A DNA stretch of 64,000 bases from Verrucomicrobiota bacterium (GTDB taxonomy: Bacteria > Verrucomicrobiota > Verrucomicrobiia > Limisphaerales > AAA164-E04): NCBI GenBank assembly GCA_047947115.1, contig CP170459.1:2080001-2144000 (forward strand), read 5' to 3'. The position numbers were made by a program, and so were the translations under genes. Position 1 is the first letter of the stretch. Each line of letters starts with the position of its first letter. The notes beneath the pieces were generated by a model, which had not been told where the DNA came from, ran no database searches, and worked only from the letters and a program-made list of their open reading frames with translations. Positions 1-64,000 of the stretch are shown here, one piece after another.

Positions 1-1830
1 GATGTCCCACATAAAGGGTTGGATGCCGAGGAATGAGTAGACTTTGAACTCGTGGTGGATGACATACCCGGCTATGTAAAGAATCAGGTGGGTACCGCAT
101 CCTCCCAGCATCCCGGCAATGATGCCTGTCCGTGTGACTTTCGGCCAGTAAAGTGCGAGGGCCATGGGGATCAGGAAGCAACCCGCCAGTCCTCCGGTTG
201 CAAAGACAATCAGGTTCTGCAGGTACTTCGGCGGATTCAATACGGCCAATACCGCGGCGAGACCGATCAGGGTTGTTACCAGATAGGTCAGCCATTTGAT
301 CGCTTTTTCTTTGGCGTTGGGATTGATGTGGTGTTGGTAAACATCGCGCACCACCCCGGATGAGACCATCAACAGAAAACTGTCCACACTACTCATCACT
401 GCCGCAAATGGAGCTGCAACAATGAGTCCGGTCAACCAGGGCATGCCGGCATTGACCGAGAGGGTGCGGGCCATTTCAGGCATGATTCGATCGGGGTCTA
501 TTTCCATGCCGGGCAGAATCACCCGCGCACAGCAGAATATTATGATCAATGGGAAATAAATGGCGGTGTAGTAAAGCGACACCACAATGATGGAGCGTTT
601 GAGGACCCGGCTGTCGGTGAAGGCCATTTGGCGCACCATGTTGCTGGGCTGGCCTGCCCCGCCAAAAGCCCAGAAAACAAAGAAACTGAATGCCATGCCC
701 AGAGAGAGAAAACCCACGTCTTCCTTGGGGTGTGGGCCGGGAGGTCGGACGTAAACACCTGTTTGCCCTGCGCCGCTGGCATAAGGCGTATTGGACACCA
801 GTGTCACGGTTCCCCATTCTGAGAGGTTCAGCGATTGGTCGATGATTTTTTGTGGTGGATCCGGTTGGATCAGGACTTCCACTCCTTTCAGGTCAGCTTG
901 ACCTGCTTTCAGAATGGTATGATCTGCCACGCGAAGAATCTGATTGTCAGATGATTTAATCCAAACGCCTTTGGGAAGAGCCACGTCCTCTTCCAAAGGT
1001 GATTTCCATTGAATATCCACTTTCCCCATTTGAGGAGGTTCCATTTTTGCCAATTCCACTGTGGCTTTGCTGAGACCTCCCACCTGGCTCAATACCAGCA
1101 CAAGCATGACCATGACTCCGATCACCATGACAATGCCTTGCATCACATCGGTCCAGACGACGGCACGAAAACCGCCGTAAGTCGTGTAAACAATGACGGT
1201 GCCTGCAAACAGGATCAGGCAAAGCAGGTAATCGGCGTCGGTTGCCTGCGTCAGGGCAAATTGACCTTTCCACCCGGCTACCCAGTTCACCGCGGTTTGA
1301 AAGGAATCGATATCCTTCAACAAAGTGGCAAGAATTTCGCTGCCGGCTTTGAATTGGGCCAACAGATAAAAGAACATGAAGAAAGTTAACAATCCTGTAG
1401 CTACCAATCCGACGGAAGGACTGCCGAAACGTTCCCTCAGGATGTCGGGAACAGTCACGGCATTGGCCTTTCTTGAAACCTGGTTCAGTCGTTTGGCAAG
1501 TAGTCCTGTCGTGACCAAAGGAACGATCATGTAACTCGCGATCCAAAGGGCGAGGATCCACCCGTGCGTATAGATCAACGCAGGGAACCCCATAAAACTT
1601 CCGCCCGACGCATTGGTGGCGGCAAACGTGAGGGCAAAGGCCCACATGCCCAGTCCTCGACTGCCGAGAAAGTATTCACTGACGAATTCCTTTTTGGAAC
1701 TACGCACCCTGCCGGCCAACCAGGCAAGCCCGAACACCAGGAGCATGTAAGCAAAGAAACTTCCGAGGGCGGCGTTCTGGCCCTGGGAGTTTCCAATGGC
1801 GTTTTGGATGAGGTTTTCTAGAGATTGCAT
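1..1830 (-). CDS. Sodium:solute symporter (SSS family, PanF/PutP-like), 3' end truncated by window edge
   Basis: Not in the ORF track. Manual translation from the ATG at 1830 gives MQSLENLIQ...EYFLGSRGLGMWAFALTFAATNASGGSFMGFP...YTTYGGFRAVVWTDVMQG...AAVMSSVDSFLL, which are SSS signature segments. It lies directly downstream of a YhdT-like gene, as in yhdT-panF. Confidence 0.9.
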   Translation of the reverse strand, partial: MQSLENLIQNAIGNSQGQNAALGSFFAYMLLVFGLAWLAGRVRSSKKEFVSEYFLGSRGLGMWAFALTFAATNASGGSFMGFPALIYTHGWILALWIASYMIVPLVTTGLLAKRLNQVSRKANAVTVPDILRERFGSPSVGLVATGLLTFFMFFYLLAQFKAGSEILATLLKDIDSFQTAVNWVAGWKGQFALTQATDADYLLCLILFAGTVIVYTTYGGFRAVVWTDVMQGIVMVIGVMVMLVLVLSQVGGLSKATVELAKMEPPQMGKVDIQWKSPLEEDVALPKGVWIKSSDNQILRVADHTILKAGQADLKGVEVLIQPDPPQKIIDQSLNLSEWGTVTLVSNTPYASGAGQTGVYVRPPGPHPKEDVGFLSLGMAFSFFVFWAFGGAGQPSNMVRQMAFTDSRVLKRSIIVVSLYYTAIYFPLIIIFCCARVILPGMEIDPDRIMPEMARTLSVNAGMPWLTGLIVAAPFAAVMSSVDSFLLMVSSGVVRDVYQHHINPNAKEKAIKWLTYLVTTLIGLAAVLAVLNPPKYLQNLIVFATGGLAGCFLIPMALALYWPKVTRTGIIAGMLGGCGTHLILYIAGYVIHHEFKVYSFLGIQPFMWDI

Positions 1831-1856
1831 GGGGTGTTTGCCGAGCCTTGCATGGG

Positions 1857-2171
1857 TCAATCTTGTTCCTCGGAGTTGGACTGGGAGGGATCTTCCAGCG
1901 GATCATCCTTCATGAATTTTGAAGCAAACCCGATGATCACGATATTTGCTCCCAGCCAGGGAACGGCAATGCCCCAGAACACCCACTTTGGAAATCCGAG
2001 TATGATTTCTGTCGGAGTATCTTGAGCGGCACCATAGCCCAGCCAGGCGGATATGCCGACCACCCACAGTGCAAATGCCGCCCATATGATGAGTATCCAG
2101 AATGTTTCGCGTTTGGAGTTTAGAAATACCGGGTCAATGGATTTAGGCGAATGATGAGGCATGGGATACAA
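1857..2171 (-). CDS. YhdT/DUF997 family small membrane protein
   Basis: 104 aa with two TM segments, 'ILGFPKWVFWG' motif and acidic 'MKDDPLE' tail; sits directly upstream of the SSS gene. Confidence 0.8.
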   Translation of the reverse strand: MYPMPHHSPKSIDPVFLNSKRETFWILIIWAAFALWVVGISAWLGYGAAQDTPTEIILGFPKWVFWGIAVPWLGANIVIIGFASKFMKDDPLEDPSQSNSEEQD

Positions 2172-2177
2172 TTCGAA

Positions 2178-3323
2178 TCAAGGTTTCCAAATGGGCGTTT
2201 TAACTGAATACGCGAAGGATTCTCCACTCCAGTTCAACTCGGTGGTTTTCTCCCTCTCCATGGTTTGCATGTGGTTGATCAAGGTCTTCCATAGCAGTGT
2301 CCGTTCAAGTGGCCAGGCTGCCTCCTTGCCTTCCAGGAAAGGGATGATGCGTTCCATCAGGCGACTGTATTGGTGGTCGTTGGGTTTTGGTGGGCGATAA
2401 AATTGTGCCGACACCATATTGCCGTCCTTGGTTTGCGCCGCAAAATGATCGTCGTTCAGGACTCCGTCCATGGTGATGACCGTTGATTTCAATCCATCGT
2501 TATGCTCCAGGATCCAGGCTCGCGTTCCTTTTGCCATGTTGGGAATCATGCCCAGACCGACAATATCCTGAGTGCGCCCGTCGCTGGTTGCGTCGCCCAG
2601 TTTGCTGTTGGTGCGGGAGACGGCTGCAGAGAAAACGTCCCAGGAAAATTTCCCCTCGCGTGCCGCTTTCCAGACTTGGGCGCCTTCGAGGCGTTTGATG
2701 TTTGCGATACCGGATTCGCCGCCTCTCCGATGGGCGGTCAGTGCGAGTAATGCGTCGAGACCTTCCTGTTCGGCGTAGGGAAATGCTCCCCTCACTAAAA
2801 CGACCACTTCCTTCAAGTCGGCGCCGACCGGAATATTCCGTTCCGGCAAACGCCAGGTCCAGGGCAAGGGGGTGCTGAATTGAACTTGCATACGACTTTC
2901 TTTGACAAAGGAGGACATCACTTCTTGTGAAAGCCCTCCGGACGGACCCACAACCCAGCCTGGTTTGCTGGAGCCGTATTTGTCCGCAATTGAATGCGTA
3001 TACTGGGAACAGCACGCCCAACTGTCTTCTATGCCCGGCGCCAGAATCCAACAGTCGGCTTCCTCCAAGACATCTTTCATATCGTCGTGGATGACCAGTT
3101 TGGGAGTCCCTTTTCTGCTTTCCAATAGTTGCTTACGGGAAAGTCCGTGAACGAGAACAGATTCAAAAGGCGACTCAAAAAAACGACCTTCAGACGGCCA
3201 ACCCGTGAGGCAACGATCCAGGAGTTGTTGAGCGGGTGTATTCTGGTCGAGATAGACGCTTATTAATCCAAGTTTTTTCATGCTGACTGTTTTCTTTGTT
3301 GCATGTTGCCTGCTCTTATCCAC
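2178..3323 (-). CDS. Conserved PVC hypothetical protein; degenerate paralog of the upstream Tat protein
   Basis: Shares LPxTWRxP, RRxGGExG, EHNDGxK and PxERTLL blocks with 3316..4638. Its GTG start abuts the upstream stop; alternative ATG at 3281. Confidence 0.75.
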   Translation of the reverse strand: MDKSRQHATKKTVSMKKLGLISVYLDQNTPAQQLLDRCLTGWPSEGRFFESPFESVLVHGLSRKQLLESRKGTPKLVIHDDMKDVLEEADCWILAPGIEDSWACCSQYTHSIADKYGSSKPGWVVGPSGGLSQEVMSSFVKESRMQVQFSTPLPWTWRLPERNIPVGADLKEVVVLVRGAFPYAEQEGLDALLALTAHRRGGESGIANIKRLEGAQVWKAAREGKFSWDVFSAAVSRTNSKLGDATSDGRTQDIVGLGMIPNMAKGTRAWILEHNDGLKSTVITMDGVLNDDHFAAQTKDGNMVSAQFYRPPKPNDHQYSRLMERIIPFLEGKEAAWPLERTLLWKTLINHMQTMEREKTTELNWSGESFAYSVKTPIWKP

Positions 3324-4638
3324 GCCAATAAGTGGATAAAGGTTCGACCTGATATTGGACGTCCAGTTCCGGTGTGTTCAGTTTGACCTCTCCTCTGTAA
3401 AGCGATTCCACTCCGAACAAAGTCATGCCTGATGTCAGTAAAGTGCGTTCCGGCGGATAGGTCGCCTTGCCGGACAGAATGGTTTCTTCAATGCGATGGG
3501 AGAGGGGATTGAAGAAATCAGCTGTGGTGGTTTGTCTTGGAGGCATGGGAAGGTGCATTTGGCAGGAGGTGATCTTGCCATTGCCCATCATGCCGGCGTA
3601 AGTGAAATCCAATACGAGACCGTTCAACATGAACAATGTGGTTTTGAATCCATCGTTGTGTTCAATGAAATACGCAACGGCACCCGGGCTGGCTTGTTGT
3701 ATCCAGTCCAATGTAGGAGGTTTGAATGACCATTCATTGGGCGCCTTGCATTGGTGGCTGCGAGCTAGCGCGGCCATTAAAAGTTCGCGTGTAGAGTCCC
3801 GTTTCTCCAGCAATGGCCAGATATCAGCTCCACGCACTGCGTGAACGGATTTGACGCCAGTTTCGCCTCCGGCTCTCCGTTCGGACATGCACTGTGCGGT
3901 TTCCAAACCGTGAATGTCATAAGAATCGATACCGCCGTAACACACGCTGACGCTCTCATGCAGGTCGGCATTCCAGGGAATGTCCACCGACGGAATCCTC
4001 CAGGTGACCGGCAAGGATGAACCAGCCAGGAAGGCAAAATCGAGTCGTTTGGAATCTTCTACCATCTCGACACATTCATTCCAATCGGTAGAAAGATGTT
4101 TGTCGTTGAACACCGGAACAGATCGTCCGCTGCTTTCGAACACCTCGATCATCTCCTTGAAAAACCGGTAACGAGGATAACGTTTTTGACCTTTGTCGTT
4201 GTTTGGGTAGTCCCCGTGTTCGGCGATGATGATCACACCATCGACATCCAGCTTGTTGCCTCCCTGCGTCAATGCCTCGGCAATGGTGGGGTAGATGGGA
4301 ACTCCATGGCGTCGTTCACGGTCCCTCGCGAGGTCGGTCTCGGGAAACTGGTCGACATAGAGCGAGGTCAGCTTGATGCGCGGATAGTAATGTTCCCCAT
4401 GCCAACCGTAGCCTTCCAGTAATCGGTCGATAAAATGTTGGGCATGACTGTGCCTGCGCACCTCCGTGGCCAGCAATGCCACTCGGGGCGGGTTGCTGGG
4501 GTCCGGGTGCGATTTGCTGAACGCCGCGGACAATTGACCACAACCAGCCGCAACACTGGTCAGGGACAACGTTTTCAAGAACGTCCGACGATTCCACAAC
4601 GTGGAAGCCTGGTCTGAATATGGTATTGGATCATTCAT
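3316..4638 (-). CDS. Tat-exported conserved PVC protein, probable Gfo/Idh/MocA-like oxidoreductase fold
   Basis: Start moved to ATG 4638 (MNDPIP) to avoid overlap with the divergent gene. Twin-arginine NRRTFLK signal; VDGVIIIAEHG, NDKHLS and YDIHGLE motifs occupy positions like the Gfo/Idh/MocA EKP and DxGxH motifs (fold is inference). Confidence 0.7.
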   Translation of the reverse strand: MNDPIPYSDQASTLWNRRTFLKTLSLTSVAAGCGQLSAAFSKSHPDPSNPPRVALLATEVRRHSHAQHFIDRLLEGYGWHGEHYYPRIKLTSLYVDQFPETDLARDRERRHGVPIYPTIAEALTQGGNKLDVDGVIIIAEHGDYPNNDKGQKRYPRYRFFKEMIEVFESSGRSVPVFNDKHLSTDWNECVEMVEDSKRLDFAFLAGSSLPVTWRIPSVDIPWNADLHESVSVCYGGIDSYDIHGLETAQCMSERRAGGETGVKSVHAVRGADIWPLLEKRDSTRELLMAALARSHQCKAPNEWSFKPPTLDWIQQASPGAVAYFIEHNDGFKTTLFMLNGLVLDFTYAGMMGNGKITSCQMHLPMPPRQTTTADFFNPLSHRIEETILSGKATYPPERTLLTSGMTLFGVESLYRGEVKLNTPELDVQYQVEPLSTYWRG

Positions 4639-4773
4639 GAGCCGAAAGTCGGTTCTTGTCTGGGATGTGTCCGGATAGTGCCTTGATAAGAGGGAAACGT
4701 CAATCGGAATGGGGCGGTGGCTGTCCAAACTATTTCCTTTCAAATTTTTCTCATGCTCGTAGGTTTCAATGCC

Positions 4774-6138
4774 ATGAAAAATCACCGCCATGATGCATTG
4801 CTCATCCGCCTTTGCTGTATGTTGTTTGTTTTTGTTTTCGTTGCAAAAGCTGAAGACTGGCCAAGGTTTCTTGGACCCACAGCGGATTGTATCTCTACTG
4901 AAACCGGTCTGCTGGATGAATGGCCCGAGCAAGGCCCGCCCCGAATCTGGAATAAGGAAATCGGCACCGGATACAGCGCACCTTCCGTCAAAGATGGAAG
5001 GTTGGTGCTGCATCATCGGCTCGGTGATGAAGAAATTGTTGAAGCCATGGATCCTTTGAATGGAGAAACGATGTGGAAGCACTCTTATCCTTCCAGCTAC
5101 AGAGATCCCTATGGTTACAACAATGGGCCACGTTGTTCGCCCTTATTGACGGAAGATCGTTGTTATGTTTTTGGCGCGGAAGGCAAATTGCTTTGTTTGA
5201 ATGTTCAGACGGGAGAAAACGTATGGATGAGAGACGTTTCCAAGGATTTTCAAATTCCCAACGCATTCTTCGGAGTGGGCAGTACTCCGCTGTTGGAAGA
5301 GGATAAATTAATCGTCATGGTTGGGGGGCAGCCCAATTCCGGCGTGGTTGCCTTCGATGCATCTACCGGCAGAACAATTTGGGAAAGTGTGGGTAAGGAC
5401 ACATGGGATGGCGAACGGAAAACCGGATGGCGTGGGGAACCGTTCATCCAGTGGCAGGGACTCGAGAAACAAGCATCCTACGCTTCCCCCGTGGCGGCCA
5501 CGATACACGGGAAACGTCATGTGCTGTGTTTCATGCGTCAGGGTTTGGTTTCGTTGGATCCTGAAACAGGTAAGGAAAACTTTCATTATTGGTTTCGGGC
5601 GACGGTCAATGAAAGCGTCAACGCCATGAATCCGGTGGTTTCCGGTGATACCATTTTGATTTCGGCTGCTTACTATCGAGTGGGATCGGTGTTGCTGAGG
5701 GTGGCCCCGGACGGAAGGTCGGTGGATCAGGTGTGGCGTTCGTTGGCCTTGGAAGTGCATTGGACCACGCCGGTCCTGCTGGACGGAAACCTGTATGCTT
5801 TCAGCGGGCGCAACGAACCGGATGCACGTTTTCGTTGTGTGGAGATGGCAACCGGCAAAGTGCACTGGGATCAGGACGAAAGCTGGCGCAAGAGTTACTC
5901 AGGACCGCCCGAAAAATATGGACGTGGTTCCGCCGTCTATGCCGATGGAAAACTCATCGTCATGGGGGAAGCCGGACAACTGGGTTTGTTCAAACCCAAC
6001 ACAACCGAACCCACCGAGATCAGCAAAATCCAGGTGCCCGAAATGAAGTATCCCTGCTGGACCGCCCCGGTGTTGTCTGATAAGAAGCTTTACCTCCGAT
6101 GTGAGGATCGCCTGATTTGTTATGATCTGAAAGAGTAG
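4774..6138 (+). CDS. PQQ-binding-like (BamB-like) beta-propeller protein, secreted
   Basis: Signal peptide, then AEDWPRFLGP, GYSAP, repeated TGxxxW blades and C-terminal WTAPVLSDKKLYLR; common PVC family. Confidence 0.85.
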   Translation: MKNHRHDALLIRLCCMLFVFVFVAKAEDWPRFLGPTADCISTETGLLDEWPEQGPPRIWNKEIGTGYSAPSVKDGRLVLHHRLGDEEIVEAMDPLNGETMWKHSYPSSYRDPYGYNNGPRCSPLLTEDRCYVFGAEGKLLCLNVQTGENVWMRDVSKDFQIPNAFFGVGSTPLLEEDKLIVMVGGQPNSGVVAFDASTGRTIWESVGKDTWDGERKTGWRGEPFIQWQGLEKQASYASPVAATIHGKRHVLCFMRQGLVSLDPETGKENFHYWFRATVNESVNAMNPVVSGDTILISAAYYRVGSVLLRVAPDGRSVDQVWRSLALEVHWTTPVLLDGNLYAFSGRNEPDARFRCVEMATGKVHWDQDESWRKSYSGPPEKYGRGSAVYADGKLIVMGEAGQLGLFKPNTTEPTEISKIQVPEMKYPCWTAPVLSDKKLYLRCEDRLICYDLKE

Positions 6139-6487
6139 ATGCGTAAGGGTTCGCACATCAGGAGTCCGGTTTCATTATACTCCCCGATGGTAGGATTACG
6201 CCAAGCGCCCTCTGGAGTGCGGTGTGCAGCACCGCTCTGGATACCATAGGTCAAGGTTGCATCACCCTTACCACTCAGAACCAGTGCCATGTTCACCTCC
6301 TGCACCACAAACGGGGCTAATCGATCGGAGATTTGGGGGGATACTTGGCGAAATAAGCCTGTTGGACATGCAAAGCGTATACAAAGTAGTTCCGCTTTAT
6401 CGGAACACGTATTCTATAAAAGTAAGATGCTTGTAATGCGCTTGCCAAGTGATGATAGTGGAGTAAGTTGGTTCCCATTGTCGACTT

Positions 6488-7828
6488 ATGAAACGTCCTT
6501 TATATCTCAGGCTTGTTTGGTGGATTGCTGTTGTGCTTTTTCTGGCGCTTGGGGTTAAAGCTCTCCATAAAGCAAACCAGTCACCCTTTGGGCGCATTCA
6601 GGTAGGGAGGCCGATTCAAGCAGGGGTGATCGACCCTCAAGTAGTGGTGCATAGCAAATTCGTTGTATTTCTTTCTCCCGAACGCGAGTTGTATGTTTGG
6701 GGAGGGATTTCGGAGCATGACTCCACATTTGAGGTTTTGACGGGATACACCAGGCCTTCACTTGTTCCAATCCCGATTGCTCATGATTTTACCATTCGTC
6801 AAATAGTTGAATGTGACGCGCGCATCATTGCCTTATTGGATGATGGAACCATCCGTGTTTTTGGAGATCGTGTTGTTCGCAACAATCAAGTAGACCGAAA
6901 CCCTTATCAACCGTTTTCAGATTCCGGTTTCGTCGATATTTCCGCCGGAATCAACCATGTCGTCGGTTTGAAAGAAGATGGGACCATTTGGGCTTGGGGC
7001 AACAATGATTGGGATCAATTGGGGCAGGGACGGGCCAGAGATGAAGGGCTTCCTTATCCAAAAAAATCCTCGGCGCCTTTACGGGTTGGATTGGGCACCG
7101 ACTGGGCACAGGTAAAAACCATCCATTCGGAAACATATGCTCTCAAGAAAGACGGATCCCTTTGGACTTGGGGCAACGAGCCCTATTCCAATCCTGCGCC
7201 AGGAAATCCCAATGAACGTCCGCTCCTGTTATCCGATAAGGCTGGGTGGGTAAAATTGGCTCCCAGTTATAGAATGGTTTTAGGTTTACATGAAGACGGT
7301 TCCTTGTGGCTTTACGGAAATAATGTGCCGCGAAATGAGTTTTGGGAGGAATACGAGTATGTTGCTTCAAAAGGTTTGGGAAGGTTGGGGAAAGATTCCG
7401 ATTGGGTGGACATCATGGCTGGCGAATACCATATGTTTGCCAAAAAGAAGGACGGTTCCTGGTGGGGGATGGGTAGCAATCAATACAATCAATTGGCCCT
7501 GGATCCTGAGACCAAATTCAAATCCGACTTTCCTGGTTTCGTGACCAAATGGGTGAAACTGCCTGATTCCATCGATCCTTGGGCGATCGGATTGGGACTT
7601 CAAAATACGGTTTTGCTGACACGTGATGGCCAGCTCTGGAACAGTGGACGCATTTTGGGGATACCTGAGCGCAAATCCGTCTGGAAGGACTTTGCCAATT
7701 CATTCAATCGAAACGTTCCCATACTAAGGTTGCCCGTCCGGCTGCCGGAGCACCATTCCGGATTTCACCGGATATGGAGTTGGCCTCCGAAACCTGAGGA
7801 GTCGTTTTATTTCGAAGACGGCGAATAG
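6488..7828 (+). CDS. RCC1/BLIP-II repeat beta-propeller protein with N-terminal membrane anchor
   Basis: ISAGINHVVGLKEDGTIWAWGNNDWDQLG, ALKKDGSLWTWG and KKDGSWWGMGSNQYNQL repeats. Confidence 0.85.
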   Translation: MKRPLYLRLVWWIAVVLFLALGVKALHKANQSPFGRIQVGRPIQAGVIDPQVVVHSKFVVFLSPERELYVWGGISEHDSTFEVLTGYTRPSLVPIPIAHDFTIRQIVECDARIIALLDDGTIRVFGDRVVRNNQVDRNPYQPFSDSGFVDISAGINHVVGLKEDGTIWAWGNNDWDQLGQGRARDEGLPYPKKSSAPLRVGLGTDWAQVKTIHSETYALKKDGSLWTWGNEPYSNPAPGNPNERPLLLSDKAGWVKLAPSYRMVLGLHEDGSLWLYGNNVPRNEFWEEYEYVASKGLGRLGKDSDWVDIMAGEYHMFAKKKDGSWWGMGSNQYNQLALDPETKFKSDFPGFVTKWVKLPDSIDPWAIGLGLQNTVLLTRDGQLWNSGRILGIPERKSVWKDFANSFNRNVPILRLPVRLPEHHSGFHRIWSWPPKPEESFYFEDGE

Positions 7829-7854
7829 TACATTCCAATCACTGGTTGGCAGAT

Positions 7855-8031
7855 TCAAAGTTTATCAGTGTCCACCCAGTTTGATGGATCCTTACACTGA
7901 CTGTTCTTACGAACTGTATTCCAGTAATCCTCATCAGATTCCAAATCGCGTTTGATCAAGTAAAACGAAAGTTCCTTTCTCTCATCTGGCGTCAAACTAT
8001 CGACCTTTTGTTTCAAATCTTCAGCAATCAT
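7855..8031 (-). CDS. 58-aa protein resembling addiction-module antitoxins
   Basis: Below the ORF-track cutoff. Manual translation: MIAEDLKQKVDSLTPDERKELSFYLIKRDLESDEDYWNTVRKNSQCKDPSNWVDTDKL*. The 'LxxxVxxLxPxERxEL' helix pattern resembles small TA antitoxins. Confidence 0.55.
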   Translation of the reverse strand: MIAEDLKQKVDSLTPDERKELSFYLIKRDLESDEDYWNTVRKNSQCKDPSNWVDTDKL

Positions 8032-8062
8032 TGCTTAATGACTATTTTGATGACAGAGGAAA

Positions 8063-8722
8063 TCAATGGGAAAGCGAAGTTCTGTAAGTCAAAGTCCAAT
8101 AATACTTGTAGCATTGAACCGTTGCATCCGTTGAGATTCCTTCGACTGCTTTCAGGAGTTCGGATTCGGTGGGGAAGTTCTTCATGATTTCGTGTTTGCT
8201 TCCGTTTTCCAACCGGCGGGTTTGGTAGGTGTTGCCGATCGAATCAGTTCTGGATATGGGGGTGCTGCTGCCTTCTGCGAAGACGTTGTCCATGCAAACA
8301 ACGATGGAGCCCGGTTTCAATGCGCTGTGAAAACTGCTCAAGAACTTTTGGATGTCGGGCTTCGAAATGTGGGACCAAAGAAAGCCAGCCAAACCCGCAG
8401 TGAAAGGTTGAGGAGGGAGGGGCAGGTTGAAGGCATCCTGGCAGTCGAATTTTACATGTGCGCCCAGTTTTCTTGTTCGCGCCATTTCCAAGGTGGCTTC
8501 AGTTCGGTCCTTGGCCCAGATGCTTGTGGCTGTTTTTGCAACGTATTGGGTCCAATAGCCAGTGCCGCAAGCTACTTCACATACGCGTTCATTCCGGAAG
8601 GTTTCCTCGATGAATGTTCTCAGTATCTGCAGTTCCGATTGGCGTTCGGGTTTGTCATAAATCCGATCATACTCGCGTGCACGAGCCGCGTAATATTGAA
8701 TCATGGATGAAGCTGTGGTCAT
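8063..8722 (-). CDS. Class I SAM-dependent methyltransferase
   Basis: YYAARAREYD start, EVACGTGYWT motif I, ALKPG post-motif; ATGA overlap with the upstream cusA-like stop. Confidence 0.88.
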   Translation of the reverse strand: MTTASSMIQYYAARAREYDRIYDKPERQSELQILRTFIEETFRNERVCEVACGTGYWTQYVAKTATSIWAKDRTEATLEMARTRKLGAHVKFDCQDAFNLPLPPQPFTAGLAGFLWSHISKPDIQKFLSSFHSALKPGSIVVCMDNVFAEGSSTPISRTDSIGNTYQTRRLENGSKHEIMKNFPTESELLKAVEGISTDATVQCYKYYWTLTYRTSLSH

Positions 8723-11700
8723 TTGCTTTCTTTACCGAATATCACTCCACTCAAAATAGGCAACACAAACAAACTGGCAACGGACAGAACACCGGCGAAA
8801 CGTGCGTCCAGTTTGTGACGGATTTCAAACTCTTTGACGGCTGCGTAGAGCACGGGCACGACAAACATCGTGATGACCACCACACTCATGCCTCCGAAGG
8901 TGGGGATGGCCATGGGGACCATGATTTCCGATCCGCGTCCGGTGGATGTGAGCACCGGAATCAACGCCAGCACGGTGGTGGCAAGGGTCATGAGACAGGG
9001 GCGTACCCGGCGTTTGCCTGCTTCCACCGTGGCTTTCCGGATTTCGGCTATGGTGCCTGGTTTATGCTTTTCAAAGGATTGATCCAGATAGGTGGCCATG
9101 ATGACGCCGTCATCCGATGCAATGCCAAACAGGGCAAGGAATCCTACCCAGACTGCAACACTCAAGTGATAGGTGTGCATTTGGAACAGCTCACGAATGG
9201 GGACTCCGAGAAGGCTCACGTTCAGGAACCAATCCTGTCCATACAGCCATAGCATCAGGAAACCTCCAGCCCACGCAACCAGGATGCCCGAGAACACCAT
9301 CATGGTGGTGGTGGTGGATTTGAATTGCATGTAGAGGATGATGAAAATGGCAAACAAGGCCAGGGGGAGCACGAGTCGCAACTTTTGTTCCGAACGCACC
9401 TGATTTTCATAGCTGCCGGCAAAGGTATAGCTGACTCCCGGAGGCAGAACCAGCTGACCGGTTTCAATCTGCTGTTTCAAATGGTTCTGTGCCGATTCAA
9501 CGACTTCCACTTCGGCCAAACCGGGTTGTTTGTCGAACAGGACGTAACCGAGCAGAAAGGTGTCCTCGCTTTTGATGTTTTGGGGTCCGCGTCGATAGTT
9601 GATGTGTGCCAGTTGTTCGATCGGAATTTGTGAGCCGTCCGGAGCCGGAACGAGGATTCGTCCGAGTGATTCCAGTTGATCTCTCAATTCGCGCATGTAA
9701 CGAACTCGAACCGGATACCGCTCACGTCCCTCCACCGTGGTGGAAATGCGTTTGCCGCCGATACCCACTTCGATGACTTCCTGCACCTCACCCAGGCGAA
9801 TGCCATAACGCGCGATGGCTTCGCGATCAATTTCTATTTCCATGTAAGGCTTGCCTACGGTTCGATCGGCGATCACGGTGGCCGGATTGACCTTGGGTGC
9901 TTGCTTGAGCAGTCGTTCCAGTTGCAAGCCGACCTGTTCGATGGTTTCCAAATCGGGTCCTTTGACCTTGATGCCCATCGGCGCGCGCATGCCGCTTTGC
10001 AACATGACGAGCCGGGCGGCAATGGGTTGAAGTTTCGGCGCGGAGGTGGAGCCGGGCACTTCGGCGTAATCAACAATCAGATCCCAAATATCATTCTCGC
10101 TCTGAACGCCCGGCCAGGGAGCGCGGCCTTCATTCCATTCCGGATTGAGCGCCGGACGCCAGATGCGAAATGGTTTTCCGGAATCATTCGGAATGAGATT
10201 TCCAGAGGCATTACGTTGGAAGGATCCCTTTACTTGGTAGGGTTCTCCATCCGGCGCGGGCACTGGATTGCCGTTAAGATCCCTGAAGGAATCGATCTTG
10301 TTCGCATCGAACTGGAAGGTCAAACGGTGCCCCTGATCATCCAGCAAATATTCCGGGTGATAATTGATGATGGTTTCCACCATGGAGACCGGTGCCGGAT
10401 CGAGTGGTGTGTCGGCGCGTCCGAGTTTGCCGACCACGGTGTCGATTTCGTGGATTTGACGGATGGACAGATCCTGTTTGCGCATGGCATCCATGGACTC
10501 TCCGATGGACGCATGCGGCATGGTGGTTGGCATGTAGAGAAAGGACCCTTCGTCCAGAGCCGGCATGAACTCCTTGCCCATGCCCGGGAATTGATGCGCC
10601 AGCATGGACACCGGGCGCCATGTCCGGATCGAGCCCGGGATCCAGCCGAACAAAGCGTCAAATCCTAACCAAACGCCGCATCCCAAAGTTACCAACGCGA
10701 TGGGCAGGGTTAAAAACGCCAAACGATGACGCAGGCACCATGTCAGCATGGGACCGTAATTTCGTTGAACCAAAGCAACGAGTCCGAGGAGGCCTCCAAT
10801 CAATGCGATGACAAAGATCAGATTCGACATCATCCCTTTTTCCGGTCCCAATGGAAGCCAGTGCGAGGTGAGGGTAAAACAGACGATGGCTGCGGCCAGG
10901 TAATTGATTGTTTTGGGGACACGATGTTGAACCTTTGCGGGCAGGCGGTGTGCCAGGAGGTGATATAGCCCGGTGAGCAGGGCTGCCAGTCCGATCAACC
11001 AACCAATCACACTAGGTTCGCCTCCGCTTGCCCATCGAACCAGTTGGACAAGCAATAGAAAGGAACCCAGCACCATCATGGTGCCAAAAGAAAAACGGCG
11101 CACGGTTTTACCGGTGATGCGTCCGGTGAAAAGAATCTGGGCAAGCGGGGGAATCACGGTCAGCGCGACGACCACCGAAGCGAGCAGGGCAAAGGTCTTG
11201 GTCCAAGCCAGCGGTTTGAAGAGTTTGCCTTCCGCCGCTTCCATGGTGAATACGGGGAGAAAACTGACAACGGTGGTTGATACCGCCGTCAATACGGCTT
11301 GTCCGACTTCGCTGGATGCCTTACGTATGACAACGATGGGATGTTCATTCGGTGCGGCTTCTTCCAGTTGTTTGAGGATGTTCTCACAGATGACGATCCC
11401 CATGTCCACCATGGCTCCGATGGCAATGGCGATGCCGGACAAAGCGACGATGTTGGCATCCACACCAAACAATTTCATGGCGCTGAAACACATCAGGACT
11501 GCAATCGGCAACAATCCTGCGATGAGGACGGAGCTGCGCAAATGCATCAACATGACAATCACCACGATGATGGTGATGAGAATTTCTTCGGTCAGGGCCA
11601 CCTGCAGGGTGTTGAGGGTTTCCTTGATCAGACCGGTTCGATCATAGAAGGGGACGATGCGCACCTGGCTGACCGTTCCGTCGTCCAATGTTTTGGAGGG

Positions 11701-12729
11701 AAGTCCCGGGGTGAGTTCGTTGATTTTTTGTTTCAGGTTTTGAATGGTTTTCAACGGGTTTTCACCGTAACGAACCACCACCACACCGCCGACCGCTTCT
11801 GCACCTTCTTTATCCAATGCTCCGCGACGCAACGCCGGTCCAAAGGTAACATGGGCCACGTTGCGTACATACACCGGAACGTTGTCCCGCACTTTGATAA
11901 CCGTGTTTTCGATGTCTTTCAGGGATTTGATGAAGCCGATGCCCCGGATGAAATATTCGACATGGTTGACTTCAACCGTTCGCGCGCCGACGTCCACGTT
12001 GGACATTTGGATGGCTTTGAACACTTCCTGCAGCGACACATCAAACGCCCGCATCGCATCGGGATCGACATCCACCTGATACTCCCTGACGAATCCCCCC
12101 ACCGAGGCGACCTCGCTGACACCGTCCGCTGCCAGGAGGCCATATCGTACGTAGTAATCCTGAACGGATCGGAGTTCATCCAAATCCCAACCTCCGGTCG
12201 GGTTGCCATCGGCATCCTGTCCTTCGAGTGTATACCAAAACACCTGCCCCAGGGCTGTGGCATCCGGTCCAAGTCGTGGCTGAGTGCCTTCCGGGAGTGT
12301 GCCAGCGGGCAGGCTTGCAAGTTTTTCGAGGATGCGGGATCGCGACCAGTGAAAGTTGATATCCTCTTTGAAGATCACGTAAATGGATGAAAACCCAAAC
12401 ATGGAATAGCTCCGAACGGTTTTCACTCCGGTTAATCCCATCAGGGAAACCGTTAGAGGATAAGAAATCTGATCCTCCACATCCTGTGGTGAGCGTCCCA
12501 TCCACTCCGTGAACACAATCTGCTGGTTCTCTCCGATATCCGGGATGGCATCAACCGGAACGGGATCGCGTTGAATACCGTCGATCTCCCATTCGAACGG
12601 GGCCACGAACAAACCCCATCCGATGAGAAACAGGGTTCCCAGGACAACGATCAATTTGTTGTGAAGGCAGAAATCGATGAGTCGTTCGATCCAGCCTTGA
12701 GGTGAATCGTTATTCTTCATGGGAATCAT
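8719..12729 (-). CDS. cusA: Heavy-metal efflux RND permease, CusA/CzcA family (Cu/Ag-type likely)
   Basis: VDAIPDIGENQQIVFTEWMGRSPQDVEDQISYPL, GPDATALGQVFWYTL, GKLFKPLA, GKEFMPALDEGSFLYMPTTMP, KRRVRPCLMT. Confidence 0.92.
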   Translation of the reverse strand: MIPMKNNDSPQGWIERLIDFCLHNKLIVVLGTLFLIGWGLFVAPFEWEIDGIQRDPVPVDAIPDIGENQQIVFTEWMGRSPQDVEDQISYPLTVSLMGLTGVKTVRSYSMFGFSSIYVIFKEDINFHWSRSRILEKLASLPAGTLPEGTQPRLGPDATALGQVFWYTLEGQDADGNPTGGWDLDELRSVQDYYVRYGLLAADGVSEVASVGGFVREYQVDVDPDAMRAFDVSLQEVFKAIQMSNVDVGARTVEVNHVEYFIRGIGFIKSLKDIENTVIKVRDNVPVYVRNVAHVTFGPALRRGALDKEGAEAVGGVVVVRYGENPLKTIQNLKQKINELTPGLPSKTLDDGTVSQVRIVPFYDRTGLIKETLNTLQVALTEEILITIIVVIVMLMHLRSSVLIAGLLPIAVLMCFSAMKLFGVDANIVALSGIAIAIGAMVDMGIVICENILKQLEEAAPNEHPIVVIRKASSEVGQAVLTAVSTTVVSFLPVFTMEAAEGKLFKPLAWTKTFALLASVVVALTVIPPLAQILFTGRITGKTVRRFSFGTMMVLGSFLLLVQLVRWASGGEPSVIGWLIGLAALLTGLYHLLAHRLPAKVQHRVPKTINYLAAAIVCFTLTSHWLPLGPEKGMMSNLIFVIALIGGLLGLVALVQRNYGPMLTWCLRHRLAFLTLPIALVTLGCGVWLGFDALFGWIPGSIRTWRPVSMLAHQFPGMGKEFMPALDEGSFLYMPTTMPHASIGESMDAMRKQDLSIRQIHEIDTVVGKLGRADTPLDPAPVSMVETIINYHPEYLLDDQGHRLTFQFDANKIDSFRDLNGNPVPAPDGEPYQVKGSFQRNASGNLIPNDSGKPFRIWRPALNPEWNEGRAPWPGVQSENDIWDLIVDYAEVPGSTSAPKLQPIAARLVMLQSGMRAPMGIKVKGPDLETIEQVGLQLERLLKQAPKVNPATVIADRTVGKPYMEIEIDREAIARYGIRLGEVQEVIEVGIGGKRISTTVEGRERYPVRVRYMRELRDQLESLGRILVPAPDGSQIPIEQLAHINYRRGPQNIKSEDTFLLGYVLFDKQPGLAEVEVVESAQNHLKQQIETGQLVLPPGVSYTFAGSYENQVRSEQKLRLVLPLALFAIFIILYMQFKSTTTTMMVFSGILVAWAGGFLMLWLYGQDWFLNVSLLGVPIRELFQMHTYHLSVAVWVGFLALFGIASDDGVIMATYLDQSFEKHKPGTIAEIRKATVEAGKRRVRPCLMTLATTVLALIPVLTSTGRGSEIMVPMAIPTFGGMSVVVITMFVVPVLYAAVKEFEIRHKLDARFAGVLSVASLFVLPILSGVIFGKESK

Positions 12730-14704
12730 TGGGCGATGTGTTGATGCCGGATGTCACGAGCGTTTCTTTCAACGCTCCGCAGGTAAACATTTTGGAACCG
12801 TAGTAGGGGTTTTCGGTTCCCTCATGGCTTTGCAACCAATCGCCGCCTTTACCGCCAAAAGCCATGGGGCAATGGTAGAGATACACGTCAGCTTTGGCTG
12901 TAGGTTGGAATTGTCGTAGTGTTTGGATCAATGTGTTGGACAGGTGTTCGAACCCTTGACGCATCGACCCCATGTCCTCGCCGGAAGTTTTCATGTGGGA
13001 CAGGGCTTGTTGGAGTTCGGTTTGCCTTTCGTTCCATCTTGTTTGCGCTTCCCCTTCCAAAACTTCGCCTGGCACGGAATCCAATGCGGTTTCCATCCTG
13101 GTAGTCGAAGAGTTGGCTGCGGTTTGATCGTCATGGCTCAGGGCGTGTTGGATTTCCATGTAGAGACTGACCAACTCGTCCAATGAATCTTGCAAACCGG
13201 GTGGTGTCGGGAAGGCCGTTGGCTGGGTTGTTTCTGCTTCATGTTCTGTGTGACTGCCGTGATCATGGGTATGAACGCCGCTGGATTTGCCTCCTTGAGG
13301 TTGCATCATGCTGGGTTTGGCAAGGATTTGGATGGCGCTGTCGATTTTGAAGTTTCCATTGGTGACCACTTTTTCGCCTTCCTGTAGTCCTGATTCGACC
13401 AAGTAAAAATCACCCGCCCTGGGGCCGAGTTCGATTTCCCTTCCTTCGTATTGTCCCTGTCCCAGATCGACGTAAACCACCGCGCGCTTTCCGGTGATCA
13501 GAGGCGCGCTTGAGGGAATGACCAATGGCGCTGTTTCCGCCTGAGCGGTTACATAGCCCAGAGATTCCGCGCTCACCAGATCCATCCCGCAGATGTCACA
13601 GGCCCCGGGTTCGTTCTTGATGATTTCCGGGTGCATGGGGCTGATCCATTTGCCGGCCAGATTGGGGTCCATGACGCGACCACCCTTGGCGATTTGAGAT
13701 TTTACCACCGCTCGCACAAACATGTCCGGTTTAAGTTTGCCTTGCGGGTTGGGCAGGTTGACGCGCATTTTGATGGTGCGGGTTTTGGCGTTCAAAACGG
13801 GGTCGATGAAGGCGATCTTACCTTTGAAAACTTCGCCGGGATATGCTTCGGTGCGGAACTCGACTTCCTGACCGTAATGAATCCAGGGGAGATCCGACTC
13901 ATAGGCGTCCAATTTGACCCAGACATGGGTGAGATCCGCGATGGTGTAGATTTGTGTGCCGGTCTGTACATACATGCCTTCCACAGCGTTCTTGTGCACG
14001 ACGATTCCTTCCATCGGTGAATTGATGGTGATATGATCGCTGGGGGTTCCCTTTTGTTGGATATCCGCGATCTGAGATTCGGTTAATCCCCATAGGCGGA
14101 GCTTTTCTCGGGCGGACCGAATGTTCTCCTGGGATCGTTCGCGAAGGTAGCCGCTGGAACTGGATTCAAGATCTCCTGCTGTTCTTATGGCTGCGATCAG
14201 TTCCTCCTGAGCATTGAGCAAGTCAGGGCTGTAGAGATAGACAAGGTGATCGTTTTGTTTCACTGGGACACCTGTGTAATCAACGTACAGCCGGTCCAAA
14301 CGTCCCGGCACACGAGCCGTGATGTAGGACAATCGACTCTCGTCATATTCCACCTTGCCGACCATGCGGATTTCCGCTTCCGCATAACGTCTTTCTACGG
14401 GGGTGGATTGAATCTCGGCCAGTTTTTGTGCTCTCGGTGAAAGGCTGAGTGAACGCGGTCCGGTGTTGGCCGCATCCCCTTCATAGACCGGAATCAAATC
14501 CATCCCGCACAGTGAACATGTGCCCGTGGTATCCTGTTGGATAGATGGGTGCATGGAGCAGGTGTAGAACTTTACGGGTCGAGCAGCGTCTCTTTCCAAG
14601 TGAGAATGGTTGGCATGGTCCCCTTGGAAAAAACCGCGCAGCCAAAAACCGCCGATGAACATGATGACGGCGGTGATGAAGATGGTTGGGATAGTCCTAT
14701 TCAT
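12710..14704 (-). CDS. cusB: Heavy-metal RND periplasmic adaptor (CusB-like) with metal-binding motifs and C-terminal DUF3347-like domain
   Basis: YTCSMHP...CSLCGMDL and SPMHP...CDICGMDL motifs, membrane fusion protein core, His-rich linker HTHDHGSHTEHE, C-terminal YHCPMA...WLQ...NPYYGSKMFTCG. Confidence 0.88.
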   Translation of the reverse strand: MNRTIPTIFITAVIMFIGGFWLRGFFQGDHANHSHLERDAARPVKFYTCSMHPSIQQDTTGTCSLCGMDLIPVYEGDAANTGPRSLSLSPRAQKLAEIQSTPVERRYAEAEIRMVGKVEYDESRLSYITARVPGRLDRLYVDYTGVPVKQNDHLVYLYSPDLLNAQEELIAAIRTAGDLESSSSGYLRERSQENIRSAREKLRLWGLTESQIADIQQKGTPSDHITINSPMEGIVVHKNAVEGMYVQTGTQIYTIADLTHVWVKLDAYESDLPWIHYGQEVEFRTEAYPGEVFKGKIAFIDPVLNAKTRTIKMRVNLPNPQGKLKPDMFVRAVVKSQIAKGGRVMDPNLAGKWISPMHPEIIKNEPGACDICGMDLVSAESLGYVTAQAETAPLVIPSSAPLITGKRAVVYVDLGQGQYEGREIELGPRAGDFYLVESGLQEGEKVVTNGNFKIDSAIQILAKPSMMQPQGGKSSGVHTHDHGSHTEHEAETTQPTAFPTPPGLQDSLDELVSLYMEIQHALSHDDQTAANSSTTRMETALDSVPGEVLEGEAQTRWNERQTELQQALSHMKTSGEDMGSMRQGFEHLSNTLIQTLRQFQPTAKADVYLYHCPMAFGGKGGDWLQSHEGTENPYYGSKMFTCGALKETLVTSGINTSPNDSHEE

Positions 14705-16116
14705 GGTTGGGTCGTTTTAAGTGATTGGGTGGAGTCGGGTAACAGTGAATGTGTGCCGAGGAGCTTTTCCAAGTTGGCTGTTGCAATGGCTCGATCTGCC
14801 AGGGCGCGTTGATATGACAACTGGAATTCCAGGAGCAAGCGTTGTGCATCGATGAGTTCCAGGAAATCTGATTGCCCGGCCTGATAGGATTGCTCCGCTA
14901 CTCGCAGAGCGTTTTCGGTCAGGGGAGTCAAAGAATTTTTATACAAACCAAGTTTTCGCTCCGCATCCCTGTAGTTGAACAGCGCCATGGCAAGATCCGT
15001 TTGCAATTCATTTTCACGCTGCTTCAAGCGGAGTTGTGCTGCGGAAGTGTTGGATTCGGCCTGGCGAACAGCGGCCTTGTTTTTGCGGTTCCAGATGGGA
15101 ATGTTAAAGGCACCGGTGATCATCACCGGATCTTTGCCGTTGTCGCTTATCCCTGCTGTTGCCGATGGGGCGGTTTGGATGTAATCCAGCCCCAACGTGA
15201 AATCCGGTCGATTGTTTTTGAGGGTCAGTTGGATGGATTTCCGGCTTTTTTCCACTTCGGCCTGCAAGGCCGCCAGGTCCGGGTGTTGCAACAGCATGGT
15301 ATCCATAGAGGTTTTGCTCGGTAGCTGTAAGGTCTGAGTGTTTCCAAGTTTTGGGACAGGAAGGAAGGTGTTCGGGGGGCGATTCATTTCCGTGTTGAGT
15401 CTTGTGGTCAGGGGAAGGATCATGTCCTGAAGGCTCAGCAGTCGATCTTCGAGCTTTCCAATCTCGACCTGCGCTTTCACGACTCCTGTGACGTCACTAC
15501 CGCTTCTGAAACTAGCCTGTGCAACGCGTTCGAGGTGTTTCATGAGTTCAATGTTTTCCTGGGTGATCCGGATGGATTCATGCAGATAAGCCAGCTCGTT
15601 CCATGTTGTTTTGACGGATTGAAACAATCTGCGCTTGGTTGATTCGTAGACCTGCCAGGCGGCTTCTGCATCGTGATCGGCCATCTGGCCTGCCAGGGTT
15701 CGTTTTCCAAACCATGGAAACATTTGGGAAAGCCCCACACGTTGTTGCTGTGGGCCGACTCTTGTCTCAACTTCACGGATGAAATACCCGTAGGAGAACT
15801 TGGGATCCGGCAGCGCCGTCACCTGAGGGCTTTTTTCAAGAGCAGCTTGCCACGCTTCAAAAGCGGCTTTCATCCCTGGGTGTCGCATTGCCGCCATGGA
15901 GAGCACATCTTGCAGGCTTGCGTCCGGACTGAGTTCGGGATGATTTAATTTCGTTGGTTGAACGGGTGTTAGGGCACCGCTTCCAATCGGGTGTGAGATT
16001 GCTTCTGTCCGCTCTGCATCATGCCTGGTCTTTCCGGAGGCGCATCCTGTCAGGGCTCCGATCAAACCACTTAATATCAATTTGTTTGCAATAGAAAAAT
16101 TAGCCGTTGTTTTCAT
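14701..16116 (-). CDS. TolC/CusC-family outer-membrane efflux lipoprotein
   Basis: Lipobox LTGC, ALPDP, QMFPWFGKR, YQAGQSDFLELIDAQR; first structural gene of the RND operon. Confidence 0.9.
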   Translation of the reverse strand: MKTTANFSIANKLILSGLIGALTGCASGKTRHDAERTEAISHPIGSGALTPVQPTKLNHPELSPDASLQDVLSMAAMRHPGMKAAFEAWQAALEKSPQVTALPDPKFSYGYFIREVETRVGPQQQRVGLSQMFPWFGKRTLAGQMADHDAEAAWQVYESTKRRLFQSVKTTWNELAYLHESIRITQENIELMKHLERVAQASFRSGSDVTGVVKAQVEIGKLEDRLLSLQDMILPLTTRLNTEMNRPPNTFLPVPKLGNTQTLQLPSKTSMDTMLLQHPDLAALQAEVEKSRKSIQLTLKNNRPDFTLGLDYIQTAPSATAGISDNGKDPVMITGAFNIPIWNRKNKAAVRQAESNTSAAQLRLKQRENELQTDLAMALFNYRDAERKLGLYKNSLTPLTENALRVAEQSYQAGQSDFLELIDAQRLLLEFQLSYQRALADRAIATANLEKLLGTHSLLPDSTQSLKTTQP

Positions 16117-16144
16117 GGTGGTATCTCATTGGATCAATGGTGTT

Positions 16145-16170
16145 TGTTTGTGTCAGTACGCACACAAACA
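16145..16170. promoter_or_regulatory. Stem-loop in the leader between the Cys-rich ORF and the TolC gene
   Basis: Perfect 9-bp inverted repeat TGTTTGTGT-N8-ACACAAACA about 30 nt upstream of the TolC ATG. Confidence 0.45.
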
Positions 16171-16223
16171 CAAAGGAGGATCATCATCGGAAACGTACAC
16201 ACGTCACCTGGAAGATCTTTTGA

Positions 16224-16580
16224 TCATATGAGATACGAGCAGAACAACGTGTAGGCGGGAATGCCGGTCGACTTCACCGCAAGCGGAGGGGCGAATGAAG
16301 ACATCCTGACATCGGGGTCCAACGCGGCCAAATGAAATGACTGGATCATTTTGGCCAGGAGGGAAATCTTCAACTGAGTTTCCGTTTGTGGAGGTGTTGT
16401 GGGTGTTTCAGGTGTGTTGGGTTGAGATGCATCCACGCAGCAACTGTCTCCACCGCACTTGCAGTGACAGGGCACGGTAGTTTCGGCGTTCAACGACATA
16501 CCCACAGCCTGCATCGTCGCGCCCAGTTGCCCGGCGACGAAGATCAGCATCAGAAGAATGGATGTCGTTTTCTTTAACAT
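16224..16580 (-). CDS. Small Cys-rich exported/leader protein upstream of the metal efflux operon
   Basis: ATG at 16580 (MLKKTTSILL...). Hydrophobic N-terminus, CHCKCGGDSCC cluster, Pro-rich linker, C-terminal FAPP...YTLFCSYLI. Confidence 0.7.
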   Translation of the reverse strand: MLKKTTSILLMLIFVAGQLGATMQAVGMSLNAETTVPCHCKCGGDSCCVDASQPNTPETPTTPPQTETQLKISLLAKMIQSFHLAALDPDVRMSSFAPPLAVKSTGIPAYTLFCSYLI

Positions 16581-16972
16581 TGTCTCTGGGTAGTGTAGTC
16601 TAGGTGCCAAAAAATGCGAGAGGAATTTAATAGGTGGAGGGGCGGGGCGCAGGTCAAAAATTATAAATCCAAATCTGGAGGGGCAAACGCCGCTTTGCTC
16701 CCACTTCTATGCTCAGGACATATGCATGCCTTACGGTAGCGAAGGACATACTGCAAGCATTCGAACACCAGTGGCTTTCCGCGTTCCATCTCAATTGATC
16801 GGGAATGATTCAAGGAGAAGATTTGGGAACCGGGTGGCACCGGTCCCTCCTTTTCAAAATACTGAACGGCGCCCGATACCTCGATACCTCGGAGCACCAG
16901 AGTGCGCTTGCATCTTTCAGGGAACAATGTGAGTATCTCGCCAATCCATTTATTCAAATCATATCCACGATC

Positions 16973-18391
16973 ATGCAAATGTTTCTTCGTCGACTTTTGG
17001 TGTGCTCTGTTTTGAGCACGGTTCTTTTTGGTTTCAACGTTTTTGGAGCCGCCAAACCCAACTTCATCCTTATCTTTATTGACGACCAGGGGTATGGCGA
17101 TTTGAGCTGTTTTGGTTCAAAAATCATCAAAACACCCAACATCGACAGGCTGGCCACCGAAGGTCGTAAGTTTACGAGTTTTATGGTGGCATCGCCTGTG
17201 TGTACTCCATCTCGTGCTGCTTTGATGACTGCCTGTTACCCGAAGCGCGTTGGGATGCATCAGCATGTGTTGTTTCCTCAGTCCAAGAAAGGATTACATC
17301 CTGAAGAGCACACCATTGCAGATCATTTGAAATCTCAGGGGTATGCCACGGCATGTTTCGGTAAATGGCATCTCGGGCACCACCCGGAAGTGTTGCCGAC
17401 TTCGAACGGGTTCGATACTTACCTGGGCATTCCATACTCGAATGACATGAACCATCCCGACAACAAAGGAAAACCGCAAGGCGGTTGGCAGGGGATGGAT
17501 ATTTTGTGGAATGATCCTGAATCGACTCTAACCAAATGGAAGACTCCTTTGATTGAGGATGGGGAAATTGTCGAGTTGCCCGTTGATCAACGAACGGTGA
17601 CGCGGCGTTATACCCAGAAGGCAATTGATTTCGTAAAAGCTCACAAGGATGAGCCGTTTTTTGTTTATCTGCCCCATACGATGCCGCATATCCCGCTTTA
17701 TGTTCCCGACGATGTGCGTGATCCGGACCCTAAAAATGCTTACATCAACACGATCGAACATATTGACAGCGAAGTTGGGCGCTTGCTGGATGTGGTGGAT
17801 GATTTGAAACTGACCGAGAACACCTATGTTATTTACACCACGGACAACGGTCCCTGGTTGCAGTTCAAGCATCATGGTGGTTCCGCCGGACCGCTGCGTG
17901 CGGGCAAGGGAACGACTTTCGAAGGCGGACAGCGTGTGCCTTGTTTAGTGCGGGGACCGGGTATACCCGCTGGAACCTTGTGCGACGAATTGACAGGAAC
18001 GATTGATGTGCTTCCCACTATTGCCGCCCTTACTGGTAAGCCATTGCCATCCGATAGAAAAATTGATGGCATCGACGTTTCCGGACTTTGGAATGGAACC
18101 CTGAATCGCTCGCCGCGCACTGAATTCATTCACTACACATCGGTTGGCAATCTGGAAGGACTCAGGCAGGGAGATTGGAAAATTCTGGTCAAGAAACCGC
18201 GTAACCAAAACAATCAGCAAGGTGGCCCGAATCCGACTCAGATCATGTTGTTTAATCTAAGAGACGATGTAGGTGAACAAAACAATCTTGCCAGTCAATA
18301 TCCCGATCTCGTGAGGATACTCACCCAACGCATGGAAGCTTTGGATCAGGAAATCACCACGAATGCCCGCGCTCCTTGGGTCACTGAATAG
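16973..18391 (+). CDS. Formylglycine-dependent (S1) sulfatase, secreted
   Basis: Signal peptide from ATG 16973; KPNFILIFIDDQGYGD, CTPSRAALMT, GKWHLG and TDNG motifs. Confidence 0.93.
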   Translation: MQMFLRRLLVCSVLSTVLFGFNVFGAAKPNFILIFIDDQGYGDLSCFGSKIIKTPNIDRLATEGRKFTSFMVASPVCTPSRAALMTACYPKRVGMHQHVLFPQSKKGLHPEEHTIADHLKSQGYATACFGKWHLGHHPEVLPTSNGFDTYLGIPYSNDMNHPDNKGKPQGGWQGMDILWNDPESTLTKWKTPLIEDGEIVELPVDQRTVTRRYTQKAIDFVKAHKDEPFFVYLPHTMPHIPLYVPDDVRDPDPKNAYINTIEHIDSEVGRLLDVVDDLKLTENTYVIYTTDNGPWLQFKHHGGSAGPLRAGKGTTFEGGQRVPCLVRGPGIPAGTLCDELTGTIDVLPTIAALTGKPLPSDRKIDGIDVSGLWNGTLNRSPRTEFIHYTSVGNLEGLRQGDWKILVKKPRNQNNQQGGPNPTQIMLFNLRDDVGEQNNLASQYPDLVRILTQRMEALDQEITTNARAPWVTE

Positions 18392-18579
18392 GCCCTCGGA
18401 CTTCATTTGCAGAAGCTGATTGTTGCCATTTCTATTTGCCAGCCTTTCAGTTGTCTTTTTTGGTGGGGAAGTGTCGTGATTATTCCATCGGTTGAAAGTT
18501 TGCAATGGCCTTGAACGATGGGGTGATGACGGAATTTCGATAAAATGGTGGATTGATCCATCCATAAATAGATTGACTT

Positions 18580-21500
18580 TTGGTAAGGTTTTGTAAATCA
18601 TTGGCCAACCAGTTATCAGTGACACGTTCGTCTTACAGCCTGGAGGCGTTGGAGCCTCGTGTGCTTCTTTCTGGGGATGGGCTTTCTGTTTTATCAGAGA
18701 GTCACGCGTCTTCTGGAGTCGAAGAAGATTTGTTCTGCGCTTCGGAGTCGTGTGAATTGATCCAGAATGAAACACAGGATGAAGTGACCGAATGGTTGAT
18801 TGACGGAGATCTTGATGCATTAGATTCTCTGTTCAACCAGGAGGGTACTTCGCAGGAGGACTGTATCTTCGCCGAAGAAAGTGACGCAGCGGGTGAGGCT
18901 GCAGTGAGCGGTCCACTTGAAGATGCTTCAGACGGTGAAACTGAGGAGCAGGGTGATGCTCCAACTTCCGATATTTCCAATTTTATTCCCGCTTCAGATA
19001 TCCTTTCCGAAACATCGCTTTTGGTGACGGATCAGCCGGGAGATTTCGATTTATTTTGCTATTGTTCACGTCTGGTTGAGACGTTGAATGTGGGCAATGC
19101 CCCCCCTGCTGGTGAAACCTGTTTGCCTGGCGAAAGCGCGAGGCACGATTTGCCATACCATGTTGCATCTCAAACGGTCGACCAGGTCTCTGGTTTGTTC
19201 GTCTCTTTAACGCCAGAGCAGGCAGAGTCTGTTCTGGACTTGTCTATGAGTCCGCAAGGTTATGTGGCTCAAGTCGTTGATGCTTATGGTAAGCTTGTGG
19301 CCGAGCCGACAGAACTGTCGGTCGATGCGACGGTTGTCATCACGGGCAGTGACGACCTCGACGATACTCTTACCATCCGATTGCCGGAAGTGCACGCGGA
19401 TGGATGGCTTGCCATTGCTTTTGAAGGCGGAGATGCAGGGTTTGATTCATTGGTTCTGGAAGGGCCGGACGGTGTGCTTGTTCAGTACGTTGCTGCAGGT
19501 CCTGATTCCGGTTCCATTCAAGGTGAAGGGTGGGAGATTCATTACACCGGACTTGAGCCCATTACCGACAACAGTGATGTGGCCGACCGGTTGTTCACCG
19601 CGACCGGCTCGGATGATATCATTCGCTTGAAGGACGCCGATGAACCTGGATTCATGACCATTGAAAGTGACAATGGTTCTTTTGAGAGTATCAGCTTTCC
19701 TAATCCAACTTCCTCCCTGACCATCGATGCCGGCGGAGGAAATGACCAGATCATTATTGAAAGTTTGGATCCGGCCTTTGTCGCGGGAGCAAGTGGTTCG
19801 GCTGATCCGGAATTGCATCTTCAAGGTGGCGCTGGCACGGACACCGTTTTTGTAAGTTATCCGGCGGACCTGATTCTCACCGATGCTTCCTTGGATGGTG
19901 GAAGTGATTTCAATTTGATTTTTGATGATGTTCCCGATCAAGTCGTGGTTTCGGGCGGAGCGATTGACGCTTCGGCTTTTTCCGGCGTGGCTGTGGTGGT
20001 ACCGGGTGTGCCGGATTGGCAGGACGAGGGCCCCGGGCTGATTCATTCGGATCTCACAAAAGATGCTCCTTTCCCTGAATCAGGTGCAGTTGAAGCGATC
20101 GCAGTACATCCGGGAAACGATCAAATCCTTTTTGCCGCGAGTGTAAACGGTGGCGTTTGGCGGACTGAGAATGGAGGGCAGACCTGGACGGCGATGACCG
20201 ATGAACTGCCATCACTGTCCTTTACGTCCATTGCCATACATTCCCATGATGCGGATGGTAACTTGGTGGATGCTTCCACGCCTGTTGGCAAATTGATTGT
20301 TTTTGCTGGAACAGGTCAACGAAGCGCCAATCACGAAGGTGGATTGGCGATCGGTTTGCTGCGTTCTCAGGATGGAGGAGATACCTGGGAATTGGTGGGT
20401 GTGCCGGATATGACCGGTTTGCCGCTCAGCGCCATTGTGGCAAAACGCATTTCCGGGCAGGACATTGTGCTTGTTGCAGCTGAAGGAAAAACGGTCAGAG
20501 AATCCAGCAAAGTGGAAATGCTTGGTTCACCGGATTTGACCTTCAGCGACCAGGGTGCATCATCGGATACCATCACGCGATCCGCTGGCAGCTGGATAGA
20601 TGATGGTTTTGCATCCGGTCACGAGATTGAGGTAGATGGTACCACCCGAAATGATGCGACATACAAGATTGCTTCCGTCACTGCGACCGTAATGACCTTG
20701 GAGGCCGACTCAATTCTGGTGGATGAAGCCAGTGTCAGCGGAGTAAAGGTCATCACTTCCTTGAAGGTCAAGTTGTTGAAAGAGGGAGGTGTTTTTCGTA
20801 GTGTGGATGGAGGGGATACATTTACCCAGATTCAGCCCATTGACCCTGCCGCGCAATTTTTCCCTCTGGACGAGCGCCATTTTCCGACCGGATCTGTGAC
20901 AGATCTGGCCATTGATCCTGGGGCGGAAGAACGCATCTATGCCGGTGTTCGAGGCGGCGGGGTCTATCGTTCCGATGACGCCGGAGCTACTTGGACCGCC
21001 GTGAATACGGGGTTAACCCTGGCAACCGATGACTGGGACAATGACGGAAACGGCTATGTCGATGATGCTGATGAAACGGCAGTAGGGGTGCAACGTATCT
21101 TATTAGCGGTCCAGGCAGATGATGCATCGGCGACAAACGAGGTCTATGCTGCATTGGTTGGTGGGAATGATCATTTCATAGGGATATTCAAATCCGACGA
21201 TCAGGGGGCTAATTGGTCTTTGCTCGGAGAAGCTCCCGGACGTCCCGAATTTGAATTGAGTTTTCCTGTCACATCGAATGCCGGGCTCATCGACTTCCTC
21301 GATAACAATCCCGCTCAGGATACGGTTGTGCGATCGACTGGCAGTTGGATTCGGGATGGCTTCCAAGCGGGGGATTACATTGAAATAACCGGATCTGCTG
21401 CAAGCGATGGGGTTCATTTGGTGGCTTCCGTCAGTCATGACACATTGACGATGGATGCGGGTGTTGCCCTGGATACCGAAGTTTATTTGCGCAGTATCAA

Positions 21501-24500
21501 AGGGGCTCCGGAATTGACCTTTGCCGATGCGAATCCCGATACTATCACGCGTAGCGTGGGGAGCTGGGTTGAGGACGGGATTGTGAAGGGGCATGAGATC
21601 AAGATCTCCGATACAACGGGCAATAATGGCACCTATACCGTGACCGGAGTCACTCCGCTGGTGTTGACGCTATCTGGTTCGGATTCACTCACAGCAGAGA
21701 CCATTCAGACCGCAGTAGAAATCAAAGCAAGTGCCACCGAATACGATGGTCCGGGAACGCTTCAACCTCAGATTCACCGCGGCAGCCAGGGCGAATTGCA
21801 TTTCTCAGTCACGGCGGATGCCGATGGCAATATCTATCTGGGTGGGGACCGGCCTGCCCATATTTTCCGTTGGGATCAAACAACCAGCCAATGGGATCAC
21901 ATCACCAAGCAAAACGCCACGGGCACACGTTCGCATGCTGACTCAAGAGTCTTGATTCTGGATGGAGCAGGGCAGCTTTTGGATGGGGATGATGGAGGCG
22001 TGTATCGTTTACTTAACCCTGGTGACAATGCCACGGTGACCATGACGGGATCTCCGCGCGTCACTTTCGTGGATGCCAATCCTGACCAGGTTCAACGCTC
22101 TGCCGGAAGCTGGATCACGGACGGGTTTGTCGCAGGTCAACGCATTGGTGTGACAGGTAGCTTTTCTTTGTATGGGAATGACGGGGTTTACACGATTGCC
22201 TCAGTTACCGCTTCCACTCTTACACTGGTTGCATCTGATCAGCTTCAATCCGAAGGCCCCAGATCTGGCGTCACAGTTGTCTCTTATCCCGCTTTGGCCG
22301 GCAATCCGAACCTGACTTTTGCGGATGCCTCGCCGGATACCATCACCCGTTCGGCCGGGAGTTGGGTTTCCGATGGATTTGCTGTCGGACATCACATTGA
22401 AGTATCAGGTTCATCGAGCAACGACGGCATTTATACGATTTCCGAATTGACCGCGACTCTGTTGAAAGTAACGGCAGCCGATAGTCTTGCTGCCGAAGGG
22501 CCCGTCAATGGAATCCATGTCTGGCAGAATCGTGAGTGGAAGAGTCTGAATGCATCCCTTGGTGCCACGGAGATTCTTTCCATGTCTTACGACCCGGTCA
22601 GCAATGTCTTCTTCGCCGGTACTCAGGATAATGGTGTCATTGAACAGCCTTTTCCGGCTGACGGTGTTGACAATGACGGGGACGGTATCGTAGATGAACC
22701 GGATGAACGCTTCAGGTGGTCTGTTGTGCTGGATGGACGCGGACTTCCGCCGGGCGATGGCAACATCACCGCCGTGGCGTTGTTGGATTTGGATGACGAT
22801 GGGCAGATTGACGAAGTGCGTCGCTATACCATGTCCAATAATCTCGTCAGTTTTACCCAGCGCCTTTTTGACGAAAATGGAGCACTGATCCCGGGAACGA
22901 ATCAACTTGTCGGACTTGCTTCTCCTGTGTCGCAAACCGTGAACTTCACTGTCAACATCGGCAGCGACCAACTTACCATCAATGATCATGGCTTGGTGAC
23001 CGGAGACGGACCCTTCAAAGTGGACGTTTCCGGAGGAGGTAGTCTTCCGGCCGAACTGTCAACAGATGCGCTATATTGGGCCATTCGGGTTTCTGACAAC
23101 GCCATTCAGTTGGCCGCCAATCAGCAGGATGCTTTGGATGGAAGCCAGATCAATTTGACCACGGATGGCTCGGGGACACGTCAGTTGACGAAACCTTTCC
23201 TTAGCTTTGGCAATGCCGCCATTGACGATCCCACCGATCAGATAACCATTCCCAATCATGGTCTGGCAACGGGAGCCGGGCCGTTCCGTCTGGTGACCAG
23301 TCGGGGTAGTGATTTTGGAAGTGGCCTTTATCCCTACATAGATTACTACGTCATTCGGGTGGATAACGATACCATTCAACTGGCACGTTCCAAGGCTTTG
23401 GCCAATGCGGGAACCGATTATTCCATCAAGGACAATGGTTCCGGAGCTTTCCAGCTTGTCTCTCGATTGAGTGGTTTGAACGGCAACGATGCTGCTAAGT
23501 ACACCAGTGGTTTTCGGGAGTTGGCATACGCTGTCAATCAAGTGGATGACACCCGAATGTTGCTTGGTTTGAATTCGGTTTATGCCAGCGTGAATATCGG
23601 TAGTGACGCGACTCCTTATTACGATGGTTTGGGAACGGTGCAGAGATTGTTCACTCATCCAAGCAGCGGTCAGTTCACTTCACTGGTTTACGGAGGTTCC
23701 AAGAATGGTGTTGAGAATCCCGATGTGGTTTATGCCTCCAGCTGGTCTCGCATTTATATTCAGGTTGCCAATGCCATGACGGGTAACCCCAATCTGGTAT
23801 TTGCGGACAATGGGGCAAGCGAAGATACCATTACCAGATCGTCCGGAGATTGGGAGGCGGACGGGTTTGCTCCCGGTCAGGTGATTACCATCAGCGGTTC
23901 GTCTAACAACGATCACTCTTACACTGTTCAAGCCGTGACTCCTACCGTGTTAACGGTGACTTCCGGAGACAGTCTTACTGCCGAAGGGCCCGTGAATCAG
24001 GTGGCTGTAAGTCGTTTCAGCAGGGAAACCACCCCCGGTTCGGAAACAATCAACGGGTTGGTGCTAGATCCTGATGATTACGACATCGCTTATGCCATTT
24101 CGGATGCAAACGTGTATCAGCGCACTGGACCTGGGAAATGGGAAATCATTTCAACCGAACTATCCAGCTTGTCATTGAAGAGTATTGAATTCGCCCAGGT
24201 AGGAGGGACGGACATCCTGCTGGTTGGCGGTGTGAATGGATTGTTCCGGGCAATCGATCCGCAGCCAGGAGTGACCTGGACGGAAGTGGGGCGCGGCTTG
24301 CCCAATACCTTGCTTCGTGACACAGATTATATCAGTCGCGATCCGGCTGATGCCCCGAATCCACACAACTTGTCCCGCGAAGATATTCTGTTGGTGGCGA
24401 CTCAAGGTCGCGGTGCATGGTTGACATTGTCGCCGGATGTTTATCTGGACGAAATGACTGAAATTCACATTGTGGGCGATGGCGGCAATGATGAGATCAA

Positions 24501-27500
24501 GATTGAACGTCGTGCAAGCAATGCCTCATTGCTGGACATCTACGTCAATAGCAATTCACCTGTTTATACACTACCTGCTAGTGCCGTTTCCAAAATCACC
24601 GTGGAAGGTAATGATGGAAATGATACGCTCACCTTGGACAGCACGCATGGACCGCTTTCTTTCCCGGGGGATGCTTCCGATCCTTCTAATCCCGAAGGGA
24701 TCTTTTTCAACGGAGGTGGCGGTACCAATCAATTGGTTCTGGAAGGTGGAAAAAGTCACAGCCTCACCCAGGCGAGCGATGCAGGTGTCACAACTCTGAC
24801 CATTCAGGATATTCGGGCAAATCAGCAAGCGATGTTTGCGTTTGAAAATGCCACGCTCGACAACAATCTCGTGCCGGCATCCGATCTGGAAATCTTTTAT
24901 CATGTGATGACTGAGATCTTTTTCGGTTATTCGCATTGGATGGGGTCAAATGATTCGTTGAGTGGTGATGGGATGATGGATGAATTGGCCTTGATTGGTT
25001 ACTCGCTGCCACGCGTCTTGAACGGATCTCAAACAAACGATCTTGATCCGGTCGGTGATCCGGTCGAGGAGGCTACTGAAATGGTTCAGAGCGGATCAGT
25101 TCGGTCAACTTCGGGACTGGAACGCCTGATTGAATCGGGTGAAAACGGATTTAGCCTCTCTGAAATTGGTGACACAATCCTGACCCTTGATGCTTTACGG
25201 GCCCGTCTGGATGATCTGGATGACGTGGCTGGGAATGTTGTGTTGGATGAAATCACCGATCGTGATGGTGACAGTTTGGCTGACGCCATTTTGACCATCC
25301 AAATACAGCGCACCTTGAATGGACAGGCAGCTTTGGAATTGCAGACTGAATACGGGGTAGGCGAGATTGATATCTCAGGGGACATGCATGTATCGGTCGA
25401 TGTGGTGCTGGACTTGGTGGTTGGTATTGAGACGACCGATGGGGTTTTCATTGAGACGCTGGGTGGAGCATCCGGCCTTAGTGTAAGTGGACTTGAACTT
25501 GAAGGCTCTTTGGAGGGAACCGGTCGATTGGGCTTCCTGGAGGTCTATCTTGAGGAATCCCGGCTTGTGGTCGATCCCGCATTGACCTTCGGAATCACGC
25601 TGTTGGATCCTTCTGGCGGGGATGAGATTCGTTTTGATGAATTGATGGCGTTGTTATCCGATCCCTCATCCTTGAGCGATCTGGCCGAGTTTGCCATTAC
25701 GGGATCTGCTTCTGATGACCTGGAGTTCAGTGCTGTCGTTCATGCTGCGGCCATTCTTCCCGGATTGGATGATCCATTCGATCTGGGGGATGCGGAGATG
25801 ACAGCGACATGGAGTGAGATTACCGATATTGATTCTGTGGCAATCAGCTTCAGCGTGGGGGCTGGTGAGGACTTGATTGGGTTTTTGGAAGTGACCGCGC
25901 AACGAGTGGTTGAGGCGTTGGAAACCGTTCAGAATACCCTTGAACAATTCAGTGTCGATATCCCGGAAATCGATCAAACCCTCGACGATCTCCTGCGGTT
26001 TGTGGATGGATTTGAAGACACTATTCTTTCTCCACTCCGTGAACCTGTGCATGGATCCGTATCGACAGCGACGATTCAGGATATGATTCGTTCCTGGAAC
26101 CGCGGATTGAACGAAGAACTGGAAACGGTAGGGCTTCACTTCGATGCCGACGAACTTGAGTTGACCTATGATTTCGAATACAGCCATTTCTTCGGTCGCG
26201 ACGGTGATGCCCTGGACCTTTCCTTTGATCTGGGCGGGGCGGGATCGTCCCTTGGTATGGATGCCGAAGTGTCTGTCGAGGGGACGGTGGGATTGCAAAC
26301 TACTTTGGGTCTCGACCTGGGGGCTTTGATCGGTGGTGGAGATTTTGATGACATTTTCTTTTTACAGGACACCTTGTTTGAAGGGGAATTGAATCTGAGC
26401 TTCACTGAACTGGATACGGACCTGACGGCGGGTTCGCAAACATTCAATCTTGAAGATGGTGAGCTGGTGTTGGGAGTGAGCCTGACCATTGATCCATCCG
26501 GTGCGGACGATAATGCTGACAATAAGCTGAGCCTGACTGAATTGACTTCCGCTTCCTTGGAAGATCTGGTTGATCTGGACGCTACAGGTACACTGGATGC
26601 AACGCTTCCTTTCAATGCCGATCTGAGCCTTGATTTGTTGAACGGAGCCGGGCTGGCGACGGAAGGGGATTATGTCATTACCTTGCATACGGATGATTTG
26701 TTCGGATCGGATCCCATGGACGTGACGGTCAGTCTGGATGGCAGTGTGACGGTGTTGGGACAGACGCTTGAGGGGCTCTTTACTTTCCAATCCACCACCA
26801 TGGAAGGCGAATCGGTTACTATTCTTTCGGGTGATCCGTTTACGCTGACTTTGTTTGAAGGCGCAGGGGGTGGTACCGCCCTGGTCTCTGCAATGGGTAG
26901 CGGTCACTTCGTGGTAACCGACGACGGAGTGGCAGGCGAAGCCGAGGCTGCCCTTGTGGTTGGAGTGGCCGGTTTTGCCAACCTGACAGGTGATTTTGAG
27001 GTTAGGGTCAATACCACCGAATCAGACTTCGATGCTACCTTTACGGTGGGGGGCGATTCGGTGACACTGGATCTGCCTGAAGGCCCTTACCTGCGCGTTG
27101 CGGGCGAGGATGTGAGTGTCGACTTGAGCATCGGTTCCTTCACCCAAACCGTCAGCGGCGATTTTGCTTTCGAACAAACGGGCGATGGCGATAACCGGCA
27201 AGTGGTCCTCGGGTTGAACAACGTTTCCATGACCATGGAAGCCGGCGCTTTGACCCTGGAAGCAAATGATGGTTCAGGCGCGTTCCTGCTTCAGTCAGCA
27301 GGTGTGGCAGGTGAGGCGACGATCGGAGAAGTCATTTTGAACGGCGTTCCTGGTGTTACTTTGAATGTGGTGGATCTGGCCATTCGCGTGAACAACACCG
27401 GTATGGACATCAACGACGGTGAAGCCGAACCCGGCCCGCTTACCATCGAGGTCGGCGGGGAAACCCTTTCGTTTGAATTCAGCGGTGCTTACGAGCAGGA

Positions 27501-30500
27501 TTATCTTTCCGTTTCAGGTGGCGCCGAAATGGTGTTGGCGGATTTCATCACTCTGTACGGAAACTTCACCATTGAGCGATCCGAACTGGATACCAATGCC
27601 GACACGATTGTGGAGGACGTAATCAAGGTGGGGGTTGAATCCTTGAACTTCACTTTGAGCGCCGGTTCATTTGAAGTGTTGTCCTTCTCTGATGGAACGG
27701 GCGCTTTTGTCTTCACCGATGAGGGCGTGGCAGGAACGGCTGACATGCAGTTCGAGCTGGGAATCATCGGTCTCAGTGGCGACATTGACATGGAATTGAA
27801 CACACTGAGCCGCGCGATTGAAGCCTCGGTGCCGGTGGCCTCTGGCGCGGTTGCATTTAACTTCACTGATACCGAGTTCCTTCGGGTATGTGTCACCAAC
27901 GCATTTCTCAATCTTGGCTCCACTTCGATTCCGATCCCGGGTGATTTGTTGGTCGATGTTGACACGGGCAGCGGTTCGGTCGATGTCGTGGACAAGACCA
28001 GTGGCACGGTGCTGGTTTCGGTTGCTTCGGATGGTACGATTTCCACAGGGCTTTCCTTTGACGACTTTGCGATTTCCGGTCCGTTTGAATTCATCAGTTT
28101 GCTCCGGCAATTGCTGATCTGGTTCAATGAAATGAGCGAATCGGAAGCGTTCAATGTCGAGATTCCATTCACCGATAACACGCTTGGGGAGGCGCTGGAC
28201 TGGACGCAGTTGTTCCTGGATGAAATTTACTCCAACATGATCAGCGTCGAGTTGCAGTCCGGTGAGGATATTGACGGCATGATCGCGGATGAAGGGGATG
28301 GCATTGTGGATCTGGTTGATGTGAATTTCATGTTGCAGGTCGATGACGAAACACCGGTCGAAGTCACCGTCAACGGTTCGTTCAGTTCGATTGAAAACGC
28401 CAGTGATCCTTTCGATGCATCAACCTTGGTTGGTCTTTTCAACAACGCTTTCCTCGCTGCTGGTGCGGGGCTTTCCTCACAAGTGGTCGCCCGCAAACAT
28501 GAAGAAACCGAGCCGGGTGTCGATCGATTTGTGATTGCCTTGCTGCCGGAAGCCATTGCCAAGTTGTCCTCCTTGAAGCTGGTGGAACTGGACGAGGATA
28601 TGGAAGGGTTGGGCTTTGGTCCGAGTGACGGTAATTACGGGGATGAGGACGGTAGCGAAGCCAATCCATATACAACCGAGCAGACCGCCATCGAGACACA
28701 TCGCTACACCACCGAACAATTCTTTGTCGCGTTGGGCGATCTGCTGGGGATACCCGTTACTTACAATCCGGCCCAGTTGGTTTACACCTATACCGTCGAT
28801 AAGGAAGCGACCTATGAGACGACGGTTCCGTTCAACTTCAGCGGGGACTTGGGCGACCTCGGCGGAGTGGCCGTGGAAGGGTTGGTCCGGATTGAAGCGA
28901 CTGTTGGGTTTGAGTTTACTTTGGGCTTTGACCTGGGCGCCGACGAAGTTCCAAGGATTCTCACATCGACCTTTGTGCCGACTCCAGCGAACGGCCGGAT
29001 CAGTGAAGACGCCAACTTTGACATCTTCTTCAATGATGATCTTGCAGCCGTCAGTTTCTCTGGCGCCAATGCCCTGACCGCCGCTTCCACTGCTGATAAT
29101 ACCAGTATCAATGATTTGGCGGATGATCTGAATGACCTGTTTGCCACGGTAGATTACAACGGGTCTCCGGTCAGTGACTGGTTGGTGGCGCAGAAGGCCG
29201 GCAACGGTCTGGCCATTTCGGTGCGTCAGGAACATCTGGGAGTGATCAATCGACTGAGCACCCGTTCAAATATCGATGATACGTTCGCCACCGAGATGGG
29301 ATTCGGAATCGAAGTGCTCGATCTGGACGGCAATGAAGTGACCGAGAATGATCGCTACTTTGTTTCCACATCGCAATCGGGAATGAAGGGGTTGTTTCTG
29401 GACGATGTTTCCCTTTCGGCCTCTCTGGCGGCCTACACTGAGACCGACACAGGAACTTATCCGGATGCCAATCCCGATGGGTTGACGGGAAGTCTGCAAT
29501 TTGGTTTTGTCGAATTGTCCACGAGTGAGGGTGCCTTCGGAACCTTGGAATATGATGGAACCACACCGACCGAAATCGGGATTGATCTGGGATTGGAAAA
29601 CAGTGGCAGCGGTGAAAGCCGGTTTTATCTCGCGGATTTGTTCCAGTCCCTGACGTCCACATCATTTGGTGACATGGTCAACGGACCGGATTTCTCGGGC
29701 AGCTTCCTGGCACGATTGCAGGGATTAAGCGTGAATGGATTCGATATCGGAGACCTGGCTGGAAGTGACCCTGAAATCTCCGTTTGGATCCCTGATATCA
29801 ATGATCTCGAATACAACGAAGACCCCTATGATGGCACCAACACCGGTGTGTTTGTGACATACCCAAATTTGGGACACTTGCAGAACTTCCAAAACTTCAG
29901 TTTCGCTCAATTGATCAATGCGCTTCGGGTATTGGTCGACAACCTGAGCGAATTGAGTGCGTTTGGATTCCTGGACAAGAAGATTCCGGTGATTGATGCC
30001 AGCGTGAATGATCTGCTGGATTATGCTGCGAAGTTCGCCGAGTTGGTGGAAGAAGCAGCGAATCAACCTGCCGGGTCATTGCAGGCAGCGATCACCGAAC
30101 TGGAATCCCAGATCGAATCCCTGTTCAATCTTGATCCCAGCATCCTGACCGTTTCCATTGATACCAATGGAATCACTCCAGACCAACTGGTATTGAGCGG
30201 GGGAGATGGCTCGAATCCGGCTGGCACCACTCTGGATCCAGAAGGCGACAACAATGGACTTGTCATTGAGAGCGCATCCAACGGCACGGGGGATAACGGC
30301 ATCTCGATACGTCTAGTTGGTGATTCAAGCGTGAGTGGAAATGATGCCAATGTAGAGTGGGACAGTGTGCAGCGAGTCCTCACACTAGGTATCCGGGGCG
30401 GAGAGACGACCGCTGCAACGTTGCGTGATGCCATCAATGCGCTGTCGGGAACGCCCTTTTTTGCCTCTTTGCCGGGCGGTGAGGATGGTAGCGGGACATT

Positions 30501-33500
30501 GAGGACAACCGCATTGAAATTCGGGTTCGACTTTACCGCTGCCTATGGCAACCTCCTACCGCTGCAATTGGATCTCAATGCGTTGGTGAATCAATTGGCA
30601 GGCGACAGCGGTGCTGCAGCTTTCCTCGATGCAGCCACCACGCTGATCCAGGTCGAAGGATCCGGGTCATTGGAAGTCAGCGCGAGTGCTTCGTTGATTT
30701 TGGATTTTGGAATTGATGTGACCAATCCCACATCACCCGAGGTGTTCTTCTATGACACCACCGGAATTTCGCTTCTGGCTAAGGTGCTTGGACGCGATAT
30801 TTCCATTGAGACCTCGCTTGGTTCCGTGATTGGGATCTATATTGAAGACGGGGAAGTGACCATTGATCAGGATGGTGATCCGGATACTGATGCGGGCGAC
30901 GACGATCGAGGTGTTGAGTTCGGCCTGACGCTGAACGACACGAATGGTGATTCCAGGATTTATTTCTCCGAAAACTGGTTCACCACCGACATCATTGACA
31001 TTTCCCTGAATGGCGGACTGAGCGTATCCCTGCCAATCTTTGCTCCGGTGGAAGGATTGCCGCTGGGCGGGACAGGGGATCAGAACGAGGACGGACATCC
31101 GGACAACGAGTTGTATATTGAAATCTCCGATTTTGCCGGACTGTTTTCCGGGGAGGATGTGGTCACCATCATTGCCCCGGATCTGAACAACCTGATTCAA
31201 AATGTTGATTTCTGTGCTGTTTTAGAAAATGCGGGTTTGCTGATCAATGGACTGGATCAACTGCTCGGTTCGATCGAAGAAGGGCTGCAGGATCTGGTGG
31301 CATCCAATTCACTTCCAATGCTTGGGGATGGTTTCAGTGATGCTGCGAACTTTATCTCGAGTTTCCGAAATGGTTTGCTCGCGTCCATACAAGCCGAGTT
31401 GGATGCGGCAGGCGGCAGCGCAGTGACCGTTGTTGAAAACGCGCTCAAGCAAGCTTTCTGGGAAACGCTGGGACCGGAAGGGTTGGATTTGTTGGTAGAC
31501 CCTGATTCGGGTGAAGCGCTGGATCCATCACTGGGTTATCATCAGCTCGCCGTGATGCTGGACTGTGAAGCAGGGTTGGTGGTTGATCTGCGATTGCGCA
31601 AGACCGTCGCCTTGGTGGACACCAGCGAGAATCCGATTGATTTTGACATTGGCGTGCCCGGATTCGGGTTGGAAGTGAATGGAAATGTCAGTGTCGCCAT
31701 TGGATTTGATCTCAAGTTCGGCTTCGGGTTGAACAAGGAGGACGGTTTCTATTTCGATTCCTCGGCAGGTGCGGATGATCCCGAGCTGCGAGTCTTCTTC
31801 GAGGCCAGCATTCCCGGTTTGTCGGCGACGGGGAGTTTGGCATTCCTGCAACTGGACGTCGGAGATGATCCGGATGATCCGAGTTCGTTTGTCGGTCAGT
31901 TTGTTGTGGATCTGAAAGATCCCAATCACGACGGAAAACTGACATTTGCCGAGATGAGTTCGAGCGGGGTGCAGTTCTCGGACATATTTGATCCGGGACT
32001 CGAAGCCGTGGCGGATGTGAATCTGGACCTGTCGGCCAGTTTTGGTGGCAATGCGGCCTTCCCGCGCGTGGTGGCGGAGTTTCATCTGGATTGGTTGTGG
32101 GATCTGGAAGAAGGGATGCAGAGCCCTGAGATCGTGCTTTCGGACATCGCGCTGGATCTGGGGACCTTTATTTCCGATTTCCTGGAACCTATACTGAATG
32201 AGATCCGCAAGGTCACCGAACCACTGGATCCCATCATCGAAATCGCCACGGCCCGCTTGCCGGTGCTTTCCGATCTGGCTGGTCAGACCGTGACTTTGCT
32301 GGACTTGGCTGAACTGTATGGTGTGCTGGAACCATCGACCGTTCGCTTCATTGAAACGGCTCTCAAAGTGGTCGACATTATCAATAACCTGCCGACAGGG
32401 AATGGCAGTGTGTTGATTCCGTTTGGTTCTTTCCGGTTGGGCGAAGATGAAAATGGGAATCGCAACCAGATTCAGACACTCGATGCACTTGGTTCCACCG
32501 ACTTTGCCGGAATGGTGAACAATGCCGCTGCCACCGATACGAGCGCGACCTATATGAATCAGGTGTCCGGGTTTGCCAGTGATGTTGACAGCCTGGATAA
32601 TTTCAGCATCCCGATCTTCAAGAATCCTGCCGAGTTGTTCAACCTTTTCATAGGCGAACCGGTACGTCTCATCGAGTGGCGCATGCCGACCTTTGAGTTC
32701 AATTTTACATACACACAGAAAATAGCGATTTACCCGCCGCTTTACGCACACTTTGGAGGTTCCATTGGAGCGACCATCGACATCGGTTTCGGTTATGACA
32801 CCTTTGGCATACAGAAATACATTGCCGCCGAAGACAAGAATGTCCTGGATCTGTTCGATGGATTCTATGTTCTCGATTTCGATGAAAACGGAAACGAACA
32901 ACCCGAACTTGAATTGCGGGGCGAGATCTTTGCTGGGGCTTCCATTGACCTGCTCGTTGCGGAAGCGGGAGTGACGGGTGGTATCTATGCTTTGATTCAA
33001 TTTGACCTCAATGATGTCAACGATGACGGGAAGGTGCGCATTAGTGAAATCGTTGCCAACGCCCAGATCGATCCACGTTGCATTTTTGATATTCACGGAG
33101 AAATGGGATTGTTCCTGGAGGCCTTCCTGAGTGTGGACCTGTTTTTCTTCAGCATCGATAAGACCTGGCGCTTTGCGGAGATCACCCTGTTTGAGTTTGA
33201 CATCACCTGTCCCGAACCCGTGTTGGCATCGAAGGATGGTTCCGGGGTGTTGACTCTGCACATGGGAAGTGATGCGGAAGATCGTGAAGAAATCGATACC
33301 AGCGACTCCGCCGAAACGTTCATCGTGACACATCTGGATGGCGATGAACTCAGTGAAACGGTGGAAGTGCAGTGGGGTAATTACAAGCAGACCTATGAAG
33401 AAGTCACAAAAATCCTGGTCGTCAACGCTGGGGCCGGAAATGACTTGATCGATCTGCGCGGCGTCTTGGTGCCCGCCGAAGTCCATGGAGGCGTTGGTAA

Positions 33501-36500
33501 TGACACGATCTACCTCAGTGACGGCATGGGCGCCGTTGTTTATGGCGATGAAGGCAACGACACCATCGTGGCCAGTTCCGCCGCTTCGGCCACGGGCGTG
33601 ACTCTTTACGGTGGTGATGGCAACGATGTATTCACGCCGGGAACGGTTTCCATCACGATCTACGGCGATGGAGGAGCCGATATAATTCCGGGTAGTCCCG
33701 AGGGAGACTTCCTGTATGGCGGAGCCGGGGAAGATACCATTCTGGGCGCAGGTGGGGATGACTATCTGGAAGGTGGCGATGGCAAGGATACTCTTGAAGG
33801 ATCGGCGGGTAGTGACCTGCTCTATGGCGGTCTCGGCACCGACGTGCTTCGAGGAGGCCGTGATGATGATCTGCTGGACGGTGGGGAAGATGAGGATGTG
33901 CTCTATGGAGGTAGCGGTAATGATCTGTTGATCGGTGGAGAGGATGCGGACAAAGCCTACGGACATGGCGGTATCGATCTTTTGATCGGGGATAATGTGG
34001 CCACCATTTTTGGAGCCGCTCCATCTCGGGATACTCTTCCTTTGCTTGCTGACATTCCAACTTCCGGACTTCAAGTGACCGGTCTGACCGGTTTGGGTAA
34101 TGATTTCCTGATCGGCGGCGGCAATGTGGATGTGCTCTTTGGTGGTGACGGGGATGATTTCCTTTACGGTGGCAACATGTTCGCCAATGGGGAAACCGAG
34201 ATCATTGAGGAAGATCACAATGATTTCTTCGATGGCGGCGCCGGGGATGATGTGATCTTTGGCGACGATGCAATGGGACGCACGGGAGATCGTGACACAG
34301 GCATCGAGATCCGGGGGGCTGTCTGGTATGACAACAACAAGAATGATGTCTGGGATGATGAAGAAGTCGGGTTTGGATCGATTACGGTCGAGCTTCGCAA
34401 ACAAAGTGATGACAGTTTGATCGCAACCGAAGTAAGTGGTTCCGATGGTTCGTTTGTGTTCAAGGGGCTGGATCCCAATAATTACTACCTCGTTGCCAGC
34501 AAGCCTGCCGACCTGGATTATCTGGTGTCAGATCCTGCTCATGACGGAGAGGCATCGTACGTTGATAGCGATTTCATTGATGCTGCCGGCCGCACGGCCA
34601 CGTTTGCGTTGGATTACGATGAGGTGGAAACATCCATTGCGATTGGTTATGTGGGCGATCCGCTGCTGTCCATTGGGGATATCTCAGTAGAGGAAGGGGA
34701 TTCGGGTGTCATCAATGCCACCTTCACCATCACTCTTTCAGGTCCTCAGCTTTATGTCGCTACCGTGGATTATGAAACAGTGGATACAACGACAACAGCC
34801 AAAGAGGCTGACGGAGACTTTGAGTTCACGAGTGGCACATTGGAATTCGCTCCGGGTGAGACTTCGCTTCAGGTGGTAGTGCCTGTTTTGGGTGATCTCA
34901 CGTATGAGGATCACGAGCAGTTCGTTCTCCAATTGAGCAATCCAAGCGCAGGTATCGTCCTGCCTGCAGTACCGAGCGCCACGGCGACGATTGTCAACAA
35001 CGATCCCATACCTCAGATTTCCATCAGTGATTTCAACCCCATTCCAATCGATTACGAAGACGCAGATGAAACGCGTCCGATTTACGATGAAGATCAGGAT
35101 GCCGAGTTCATCATTTCGCTGAGCAATCCGTCCCATAACACGATCGAGGTCTCCTGGACCACCGATGTGGCGATCACCTCAAGGGGCTTGGCGGTGAATG
35201 ACGCAGCCACACCTTTCGGTTTGCCGGATGGTGATTTCATTCCCGCAAGTGGAACCGTGATCTTTGAACCGGGAGAAACGCGCCAGACCATAACCGTGGA
35301 GGTGCTGGATGACGATGGATACGATACGGACGGTGATCCTGCCACGGTTGTGCTGGACGAAGCGGCAGAAACTTTCCACGTCAACCTGTCTAATGCCAAG
35401 TTTGCCTTCATCAGCGATGATCGCGGTGTGGGGATCATTGAAGACGATGACGATCCGGTCAGTGTTTCCATTGCGCCCAACTCGCCCTACGATCCTGATG
35501 GCGCCGGTCCCATGACTCCATTGCCTTTCGAGACGCATGTTGTCGAAGGGAACTCCGGATCACAGTATGTTGAGTTTGAAGTGACCTTGTCGGAACGTAG
35601 TTCACTGCCCGTGACGGTCCAATACAGCACCTCACCCGGAACGGCGGTAGGTTCGGTCTATAGTAAACAGAGCAAGGCGATCAAAGACCTGCCTGACTAT
35701 GAGCCTACGCCGCAGGAAGACAAGACGGATCACGAACTGGAGCTTTTGTTTGCGCCAGGCGAAGTTTCGAAGACTTTCACCGTGGAAGTCTACGGAGATA
35801 ATCGCATCGAATCCGATGAAGATTTCTTCGTTAATTTGTTGAGCGCCCATAACGCAGATATCGCCACGGATCCGACAACTGAGAATAATCATGTGACGGT
35901 GGTGATCGAAAATGATGACAGCATGGTCAGCGTGGACTACGGTCCATACAGCATCTGGTTCAGCGATCAGATGTATGTGGTGGATGAACCGGACGCCGGA
36001 TCGGAGGATGCTGAGATCACCGTTATCAGGGCAGACGGCAGCTCCTATGCCATCGCTGTTTTGACGGCTTTCGATATTTCGGCCACCTCGGGAGCAGATT
36101 ATGATCCTGTCTTTCGAACCCTGCTGGTATTTGAGCCCGGTGAAAATTCCAAGACCGTATTGATCCCGGTTCATGCCGATGATCTGAGTGAAGGGGATGA
36201 GGAAGTCTTGTTGTTGTTGCAGGATCCCACCGGAGACGTGGTGAACGGTGAACCCTATGCGTCTACATTGGTGATCAGGGATGGCGACACACCTCAGCTT
36301 TCCATCGAACCGCCCGTCTTTGCATCCTTGCCTTGGGGAATAGATATTCCTGGCATCAAGGAAAACGGTGTGCCTCCCCATGAATTTACCGTCAAACTGA
36401 GCGCCGACGCGCCTCCAGGCGGAGTCACCGTTTATTATGAAACAGTGGCTATCTCGGCACGTGAAGGCACGGACTTTATCGCGGACTCCGGTTGGATCGT

Positions 36501-39500
36501 GATTCCGGAAGGTCAGGATGAATTCCCTCTGGAAGTCGTGATTGTGGATGATGCGATTGCGGAACCCAATGAACGATTTGCCGTACGTTTGAGTCAGGCA
36601 AGTGGGGCCGATCTTGCGGTCGAAGATAGTGTCGCTGTAGCTATCATCTTTGATGACGATGGGATTGAGGTGTCAGGTGTGGTTTTCTATGATGCCAATG
36701 CCAACGGCTTCCAGGACTACAATGAACGGGGGATCAACGATGTCGATGTGACGATCAGCTGGTATGAAGACGGCGCCGAACAGACCGCTACGGTGCAGAC
36801 CCAGACAGTGGGCGGCGTGCAGGGTGTCTTCACCCGCGATGTGTTCCTGGGGCAAGTTGCCATTGCTGTGGATGGCACTTCGGTGACTTCTCCTTACAAG
36901 GGATTTGGTATTCTCGGGTCAGGCAGCTATGAAACCACCACCGATAATGAGAGTCAGGCGGTGGAGTTCCTCGGGGCGGAAGGTATCTCTCCATTCGAAC
37001 CGGTCGGTTATGATACGTCATCCCGGTTTGATACGCCTGTCGAGACCGATGATGTGGGCAGAGGCGGTACGGATGATACCATCTTCGGAGGTCCCGGTGA
37101 TGACACTATTGATGCCGGAGCTGGGGATGATCACGTTGTGGGCGGGCATTGGATGACCGCTACCGATGGGAATGCCGCCGTGAATCTGGGTGATTATGAC
37201 GCAGATCTGTTGGTGGTGACAGATCCTGCCGGTGATCCGGACACCTTGCACAACGTCTACGATGAAGGTCCCATCTTTGAAATCGACCTTGGCAGTCTGC
37301 CCGCAGGAGGGTCGATCTCCGGTCAGATCTGGGAAGATGTGAATGATTCCGATACCCAGGATGGTGCGGATAATCTGTTTGCTGAGGAAGTGATCGTGCA
37401 TCTTTTCGATGACCTGGGCAATGCGGTGAATTCCATGGTGACGACCGATGGCGAATATACGTTTGATTATCTTGCCTTGAAGGAAGGTGGCGATCCGAGC
37501 GGTTATATCGTGGCCTTCGAATTACCGCAGGGATGGACTTTTGTCGTTCCTGAAATAGGTGGCGACGATACGGCCGACAGCGATGTGCTGGCGGGCAACC
37601 GCACCTTGGTGGTGGATATCAGTGAGGGATTGCCGGACGTGGCGAATGTGGATGCCGGGGTGAAGCCTTCGGATGCCATTCCTGCTTCCAACAGTGGTGG
37701 ATTTGAATTCGGTGAAGTGGCTTACACGGTTGGGCAGGAGGAAGGTTTTGTCACCATCGAAGTGGTGCGTGGCAATTCGACGAAACAAGCCGCGGTGATT
37801 TATCGGACTCACGATGGTTCAGCGGAAGCAGGAACGCATTACGACTCGGTGACCGGGATTCTGGTGTTCGAAGTGGGCGAGACCTATCGTTCCTTCGATG
37901 TGCCCGTGCATGATACCGGGTTGGGAATCAGTGAAACCGTTGAGTTCGCTCTCACACTCCATGAACCCACCGGTCGGCCATTGGATGAAACACTCGTCTA
38001 TATTTATGGCGATGGCCAGGGAACCTTGACCGATGACGATACGATTCAAGGCGGAGACGATTGGGATATTATCCTTGGCGATTCAGGTGCCATACCTGCC
38101 GAAGTGGTCATGGCCGATCCAGCCTCGCTTCTTACCATTATTACCAGGGGTGGTCCGGGTAAGGATAACATTGATGGCGGCAATGGCCCCGATTACATCG
38201 ATAGTCAACTGGACGATGACCTGGTCGCCGGCTCTGAAGGTCAGGATGTCGTTTATGCCGGTCTGGGTGACGATGAGGTGTGGGCCGAGCTGGACGATGA
38301 CGATCTGAATGGGCAGCATGGTGAGGACACCATTGTTTCCGTGCGCGATGTAGTTCGAATCGAACTTTCTCCTGACTTCCTGGTGCATTATGGCAATTCG
38401 GAAGGAACCGGTCCGGCATTGAGCACGTTTACCTTGAATGACAGCTTCGAGATTGCCCGCCTCTCGGCAGGTGCGACCGACAATGTCTTTGTCTTCACCG
38501 ATTGGGAAGGTTCGGTGTTTGTCGATGCTTCCGGAGGTGAGGACAGTTTGCATGTCACATTCGATTCCGACATGACTTTGACGGATGTGGTTCTGGCCTA
38601 TCCCTGGAATGCTATTTTCAATCAGATGCACGGCTTCTTTAAGGATGGAGCCATCAGTTTGCCTGATGATCAAACGTACCATCTGGGTTCTGTCGAGAAC
38701 GTGAAACTCACCGGTGGCGCGAGCGCGAATCACCTGGATGCATCCGGCTATTCGCGTAAAGCCATTCTGGAAGGAGCTGGTGGTGATGACGTGCTGGAGG
38801 GTGGTTCCAATGATGATGTTTTCGTGTTTGACGCCGATGATCCGCTTGGTGTGGATACCGTGATGGGTAACGGGGGGACGGATTGGTTGGATTTCTCATC
38901 CACCAGCGCTTCGGTCACAGTGGACCTTTCAGTTCTGTTGGTGGATCAAAGCGTGAATGGTAATCTGAACCTTATCCTGGATGACGAGATCGAAGCGGTC
39001 ATCGGTGGGGAGAATGATGACGAATTGATCGGTAATTTCCTGGATAATATTTTACTCGGAGGTCCGGGTGACGATATTCTGGCAGGTGGATTGGGTGATG
39101 AAACCTACGCGTTCGATACCGATGAAGCATGGGGCAATGAAACCATCATTGAAAATGCCGGGGAAGGTCACGACGTGATCGATTTCTCCGACACCTCCAC
39201 CCTGAACGTTGTCTTCGATCTCAGCAATACGGCAGCACAGGCGGTCAATGCGAATCTCACGCTCTCGGTTCAAGACTCAGGAGGTGGTGTGGGTGAAATC
39301 GAAGGGATCATTGGGGGTGATCTGGATGACGTCCTGTCCGGAAATAATGAGGACAACACCCTGGTGGGAGGTCCCGGTGTGGATACGTTGAATGGAGCCG
39401 GTGGGGATGATGTGCTGGATGGTGGAACCGGCAATGACGTGTTATCCGGGGGTGAGGGAACGGACACCATTCACGAATCCGAGGACACTCATTTCTATTT

Positions 39501-41961
39501 GAGCGATTCGATCCTGATGCGTGCCACGGGTGAGATTGATGCTTTGGACGGTATTGAAGTGGCTCATCTGGAAGGTGGTCCCAATCGGTCTAATACCTTT
39601 GATCTCACGGGATGGAGCGGTTCCGGAAGCGTGCATGGTATGGATGACACCGATCCATCCAGTCTGCCACCTGCCTATCCCGACCGCTTGATCATGAGCG
39701 CCGATGCTGATTTTGTGCTGACCGATACGGACCTGACCATCACCGATGGCAGTGGATCGCGGGTGATTGAATTGACGGATATCGGAACCGTGACGCTCAT
39801 TGGCGGTCCCAGCGGCAACGTTATGGATGCTTCGGCTTTCACTGGGAATGTGACCCTCATGGGTGCCGGGGGCGATGATGTGTTGATCGGCGGTGAAGGG
39901 GCCGATGTTCTTCAGGGGGATGAAGGTAATGATACCTTGTCTGGTGGTCGTGGTTCAGATCGGCTTGATGGCGGTGAAGGTCAGGATGCCGTTGTGGAAG
40001 ATCTGGGCGGTCTGCCAGGTGAATACCGGGTGTCGCTTTCGGATCAGTTGCTGGGGGTTGACGAGACAAGTTCGGTGACACTTCCTGATTTGCCCTTGAG
40101 CGAGTCAGATCTCATGACCTCTGTTGAGAGTGTGGAAATCACCGGAAGCCCGCAATCGGATCAATTTGATATTACGGAATGGACCTTGGGTGAACTTACA
40201 TTGGATGGCGCCGGTGGAAATGACACGATATTGGCTAACGGTTATGATCGAGTATTTGACGATGAGAGTGGAGAAGTAATTGAAGCTGGTGACGACATGA
40301 TAGTGTTGACCGATACCGAATTGACGCGGACAGCGCGATCCGGTGTGTCGATGACCTCCATGGAATCGGCAATCCTGTTTGGCTTGGGTGGTGAAGATGT
40401 GTTTGACGCTTCGGGGTTCACCGGGCGTGTGTTGTTGGTGGGGGGATCGGAATCCGATCAGTTTATTCCCGGTCAAGGTGTTTCCATCCTCGCTGGCGAT
40501 GATCCGACCGATGCCGATGTGCGTTCGGGGGATGACCGATTTGTGTTCCTGGAGGATGGCACTGGTGATTCGGTCGTGGTTCAGGGTGGCGATGGGGAAG
40601 ATACGCTGGATTTTTCCGCATTCACCAGCGGCGTCTCTGTTGACCTTTCAATGTTGGGCGTCCTTCAGGTGGTCTTGGCCGGTGAGATGAGCCTGCGGAT
40701 ACAGTTGGATGATTTGGAGACCGTGATCGGCGGTTCGGGAAATGATGTCCTGATCGGAAATGACAGGGTTAATCGATTCACCGGCGGGGCCGGAGATGAT
40801 TTGATCAATGGTGCGGGCAATGTGGATTACATCATCGAAGAGGCCGATACGGATTTTGTGCTTACCGATGCGAGTCTGCAGATCGGTGGAGATACTGATG
40901 TTCTGCTGAATATCGAATTTGCAGAACTGAGAGGGGGCGCAGGGGCAAATGTCATCGATGCCTCTGCCTTCACCGGTAATACGGAACTAAGTGGCGAAGG
41001 CGGTTCCGATATCCTGTTGGGCGGAAGTGGAGCGGATCTCATGGAAGGCGGGGCCGGAGATGATACCCTGATGGGCGGAAACGGTGGAGATTTCTATGTG
41101 TTCGATGTGGATGAAGTCCTTGGAAGCGATACAGTGAATGACGCTGGCGCGACCGGAACCGATTGGTTTGATTTCCGTGACACCGAGGAAGAGTCAATAA
41201 ACCTGAATCTGGAGGTGGGCACACACGTGGTGCACGCTTCTCACCTCACTTTGACCCTCCAGGCTGGTACAGTGATTGAAGCTGTGTTTGACGGGAAGCA
41301 GGATGATGTGTTGATTGGTAATGGAGCGGACAATATCTTTGGCGTAGGAGAAGGTAACAATCTGATAGACGGTGCCGGAGGCACTTCCAATCAAGTGGTC
41401 GTCTTGCGTGATGTTGACCAAACCCTGCAGGATGACAGTCTTGAGATCGGGGATGCCATAAATGTCCTGAGTGGTATCCAGACGGCATTGTTGGCGGGTG
41501 GCGCATCCGCAAATGTCTTGAATGCTTCCGGTTTTACTTTGGGGCCGGTCAGTTTGTATGGATTGGGTGGAACGGATGTGCTGTGGGGAGGTTCCGGAAA
41601 CGACGAACTATATGGAGGGCCAGGGAATGACCTTTTGATGGGCGAGGCGGGGGATGATTTGTTGGTGGGTGGTCTAGGAGACGACGTGCTGGATGGCGGT
41701 GGTTATGATCCATCGGGCGTTGGGACAGACGATGACACGCTTCGCGGAGAACAGGGGAACGATACTTATTTCTTTGATGCTTCACTTCAATTGGGAACCG
41801 ATACAGTTTTCGAACTGCCTGGTCAGGGATATGCCGATCTTTTATACGGAGCCGGGTTGAGTGGCGTGGACCTGGATCTCTTTGATCATACCCCTCAAAC
41901 CATGAGTGATCACCTCACGCTGATACTTGTGATTCCCGGCACGGTGGAGGATGCTTATTAA
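18580..41961 (+). CDS. Giant (about 7,790 aa) LEPR-XLL extracellular Ca-binding protein / putative adhesin
   Basis: Uninterrupted 23.4-kb ORF with N-terminal LEALEPRVLLSGD, BNR/Asp-box blades (SxDGGxTW), many GGxGxD RTX nonapeptides, Calx-beta repeats (e.g. GTLEFAPGETS) and SdrD-B-like modules (e.g. GAVWYDNNKN). Very D/E-rich. Start uncertain (TTG 18580, TTG 18601 or GTG 18619). Confidence 0.9.
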   Translation: MVRFCKSLANQLSVTRSSYSLEALEPRVLLSGDGLSVLSESHASSGVEEDLFCASESCELIQNETQDEVTEWLIDGDLDALDSLFNQEGTSQEDCIFAEESDAAGEAAVSGPLEDASDGETEEQGDAPTSDISNFIPASDILSETSLLVTDQPGDFDLFCYCSRLVETLNVGNAPPAGETCLPGESARHDLPYHVASQTVDQVSGLFVSLTPEQAESVLDLSMSPQGYVAQVVDAYGKLVAEPTELSVDATVVITGSDDLDDTLTIRLPEVHADGWLAIAFEGGDAGFDSLVLEGPDGVLVQYVAAGPDSGSIQGEGWEIHYTGLEPITDNSDVADRLFTATGSDDIIRLKDADEPGFMTIESDNGSFESISFPNPTSSLTIDAGGGNDQIIIESLDPAFVAGASGSADPELHLQGGAGTDTVFVSYPADLILTDASLDGGSDFNLIFDDVPDQVVVSGGAIDASAFSGVAVVVPGVPDWQDEGPGLIHSDLTKDAPFPESGAVEAIAVHPGNDQILFAASVNGGVWRTENGGQTWTAMTDELPSLSFTSIAIHSHDADGNLVDASTPVGKLIVFAGTGQRSANHEGGLAIGLLRSQDGGDTWELVGVPDMTGLPLSAIVAKRISGQDIVLVAAEGKTVRESSKVEMLGSPDLTFSDQGASSDTITRSAGSWIDDGFASGHEIEVDGTTRNDATYKIASVTATVMTLEADSILVDEASVSGVKVITSLKVKLLKEGGVFRSVDGGDTFTQIQPIDPAAQFFPLDERHFPTGSVTDLAIDPGAEERIYAGVRGGGVYRSDDAGATWTAVNTGLTLATDDWDNDGNGYVDDADETAVGVQRILLAVQADDASATNEVYAALVGGNDHFIGIFKSDDQGANWSLLGEAPGRPEFELSFPVTSNAGLIDFLDNNPAQDTVVRSTGSWIRDGFQAGDYIEITGSAASDGVHLVASVSHDTLTMDAGVALDTEVYLRSIKGAPELTFADANPDTITRSVGSWVEDGIVKGHEIKISDTTGNNGTYTVTGVTPLVLTLSGSDSLTAETIQTAVEIKASATEYDGPGTLQPQIHRGSQGELHFSVTADADGNIYLGGDRPAHIFRWDQTTSQWDHITKQNATGTRSHADSRVLILDGAGQLLDGDDGGVYRLLNPGDNATVTMTGSPRVTFVDANPDQVQRSAGSWITDGFVAGQRIGVTGSFSLYGNDGVYTIASVTASTLTLVASDQLQSEGPRSGVTVVSYPALAGNPNLTFADASPDTITRSAGSWVSDGFAVGHHIEVSGSSSNDGIYTISELTATLLKVTAADSLAAEGPVNGIHVWQNREWKSLNASLGATEILSMSYDPVSNVFFAGTQDNGVIEQPFPADGVDNDGDGIVDEPDERFRWSVVLDGRGLPPGDGNITAVALLDLDDDGQIDEVRRYTMSNNLVSFTQRLFDENGALIPGTNQLVGLASPVSQTVNFTVNIGSDQLTINDHGLVTGDGPFKVDVSGGGSLPAELSTDALYWAIRVSDNAIQLAANQQDALDGSQINLTTDGSGTRQLTKPFLSFGNAAIDDPTDQITIPNHGLATGAGPFRLVTSRGSDFGSGLYPYIDYYVIRVDNDTIQLARSKALANAGTDYSIKDNGSGAFQLVSRLSGLNGNDAAKYTSGFRELAYAVNQVDDTRMLLGLNSVYASVNIGSDATPYYDGLGTVQRLFTHPSSGQFTSLVYGGSKNGVENPDVVYASSWSRIYIQVANAMTGNPNLVFADNGASEDTITRSSGDWEADGFAPGQVITISGSSNNDHSYTVQAVTPTVLTVTSGDSLTAEGPVNQVAVSRFSRETTPGSETINGLVLDPDDYDIAYAISDANVYQRTGPGKWEIISTELSSLSLKSIEFAQVGGTDILLVGGVNGLFRAIDPQPGVTWTEVGRGLPNTLLRDTDYISRDPADAPNPHNLSREDILLVATQGRGAWLTLSPDVYLDEMTEIHIVGDGGNDEIKIERRASNASLLDIYVNSNSPVYTLPASAVSKITVEGNDGNDTLTLDSTHGPLSFPGDASDPSNPEGIFFNGGGGTNQLVLEGGKSHSLTQASDAGVTTLTIQDIRANQQAMFAFENATLDNNLVPASDLEIFYHVMTEIFFGYSHWMGSNDSLSGDGMMDELALIGYSLPRVLNGSQTNDLDPVGDPVEEATEMVQSGSVRSTSGLERLIESGENGFSLSEIGDTILTLDALRARLDDLDDVAGNVVLDEITDRDGDSLADAILTIQIQRTLNGQAALELQTEYGVGEIDISGDMHVSVDVVLDLVVGIETTDGVFIETLGGASGLSVSGLELEGSLEGTGRLGFLEVYLEESRLVVDPALTFGITLLDPSGGDEIRFDELMALLSDPSSLSDLAEFAITGSASDDLEFSAVVHAAAILPGLDDPFDLGDAEMTATWSEITDIDSVAISFSVGAGEDLIGFLEVTAQRVVEALETVQNTLEQFSVDIPEIDQTLDDLLRFVDGFEDTILSPLREPVHGSVSTATIQDMIRSWNRGLNEELETVGLHFDADELELTYDFEYSHFFGRDGDALDLSFDLGGAGSSLGMDAEVSVEGTVGLQTTLGLDLGALIGGGDFDDIFFLQDTLFEGELNLSFTELDTDLTAGSQTFNLEDGELVLGVSLTIDPSGADDNADNKLSLTELTSASLEDLVDLDATGTLDATLPFNADLSLDLLNGAGLATEGDYVITLHTDDLFGSDPMDVTVSLDGSVTVLGQTLEGLFTFQSTTMEGESVTILSGDPFTLTLFEGAGGGTALVSAMGSGHFVVTDDGVAGEAEAALVVGVAGFANLTGDFEVRVNTTESDFDATFTVGGDSVTLDLPEGPYLRVAGEDVSVDLSIGSFTQTVSGDFAFEQTGDGDNRQVVLGLNNVSMTMEAGALTLEANDGSGAFLLQSAGVAGEATIGEVILNGVPGVTLNVVDLAIRVNNTGMDINDGEAEPGPLTIEVGGETLSFEFSGAYEQDYLSVSGGAEMVLADFITLYGNFTIERSELDTNADTIVEDVIKVGVESLNFTLSAGSFEVLSFSDGTGAFVFTDEGVAGTADMQFELGIIGLSGDIDMELNTLSRAIEASVPVASGAVAFNFTDTEFLRVCVTNAFLNLGSTSIPIPGDLLVDVDTGSGSVDVVDKTSGTVLVSVASDGTISTGLSFDDFAISGPFEFISLLRQLLIWFNEMSESEAFNVEIPFTDNTLGEALDWTQLFLDEIYSNMISVELQSGEDIDGMIADEGDGIVDLVDVNFMLQVDDETPVEVTVNGSFSSIENASDPFDASTLVGLFNNAFLAAGAGLSSQVVARKHEETEPGVDRFVIALLPEAIAKLSSLKLVELDEDMEGLGFGPSDGNYGDEDGSEANPYTTEQTAIETHRYTTEQFFVALGDLLGIPVTYNPAQLVYTYTVDKEATYETTVPFNFSGDLGDLGGVAVEGLVRIEATVGFEFTLGFDLGADEVPRILTSTFVPTPANGRISEDANFDIFFNDDLAAVSFSGANALTAASTADNTSINDLADDLNDLFATVDYNGSPVSDWLVAQKAGNGLAISVRQEHLGVINRLSTRSNIDDTFATEMGFGIEVLDLDGNEVTENDRYFVSTSQSGMKGLFLDDVSLSASLAAYTETDTGTYPDANPDGLTGSLQFGFVELSTSEGAFGTLEYDGTTPTEIGIDLGLENSGSGESRFYLADLFQSLTSTSFGDMVNGPDFSGSFLARLQGLSVNGFDIGDLAGSDPEISVWIPDINDLEYNEDPYDGTNTGVFVTYPNLGHLQNFQNFSFAQLINALRVLVDNLSELSAFGFLDKKIPVIDASVNDLLDYAAKFAELVEEAANQPAGSLQAAITELESQIESLFNLDPSILTVSIDTNGITPDQLVLSGGDGSNPAGTTLDPEGDNNGLVIESASNGTGDNGISIRLVGDSSVSGNDANVEWDSVQRVLTLGIRGGETTAATLRDAINALSGTPFFASLPGGEDGSGTLRTTALKFGFDFTAAYGNLLPLQLDLNALVNQLAGDSGAAAFLDAATTLIQVEGSGSLEVSASASLILDFGIDVTNPTSPEVFFYDTTGISLLAKVLGRDISIETSLGSVIGIYIEDGEVTIDQDGDPDTDAGDDDRGVEFGLTLNDTNGDSRIYFSENWFTTDIIDISLNGGLSVSLPIFAPVEGLPLGGTGDQNEDGHPDNELYIEISDFAGLFSGEDVVTIIAPDLNNLIQNVDFCAVLENAGLLINGLDQLLGSIEEGLQDLVASNSLPMLGDGFSDAANFISSFRNGLLASIQAELDAAGGSAVTVVENALKQAFWETLGPEGLDLLVDPDSGEALDPSLGYHQLAVMLDCEAGLVVDLRLRKTVALVDTSENPIDFDIGVPGFGLEVNGNVSVAIGFDLKFGFGLNKEDGFYFDSSAGADDPELRVFFEASIPGLSATGSLAFLQLDVGDDPDDPSSFVGQFVVDLKDPNHDGKLTFAEMSSSGVQFSDIFDPGLEAVADVNLDLSASFGGNAAFPRVVAEFHLDWLWDLEEGMQSPEIVLSDIALDLGTFISDFLEPILNEIRKVTEPLDPIIEIATARLPVLSDLAGQTVTLLDLAELYGVLEPSTVRFIETALKVVDIINNLPTGNGSVLIPFGSFRLGEDENGNRNQIQTLDALGSTDFAGMVNNAAATDTSATYMNQVSGFASDVDSLDNFSIPIFKNPAELFNLFIGEPVRLIEWRMPTFEFNFTYTQKIAIYPPLYAHFGGSIGATIDIGFGYDTFGIQKYIAAEDKNVLDLFDGFYVLDFDENGNEQPELELRGEIFAGASIDLLVAEAGVTGGIYALIQFDLNDVNDDGKVRISEIVANAQIDPRCIFDIHGEMGLFLEAFLSVDLFFFSIDKTWRFAEITLFEFDITCPEPVLASKDGSGVLTLHMGSDAEDREEIDTSDSAETFIVTHLDGDELSETVEVQWGNYKQTYEEVTKILVVNAGAGNDLIDLRGVLVPAEVHGGVGNDTIYLSDGMGAVVYGDEGNDTIVASSAASATGVTLYGGDGNDVFTPGTVSITIYGDGGADIIPGSPEGDFLYGGAGEDTILGAGGDDYLEGGDGKDTLEGSAGSDLLYGGLGTDVLRGGRDDDLLDGGEDEDVLYGGSGNDLLIGGEDADKAYGHGGIDLLIGDNVATIFGAAPSRDTLPLLADIPTSGLQVTGLTGLGNDFLIGGGNVDVLFGGDGDDFLYGGNMFANGETEIIEEDHNDFFDGGAGDDVIFGDDAMGRTGDRDTGIEIRGAVWYDNNKNDVWDDEEVGFGSITVELRKQSDDSLIATEVSGSDGSFVFKGLDPNNYYLVASKPADLDYLVSDPAHDGEASYVDSDFIDAAGRTATFALDYDEVETSIAIGYVGDPLLSIGDISVEEGDSGVINATFTITLSGPQLYVATVDYETVDTTTTAKEADGDFEFTSGTLEFAPGETSLQVVVPVLGDLTYEDHEQFVLQLSNPSAGIVLPAVPSATATIVNNDPIPQISISDFNPIPIDYEDADETRPIYDEDQDAEFIISLSNPSHNTIEVSWTTDVAITSRGLAVNDAATPFGLPDGDFIPASGTVIFEPGETRQTITVEVLDDDGYDTDGDPATVVLDEAAETFHVNLSNAKFAFISDDRGVGIIEDDDDPVSVSIAPNSPYDPDGAGPMTPLPFETHVVEGNSGSQYVEFEVTLSERSSLPVTVQYSTSPGTAVGSVYSKQSKAIKDLPDYEPTPQEDKTDHELELLFAPGEVSKTFTVEVYGDNRIESDEDFFVNLLSAHNADIATDPTTENNHVTVVIENDDSMVSVDYGPYSIWFSDQMYVVDEPDAGSEDAEITVIRADGSSYAIAVLTAFDISATSGADYDPVFRTLLVFEPGENSKTVLIPVHADDLSEGDEEVLLLLQDPTGDVVNGEPYASTLVIRDGDTPQLSIEPPVFASLPWGIDIPGIKENGVPPHEFTVKLSADAPPGGVTVYYETVAISAREGTDFIADSGWIVIPEGQDEFPLEVVIVDDAIAEPNERFAVRLSQASGADLAVEDSVAVAIIFDDDGIEVSGVVFYDANANGFQDYNERGINDVDVTISWYEDGAEQTATVQTQTVGGVQGVFTRDVFLGQVAIAVDGTSVTSPYKGFGILGSGSYETTTDNESQAVEFLGAEGISPFEPVGYDTSSRFDTPVETDDVGRGGTDDTIFGGPGDDTIDAGAGDDHVVGGHWMTATDGNAAVNLGDYDADLLVVTDPAGDPDTLHNVYDEGPIFEIDLGSLPAGGSISGQIWEDVNDSDTQDGADNLFAEEVIVHLFDDLGNAVNSMVTTDGEYTFDYLALKEGGDPSGYIVAFELPQGWTFVVPEIGGDDTADSDVLAGNRTLVVDISEGLPDVANVDAGVKPSDAIPASNSGGFEFGEVAYTVGQEEGFVTIEVVRGNSTKQAAVIYRTHDGSAEAGTHYDSVTGILVFEVGETYRSFDVPVHDTGLGISETVEFALTLHEPTGRPLDETLVYIYGDGQGTLTDDDTIQGGDDWDIILGDSGAIPAEVVMADPASLLTIITRGGPGKDNIDGGNGPDYIDSQLDDDLVAGSEGQDVVYAGLGDDEVWAELDDDDLNGQHGEDTIVSVRDVVRIELSPDFLVHYGNSEGTGPALSTFTLNDSFEIARLSAGATDNVFVFTDWEGSVFVDASGGEDSLHVTFDSDMTLTDVVLAYPWNAIFNQMHGFFKDGAISLPDDQTYHLGSVENVKLTGGASANHLDASGYSRKAILEGAGGDDVLEGGSNDDVFVFDADDPLGVDTVMGNGGTDWLDFSSTSASVTVDLSVLLVDQSVNGNLNLILDDEIEAVIGGENDDELIGNFLDNILLGGPGDDILAGGLGDETYAFDTDEAWGNETIIENAGEGHDVIDFSDTSTLNVVFDLSNTAAQAVNANLTLSVQDSGGGVGEIEGIIGGDLDDVLSGNNEDNTLVGGPGVDTLNGAGGDDVLDGGTGNDVLSGGEGTDTIHESEDTHFYLSDSILMRATGEIDALDGIEVAHLEGGPNRSNTFDLTGWSGSGSVHGMDDTDPSSLPPAYPDRLIMSADADFVLTDTDLTITDGSGSRVIELTDIGTVTLIGGPSGNVMDASAFTGNVTLMGAGGDDVLIGGEGADVLQGDEGNDTLSGGRGSDRLDGGEGQDAVVEDLGGLPGEYRVSLSDQLLGVDETSSVTLPDLPLSESDLMTSVESVEITGSPQSDQFDITEWTLGELTLDGAGGNDTILANGYDRVFDDESGEVIEAGDDMIVLTDTELTRTARSGVSMTSMESAILFGLGGEDVFDASGFTGRVLLVGGSESDQFIPGQGVSILAGDDPTDADVRSGDDRFVFLEDGTGDSVVVQGGDGEDTLDFSAFTSGVSVDLSMLGVLQVVLAGEMSLRIQLDDLETVIGGSGNDVLIGNDRVNRFTGGAGDDLINGAGNVDYIIEEADTDFVLTDASLQIGGDTDVLLNIEFAELRGGAGANVIDASAFTGNTELSGEGGSDILLGGSGADLMEGGAGDDTLMGGNGGDFYVFDVDEVLGSDTVNDAGATGTDWFDFRDTEEESINLNLEVGTHVVHASHLTLTLQAGTVIEAVFDGKQDDVLIGNGADNIFGVGEGNNLIDGAGGTSNQVVVLRDVDQTLQDDSLEIGDAINVLSGIQTALLAGGASANVLNASGFTLGPVSLYGLGGTDVLWGGSGNDELYGGPGNDLLMGEAGDDLLVGGLGDDVLDGGGYDPSGVGTDDDTLRGEQGNDTYFFDASLQLGTDTVFELPGQGYADLLYGAGLSGVDLDLFDHTPQTMSDHLTLILVIPGTVEDAY
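20512..23997 (+). repeat. Six dispersed copies of a ~75-aa 'TFxDxxxDTITRSxGSWxxDGF' module within the giant protein
   Basis: Copies start near 20512, 21290, 21500, 22042, 22294 and 23776. DNA at 22480-22509 and 23968-23997 matches at 27 of 30 positions. Confidence 0.85.
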
Positions 41962-42064
41962 TGAAGAGGAAAGATAACAACGATCAATCAAGGTTTGCCG
42001 TCTTTCAAACAACAGAAACATCGGTTCTGAGGCGATATTCGCATCGAACTCGGAGGATCGAATT

Positions 42065-45000
42065 ATGATGCTATTTGGAAAAAAACCGGAGTGGTTTCCT
42101 GTCTGCTCAGGGGTTGCTCGACTCATTCTTTCAACATTGTTATGCGCCTTGGTGGTGTGCGTCGCCAAGGCTCAGACCGCAGCGCCGCCAGTTTCCATCG
42201 TGGATGGTTTTGCAGCCAAAGACAACAGCACCGTTTTGGATGAAGATGGGGAACTGCCCGCCTATATTATTTTACGCAACAACCGCTCTCAAACAACAGC
42301 ACCGATGGATTTGAGCGGTTATGCGTTGACCAGTGACAGCACGGGAAATGCTGTCTGGATCATTCCTCCACGCACTCTGATCGCGCCCCAGTCGGAATTG
42401 ATCGTATTTGCTTCCGGCAAGAATCGTCCATCCAGCAATCCTGAATTGAGAAATCACACCGATTTCATATTCTCCTGTGAAATTCCCTACGTTGCGCTAT
42501 TGGGCCCCAAGCGGGAGGTTGTTTCCACATTCCGTAAACTAGATCCCAATTGCAGCGGAAATGATGATGATTGCCGGGGGACGCCTCTGTTCCACGATAA
42601 AACCATCGGTCGCTACTTTGTGCCCAGTACCGACAAAATGACCGGTATCTGGATGGAACCTGACTTTGATGTCTCAAACTGGAAGCGTGGTCCACTTGGT
42701 CTGGGTTACGAAGTGCTGGAATCCAAGGGAGAACTGGACATGATCCTTTACGCGACCATGGATCGCACGGATCTGGATTTGGTGGCGAACATCGTCAAGG
42801 ATGTCAGCGGGTCGCCCGTCGTGCATGATGGCCTGGCATCACAAAAAATCGCCATGACAACCGGGCAGATTCAACAAGGGATCAACATGGCGCAAGGTCA
42901 GGCCATTCGTTTTCGTCACCATGACGAACTGGATCCCGTAACCAGCGATTTCACAGTGTCCATCTGGTGTCGCACTTTAGGGCAGGGAGATGAAGTGATC
43001 ATTGCCAAAGGTGGATTGAACAACGAAACCACGGGTTGGGCGATTTTCAATCGTAAGGATGCCACCATCGTGCGATTGAACTATGGAAAGGCGGGCATCG
43101 TGGATTTGACGCTGCCACGACTGGAGGTGGAGCGTTGGACACATCTTGCGTTTGTTATTGATCGGACTCAGAAAGCAGCTTTCGCGTACGTCAATGGAGT
43201 CGTGGCCGCGAATGCCGGTATACCGGCTGATGCCTTGCTCGCGCCTCGAACGGATATGTGGATTGGGGCACGTCCCGACGGGAATCCTCTTTTCACCGGC
43301 ACGGTTGATGAAACCGTCATTTGGCGGCGTGCACTTTCCAAGGGAGAGATTCGCACGGTCGCCGCACTGGGAGCGAGTGGAAAACGACTGGATACGGCCG
43401 TTTCGACTGGCACGCCGATTTATGTGGATCTCATTTCAACTGATGTGGAAACGGATATGTATGGAAAGGGTTCCAGTTTGTATGTGCGCATTCCGTTTTT
43501 GGTGAACGACCCGAACCTTGTGAGTGGATTGAACCTTTCCATGCATTACGATGATGGTTTTGTCTGCTATCTGAACGGCGTGGAAGTAGCCCGGAAAAAC
43601 GCCCCGTCCACTACCTTCCCAGGGTACGATGCCACGGCTTCGAGCGATCGAGCGGATACGTTGGCTTTGACGGCGGAATCGATCAATCTGGCCAATGCCA
43701 TCCGTTATCTGATTCCCGGGGAAAACCTCTTGGCGATTCATGGGTTGAATGTTTCGAAGGATGCGGGTCGTTTTGTGATCAAGCCACAACTTTGCCTGGA
43801 AGAAAGCGAACCTCAAGATTGCGAGAAGACCACCAACGGGCGTGACTTCTGGTTGACCTTTCCCGGCAACGCTCCTGAAGACACAGGCAATCCGCTTCAG
43901 ATCAGTTTGTGTGTGGCAGGCCTTGCGGGAACCACCGGACGTGTTGACGTCCCGGGTCTCGGTTTTTCGAAGAATTTTACGATACCGGCAAACGGTCCCA
44001 CACCTGCCACGGGTAGCCTGATGTTGCCTTTGCCCCGGGAGGTTTCTCTGGAGGTCTCAGGAAAAATTGAATCCAAGGGAGTGAGGGTGCGTGCACAGTC
44101 GGATGTGAGTGTTTACGGCACGACACGTATCGATTATTCCACCGATTCCTTCCTTGGTTTGCCGGTCGATTGCCTTGGTAGAAATTATGTGACCATGGGC
44201 TATAAAAATGTATGGGAAGATATTCCTGTGCTGAACGGATCGCAGATTGGTCTGGTGGCGCCCTACAACGGGACCAAGGTGCTGATTGATGTCGGGACAA
44301 GCGCTTCCGGCGGCGTTCCGGTCGAGGTGACATTGAATGAAGGGGAGACGTACCTGTTGCGCGATACCGGCAACAGTCCGGCTGACTTGAGTGGTTCCCG
44401 CATTTTATCCAATTTACCGGTCGGTGTGTTTGCTGGTCATCGTTGTGCGAATATCAATGGCAAGGATTTGTTCTTCTGCGATACGGTGCTTGAGCAACTG
44501 CTGCCCATCTCCGGTTGGGGAACACGTTACTGGAATGCCCCGCTCAGTACCCGCAACCATCTGCTTGGCGATGGCAAGGGTGACACGCTTCGAGTGACTG
44601 CTTCCGAAGATAACACGGCGGTGACCATCACCGATGATCAGGGAGCGAATGTTTTGGTCCTGAACGCCAATCAGATCCATGAACAATCGGTCATTGGACC
44701 CAGCTATGTTATCTCCGAGAAACCTGTTTTGACGGCGGTTTATGCGAATAGTTCCGATTTTGATCTCGTAACCGATTCAGATCCGTTCATGGTGATGTTG
44801 CAGCCTGAAATTCATTGGCTGGATCGCTACATTATTTGCACACCTCCCTCCAGTGATTTTGAACAGAGCTACGTCAATATCATTGCGCGGAATATCACAG
44901 AAGCATCCACCATTCGGCTTAACGGCGCCCCAATCGCGGGATTTCTGCCTCTTGGCGCCAGTGGCTATTTTTATGCGCAGGTCGATTTGGATCCGGCTTT

Positions 45001-46876
45001 GTTGCGGCATACGATTACATCGACCCGTGCCGTATTTGGGGTGACGGTTTACGGCTTCAGTGAGTATGATTCCTACGGCTATCCCGGGGGAATGCGCTTT
45101 GACTCCGCCGGAGCCCCTTTTGTTGTATGCCCTCCTGACGTCACTATCCCGGCAGGTGAGAATTGCGAGGGAGTCATTCCTGATTTGAGTGAATTCATTC
45201 AGGTTGTGGATCCATGTGATGAAGGAGGCGATCGGCCGGTTCCCGGCGATGATTGCTTCGAATTTGAAGATCTTAAACTCCAAACCCTCATCCGTGATGG
45301 CGACACATTGACGATCATCAGTGCATCGGGGAATCAAACCGCCAATGTAACGGCATCGGCTGCGGGATTTGCCGCTGTGGCTGCCGTGGTCAATGGGGGA
45401 CAAGCCGGACATACGGGGAATGAGGTGCGCTTTGCCAACATCAATTTGACCTTCGTTTCTTCGGCTCTCACCTCAGGGTTTTCACTTTCATTCGGCGAAT
45501 ATGGTGGGTCCGTGAACCTGGGGGTGAACAATGATCTTCAGACCGCCGCCAATATGGAGGATTTCAATGGCAAGACGATTGGGGGAGCACAGGTTGCTGT
45601 AACAGGTGCGACGGGCGGACAGGGGACGGGGACGCTGACTGTCACTGGAACCATCCGCAGTTTTACCATCGGTGGCCAGGAGTTTTTTATTGATCATATC
45701 TGCCCTGGAGGCGGAGGGACGGTTGAAGTGCCGGATTGTTATGAGTTCGAAGATCAGGATGCCAAACTGGTTCTACGTGTGGGAGACACAACACCCGCAA
45801 CCAGTAGCACAGGAAACTCGGTCACCGTTTTGGGCGCTCCTTTCACATGGTCCAATGGACAGGTGACTCAGGAGGGATCTGCCGCCATTCGAACCAATGG
45901 TCAAGCCGGGCACACGGGCAACGAGTTTGCCGTGAACAATATTCTGTTGAAATTCATCCCAACCGAGTCGTTTCCAAACGGTGTCTCCATACTGTTCGGC
46001 GAATACGGCGGCAATGTGAACCTGGAGGTTAACGGCGAATTGGCCAATGTCAGCAATTTCAGTGAACTGAGCGGCACCTCTCTGGGCGGGGCGCACATTC
46101 TCGTTACCGGTGGGACGGGTCAGGGATTGGGTGAATTGCACATCATTGGCGAGTTGAAGGAATTCGGGATTGGTGGTCAGGAATTGTTCATCGATCACCT
46201 TTGCCTGCTTCCAGCAAGAGCAGTGACGGTAGTGGATCGTATCACGACGAACCTTGGTTCTTTGACTCGATCCTTGGTGAAGCAGGCTGGTGTGGGGCAA
46301 AATTATATCGTCAAGCAAGATCCCCCTGCGGGTTTGATGGTCTCGGCAGGATCTTATGACGTCAGTGTGAGTGTGGTCGACCTGCAGGGAAACTCGATTG
46401 GAACATGCGTGACCCAAGTCAAGATTGTTGACGATTCGCCCGTCAAAATCGTCTGTCCTCCCAATATAACGGTCAACTGCCAACGTCCTGAAGGAGCATT
46501 GGTTTTTTGGGAGGGCCCAGTTGCCTACACCGAGCGATGCCAAATGCCCGTGGAGGTGAGGTGCAACTATGAACCCGGTGAATTGTTTCCGTTGGGTAAT
46601 ACCACCGTCACCTGCGTGGCCAAGAGTCCGTCCGGTGAAGTGGCTACATGTTCGTTTTTGGTGACGGTTGTCTGTGAAGATGTCGTCGTGCCAGATAATC
46701 CCACCGTCTCGATCAATCTTTCAGATGGGACCGGCATTACACTGGATTGGCCGGCAGGAGGCTATTTGGAAGCCGCCGACAGTCCGCTGGGCCCTTGGGA
46801 AATCGTCCCCGAAGCCAGGCCTCCATTCAACATCAGTACCACTCGGAAGCAGGCATTTTATCGGATTCGTTATTAG
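42065..46876 (+). CDS. 1,603-aa secreted multidomain protein: lamin-tail-like, LamG, IgGFc-binding N-terminal, HYR-like, C-terminal FYR domain
   Basis: Signal peptide ending VAKAQ; lamin-tail-like DEDGE...DLSGYALT...LIVFASGKNR; LamG WTHLAFV...FTGTVDE; IgGFc-binding GRDFWLTF...EQLLP...YGYPGG; HYR CPPNITV...FPLGNTTVTC. Confidence 0.85.
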   Translation: MMLFGKKPEWFPVCSGVARLILSTLLCALVVCVAKAQTAAPPVSIVDGFAAKDNSTVLDEDGELPAYIILRNNRSQTTAPMDLSGYALTSDSTGNAVWIIPPRTLIAPQSELIVFASGKNRPSSNPELRNHTDFIFSCEIPYVALLGPKREVVSTFRKLDPNCSGNDDDCRGTPLFHDKTIGRYFVPSTDKMTGIWMEPDFDVSNWKRGPLGLGYEVLESKGELDMILYATMDRTDLDLVANIVKDVSGSPVVHDGLASQKIAMTTGQIQQGINMAQGQAIRFRHHDELDPVTSDFTVSIWCRTLGQGDEVIIAKGGLNNETTGWAIFNRKDATIVRLNYGKAGIVDLTLPRLEVERWTHLAFVIDRTQKAAFAYVNGVVAANAGIPADALLAPRTDMWIGARPDGNPLFTGTVDETVIWRRALSKGEIRTVAALGASGKRLDTAVSTGTPIYVDLISTDVETDMYGKGSSLYVRIPFLVNDPNLVSGLNLSMHYDDGFVCYLNGVEVARKNAPSTTFPGYDATASSDRADTLALTAESINLANAIRYLIPGENLLAIHGLNVSKDAGRFVIKPQLCLEESEPQDCEKTTNGRDFWLTFPGNAPEDTGNPLQISLCVAGLAGTTGRVDVPGLGFSKNFTIPANGPTPATGSLMLPLPREVSLEVSGKIESKGVRVRAQSDVSVYGTTRIDYSTDSFLGLPVDCLGRNYVTMGYKNVWEDIPVLNGSQIGLVAPYNGTKVLIDVGTSASGGVPVEVTLNEGETYLLRDTGNSPADLSGSRILSNLPVGVFAGHRCANINGKDLFFCDTVLEQLLPISGWGTRYWNAPLSTRNHLLGDGKGDTLRVTASEDNTAVTITDDQGANVLVLNANQIHEQSVIGPSYVISEKPVLTAVYANSSDFDLVTDSDPFMVMLQPEIHWLDRYIICTPPSSDFEQSYVNIIARNITEASTIRLNGAPIAGFLPLGASGYFYAQVDLDPALLRHTITSTRAVFGVTVYGFSEYDSYGYPGGMRFDSAGAPFVVCPPDVTIPAGENCEGVIPDLSEFIQVVDPCDEGGDRPVPGDDCFEFEDLKLQTLIRDGDTLTIISASGNQTANVTASAAGFAAVAAVVNGGQAGHTGNEVRFANINLTFVSSALTSGFSLSFGEYGGSVNLGVNNDLQTAANMEDFNGKTIGGAQVAVTGATGGQGTGTLTVTGTIRSFTIGGQEFFIDHICPGGGGTVEVPDCYEFEDQDAKLVLRVGDTTPATSSTGNSVTVLGAPFTWSNGQVTQEGSAAIRTNGQAGHTGNEFAVNNILLKFIPTESFPNGVSILFGEYGGNVNLEVNGELANVSNFSELSGTSLGGAHILVTGGTGQGLGELHIIGELKEFGIGGQELFIDHLCLLPARAVTVVDRITTNLGSLTRSLVKQAGVGQNYIVKQDPPAGLMVSAGSYDVSVSVVDLQGNSIGTCVTQVKIVDDSPVKIVCPPNITVNCQRPEGALVFWEGPVAYTERCQMPVEVRCNYEPGELFPLGNTTVTCVAKSPSGEVATCSFLVTVVCEDVVVPDNPTVSINLSDGTGITLDWPAGGYLEAADSPLGPWEIVPEARPPFNISTTRKQAFYRIRY

Positions 46877-47039
46877 ATCATTTGCAGTATGCGATGACGG
46901 AAATGGATTCGTTCACCTTATCATAAATCACGCCCTCTGTGCTCCAGGCACAGGGATGCAGAGGCTTTTCTGAAAAATATTAGGGCCAATCTGTAAGTTC
47001 GGGCAATCATATCCTTTCTGTTCATTTTTTACATTTCGG

Positions 47040-47066
47040 TGTAACCACTTCCATGGACATGGCGTT
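47040..47066 (+). promoter_or_regulatory. Putative ECF-type autoregulatory promoter
   Basis: TGTAAC (47040-47045), 17-nt spacer, CGTT (47063-47066), about 30 nt upstream of the ECF ATG; fits the AAC-N16/17-CGT ECF consensus. Confidence 0.6.
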
Positions 47067-47095
47067 GAATGGTTGAGTGCAGCCTGCGTTGAATC

Positions 47096-47935
47096 ATGGA
47101 GATGAAGCAACCCGATCTCGCTTCCCTGGTGGAGCGTGTCAGAGAGGGAGAGGAAGATGCCTTTCGTATCTTCATGGAAGTCCTGTACCCAACCGTGATC
47201 CGGATCGTCCGCTCTCATTTGCCGGTAAGACAGTTGGAAGAGGATCTGGCGCAGGAGGTTTTCGTTCGGGTGTTCAAGCGCATCGATCAGTATCAGGCCC
47301 GTCCAGGCATACCGGTGACGCACTGGGTGTGCCGGGTGGCAACCACCACATGCCTGGATGCATTGCGCGCCGAACGCAGGCGTCCTGAGTTGCGTTGGGC
47401 AGATCTCAGCGAGGATCAGGCGGAGTGGCTGCAATACATGGTGGCAGACGATCAGGAGGAGGCGCCTCATTCGGATTGCGATACCGGCGAGTTTTTGGAG
47501 AAAATGTTGGCTCAACTATCTGTGGATGATTTGGGTGGTTTGCTGATTCCCCGTATCGATTTGTCGGAAGGTTCCGAATCAGATGTAGGAACGGAACCGA
47601 TCGCCATCGGCGAACTTTGGTTGCGCAACTTGACTCTGGAGAAAAATGGTTGGGGTATCTCATCAAGTCAGTTGAACGTTGTCATTGTCAACACGGAGGA
47701 AGGACGCGTTCGGGCGCCACGCTGTATCCTTGCGGTCAGTAAAACCGATGACAACAAACCCGTGCTGATGATCTATGGCAAAAACGAGCAGCCCCTGCTG
47801 ACATTGCCTTTATCCAAAGTGCAAAAGCATCAAACCAGGCCTCTGGATATGGTCACGTTCGATGACGGCAAGGTCGACCTTTGCATCAACGGTCAATATC
47901 AGGCCAGTTTCTCCGTGGCCGAATTATATTTGTAG
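47096..47935 (+). CDS. ECF sigma factor N-terminal part (sigma2) fused to an unrelated C-terminal domain; sigma4 absent
   Basis: EEDLAQEVFVRVF...WVCRVATTTCLDALRAERRRPE is ECF region 2. After EKMLAQLS no HTH-like sigma4 sequence follows. Confidence 0.75.
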   Translation: MEMKQPDLASLVERVREGEEDAFRIFMEVLYPTVIRIVRSHLPVRQLEEDLAQEVFVRVFKRIDQYQARPGIPVTHWVCRVATTTCLDALRAERRRPELRWADLSEDQAEWLQYMVADDQEEAPHSDCDTGEFLEKMLAQLSVDDLGGLLIPRIDLSEGSESDVGTEPIAIGELWLRNLTLEKNGWGISSSQLNVVIVNTEEGRVRAPRCILAVSKTDDNKPVLMIYGKNEQPLLTLPLSKVQKHQTRPLDMVTFDDGKVDLCINGQYQASFSVAELYL

Positions 47936-47948
47936 CATTTTTTATTCG

Positions 47949-47990
47949 AAAACCACCCTGTTCGATTTGAAATCGTGCAGGGTGGTTTTT
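47949..47990 (+). terminator. Rho-independent terminator, possibly bidirectional
   Basis: AAAACCACCCTG...CAGGGTGGTTTT stem with inner CGATTT/AAATCG pairing, followed by a T-rich tract, 14 nt after the stop. Confidence 0.8.
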
Positions 47991-48022
47991 ATTTCTTTGG
48001 TTGCGTCACGTGGGATTGGGTT

Positions 48023-48103
48023 GCCCCTACAGGGCTCGTTATGTGGGGTGTGCGGGGTTCCCAGGGCGATGCCGTGGGCTGACATGGTTTGGACCTTTGG
48101 GCG
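48023..48103 (+). repeat. Three-hairpin REP-like unit A
   Basis: GCCCCTACAGGGCTCGT...CCAGGGCGATGCCGTGGGCTGA...GACCTTTGGGC; direct repeat of unit C. Confidence 0.8.
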
Positions 48104-48230
48104 TATGGCGATCGGTTCCGTCGATTGATGTGCTTTGCCCTTTTAGGGTGCGCCTTTGGAGCTGTTTTTGTGATTAGACATTTTTTGGTCTTTTCAGGTT
48201 TGCCTGCAAACCGTAGTTCCCAATTGTTAC

Positions 48231-48311
48231 GCCCCAACGGGGCAAGCTACAACAACCCAGAGCACCGCTCTGGGGCTGCAACAGATATTCATTTCTAAGC
48301 CCTGTAGGGGC
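48231..48311 (-). repeat. Three-hairpin REP-like unit B (inverted)
   Basis: GCCCCAACGGGGC...CCCAGAGCACCGCTCTGGG...GCCCTGTAGGGGC is the reverse-complement layout of units A and C; ends 10 nt before the transposase ATG. Confidence 0.8.
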
Positions 48312-48321
48312 GCCCCAAGAA

Positions 48322-48775
48322 ATGCCTCAATCACTCGCAAAAAATTGGATGCATTTGGTTTTTTCCACCAAACACCGAGAACGTCTCATTTCGGAGACTA
48401 TTCGACCTTCTCTTCATGCCTATATGGCTACGGTATTCAAAAACCTTCAATGCCCGGTATTGGCAATCAATTCGGTGGAGGATCATGTTCATATCCTGTT
48501 TTCACTTCATCGAACGGTGGCCCTTTCGAAAGTAGTGGAGGATGTGAAGAAATCTTCATCCAAATGGATAAAGAGTCAATCGAATGATTTCAGCAGATTT
48601 CAATGGCAGGCCGGGTATGGCGCTTTTTCGCTGAGTGAATCAAATGTCCCTGCGGTTCAACAATACATTACCAATCAGGCAGAGCACCACCGGAAGGTAT
48701 CTTTTCAGCATGAAATCCGAATATTTATGCGCAAAACATCACATTGATTTTGATGAACGGTTTGTGTGGGATTAG
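48322..48775 (+). mobile_element. tnpA: IS200/IS605-type Y1 HUH transposase (TnpA/RAYT-like) with a +1 frameshift near the 3' end
   Basis: HLVFSTKHR, HUH motif DHVHIL, KKSSSKW, WQAGYGAFS and catalytic YIxNQ. The ORF stops at 48747, but removing one A from 48733-48736 restores RKHHIDFDERFVWD* ending at 48775. Confidence 0.85.
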
Positions 48776-48778
48776 GCT

Positions 48779-48860
48779 GCCCCTACAGGGCTCGTGGTCA
48801 CCAACGATTCGAAAAACCAGGGCGGTGCCTTGGGCTGATTTATTATGCCCCTTTGGGGTG
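48779..48860 (+). repeat. Three-hairpin REP-like unit C
   Basis: GCCCCTACAGGGCTCGT...CCAGGGCGGTGCCTTGGGCTGA...GCCCCTTTGGGG, starting 3 nt after the restored transposase stop. Confidence 0.8.
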
Positions 48861-48962
48861 TGGGATGTACGTGCTAACTGATTGGTAGACGGATTCACCA
48901 TGATCCTGAGTTTATAAAAAACGCTGTCGTCTCGGGTGTTTTTTGGGCATAATCCCGCCATC

Positions 48963-51593
48963 ATGACCGCGAAATACAAAGCCCCGGCCATCGTGCGGAT
49001 TCTGTGTGGCCTCCTGGTTAATTTGTGGGGATCGCTCTGCATCGCTGATACTCAGCAGGTGGATTACGTCAGCGATATTCAACCGTTGCTGGAGAAACGT
49101 TGTTATCGTTGTCATGGACCTGAAAAGCGCAAGGGTGGATTGCGTTTGGATATGAAAACCACCGTTTTGCAAGGTGGAGATTCAGGTGATGCTGCAATCG
49201 TCCCCGGGGAAGCAGATCAGAGCCCGCTTGTTCGTCTGGTTTCATCGAAAGATGACAAGGAACGCATGCCGCCTGCCAACGCAGAGGAGGCGCCATTGAC
49301 CGACGATGAATTGGAGAAGTTGCGGCGGTGGATCAATGCGGGAGCCGACTGGCCTGAGACGGGGGCATCAGTGATTCTTCCCGAGCCGGGGGAACTGAAA
49401 GTAACAGAGGAAGATCGACAGCACTGGGCTTTTCGGCCCCTGGCGGACCCCTTGCCACCCACTTCACAAGATCCGCACTGGCAGCAGACTCCTGTCGACG
49501 CTTTCATTCTGCACGCACAGGAGGCGCAGCAACTCACACCTTCCGCCCCAGCCGATGCACGTACTCTCATTCGGCGCTTGTATCTGGATTTGATCGGGCT
49601 ACCTCCTTCTCCGGAAGAAATGTCCGATTGGACGCGGCGAATCGATCAATCGCCTAACGAGGTGGAGTTGCTGGTGGAATCCCTGTTGCACAGTCCGCAC
49701 TATGGTGAGCGATGGGGACGGCATTGGTTGGATGTGGCCCGTTATGCCGACAGCAATGGAATGGAACTCGATGCGGATCGTCCCAATGCCTATCGCTACC
49801 GTGATTTCGTGATTCGTGCCATGAACGATGATTTACCGTTTGATGAATTTGTTCGCTGGCAATTGGCGGGTGATGAGATTGCTCCGGACCATCCGGACGC
49901 GATTGCCGCCACCGGATTCCTTGCGGCCGGGGTCAATACGATCCTGCCGGACAAGCAAATGGTGGAGGAAAAACTCCGTAACCGAGCCAACGAACTTGAT
50001 GACATCGTATCGACCACCGGTCAGGCCATGCTGGGGCTGACCCTCGCCTGTTGTCGCTGTCACGATCATAAGTATGATCCGGTTTCTTCCCGTGATTACT
50101 ATCGGTTGACACGCGTATTCACCAGCGGTGATCGAGCCGAGGTGCCATTGGTTTCGCCCGAAGAAGCAAAGCGACATCAACAAAAGGTGGCTGATTGGCG
50201 AAGATCGTATGATGAAGCGGTCAAGGAGCGTGACCAATGGCTCAAGGAAGCGCGCAAACCGGTGGAAGAGCGATTGTGTCGGGAACGGATCGCCAGCCTT
50301 GAAATCAGCGACACAGATAAACAAATGCTGCTCGAATCCTCCCAAGAACCATCCGCGAAGAAATTGGCCGAGCGGTTCAAAAAGCAGCTGGTCCTTTCTG
50401 ATTCAGATTATGTCGCCGCCCTGCCTGAGCAAAGCCGGCAGCGATGGAAGGCATTCAATCAACACATTTCGGAAATCAAAAAGCGTGAGCCAAATCCTCT
50501 GCCACTGGCTTATGCTTTTTCTGATTTTGGTCCCGAGCCGGAAGAAACCTGGTTTTTCGAACGCGGCAATTTCCTGGCTCGTAATGAACGGATGGATCTT
50601 GGTTTTTTGACCGTACTCACCTCCGGGAAAACAGCCGAAGCATACTGGAACGAAGCGAAAGCCCATCCGTTGCGTGATGATTCGACTTATCAACGCCGGG
50701 CATTGGCGGAATGGATGACAGATCTGGATCATGGCGCCGGAGCTTTGTTGGCGCGTGTCATGGTGAATCGTGTCTGGCAACGTCATTTCGGCGAGGGATT
50801 GGTGCGTACGCCAAGCGATTTCGGCACGCGAGGTGAGCGTCCCACACATCCCGAACTGCTGGAATGGCTCGCCACGGAATTTGTTCGGAGTGGCTGGAGC
50901 GTCAAACACCTGCACCGTTTGATATTGAACAGCGCCACGTATCAACAGGCGTCCGAGTATCGTCCCGCGATGGCCTCGATCGATTTGGAGAATCGATTAT
51001 GGTGGCGTCAACTCCCGGCTCGTTTGGAAGCCGAAGCCTTGCGCGATGCCATGTTGTCCGTTGCAGGGCAACTCAATTTCGAAGCTTTCGGGCCCAGCTT
51101 CAAACCTCCCATTCAGCAGGAAGCCATGCAGGCACGCAATGTGAGAAATCCCTATCCGAAGGACGCCAAGGACTCTGCCCCGACTCGAAGGCGCAGCGTT
51201 TATATGTTCCATAAACGTGTCGTGCAATACCCGCTCATGCAGGCTTTCGATGCACCCGATGCACAGCAAAGTTGTGGCCGCCGAATGAATACTACCGTTG
51301 CGCCTCAAGCATTGGCATTGTTGAATGATCCGTTCGTGCGATTGAGAGCCAGTGATCTGGCGGGGCGCATTCTGAAAGAAGCAGGGGATGACAGGGAAGC
51401 CCAAGTCAGGCGCGCATTCGAACTTGCATTGAATCGAGCGCCCGAAGCCGCCGAACGAACCGATGCAACCGGTTTCCTGGCGCAACAAACAGATGAACGT
51501 ACCCGCCGTGGTGAATCCAGCGCTTCACTGGCGGCGCTGACCGATTTTTGTCAGGCCCTGTTTGGGTTGAATGAATTTATTTATGTCGATTGA
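48963..51593 (+). CDS. PSD1/planctomycete cytochrome c protein (DUF1549/DUF1553)
   Basis: CYRCH heme motif followed by KGGLRLD, HWAF, YGERWGRHWLDVARYADS, CCRCHDHKYDP, PTHPELLEWLA and C-terminal NEFIYVD. Confidence 0.92.
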   Translation: MTAKYKAPAIVRILCGLLVNLWGSLCIADTQQVDYVSDIQPLLEKRCYRCHGPEKRKGGLRLDMKTTVLQGGDSGDAAIVPGEADQSPLVRLVSSKDDKERMPPANAEEAPLTDDELEKLRRWINAGADWPETGASVILPEPGELKVTEEDRQHWAFRPLADPLPPTSQDPHWQQTPVDAFILHAQEAQQLTPSAPADARTLIRRLYLDLIGLPPSPEEMSDWTRRIDQSPNEVELLVESLLHSPHYGERWGRHWLDVARYADSNGMELDADRPNAYRYRDFVIRAMNDDLPFDEFVRWQLAGDEIAPDHPDAIAATGFLAAGVNTILPDKQMVEEKLRNRANELDDIVSTTGQAMLGLTLACCRCHDHKYDPVSSRDYYRLTRVFTSGDRAEVPLVSPEEAKRHQQKVADWRRSYDEAVKERDQWLKEARKPVEERLCRERIASLEISDTDKQMLLESSQEPSAKKLAERFKKQLVLSDSDYVAALPEQSRQRWKAFNQHISEIKKREPNPLPLAYAFSDFGPEPEETWFFERGNFLARNERMDLGFLTVLTSGKTAEAYWNEAKAHPLRDDSTYQRRALAEWMTDLDHGAGALLARVMVNRVWQRHFGEGLVRTPSDFGTRGERPTHPELLEWLATEFVRSGWSVKHLHRLILNSATYQQASEYRPAMASIDLENRLWWRQLPARLEAEALRDAMLSVAGQLNFEAFGPSFKPPIQQEAMQARNVRNPYPKDAKDSAPTRRRSVYMFHKRVVQYPLMQAFDAPDAQQSCGRRMNTTVAPQALALLNDPFVRLRASDLAGRILKEAGDDREAQVRRAFELALNRAPEAAERTDATGFLAQQTDERTRRGESSASLAALTDFCQALFGLNEFIYVD

Positions 51594-51632
51594 TTGGGTG
51601 AACTGTATCGAACTTGAAAAGAATTATTGGTC

Positions 51633-53057
51633 ATGAAAAGCATGCATCAACATTGTGGTCGCTTCGAAGCGGTTCATACACGCAGGGATTTCCTCAAGAA
51701 GGCTGGGGGAGGTTTTGGTATGTACGCCTTGGCGGATTTGATGTCGAAAAACGGATTGCTCGCTGACGAGACGCTTCCGGATCCCTTGCACCCCATGGCT
51801 CCGCGCGCAGGGCATTATCCCGCCAAAGCCAAAGCGGTCATCTGGTTGTTCATGGAGGGCGCGCCCAGTGCCGTGGACATGTTCGATCCAAAACCCGAAT
51901 TGACAAAACGTGACGGTCAGCGGATGGAAATTGATGTGTTCAATGGCAACCCGGGCCCCCTGATGAAATCCCCCTTTGAGTTCAAACAATACGGACAAAG
52001 CGGAGCCTGGGTATGTGAACATTATCCGAACGTCGCCAAACATGTGGATGAATTCGCCTTCATCAATTCCTTTTACAGTGAATCAAACGATCATGTACCG
52101 GCACTCTATCAAATCAATACCGGCATCCCGCGCCCGGGGTGTCCGAGTGCGGGCGCCTGGATTACCTACGGGTTGGGTTCCGAGAACAGCGATCTACCCG
52201 GATATGTTGTGCTGGGCAATAATCGCGGTGTGAAAGGCGGTAATTTAAATTGGAGTTCCGCGTTTCTGCCGACGACTTACCAGGGAACACTGTTTCGCCC
52301 TGAAGGTGTTCCTGTGATCAATCTCACACGGCCGGGTGACGTCACCCAACAGGATCAACGGGCTCAACTGGACCTCATGTCCAAATTGAATCATCGTCAC
52401 CTGGCGGCTCGCCCTGGTGAAGAGGAATTGTTGGGGCGCATTCAGAGCTTCGAGCTGGCCTATCGCATGCAGATGGAGGCTTCTGATTTGGTCGATCTGG
52501 AAAGGGAATCAGCCGAGACCCGGGAAATGTACGGCGTGGATGAAAAGGAAACCCGTTCCTATGGACGAAAATGTCTCATGGCCCGACGTCTCATCGAACG
52601 TGGCGTTCGTTTCGTGCAGGTTTACAGCGACGGAGAATGGGATGCGCACAGCGATCTCAATGGGAACCACCGTGGACACTGCCGCGCTACCGACAAACCC
52701 ATTCACGCCCTGTTGACCGATCTTAAACGTACGGGATTAATTGATGACACTCTGGTTATCTGGGGTGGGGAGTTCGGACGCATGCCGGTATCCCAGGGCA
52801 ACGGTGGGCGTGATCATAATCCTCAAGGCTTCGGCATGTTCATGACTGGCGCCGGCATCAAGCCCGGTGTGCGTTACGGTGAGTTGGATGAAATCGGATA
52901 CAAAGCAGCTGTCGATCGCGTATCCGTGCACGACCTGCATGCCACCATGCTGCACCTGCTCGGGCTCGATCACGAGCGCCTGACCTTTTTCCACAACGGC
53001 CGCCGCTTCAGGCTGACCGACGTGGCGGGAGAGATCATTCGCCCGGTGTTGGCCTAG
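51633..53057 (+). CDS. DUF1501 domain protein (Tat, sulfatase-like fold)
   Basis: TRRDFLK Tat signal, AKAVIWLFMEGAPS, ARRLIERGVRFVQ, WGGEFGR, GRDH; the usual partner of DUF1553 genes. Confidence 0.92.
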   Translation: MKSMHQHCGRFEAVHTRRDFLKKAGGGFGMYALADLMSKNGLLADETLPDPLHPMAPRAGHYPAKAKAVIWLFMEGAPSAVDMFDPKPELTKRDGQRMEIDVFNGNPGPLMKSPFEFKQYGQSGAWVCEHYPNVAKHVDEFAFINSFYSESNDHVPALYQINTGIPRPGCPSAGAWITYGLGSENSDLPGYVVLGNNRGVKGGNLNWSSAFLPTTYQGTLFRPEGVPVINLTRPGDVTQQDQRAQLDLMSKLNHRHLAARPGEEELLGRIQSFELAYRMQMEASDLVDLERESAETREMYGVDEKETRSYGRKCLMARRLIERGVRFVQVYSDGEWDAHSDLNGNHRGHCRATDKPIHALLTDLKRTGLIDDTLVIWGGEFGRMPVSQGNGGRDHNPQGFGMFMTGAGIKPGVRYGELDEIGYKAAVDRVSVHDLHATMLHLLGLDHERLTFFHNGRRFRLTDVAGEIIRPVLA

Positions 53058-53342
53058 GAAGTGGTCGAAACCCAATTTTAGATTAATGCGTGCGAAGTCA
53101 TGCTGGAGGTGGAATGACTTTTGTGATTCCGACCCCGTTGAGAGACTCGGTTGGCTGCTGTAAGAATCCGTTCGTGCTACTAGCTTTTTGTGGTTTGTCC
53201 TTTGGGGCCGGGCGTGATGGGGGGCTGGTATCCCTTGGGAAGGTGTTTGGGATTTGAATGGCATAAGGGTTACGCGCCGGGGCGCCACATTCTACCTTTT
53301 GGCCCGCTTGACGAACTTTGATGGTCAGCGTTGAATGGGGGT

Positions 53343-56300
53343 ATGTCAGCCATTGGTCGATTCCTTTTGTGGATGTTTTTTTTGGTGTGTACTGGTTTGG
53401 TCGCCCAATCTGCGGAGCCCGTTTTTCGAGCGGGAGCTGCTCGTGTGGATATTGGTCCCGAGGGATTTCCTGTAAGGGTGAACGCCATGTTCACAGAGCG
53501 TTCTGCTGATCGTGTTGAAGATCCACTTTTTGCCAAAGCCCTGGCGTTGGATGACGGACGTGAGCGGATTGTGGTGTGCGTGGTGGATACCTGCATGATC
53601 CCACGTAATTTGATCGATCAAGCCAAGCTGCTGACGCACAGAGCGACAGGATTGCCATTGGATCGCATGTTGGTTTCCGCAACGCATACGCATTCGGCTC
53701 CTTCGGCCATGGGATGTCTGGGGAGTCGGGTGGATCCGCGTTACGCCACCACCCTTCCACCCAAAATTGCTCGAGCCATGATCCATGCAATCGAGCGGCT
53801 TCAACCGGCTCGGGTTGGCTGGGGGCAGGTGGATGATTGGGAGCATACCTTCAACCGACGCTGGGTGCGACGGCCGGATCGCGTGTTTGCGGATCCGTTC
53901 GGAGTTCCCAATGTCAGGGCGCACATGCATCCAGGTCACGAAAGCCCGGATGCCGTGGGGCCAAGCGGGCCGGTGGATCCGGAGCTGTCCGTACTTGCCG
54001 TGCAGACAATCGATGGACGCCCGCTCGCGCTTCTGGCTAATTATTCCATGCACTATTATGGATCTCCTTTGTTATCTTCTGATTATTATGGACGATTTGC
54101 GGGTTACATGGGGGCCATGCTTGATGCGGATGATGAGTTTGTAGCGATCATGTCGCAGGGGACCAGCGGGGATTTGATGTGGATGGATTACGGCGCTCCT
54201 CGTAAGGATACTGGTTATGACACATATGCTAAAGAAATCGCCGAAAAAGTGACCACCCTTGTGAATAACCTTGAATGGCAGGATGCCGCGCCATTGGGGA
54301 TGGCGCAACGTATCCTGGCTTTATCCTATCGTGTGCCGAGTCCAGAACGACTGGCCTGGTCCAAAGAAAAAGTAGCTGAATTGGAAGGGCGCCTGCCTCA
54401 GTCGCAATCTGAGATTTATGCATTGGAATCAGTTTACCTCCACGAAAAACAACATACAGAACTTGTCCTTCAGGCGCTTCGTATTGGCGATCTGGGCATC
54501 ACGGCGCTTCCCAATGAAGTGTATGCCTTGACTGGTTTAAAGTTGAAGGAGCAAAGCCCGTTTGCATCGACCTTCAATATCGAACTTGCCAACGGAGCTG
54601 AGGGATACATTCCGCCTCCGGAACAGCATGCTCTCGGAGGTTATACCACTTGGGCGGCACGCACGGCCGGGTTGGAAGTGGAGGCTGAACCGAAGATCGT
54701 GGAGGCATTGCTTTCTTTACTGGAGGAAGTGTCGGGCAAAACCAGGCGAACTGTAGGTGCGGATGCCGGTCCTTATTCGGAAACGGTTCTCGAAAGTCAC
54801 CCGGAAGCCTACTGGCGATTGGAAGAAATGAACATGCCGGTTGCGCGCGATGTGACGGGGCAACATGACGGCGCGTTTGAAGACGGTGTGGCGTTGCATC
54901 TTCCCGGTGCCGATGAGCGCAGGGGATTTCAGCCACCTGAACCGCCCACCAAGAATGCTTTTTCCGGAAATGCGATCAATCGCGCAGTTCATTTTGCGGG
55001 AGGGCGAATGCGTTCTGATGTACTTCTGGACGATGCGTACAGTGTGGAGTTCTGGTTGTGGAATGGGTTGCCAGCCGATGCGCGTGCCGTGACGGGCTAT
55101 GCTTACTCACGTGGAGCGGATGGGGACGGCGTGGCGCGTGGTGAACATCTTGGCATCGGTGGAACTCATATGCCTCACTTGGCTGGACGGTTGTTTCTGT
55201 TCAATGGAAACGAACGGAATCAGATCCTGGGTGGGCAGACCACACTTGCGTTGCGGGCGTGGCATCATGTCGTGTTTGTGCGTGAAGGGGAACGGGTGCG
55301 GGTGCATCTGGACGGGAAACAGGAGCCTGAAATCGAAGGCATTTTTAAACATACGATCCCGCAAGGCGAGAATGCTTTGTTCATGGGAGGGCGCAACGAC
55401 GGATTGTTCAACTTTGAAGGCAAGCTGGATGAAATCTCTGTTTACACGCGAGCGCTAACCGCATTGGAAATTGAAACACATTACAAGTTTTCCGATTTGA
55501 CGCCTCCCGATAAGATAACCGCTACGGGGCCTTTGGAACCTGCTCTGTCGCCGGAGGAGGCTTTGAAGAAGATTCACGTGCGTGATGGTTACCAGGTGGA
55601 ATTGATTGTAAGCGAACCTTTGACCGTGGATCCGGTGGCGATCGATTGGGATGCCTCGGGGCGCTTATGGGTGGTGGAGATGTCGGATTATCCTTTGGGG
55701 ATGGACGGGCAGGGGAAACCTGGCGGTCGTGTTCGTGTGATTGAAGATAGTGATGGTGATGGAAGCTATGATCGACAAACCTTGTTTGCGGACGGGTTGA
55801 CGTATCCGACCGGATTATTGGTCTGGCGTGATGGGGTGATGGTGACGGCGGCACCCAATGTCTTGTTTCTGAGGGACACCGACAAGGATGGTCGTGCGGA
55901 TGATCAAGAAGTGTTGATCAGCGGATTAAGCACGGGGAATCAGCAACTACGAGCCAACGGACTGCGATGGGGGATCGATGGGTGGGTTTATTGTGCGGCG
56001 GGAGGACATCATGGCAATTTTGCCAACGGCACTCGTTTACGTACCCGTCTGGGAGAAGTTCAGGTCGGTTCGCGTGATTTTCGGTTTCGTCCTGACACGG
56101 GTGAATTGGAACCTTTGAGCGGACCTTCCCAAAACGGTCGCAATCGGGATGACTGGGGGCATTGGTTCGGGACGCAGAACATGAGGCCTCTGTGGCATTA
56201 CGTGCTGCCGGATCGATATCTCAGGAGGCAACCGCATGTTGCATCGCCGAGTCCCATTCAGTTGGTGGTGACACCGCTGGGACCGAAAGTGTATCCGGCA

Positions 56301-58385
56301 AGTTCTCCGGAAAAACGCTTTCACAGTTTTAATGAAGCCGGTCGTTTTACATCCGCATGCGGAGGGATGATCTATCGTGATTCCTTGTTGTTCCCGAAGA
56401 CAGGCAATCAAATGCATGCGTTTACTTGTGAGCCTTTTCATAATCTGGTTCAGCATAATATGGTAGTGGATCAGGGAGTGTCCTTTGCTGCACATCGTGA
56501 TGGGGGTGATGGTGTGCATGATTTCTTCGCCAGCGAAGATCGCTGGTGTCGTCCCGTGATGACACGGACCGGACCGGACGGTGCACTGTGGGTGGTGGAT
56601 ATGTATCGCTATATGATTGAGCATCCGGACTGGTTGCCGGCTGCCGGTCGTGACGAGTTACTGCCGAATTATCGGATCGGAGACGATCTCGGGCGTATCT
56701 ATAGGGTGGTTCGAAAGGATTCTGGCATAGAGCCCCAAACAAAGCTCGATCAACTGTCGATTGCCGAACTGGTCGAAGAACTCAAGTCCGGCAATGGCTG
56801 GCGACGTGATCGCGCCCATATGATGCTCAGTTGGCAAAAGGATCAGGCGGTTGTGGGGCATGTGAGAAAGCTTGCCGAGGCGACTGCAAATCCGGTTGCA
56901 AAGGTGCATGCATTATGGCTTTTAAATGATTCAGGTGGATTGACCCCTGATCATATTCGAACCGCCTTGAAACATTCGCATCCTCGAGTGCGGGAGAATG
57001 CGCTTCGACTTGCCGAATCAAGCAAAGAAACCTCGGTGGTGCGAGTTGCCGCGGAGTTGGTGAATGATCCGGATGACAAAGTCCGTTTGCAGTTGGCTTT
57101 TTCGCTGGGTGAATGGGATCAACCGATGGCAGGTGACGCACTGGGAAAATTGGCGGTGGCATCGGCTGATGACGCGTTTATGAAGGCGGCTGTGTTGAGT
57201 TCAGCTACACCCCACTTGAGAGCATTGGCCGGTGCGGTGATTCAATCGGATTCAACAGTTCAAGGTGCGTTGATGGAATCCTTGATCGAACTTGCGTTCG
57301 CATTGAATGAACGGGATGTGTTGGCTGAATTGTTGGAACCCATGATGGGTAAATCCGATGAATCCTTCACCTTGGAAACTTATGAATCCGCGACGGCATT
57401 CTTTCAATTGGTCAAAAGACGTGGTTCGAAATGGGGGGATTTGGCCAACCTGGACGATGCCCTGGGCAAGTTGTTGACCCATGTGTTTTCGAACAATGCG
57501 GATTCAATTGTTAACTCCGCGCTCAAAACGGTCAAACAAGATTCGGCAAGCGTGGGATTACGTGCCGCTGCTATTCGATGCGTCGGGGAAATGGCAGAGG
57601 GTCGTTCCGAGGTGGTGGACGTGTTGGTCGATTTGTTGACACCGCAACAGCCGATTTCGATTCAGGAAGCTTCGCTGGAAGGGTTGACTTCTGTGGACGA
57701 GTCTTTTGTGGCAGCAAAGGTTTTGGATCGTTGGGCGAGTTTCTCGCCATCAACCCGTGCTAAAGCGATGCAACTTCTCTTATCCCGCGAGTCATGGACC
57801 ATTGTTTTACTCGAGCGGTTAGTCAAAGGTCAGGACATTCCTCTGGATGCCTTGCAACGTGAACGTTTGATGAGGCATGGATCAATACGCGTACGTGAAT
57901 TGGCGTCTCAAATGCTCGCTACTCCTTCAGATCGGGCTCAAGTGATCGAGCAATTTCGACCGGCTCTGCGTTTGGGTGGAGATGCCGACCGTGGGCGGTC
58001 GGTTTACGAACGGGCCTGTGCCCTTTGTCATCGAAAGGGTAATCAGGGTAAAGAAGTCGGACCGGATTTGAATTCCGTGGTTCGGCATTCACCTGAAAAA
58101 CTGCTGGCCAACATACTGGATCCGAGCGCGGACATTCAACCCGGTTACCACGCATACCAATGTGAGTTGACGAATCATGCTGAAATGTATGGAGTGATCA
58201 CTTCGGAAACCGGGAACAGTCTCACGATGAAACTTGCGGACGGAACGGAACACGTCATTTTGCGTCGTGATATTCGGGAACTGCGCGGAGGGAATCTATC
58301 CTTGATGCCTGAAGGCTTGGAACGGGGTTTGACGCAACAAGACATGGCGGATTTGATCCAATGGTTGAGGACAGAGGTGGATTGA
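53343..58385 (+). CDS. Fusion: neutral/alkaline ceramidase-like + LamG + PVC-type membrane-bound dehydrogenase propeller + HEAT repeats + cytochrome c
   Basis: SATHTHSAP, NYSMHY and ELANGAEGYIP (ceramidase-like); AYWRLEE...FEGKLDEISVY (LamG); LSPEEALKKIHV...DPVAIDWD...GPDGALWVVDMYR; C-terminal CALCH...GPDL...SLMPEGLE. Confidence 0.88.
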   Translation: MSAIGRFLLWMFFLVCTGLVAQSAEPVFRAGAARVDIGPEGFPVRVNAMFTERSADRVEDPLFAKALALDDGRERIVVCVVDTCMIPRNLIDQAKLLTHRATGLPLDRMLVSATHTHSAPSAMGCLGSRVDPRYATTLPPKIARAMIHAIERLQPARVGWGQVDDWEHTFNRRWVRRPDRVFADPFGVPNVRAHMHPGHESPDAVGPSGPVDPELSVLAVQTIDGRPLALLANYSMHYYGSPLLSSDYYGRFAGYMGAMLDADDEFVAIMSQGTSGDLMWMDYGAPRKDTGYDTYAKEIAEKVTTLVNNLEWQDAAPLGMAQRILALSYRVPSPERLAWSKEKVAELEGRLPQSQSEIYALESVYLHEKQHTELVLQALRIGDLGITALPNEVYALTGLKLKEQSPFASTFNIELANGAEGYIPPPEQHALGGYTTWAARTAGLEVEAEPKIVEALLSLLEEVSGKTRRTVGADAGPYSETVLESHPEAYWRLEEMNMPVARDVTGQHDGAFEDGVALHLPGADERRGFQPPEPPTKNAFSGNAINRAVHFAGGRMRSDVLLDDAYSVEFWLWNGLPADARAVTGYAYSRGADGDGVARGEHLGIGGTHMPHLAGRLFLFNGNERNQILGGQTTLALRAWHHVVFVREGERVRVHLDGKQEPEIEGIFKHTIPQGENALFMGGRNDGLFNFEGKLDEISVYTRALTALEIETHYKFSDLTPPDKITATGPLEPALSPEEALKKIHVRDGYQVELIVSEPLTVDPVAIDWDASGRLWVVEMSDYPLGMDGQGKPGGRVRVIEDSDGDGSYDRQTLFADGLTYPTGLLVWRDGVMVTAAPNVLFLRDTDKDGRADDQEVLISGLSTGNQQLRANGLRWGIDGWVYCAAGGHHGNFANGTRLRTRLGEVQVGSRDFRFRPDTGELEPLSGPSQNGRNRDDWGHWFGTQNMRPLWHYVLPDRYLRRQPHVASPSPIQLVVTPLGPKVYPASSPEKRFHSFNEAGRFTSACGGMIYRDSLLFPKTGNQMHAFTCEPFHNLVQHNMVVDQGVSFAAHRDGGDGVHDFFASEDRWCRPVMTRTGPDGALWVVDMYRYMIEHPDWLPAAGRDELLPNYRIGDDLGRIYRVVRKDSGIEPQTKLDQLSIAELVEELKSGNGWRRDRAHMMLSWQKDQAVVGHVRKLAEATANPVAKVHALWLLNDSGGLTPDHIRTALKHSHPRVRENALRLAESSKETSVVRVAAELVNDPDDKVRLQLAFSLGEWDQPMAGDALGKLAVASADDAFMKAAVLSSATPHLRALAGAVIQSDSTVQGALMESLIELAFALNERDVLAELLEPMMGKSDESFTLETYESATAFFQLVKRRGSKWGDLANLDDALGKLLTHVFSNNADSIVNSALKTVKQDSASVGLRAAAIRCVGEMAEGRSEVVDVLVDLLTPQQPISIQEASLEGLTSVDESFVAAKVLDRWASFSPSTRAKAMQLLLSRESWTIVLLERLVKGQDIPLDALQRERLMRHGSIRVRELASQMLATPSDRAQVIEQFRPALRLGGDADRGRSVYERACALCHRKGNQGKEVGPDLNSVVRHSPEKLLANILDPSADIQPGYHAYQCELTNHAEMYGVITSETGNSLTMKLADGTEHVILRRDIRELRGGNLSLMPEGLERGLTQQDMADLIQWLRTEVD

Positions 58386-58612
58386 GATTTGTTGAATCCG
58401 TCCTCCCTTGCTGGGGGCTCTGATGCGGTGGATGAGGGACCATTGAACACTGCGCAGTCAATGGTGAAATTGATCGCTGTCTTCGGCGAAATCAATCCGG
58501 AGTGTCGGTTGGAATGAGTCAGTTTGATCAGCCGATGCAGTCGCCCTTTCCCAGCCTGGAGGCAGATCTTTTGTCATGTTCCGGCTGCAGCACGGCTGCC
58601 ACATATAAGAAG

Positions 58613-58640
58613 GCCGCGAAGAGTCAGGACCCTTCGCGGC
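58613..58640 (-). terminator. Probable terminator of the cyclophilin gene
   Basis: GCCGCGAAG...CTTCGCGGC stem about 24 nt after the stop, followed by CTTCTTATAT on the minus strand. Confidence 0.55.
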
Positions 58641-58663
58641 TTATTCATGATTACAGTCTGAAA

Positions 58664-59551
58664 TTACTTTTTTTCGACCCGGATGGATTCGATGGTGACC
58701 GGGGTGCTGGGTTTGCCGGCGGGGTCGGTTTCGAGGTTGCTGATCTTGTCGGCGATGTCCATGCCTTCAATGACTTTCCCGAACACGGTGTGCTTTCCGG
58801 TCAGGTGAGGGGTATCGACGACATTGATGAAGAACTGTGAACCGTTGGTGTTGGGACCGGAATTGGCCATGGCAATGACGCCGCGATCTGGTTTTTTGGC
58901 CGGAAGTTTTTCGTCGAATACGTAGCCAAGGTTGGCATACACATCGAGCACTGACAATGCGTTAACGGTGTTTTGAATCTCTTCGAGTTTCTCCTGGAAC
59001 TGTTCCTGGCTGCTGATGCCTAATGTTTGAAGGACGGGTCCCAGAACGGTTCGCTGAAAGCTTGCCTGATCGCGGATCAACAGCCAGGGGTGGGGCGCTC
59101 CGCCTTCTCCCATGGCTTTCAGATCAGCCAGTCCGAGTCCTTTTGCATTGATTTCGTCCTTGAATTTGTAGCCTGGATCTCCTGTGCCGGTGCCGAGGGG
59201 GCAACCTCCCTGGATCATGAAATCCTTGATCACTCGATGAAAAGTCAATCCGTCGTAAAAGGGTTTTTTGACATCTTCTCCCGTTTTGGCATCCTTGAAG
59301 GTTTTGTTTCCTTCGGCCAGATCGATGAAATTTTTGACGGTGTCAGGCGCGGCATCGGGCCAGAGTTCGATGCGTATGTTGCCTTGAGACGTTTTCATCA
59401 AGACCACCGGGTTGGGGCTGGTTTCGGTAGCTGCCGTCCCGGCAGGTGCTTCTTCTTCAGCTGCTTGAAGCGATTCTGTGCCGGTTAGGGCGATGGTTGC
59501 AACCGCTGCCACCGCAACGATTCCTTTCCGTAAATTAGGTATCATATTCAT
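58664..59551 (-). CDS. Cyclophilin-type peptidyl-prolyl cis-trans isomerase, exported
   Basis: FYDGLTFHRVIKDFMIQGG, AMANSGPNTNGSQFFI, HTVFGKV; N-terminal signal peptide. Confidence 0.93.
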   Translation of the reverse strand: MNMIPNLRKGIVAVAAVATIALTGTESLQAAEEEAPAGTAATETSPNPVVLMKTSQGNIRIELWPDAAPDTVKNFIDLAEGNKTFKDAKTGEDVKKPFYDGLTFHRVIKDFMIQGGCPLGTGTGDPGYKFKDEINAKGLGLADLKAMGEGGAPHPWLLIRDQASFQRTVLGPVLQTLGISSQEQFQEKLEEIQNTVNALSVLDVYANLGYVFDEKLPAKKPDRGVIAMANSGPNTNGSQFFINVVDTPHLTGKHTVFGKVIEGMDIADKISNLETDPAGKPSTPVTIESIRVEKK

Positions 59552-59582
59552 GTCAAATTCGACGACCTTACGCGATTCCTAT

Positions 59583-60359
59583 TCAATTGGAAGCTTTCTT
59601 GAAAAAAAGAACGTGCTGCCTTGGAAGTCCTTCGAAAGTGCGAACCCATTCAAATCCCTGGTGCTCCGCTTCTTTTTGCACTTGGGCTTTGGACATTTTA
59701 TGGAGCAGCTTGATCGGGACACGTGGATCTTCCAAACGATATTCCACCCAGACAACCTGTCCGTTGGGTTTGAGTGCTTTTCGAATCGCAGTCATCATTT
59801 CGTGGGGATAGGAAAACTCGTGATAAACATCAACCATGAGCACCATGTCCAGCGAGGCTTCCGGAAGGTTGGGGGTTTGTTCCTGTCCCAGGATCATTTC
59901 CACGTTTTTGATGCCTTCCTCTTCCAGGTTGTTTTTCAGGATGGTCAGCATTTCGGGTTGGATGTCCACAGCCATCACCTTGCCGTCCTTGCCAACTTGC
60001 TTTGCCAGACGGCGCGTGAAGTATCCGCTGCCCGCGCCAATGTCCGCAACGGTTTGTCCGGGACGGATGCCCAGTGACTCGATCAATAAGTCGGGGCGTT
60101 CTTCGTGTTGACGTTCCGGACGTTCCAGCCAGTCGGCCCCGAGGTGTCCCATGACGTGTGAGATTTCGCGGCCTTGATAGGCTTTTCCGATGCCGTCACG
60201 GGAAGGGCGGGGGAGTTTGGTATATTGGGAGTTGGCAGGTTCGGAGGCTTCTTGCGCGCGGAGGCTTGGACCCCATGACAACAGGCAGATGGCAGCAACT
60301 AAAAGATGAAGATATGAGCTGTTTTCAAGGTGACCACGATGAAGGATTGATATTTTCAT
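59583..60359 (-). CDS. Class I SAM-dependent methyltransferase with signal peptide
   Basis: ATG at 60359; GREISHVMGHLGADWLER, VADIGAGSGYF, VDVYHEF. Confidence 0.87.
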   Translation of the reverse strand: MKISILHRGHLENSSYLHLLVAAICLLSWGPSLRAQEASEPANSQYTKLPRPSRDGIGKAYQGREISHVMGHLGADWLERPERQHEERPDLLIESLGIRPGQTVADIGAGSGYFTRRLAKQVGKDGKVMAVDIQPEMLTILKNNLEEEGIKNVEMILGQEQTPNLPEASLDMVLMVDVYHEFSYPHEMMTAIRKALKPNGQVVWVEYRLEDPRVPIKLLHKMSKAQVQKEAEHQGFEWVRTFEGLPRQHVLFFKKASN

Positions 60360-60718
60360 GAATGAAAGCGTGTGTTGAGTGTTGCATGAAATTGAACACA
60401 CTTGTTACGGAAGGCAAGCTTCAATCTAAAGGGCGAGGGCTGCTGCAGGTAGATTCCCGACATGATCGGGATCCCGGTCCGCCCTTGTGGCATTCTTATT
60501 TAAAATTGTCTTACGAGGGAAACCCTGATGTGTCGGAGCGCCTGTTCACTGTGCTTACGTTCCTTTGGGATTTGGGGCGTTGAAAATCGTAGGCTTCCCC
60601 AAACGGAAGTTTGTTTTGGACTGGGCAGCCACAAGAGACGCGCCAGGGACGGCACGATCTACCATGGAGGGCTGCTGTTAGATCGAATCTCTGAGATTCG
60701 TCCGGACATGTCTTGGTT

Positions 60719-61768
60719 TTATTTTTTTGTGCCGGTCAGGATACCGCAGTGGATCAGGGTGTCGCAGGGGCCAGTCACTTCCAGTCCGCAGGCTTCCATC
60801 CAGGAACGATATTCTCCTGCCGAGTAGGCACGGCCTTCGGTGAGGGTGAACAGGGCGGCCGAATAAAAGGCAATGGAGGCCGGGCCGTCGAGTGCGTCGT
60901 TTAGGAAGACGTCATGGACAATCAGGCGTCCGGCAGGTTCAAGCAGCCCGCTGTAGCAACGCATGAGGTTTTGGCATTCAGCCACGTCCCAGTCATGGAA
61001 GATATTGGAAAAGAGAAACGCATCAACTTTGGTATCCGGTTTCCACTCGAACATGTCGCCTTCCACCAGGTGCAATCGGTCTCTATGAGGGCTGGCGGCT
61101 GCCATTTCGCGCGCGATGTTCAGGACTTCAGGGAGGTCGACGAGGGTGACTTCCAGGTGCGGATTCTTTTCCAGCAGGGCGAGAGCATAGATTCCGGTGC
61201 CGCCGGCGACGTCGACCAGGTGGAAGACATTTTTCAGGTCCAGTTTTTCCGCCAGAGCCGGCGCGACATTACGTGCGCGACCTGCCAGGGAGAGGGTGAA
61301 GTGACGGGCAAGGGCTGTCTGTTCCATGGCGGATTTGACACCCGCACGATAAATGAAGGCGGCGCCTTGATGGTCGATATCTGCCGGCTGGTTGGTTTTG
61401 AGACGTTCCACCAAGTCCAGCACTTCCGGTGAATCTGCAGCCAGACCGAGGTAGTCTCCCACGTAAAAAGTTTTTTTTGAGTCGAGATGTTCGAGTGCCA
61501 TTTCAGTGGCCTGAAATCTTCCTTCGGAATCGCGCTGGACCATGTTCATGGCCTGGAGGGCGGTGAATAACACGACAAAGGGACGTGATTCCAACTGGAG
61601 GTGTTGCTTAAGGTCCTTTTCCGAAAACGGGCCTTGGGCCAATTGTTCGAATACTCCGAAATGCGCCACCGCTGCGGTGAGCAGGTTGGAACCGTAACGC
61701 CAGCGAAACGCCTCAAAGATCGGGGTTGGATCGGTGATTGGTGATGGTTGGTTCGTGTTATTGCTCAT
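60719..61768 (-). CDS. O-methyltransferase (ASMT/CrtF-like, dimerisation + catalytic domains)
   Basis: VDVAGGTG, VDLPEV, GDMF and SNIFHDW motifs. Confidence 0.88.
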   Translation of the reverse strand: MSNNTNQPSPITDPTPIFEAFRWRYGSNLLTAAVAHFGVFEQLAQGPFSEKDLKQHLQLESRPFVVLFTALQAMNMVQRDSEGRFQATEMALEHLDSKKTFYVGDYLGLAADSPEVLDLVERLKTNQPADIDHQGAAFIYRAGVKSAMEQTALARHFTLSLAGRARNVAPALAEKLDLKNVFHLVDVAGGTGIYALALLEKNPHLEVTLVDLPEVLNIAREMAAASPHRDRLHLVEGDMFEWKPDTKVDAFLFSNIFHDWDVAECQNLMRCYSGLLEPAGRLIVHDVFLNDALDGPASIAFYSAALFTLTEGRAYSAGEYRSWMEACGLEVTGPCDTLIHCGILTGTKK

Positions 61769-61867
61769 TGGGATTGGAGTCTAATCAAGGTGGTGATCCT
61801 TGGGTAGTTTTTTGGGGTTAAATAATGTTGTCAGACTTTCGGCATTCATGAATGGTCTCCAGTGCTT

Positions 61868-62551
61868 ATGGCAACGCAGACTATCAAGGGTATTATTTTT
61901 GATCTGGACGGAACATTGATCGATTCGCTGGCGGACATTGCGACGGCGGCGAACAGTGTGTTGGAGAAATTTGGTTTTCAACCGCATCCGGTCGAGGCAT
62001 ACAAGACGTTTGTGGGTGACGGTGTGAATGTCCTGATGGAGCGTATAGTGCCGGGGCAAGAGATCACGGATGAGTTTCGCATGAAATTCCTGATGGCATG
62101 GAAGGATGCCTATGCTGTTCAATGGAAGATTCAAACCCGACCCTATGATGGCATTCCTGAAGTGGTCGCCGGTTTGAAGGAGGGCGGGTTTAAAATAGGT
62201 GTGCTCTCGAACAAACCCCAGGAATTTACTCAGGCATGTGTGGCTGAATTTTTCCAGTCTGGCGATATGGATCCGGTTTGGGGGCTTTGTGACGATCGTC
62301 CCAAGAAACCCGACCCCAAAGGGGCTTTGGCAATGGCTGCCTCTTGGAAGATGAAGCCTGAGGAAATACTCTACATTGGGGATACCAATACTGATATGCA
62401 GACCGCGGTCAATGCCGGGATGTGGCCTTTGGGGGTGTCCTGGGGATTTCGTCCACGTACTGAGCTTGAGTCCTGCGGAGCGAAAGCGGTGGTCGATCAT
62501 CCTTCGGAAATTCTGTCGCTTTTGGGGAGGCTTTCAAAACAGCAGAGTTGA
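61868..62551 (+). CDS. HAD-family hydrolase (phosphoglycolate phosphatase-like)
   Basis: FDLDGTLIDS, LSNK, KPDP and YIGDTNTDM motifs. Confidence 0.9.
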   Translation: MATQTIKGIIFDLDGTLIDSLADIATAANSVLEKFGFQPHPVEAYKTFVGDGVNVLMERIVPGQEITDEFRMKFLMAWKDAYAVQWKIQTRPYDGIPEVVAGLKEGGFKIGVLSNKPQEFTQACVAEFFQSGDMDPVWGLCDDRPKKPDPKGALAMAASWKMKPEEILYIGDTNTDMQTAVNAGMWPLGVSWGFRPRTELESCGAKAVVDHPSEILSLLGRLSKQQS

Positions 62552-62664
62552 CAATGGAGTGTGATCTTGATTTGAATCGCGCACATTTCCGGTAATTGAA
62601 TTGATTAGGGAAAGCCATACTTTCAATCAAAACCTTGAAGCGAGCATGAAAAATGCTTAGGTAA

Positions 62665-63702
62665 ATGAACGTGTCCACAGAAGAAACCAAAGAACGCAAG
62701 CCGCTGAAAATGGTGCAGTGCGCAGGATGCGGAGCCAACCTGTTCATACCAGGTGATCTGGAGCCGTTGACCACAACGCCTTGCAGCAAATGCGAATACC
62801 CCATCATGATGCCCATGATGTTGCGTCAGTTCAACTTGCTGCGCCCCATCGCCGAGGGCGGGATGGGGGTGGTTTATCGTGCCTTTGACACATCCCTCGA
62901 GCGGGAAGTGGCGGTCAAGCTCATGAAAGCCGAGTTGGCCGAAGACAAGGAGGTTCTCGAAAGTTTTTATCGTGAAGCGCGTGCCTGTGCCTGTCTGAAC
63001 CATAGTAACATCATTCACATCTATACCTTTGATGAGCTCAACGGGATGCGTTATCTGGTGATGGAAGTCGCAGACAACGGGAGCTTGGATGGTCGCATTG
63101 AAGAACAAGGTGTTCTGGACGAGCTGCTGGTTCTGGATGTAGGGATCAAGATGGCATCTGCGCTTGAATCCGCTCTGGCTAAAAATCTGTTGCACCGCGA
63201 TCTAAAGCCCTCGAACATCCTGTTCAACATGGAGAATGAACCCAAGCTGGTCGATTTCGGGCTCGCAGTCAATGCCGATGCGGATCAGAACTTCCATGGA
63301 GCCGTTTGGGGCACTCCCTATTACATTGCCCCTGAAAAGGTGAACCGTGAAGGGGAGACCTTTCTTTCCGACATGTACAGCTTGGCTGGAACCCTCTATC
63401 ACGCTCTGACGGGACATGTTCCGTTTGAAGCTCCGACAATTGAGGAAGTGGTTGCCGCCCATGTGCATACGCAGTTGACGCCTCCTAATCATGTGGTTCC
63501 GTCCATCACGCAGCCTACCTCGGATGCCATTTATCGAGCCATGGCCAAAGAACCTCCCCACCGCTTTCAAAGTTATGGAGAGTTTATCATGGCACTGGAA
63601 AACGCGCGTAGTCAGTTGTTGGTGAATCAGTTGAGAGCCAATAATGCCCCAGCTGCTCCCCCTGCCGGGACAAGTGGTGGTAAAGGTTGGTGGAGGCGTT
63701 AG
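62665..63702 (+). CDS. Hanks-type Ser/Thr protein kinase with N-terminal Zn ribbon
   Basis: CAGC...CSKC, EGGMGVVY, VAVK, HRDLKPSN, DFG, GTPYYIAPE; no TM segment. Confidence 0.92.
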   Translation: MNVSTEETKERKPLKMVQCAGCGANLFIPGDLEPLTTTPCSKCEYPIMMPMMLRQFNLLRPIAEGGMGVVYRAFDTSLEREVAVKLMKAELAEDKEVLESFYREARACACLNHSNIIHIYTFDELNGMRYLVMEVADNGSLDGRIEEQGVLDELLVLDVGIKMASALESALAKNLLHRDLKPSNILFNMENEPKLVDFGLAVNADADQNFHGAVWGTPYYIAPEKVNREGETFLSDMYSLAGTLYHALTGHVPFEAPTIEEVVAAHVHTQLTPPNHVVPSITQPTSDAIYRAMAKEPPHRFQSYGEFIMALENARSQLLVNQLRANNAPAAPPAGTSGGKGWWRR

Positions 63703-63829
63703 GGATTCTCCTCCATTTGTTGAGCTTGATGTTGCACAATTGTGACAGCTCGAACGGATTCAGGGTTTGCACTCTGGAGCGTCAGACGCTAGGCTGAAGC
63801 CATTAGAGTCCAAACCGATATCCACAGAC

Positions 63830-64000
63830 ATGAAGGTTTTTCATCAAAAGTTGTCCATGCGCCTGTCTCTTGTCATCGCAGGAGTCCTCTTACCGCTTCT
63901 TCCGGTGAAATCTGCTTCGCTCGATGAGGGGACGGTACGAGCCCATTGGCTTTTCGCTTCCCATCGTCAGCAGGGGCAAAAGATGTTGCCGATCCAGGGC
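63830..64000 (+). CDS. 5' part of a secreted protein, truncated by window edge
   Basis: Manual translation MKVFHQKLSMRLSLVIAGVLLPLLPVKSASLDEGTVRAHWLF...; signal-like N-terminus and an AHWxF motif like LamG domain starts. Confidence 0.55.
   Translation, partial: MKVFHQKLSMRLSLVIAGVLLPLLPVKSASLDEGTVRAHWLFASHRQQGQKMLPIQG

Follow-up and report, generated by a model that had tools for sequence, protein, structure and literature searches.

A Conserved Gene Pair for a Giant LEPR-XLL Protein and an IgGFc-Binding Companion in Verrucomicrobiota: A Possible Two-Part Surface Attachment Device

Results

Gene Organization of the Locus

The window analysed in this study was a stretch of 64,000 nucleotides from a Verrucomicrobiota genome (GCA_047947115.1, contig CP170459.1, positions 2,080,001 to 2,144,000), which is called G000 here. 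The giant gene (18580..41961, + strand) starts with TTG and encodes a protein of 7,793 aa (~819 kDa, pI 4.05). The companion gene (42065..46876, +) encodes 1,603 aa with a Sec-like signal, a variable LTD/LamG part, an IgGFc unit, HYR, and an FYR tail. The spacer between them (41962..42064, +) is 103 nt long. A first-pass annotation made from the sequence alone had described two co-oriented open reading frames at this distance with no obvious terminator between them. Both frames exist there, and the consensus scan listed no terminator-like site in the spacer. The true start of the giant gene may be GTG at 18619 (7,780 aa), because the TTG lies inside a sigma-70-like site (18573-18601) and the LEPR motif lies about 11-25 aa from the start in most orthologs.

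Misassembly of the giant frame, the doubt that the first-pass annotation had raised itself, was ruled out by a collinear relative, by related loci, and by the pattern of codon changes. The relative P0004 (7,868 aa) was collinear with giant aa 165-7793 at 43-51% identity. At the DNA level, identity was 89-93% to L009 and L011, which cover window positions 16902-27209, and to L087, which covers 27157-43275. Between the giant and L087, 177 synonymous and 5 amino-acid-changing codons were counted in the core, and 1,209 synonymous and 239 changing codons over giant aa ~2861-7793. The gene is real and under strong purifying selection. L009 and L011 (G001:C53 and G001:C99) are two near-identical copies of the start of the locus, and both break at giant aa 2877; mixed strains in the G001 assembly are a possible source of the duplication.

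The neighbouring genes were also investigated. A CusA-type RND heavy-metal efflux operon lies at 8063-16116 on the minus strand, with an OEP, an MFP with heavy-metal-binding domains, a 1,336-aa pump, and a methyltransferase; G001 has the same order. An ECF-type sigma factor, with a Pfam match to region 2 only, and an IS200-like transposase follow the pair at 47096-48747. RNA contigs in two runs leave the window sequence near 47530, which suggests strain variation there. The stretch 48936-58385 (+) carries a PSCyt1/PSCyt2/PSD1 and DUF1501 pair and a 1,684-aa PVC-type heme-binding protein, which are typical PVC modules. Elsewhere in the genome, large PKS/NRPS-like frames (2,080-3,165 aa, judged from N-terminal sequence only) were seen at G000:C1:1893382-1931629. 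The sulfatase upstream of the giant gene was rejected as a member of the unit: no sulfatase match was present in any of 32 ortholog loci, for which the upstream DNA was a few kb and sometimes less. The suggested link to sulfated glycans found no support either.

Architecture of the Giant Protein

The LEPR-XLL motif, a candidate export tag, lies at 18637..18687 (+, aa 20-36). The model NF012209 gave 26.4 bits for these residues with a curated cut-off of 17, so the motif named in the first-pass annotation was confirmed. In a genome-wide scan of G000, the giant was the sole LEPR-XLL protein, with 31.3 bits. A second leader motif, L(V/T)ETLxxxN(G/A)PP, follows an acidic spacer at 19069..19110 (+). 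The ETLxxxN(G/A)PP motif was found in most of the verrucomicrobial LEPR giants examined and was absent in three alphaproteobacterial ones. The giant lacks a Sec signal, as first described; hydropathy over 13-aa stretches peaked at 1.0 within its N-terminal 90 aa (a heuristic value, not SignalP). General family scans of aa 1-1000 gave no match to an N-terminal retention-module or LapG-cleavage-site family.

The variable N-terminal module (20017..24459, +) is a BNR/Vps10-like propeller with inserted repeats of ~85 aa. Besides its BNR/Vps10 repeats, it matched 3b7f weakly (E 2e-4). The module was missing in the closest giant orthologs, and weak matches were obtained in a more distant clade. An RTX block and then SdrD_B and Calx-beta repeats occupy 33457..37971 (+), a predicted calcium-stiffened stalk. 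The three repeat types named in the first-pass annotation were all matched by Pfam, and 31 matches to the RTX nonapeptide pattern were counted in the giant. The last part (38077..41961, +) is an RTX-like repeat region whose C-terminal end is conserved. The hydropathy scan found no transmembrane segment in the giant, and the tail-model scan found no FYR tail. Still larger LEPR-tagged open frames, of 20,890 to 28,751 aa, were seen in the same order (G155:C1:958944, G049:C30, G051:C30, and G228:C13).

The conserved core (26647..33279, +, aa ~2690-4900) was the uncharacterised part of the giant, and its most conserved stretch was aa 4301-4900. A domain of ~770 residues in it had no Pfam match, and a PDB sequence query with aa 2101-4900 returned no match. 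A profile search with the core gave 2,044 sequence clusters at E ≤ 1e-30. Among the best 150 of these, 75 carried an LExRxL-type motif within their N-terminal 150 aa, and many of the rest looked fragmentary. Proteins with a Sec-like signal at their start, as judged by eye, also contained the core (P0059 and P0067). The structure model (pLDDT 72, pTM 0.44) predicted long beta-strands in curved sheets with helices. Foldseek returned nothing at E ≤ 0.001 for this model; microsomal triglyceride transfer protein (E 1.6e-3, TM 0.09) was non-significant. VIA-align gave middling Z scores only, with a list filled by a helical hairpin, and its best neighbours were partial outer-membrane barrels (OpcA, Z 8.9, rmsd 2.8, 119 aligned). 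In the ESM Atlas, three unnamed clusters were found at 0.85-0.90, with low recognition.

Architecture of the Companion Protein

Pfam assigned IgGFc_binding (694-997), LamG, HYR, and a weak LTD to the companion; PF17517 scored 195 bits with a cut-off of 25.6. The Sec signal reported at first was upheld by a hydropathy peak of 2.9 over the corresponding N-terminal span (the same heuristic, not SignalP). The invariant part (43814..45094, +) consists of a Cys motif and the IgGFc_binding (FCGBP_N) unit. The unit was modelled at pLDDT 85 and pTM 0.86 as four packed beta-sandwiches. Its sub-domains were closest to TM1070 (Z 8.1, rmsd 3.5, 107 aligned), followed by the Anabaena sensory rhodopsin transducer (Z 6.6). 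A role in binding small ligands, carbohydrates for example, has been proposed for this fold. A PDB sequence search with the C-terminal 1,020 aa of the companion returned no matches.

The IgGFc domain was found in 22 of 22 companions scanned, always well away from the N-terminus. An FYR-like motif ended 25 of 26 companions, and the N-termini varied (GEVED, Ig, NHL, LTD/LamG). Thus the C-terminal FYR domain of the first-pass annotation is present (46682..46873, +), but it is not distinctive. As many as 38 frames of the same genome end in an FYR tail, which rules it out as a pair-specific element; it is therefore a general feature of the exported proteins of this genome. The search model was built by regular expression from 29 tails, including a few from proteins other than companions. 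In both genes, the N-terminal modules were swapped among relatives and the cores were fixed.

IgGFc genes also occur away from the pairs, and at G275:C14 and G090:C3 a second one stands in tandem behind the companion. Further FYR-tail proteins, some of them divergent, lie upstream of the giant at G058:C8, G275:C14, G041:C34, G094:C196, and G206:C53 (L030-L043).

Conservation of the Gene Pair

The giant core and the IgGFc unit of the companion were used as queries against 301 genomes of the same Verrucomicrobiota order, each at least 80% complete. A giant match was accepted at ≥355 bits and a companion match at ≥200 bits, except for the contig-cut G303:C577, which was kept in the synteny count. 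Giant orthologs were found at 49 loci in 41 genomes with 22 family codes. At 39 of the 49 loci, an IgGFc-HYR-FYR companion was encoded on the same strand, 7-13 kb downstream. Of the remaining ten loci, nine stop at a contig edge before the IgGFc unit, and their genomes have an IgGFc match elsewhere. The true exception was G156:C36, a related giant without a companion match. Counted per genome, both genes were present in 40 of the 41 giant carriers; 9 genomes had a companion match and no strong giant match, and 251 had neither gene. The synteny and co-occurrence that the first-pass annotation had put up for checking were borne out, and the pair is a conserved unit.

The spacing was tight. The gap was 97 nt or less in 25 of 26 fetched pairs, and the stop and start codons overlapped in 8. 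In G135 the giant was split in two frames. Paralogous pairs, each intact, were found within single genomes, with three in G275 and two each in G074, G226, G246, and G294. The named relatives were Verrucomicrobiota, including Limisphaera and Pedosphaera, and the named isolate Limisphaera sp. VF-2 (L092) carries both giant and companion. Near-identical DNA was detected in 14 runs, at 0.80-0.92 of the sampled words; 13 of these runs carry the label of an estuary, marsh, or seawater metagenome.

The tree distances of giant and companion were correlated (Mantel rho 0.46, p 0.0004), and the trees were partly incongruent. The G000 companion grouped with the companions of another clade, and the G080 and G208 companions were sisters when their giants were not. 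The incongruence suggests partner exchange and no tight cognate interface. It goes no further than suggestion because the companion's grouping, set against the giant tree in an AU test, was not rejected (p 0.18). Contigs from RNA libraries covered both genes in four studies and bridged the spacer in two. The bridging contigs lend weak support to co-transcription, since contigs cannot prove a single transcript.

Export Route of the Giant

The first-pass annotation had seen no type I secretion (T1SS) ABC exporter in the window, and this was correct; the exporter of the window is the CusA-type RND system. The genome was searched for T1SS and T2SS genes, as it had proposed. Profile searches of G000 found no TIGR01843 MFP over cut-off and no C39-ABC, so a canonical T1SS was not detected. 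When five candidates were scored in each of the 301 genomes, a single genome, not a giant carrier, proved to have a canonical T1SS MFP. An ABC/MFP/TolC triad below the T1SS cut-offs was located at G000:C1:4156930-4161562 (L102). Its ABC protein matched T1SS permease models best, with 170 bits and a cut-off of 693. Its MFP was matched in 22 of the 301 genomes and in 7 (full-length) to 9 of the 41 giant-ortholog genomes. For a T2SS, which might serve the second export step of the companion, several secretins and GspE/PilB-type ATPases were found in G000, with none of the ATPases above the GspE cut-off.

A candidate exporter cassette lies at G000:403590-412168, 1.7 Mb from the giant. It encodes TolC, an MFP, a GAF-MFP, a PqqD-like/M50-MFP, and a short SecA_DEAD protein. 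Its HExxH, NxxPxxxxDG, Walker A, and DEAD motifs are intact; the Pfam scores for M50 and PqqD were below cut-off. DUF3467, which some of the plasmid cassettes contain, gave no match in G000. A 578-aa RTX stub lies behind the cassette between two DDE transposase frames (G000:C1:398215-402875, L001:3216-7876). The stub is 91% identical to the C-terminus of a 9,009-aa LEPR giant that follows the same cassette in G007, and G000 has therefore lost its cassette-linked LEPR giant.

The co-occurrence of LEPR proteins and M50-MFP was investigated in the 301 genomes; 8 genomes in which all M50-MFP matches were weak paralogs (E ≥ 1e-47) were dropped before the counts. Both were present in 74 genomes, LEPR alone in 5, the cassette alone in 13, and neither in 209. 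Of the 79 LEPR-XLL genomes, 74 had the cassette, as did 39 of the 41 giant-ortholog genomes; the giants without a detected cassette were in G026 (82% complete) and G218 (90% complete). The co-occurrence was also seen inside families where both vary (e.g., f1, f8, f13, and f22), although kin are not independent and overstate its significance. Giant orthologs adjoin the cassette at G080:C68, G135:C81, G252:C5, and G261:C609. A LEPR match lay within 12 kb of at least 12 of 87 cassettes, among 150 of 163 matches listed and in fragmented assemblies. In alphaproteobacterial plasmid cassettes, a LEPR giant stood directly upstream in all 5 examined of the 31 records matched. The cassette follows LEPR-XLL proteins far better than any T1SS does. 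The giant is likely exported by this SecA-like/M50/TolC cassette, judging by co-occurrence and adjacency. The two different export routes proposed in the first-pass annotation are most likely, with a giant that lacks a Sec signal and co-occurs with the cassette, and a companion with a Sec-like signal.

Discussion

Comparison with Known Systems

T1SS-exported giant RTX adhesins, such as LapA, MpIBP, and SiiE, are very large and acidic, lack a Sec signal, and carry calcium-binding repeats with an RTX block towards the C-terminus. The giant shares all of these features. Unlike these adhesins, it has a LEPR-XLL tag, a large uncharacterised core, and a variable N-terminal module; no cognate T1SS follows its family, and it has a fixed partner gene with a Sec-exported product. 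By its sequence, the giant is a LEPR-XLL family member that resembles RTX adhesins, but no cognate canonical T1SS was detected in its genome. Two-partner secretion (TpsA/TpsB) was rejected: the companion had no Omp85-type Pfam or NCBIfam match, and the giant has no Sec signal.

Giant exported proteins with the motif RRLxxExLExRxLLA have been described in planctomycetes (PMC8567305), and Cag_663 and Cag_665 of Chlorobium are LEPR-XLL giants (bioRxiv 10.64898/2026.03.19.712371). In the available parts of both accounts, the motif was proposed as an export signal and no machine was assigned. The giant carries the same N-terminal motif (NF012209). Compared with what these parts describe, the Verrucomicrobiota subfamily adds the ETLxxxNGPP motif and the IgGFc partner. 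A locus with a secondary SecA_DEAD, M50-HlyD, GAF-HlyD, and OEP was reported by Kamneva, Poudel and Ward in 2015 (PMC4452313), with no substrate named in the part available. The G000 cassette has all of its genes and no ABC transporter, and here the giant, encoded in trans, is the only LEPR-tagged candidate. Bacterial FCGBP_N/IgGFc_binding proteins (PF17517) are secreted, and their role is described as unclear in the accessible sections of PMC4948705 and PMC11796319. Unlike the usual FCGBP_N proteins of these sections, the companion has its domain at 694-997 of 1,603, before HYR and the FYR tail and not at the N-terminus, and it has a giant neighbour.

No description of the giant-IgGFc pair was found in the literature searched, with subscription journals and supplements outside the search. 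Within that literature, the pair is real, conserved, and undescribed as a unit. To what is known, the present analysis adds the fixed partner, the exchange of N-terminal modules in both proteins, a further leader motif, and a large core family without a name.

Proposed Function of the Pair

The conserved pair is best read as a two-part cell-surface attachment device, with a probability of about 0.45. The giant would leave the cell through the cassette and would likely be held at the surface by the Sec-exported companion, because the giant has no anchor of any kind and the IgGFc-HYR end of the companion adjoins the FYR surface tail. The two genes would very probably be co-transcribed and functionally linked. 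The PqqD-like/M50/MFP protein of the cassette would probably read the LEPR-XLL leader, and the short SecA, substituting for an ABC pump, would drive the giant through TolC. With fair probability, the RTX, Calx-beta, and SdrD repeats would then fold with calcium to form a stalk carrying a swappable binding tip, here the propeller. The companion might travel by Sec and be sorted to the surface by its FYR tail, so that its invariant IgGFc-HYR end could tether the anchorless giant; this step is proposed tentatively. Hints for tethering come from a LEPR giant that itself ends in an FYR-like tail (G023:C161, by eye) and from a LEPR giant whose overlapping downstream neighbour is an FYR protein lacking IgGFc (G034:C34). 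We infer that the two proteins may bind each other physically. Adhesion is the likely purpose, by analogy with what is generally known of RTX, Calx-beta, and LamG proteins. On balance, the device would be used in estuarine water to attach the bacterium to particles, to glycans, or to other cells. A fuller picture is offered as speculation: an appendage assembled outside the cell from two routes, in which a Sec-exported FYR-tail protein uses its FCGBP_N unit to catch and anchor a LEPR megaprotein passing through the SecA-like/M50/TolC cassette, with swappable binding modules at both ends. Several observations speak against the device: few of the cassettes had a listed LEPR match nearby, G026 and G218 have the giant and no detected cassette, G156:C36 lacks a companion match, nine genomes show the companion side alone, and the core is shared with proteins that start with Sec-like signals.

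The two products may instead be co-regulated but physically independent surface or matrix proteins, in one operon for one behaviour; the companion would, for example, bind glycan and the giant build a matrix. Incomplete congruence of the trees and the apparent partner exchange are consistent with independence, as are the extra IgGFc genes away from or beside the pairs and the resemblance of the IgGFc sub-domains to the small beta-sandwiches of TM1070 and the Anabaena transducer. Independent proteins would, however, hardly account for a near-invariant order and tight spacing in 22 family codes, kept even in paralogous pairs, and they would leave the giant without an anchor. This explanation is considered rather unlikely, though a serious one.

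Two further explanations concern the giant itself. Conservation is highest in its core, for which long curved beta-sheets are predicted, with partial outer-membrane barrels such as OpcA and, non-significantly, microsomal triglyceride transfer protein as best neighbours. The giant could accordingly be a released lipid-binding or membrane-attacking protein for nutrient capture or antagonism, with the companion as a chaperone or aiming subunit. The structural scores lie in a range that the tool calls common, however, and the core model has a low pTM; RTX-toxin family models scored far below cut-off on the giant, and only through the RTX repeats. Such a function is improbable. An ordinary RTX adhesin exported C-terminus-first through the ABC/MFP/TolC triad, with LEPR-XLL as a retention or processing element, would fit the nonapeptide matches, the missing Sec signal, the classic RTX C-terminus, and the preference of the ABC protein for T1SS permease models, far below cut-off as that match is. 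The distribution of the triad MFP, present in so few ortholog genomes when the cassette is present in nearly all, and the finding of a canonical T1SS MFP in just one of the 301 genomes, which carries no giant, make this route very improbable.

The attachment device thus remains the preferred reading. With the pair defined, an isolated giant gene becomes a two-gene module, and about one-seventh of the genomes in this order, which is abundant in the environment, contain it. The intact cassette of G000 has a single LEPR-tagged protein left to serve, the giant, which is a clean setting for the question of LEPR-XLL export. The companion gives access to the FCGBP_N domain, described as having an unclear role even in the human mucus protein FCGBP (PMC11796319). 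If the two-route appendage is true, roles would be given at once to the LEPR-XLL tag, the bacterial FCGBP_N domain, and the FYR tail, and a domain family of ~770 residues without a known fold would be defined.
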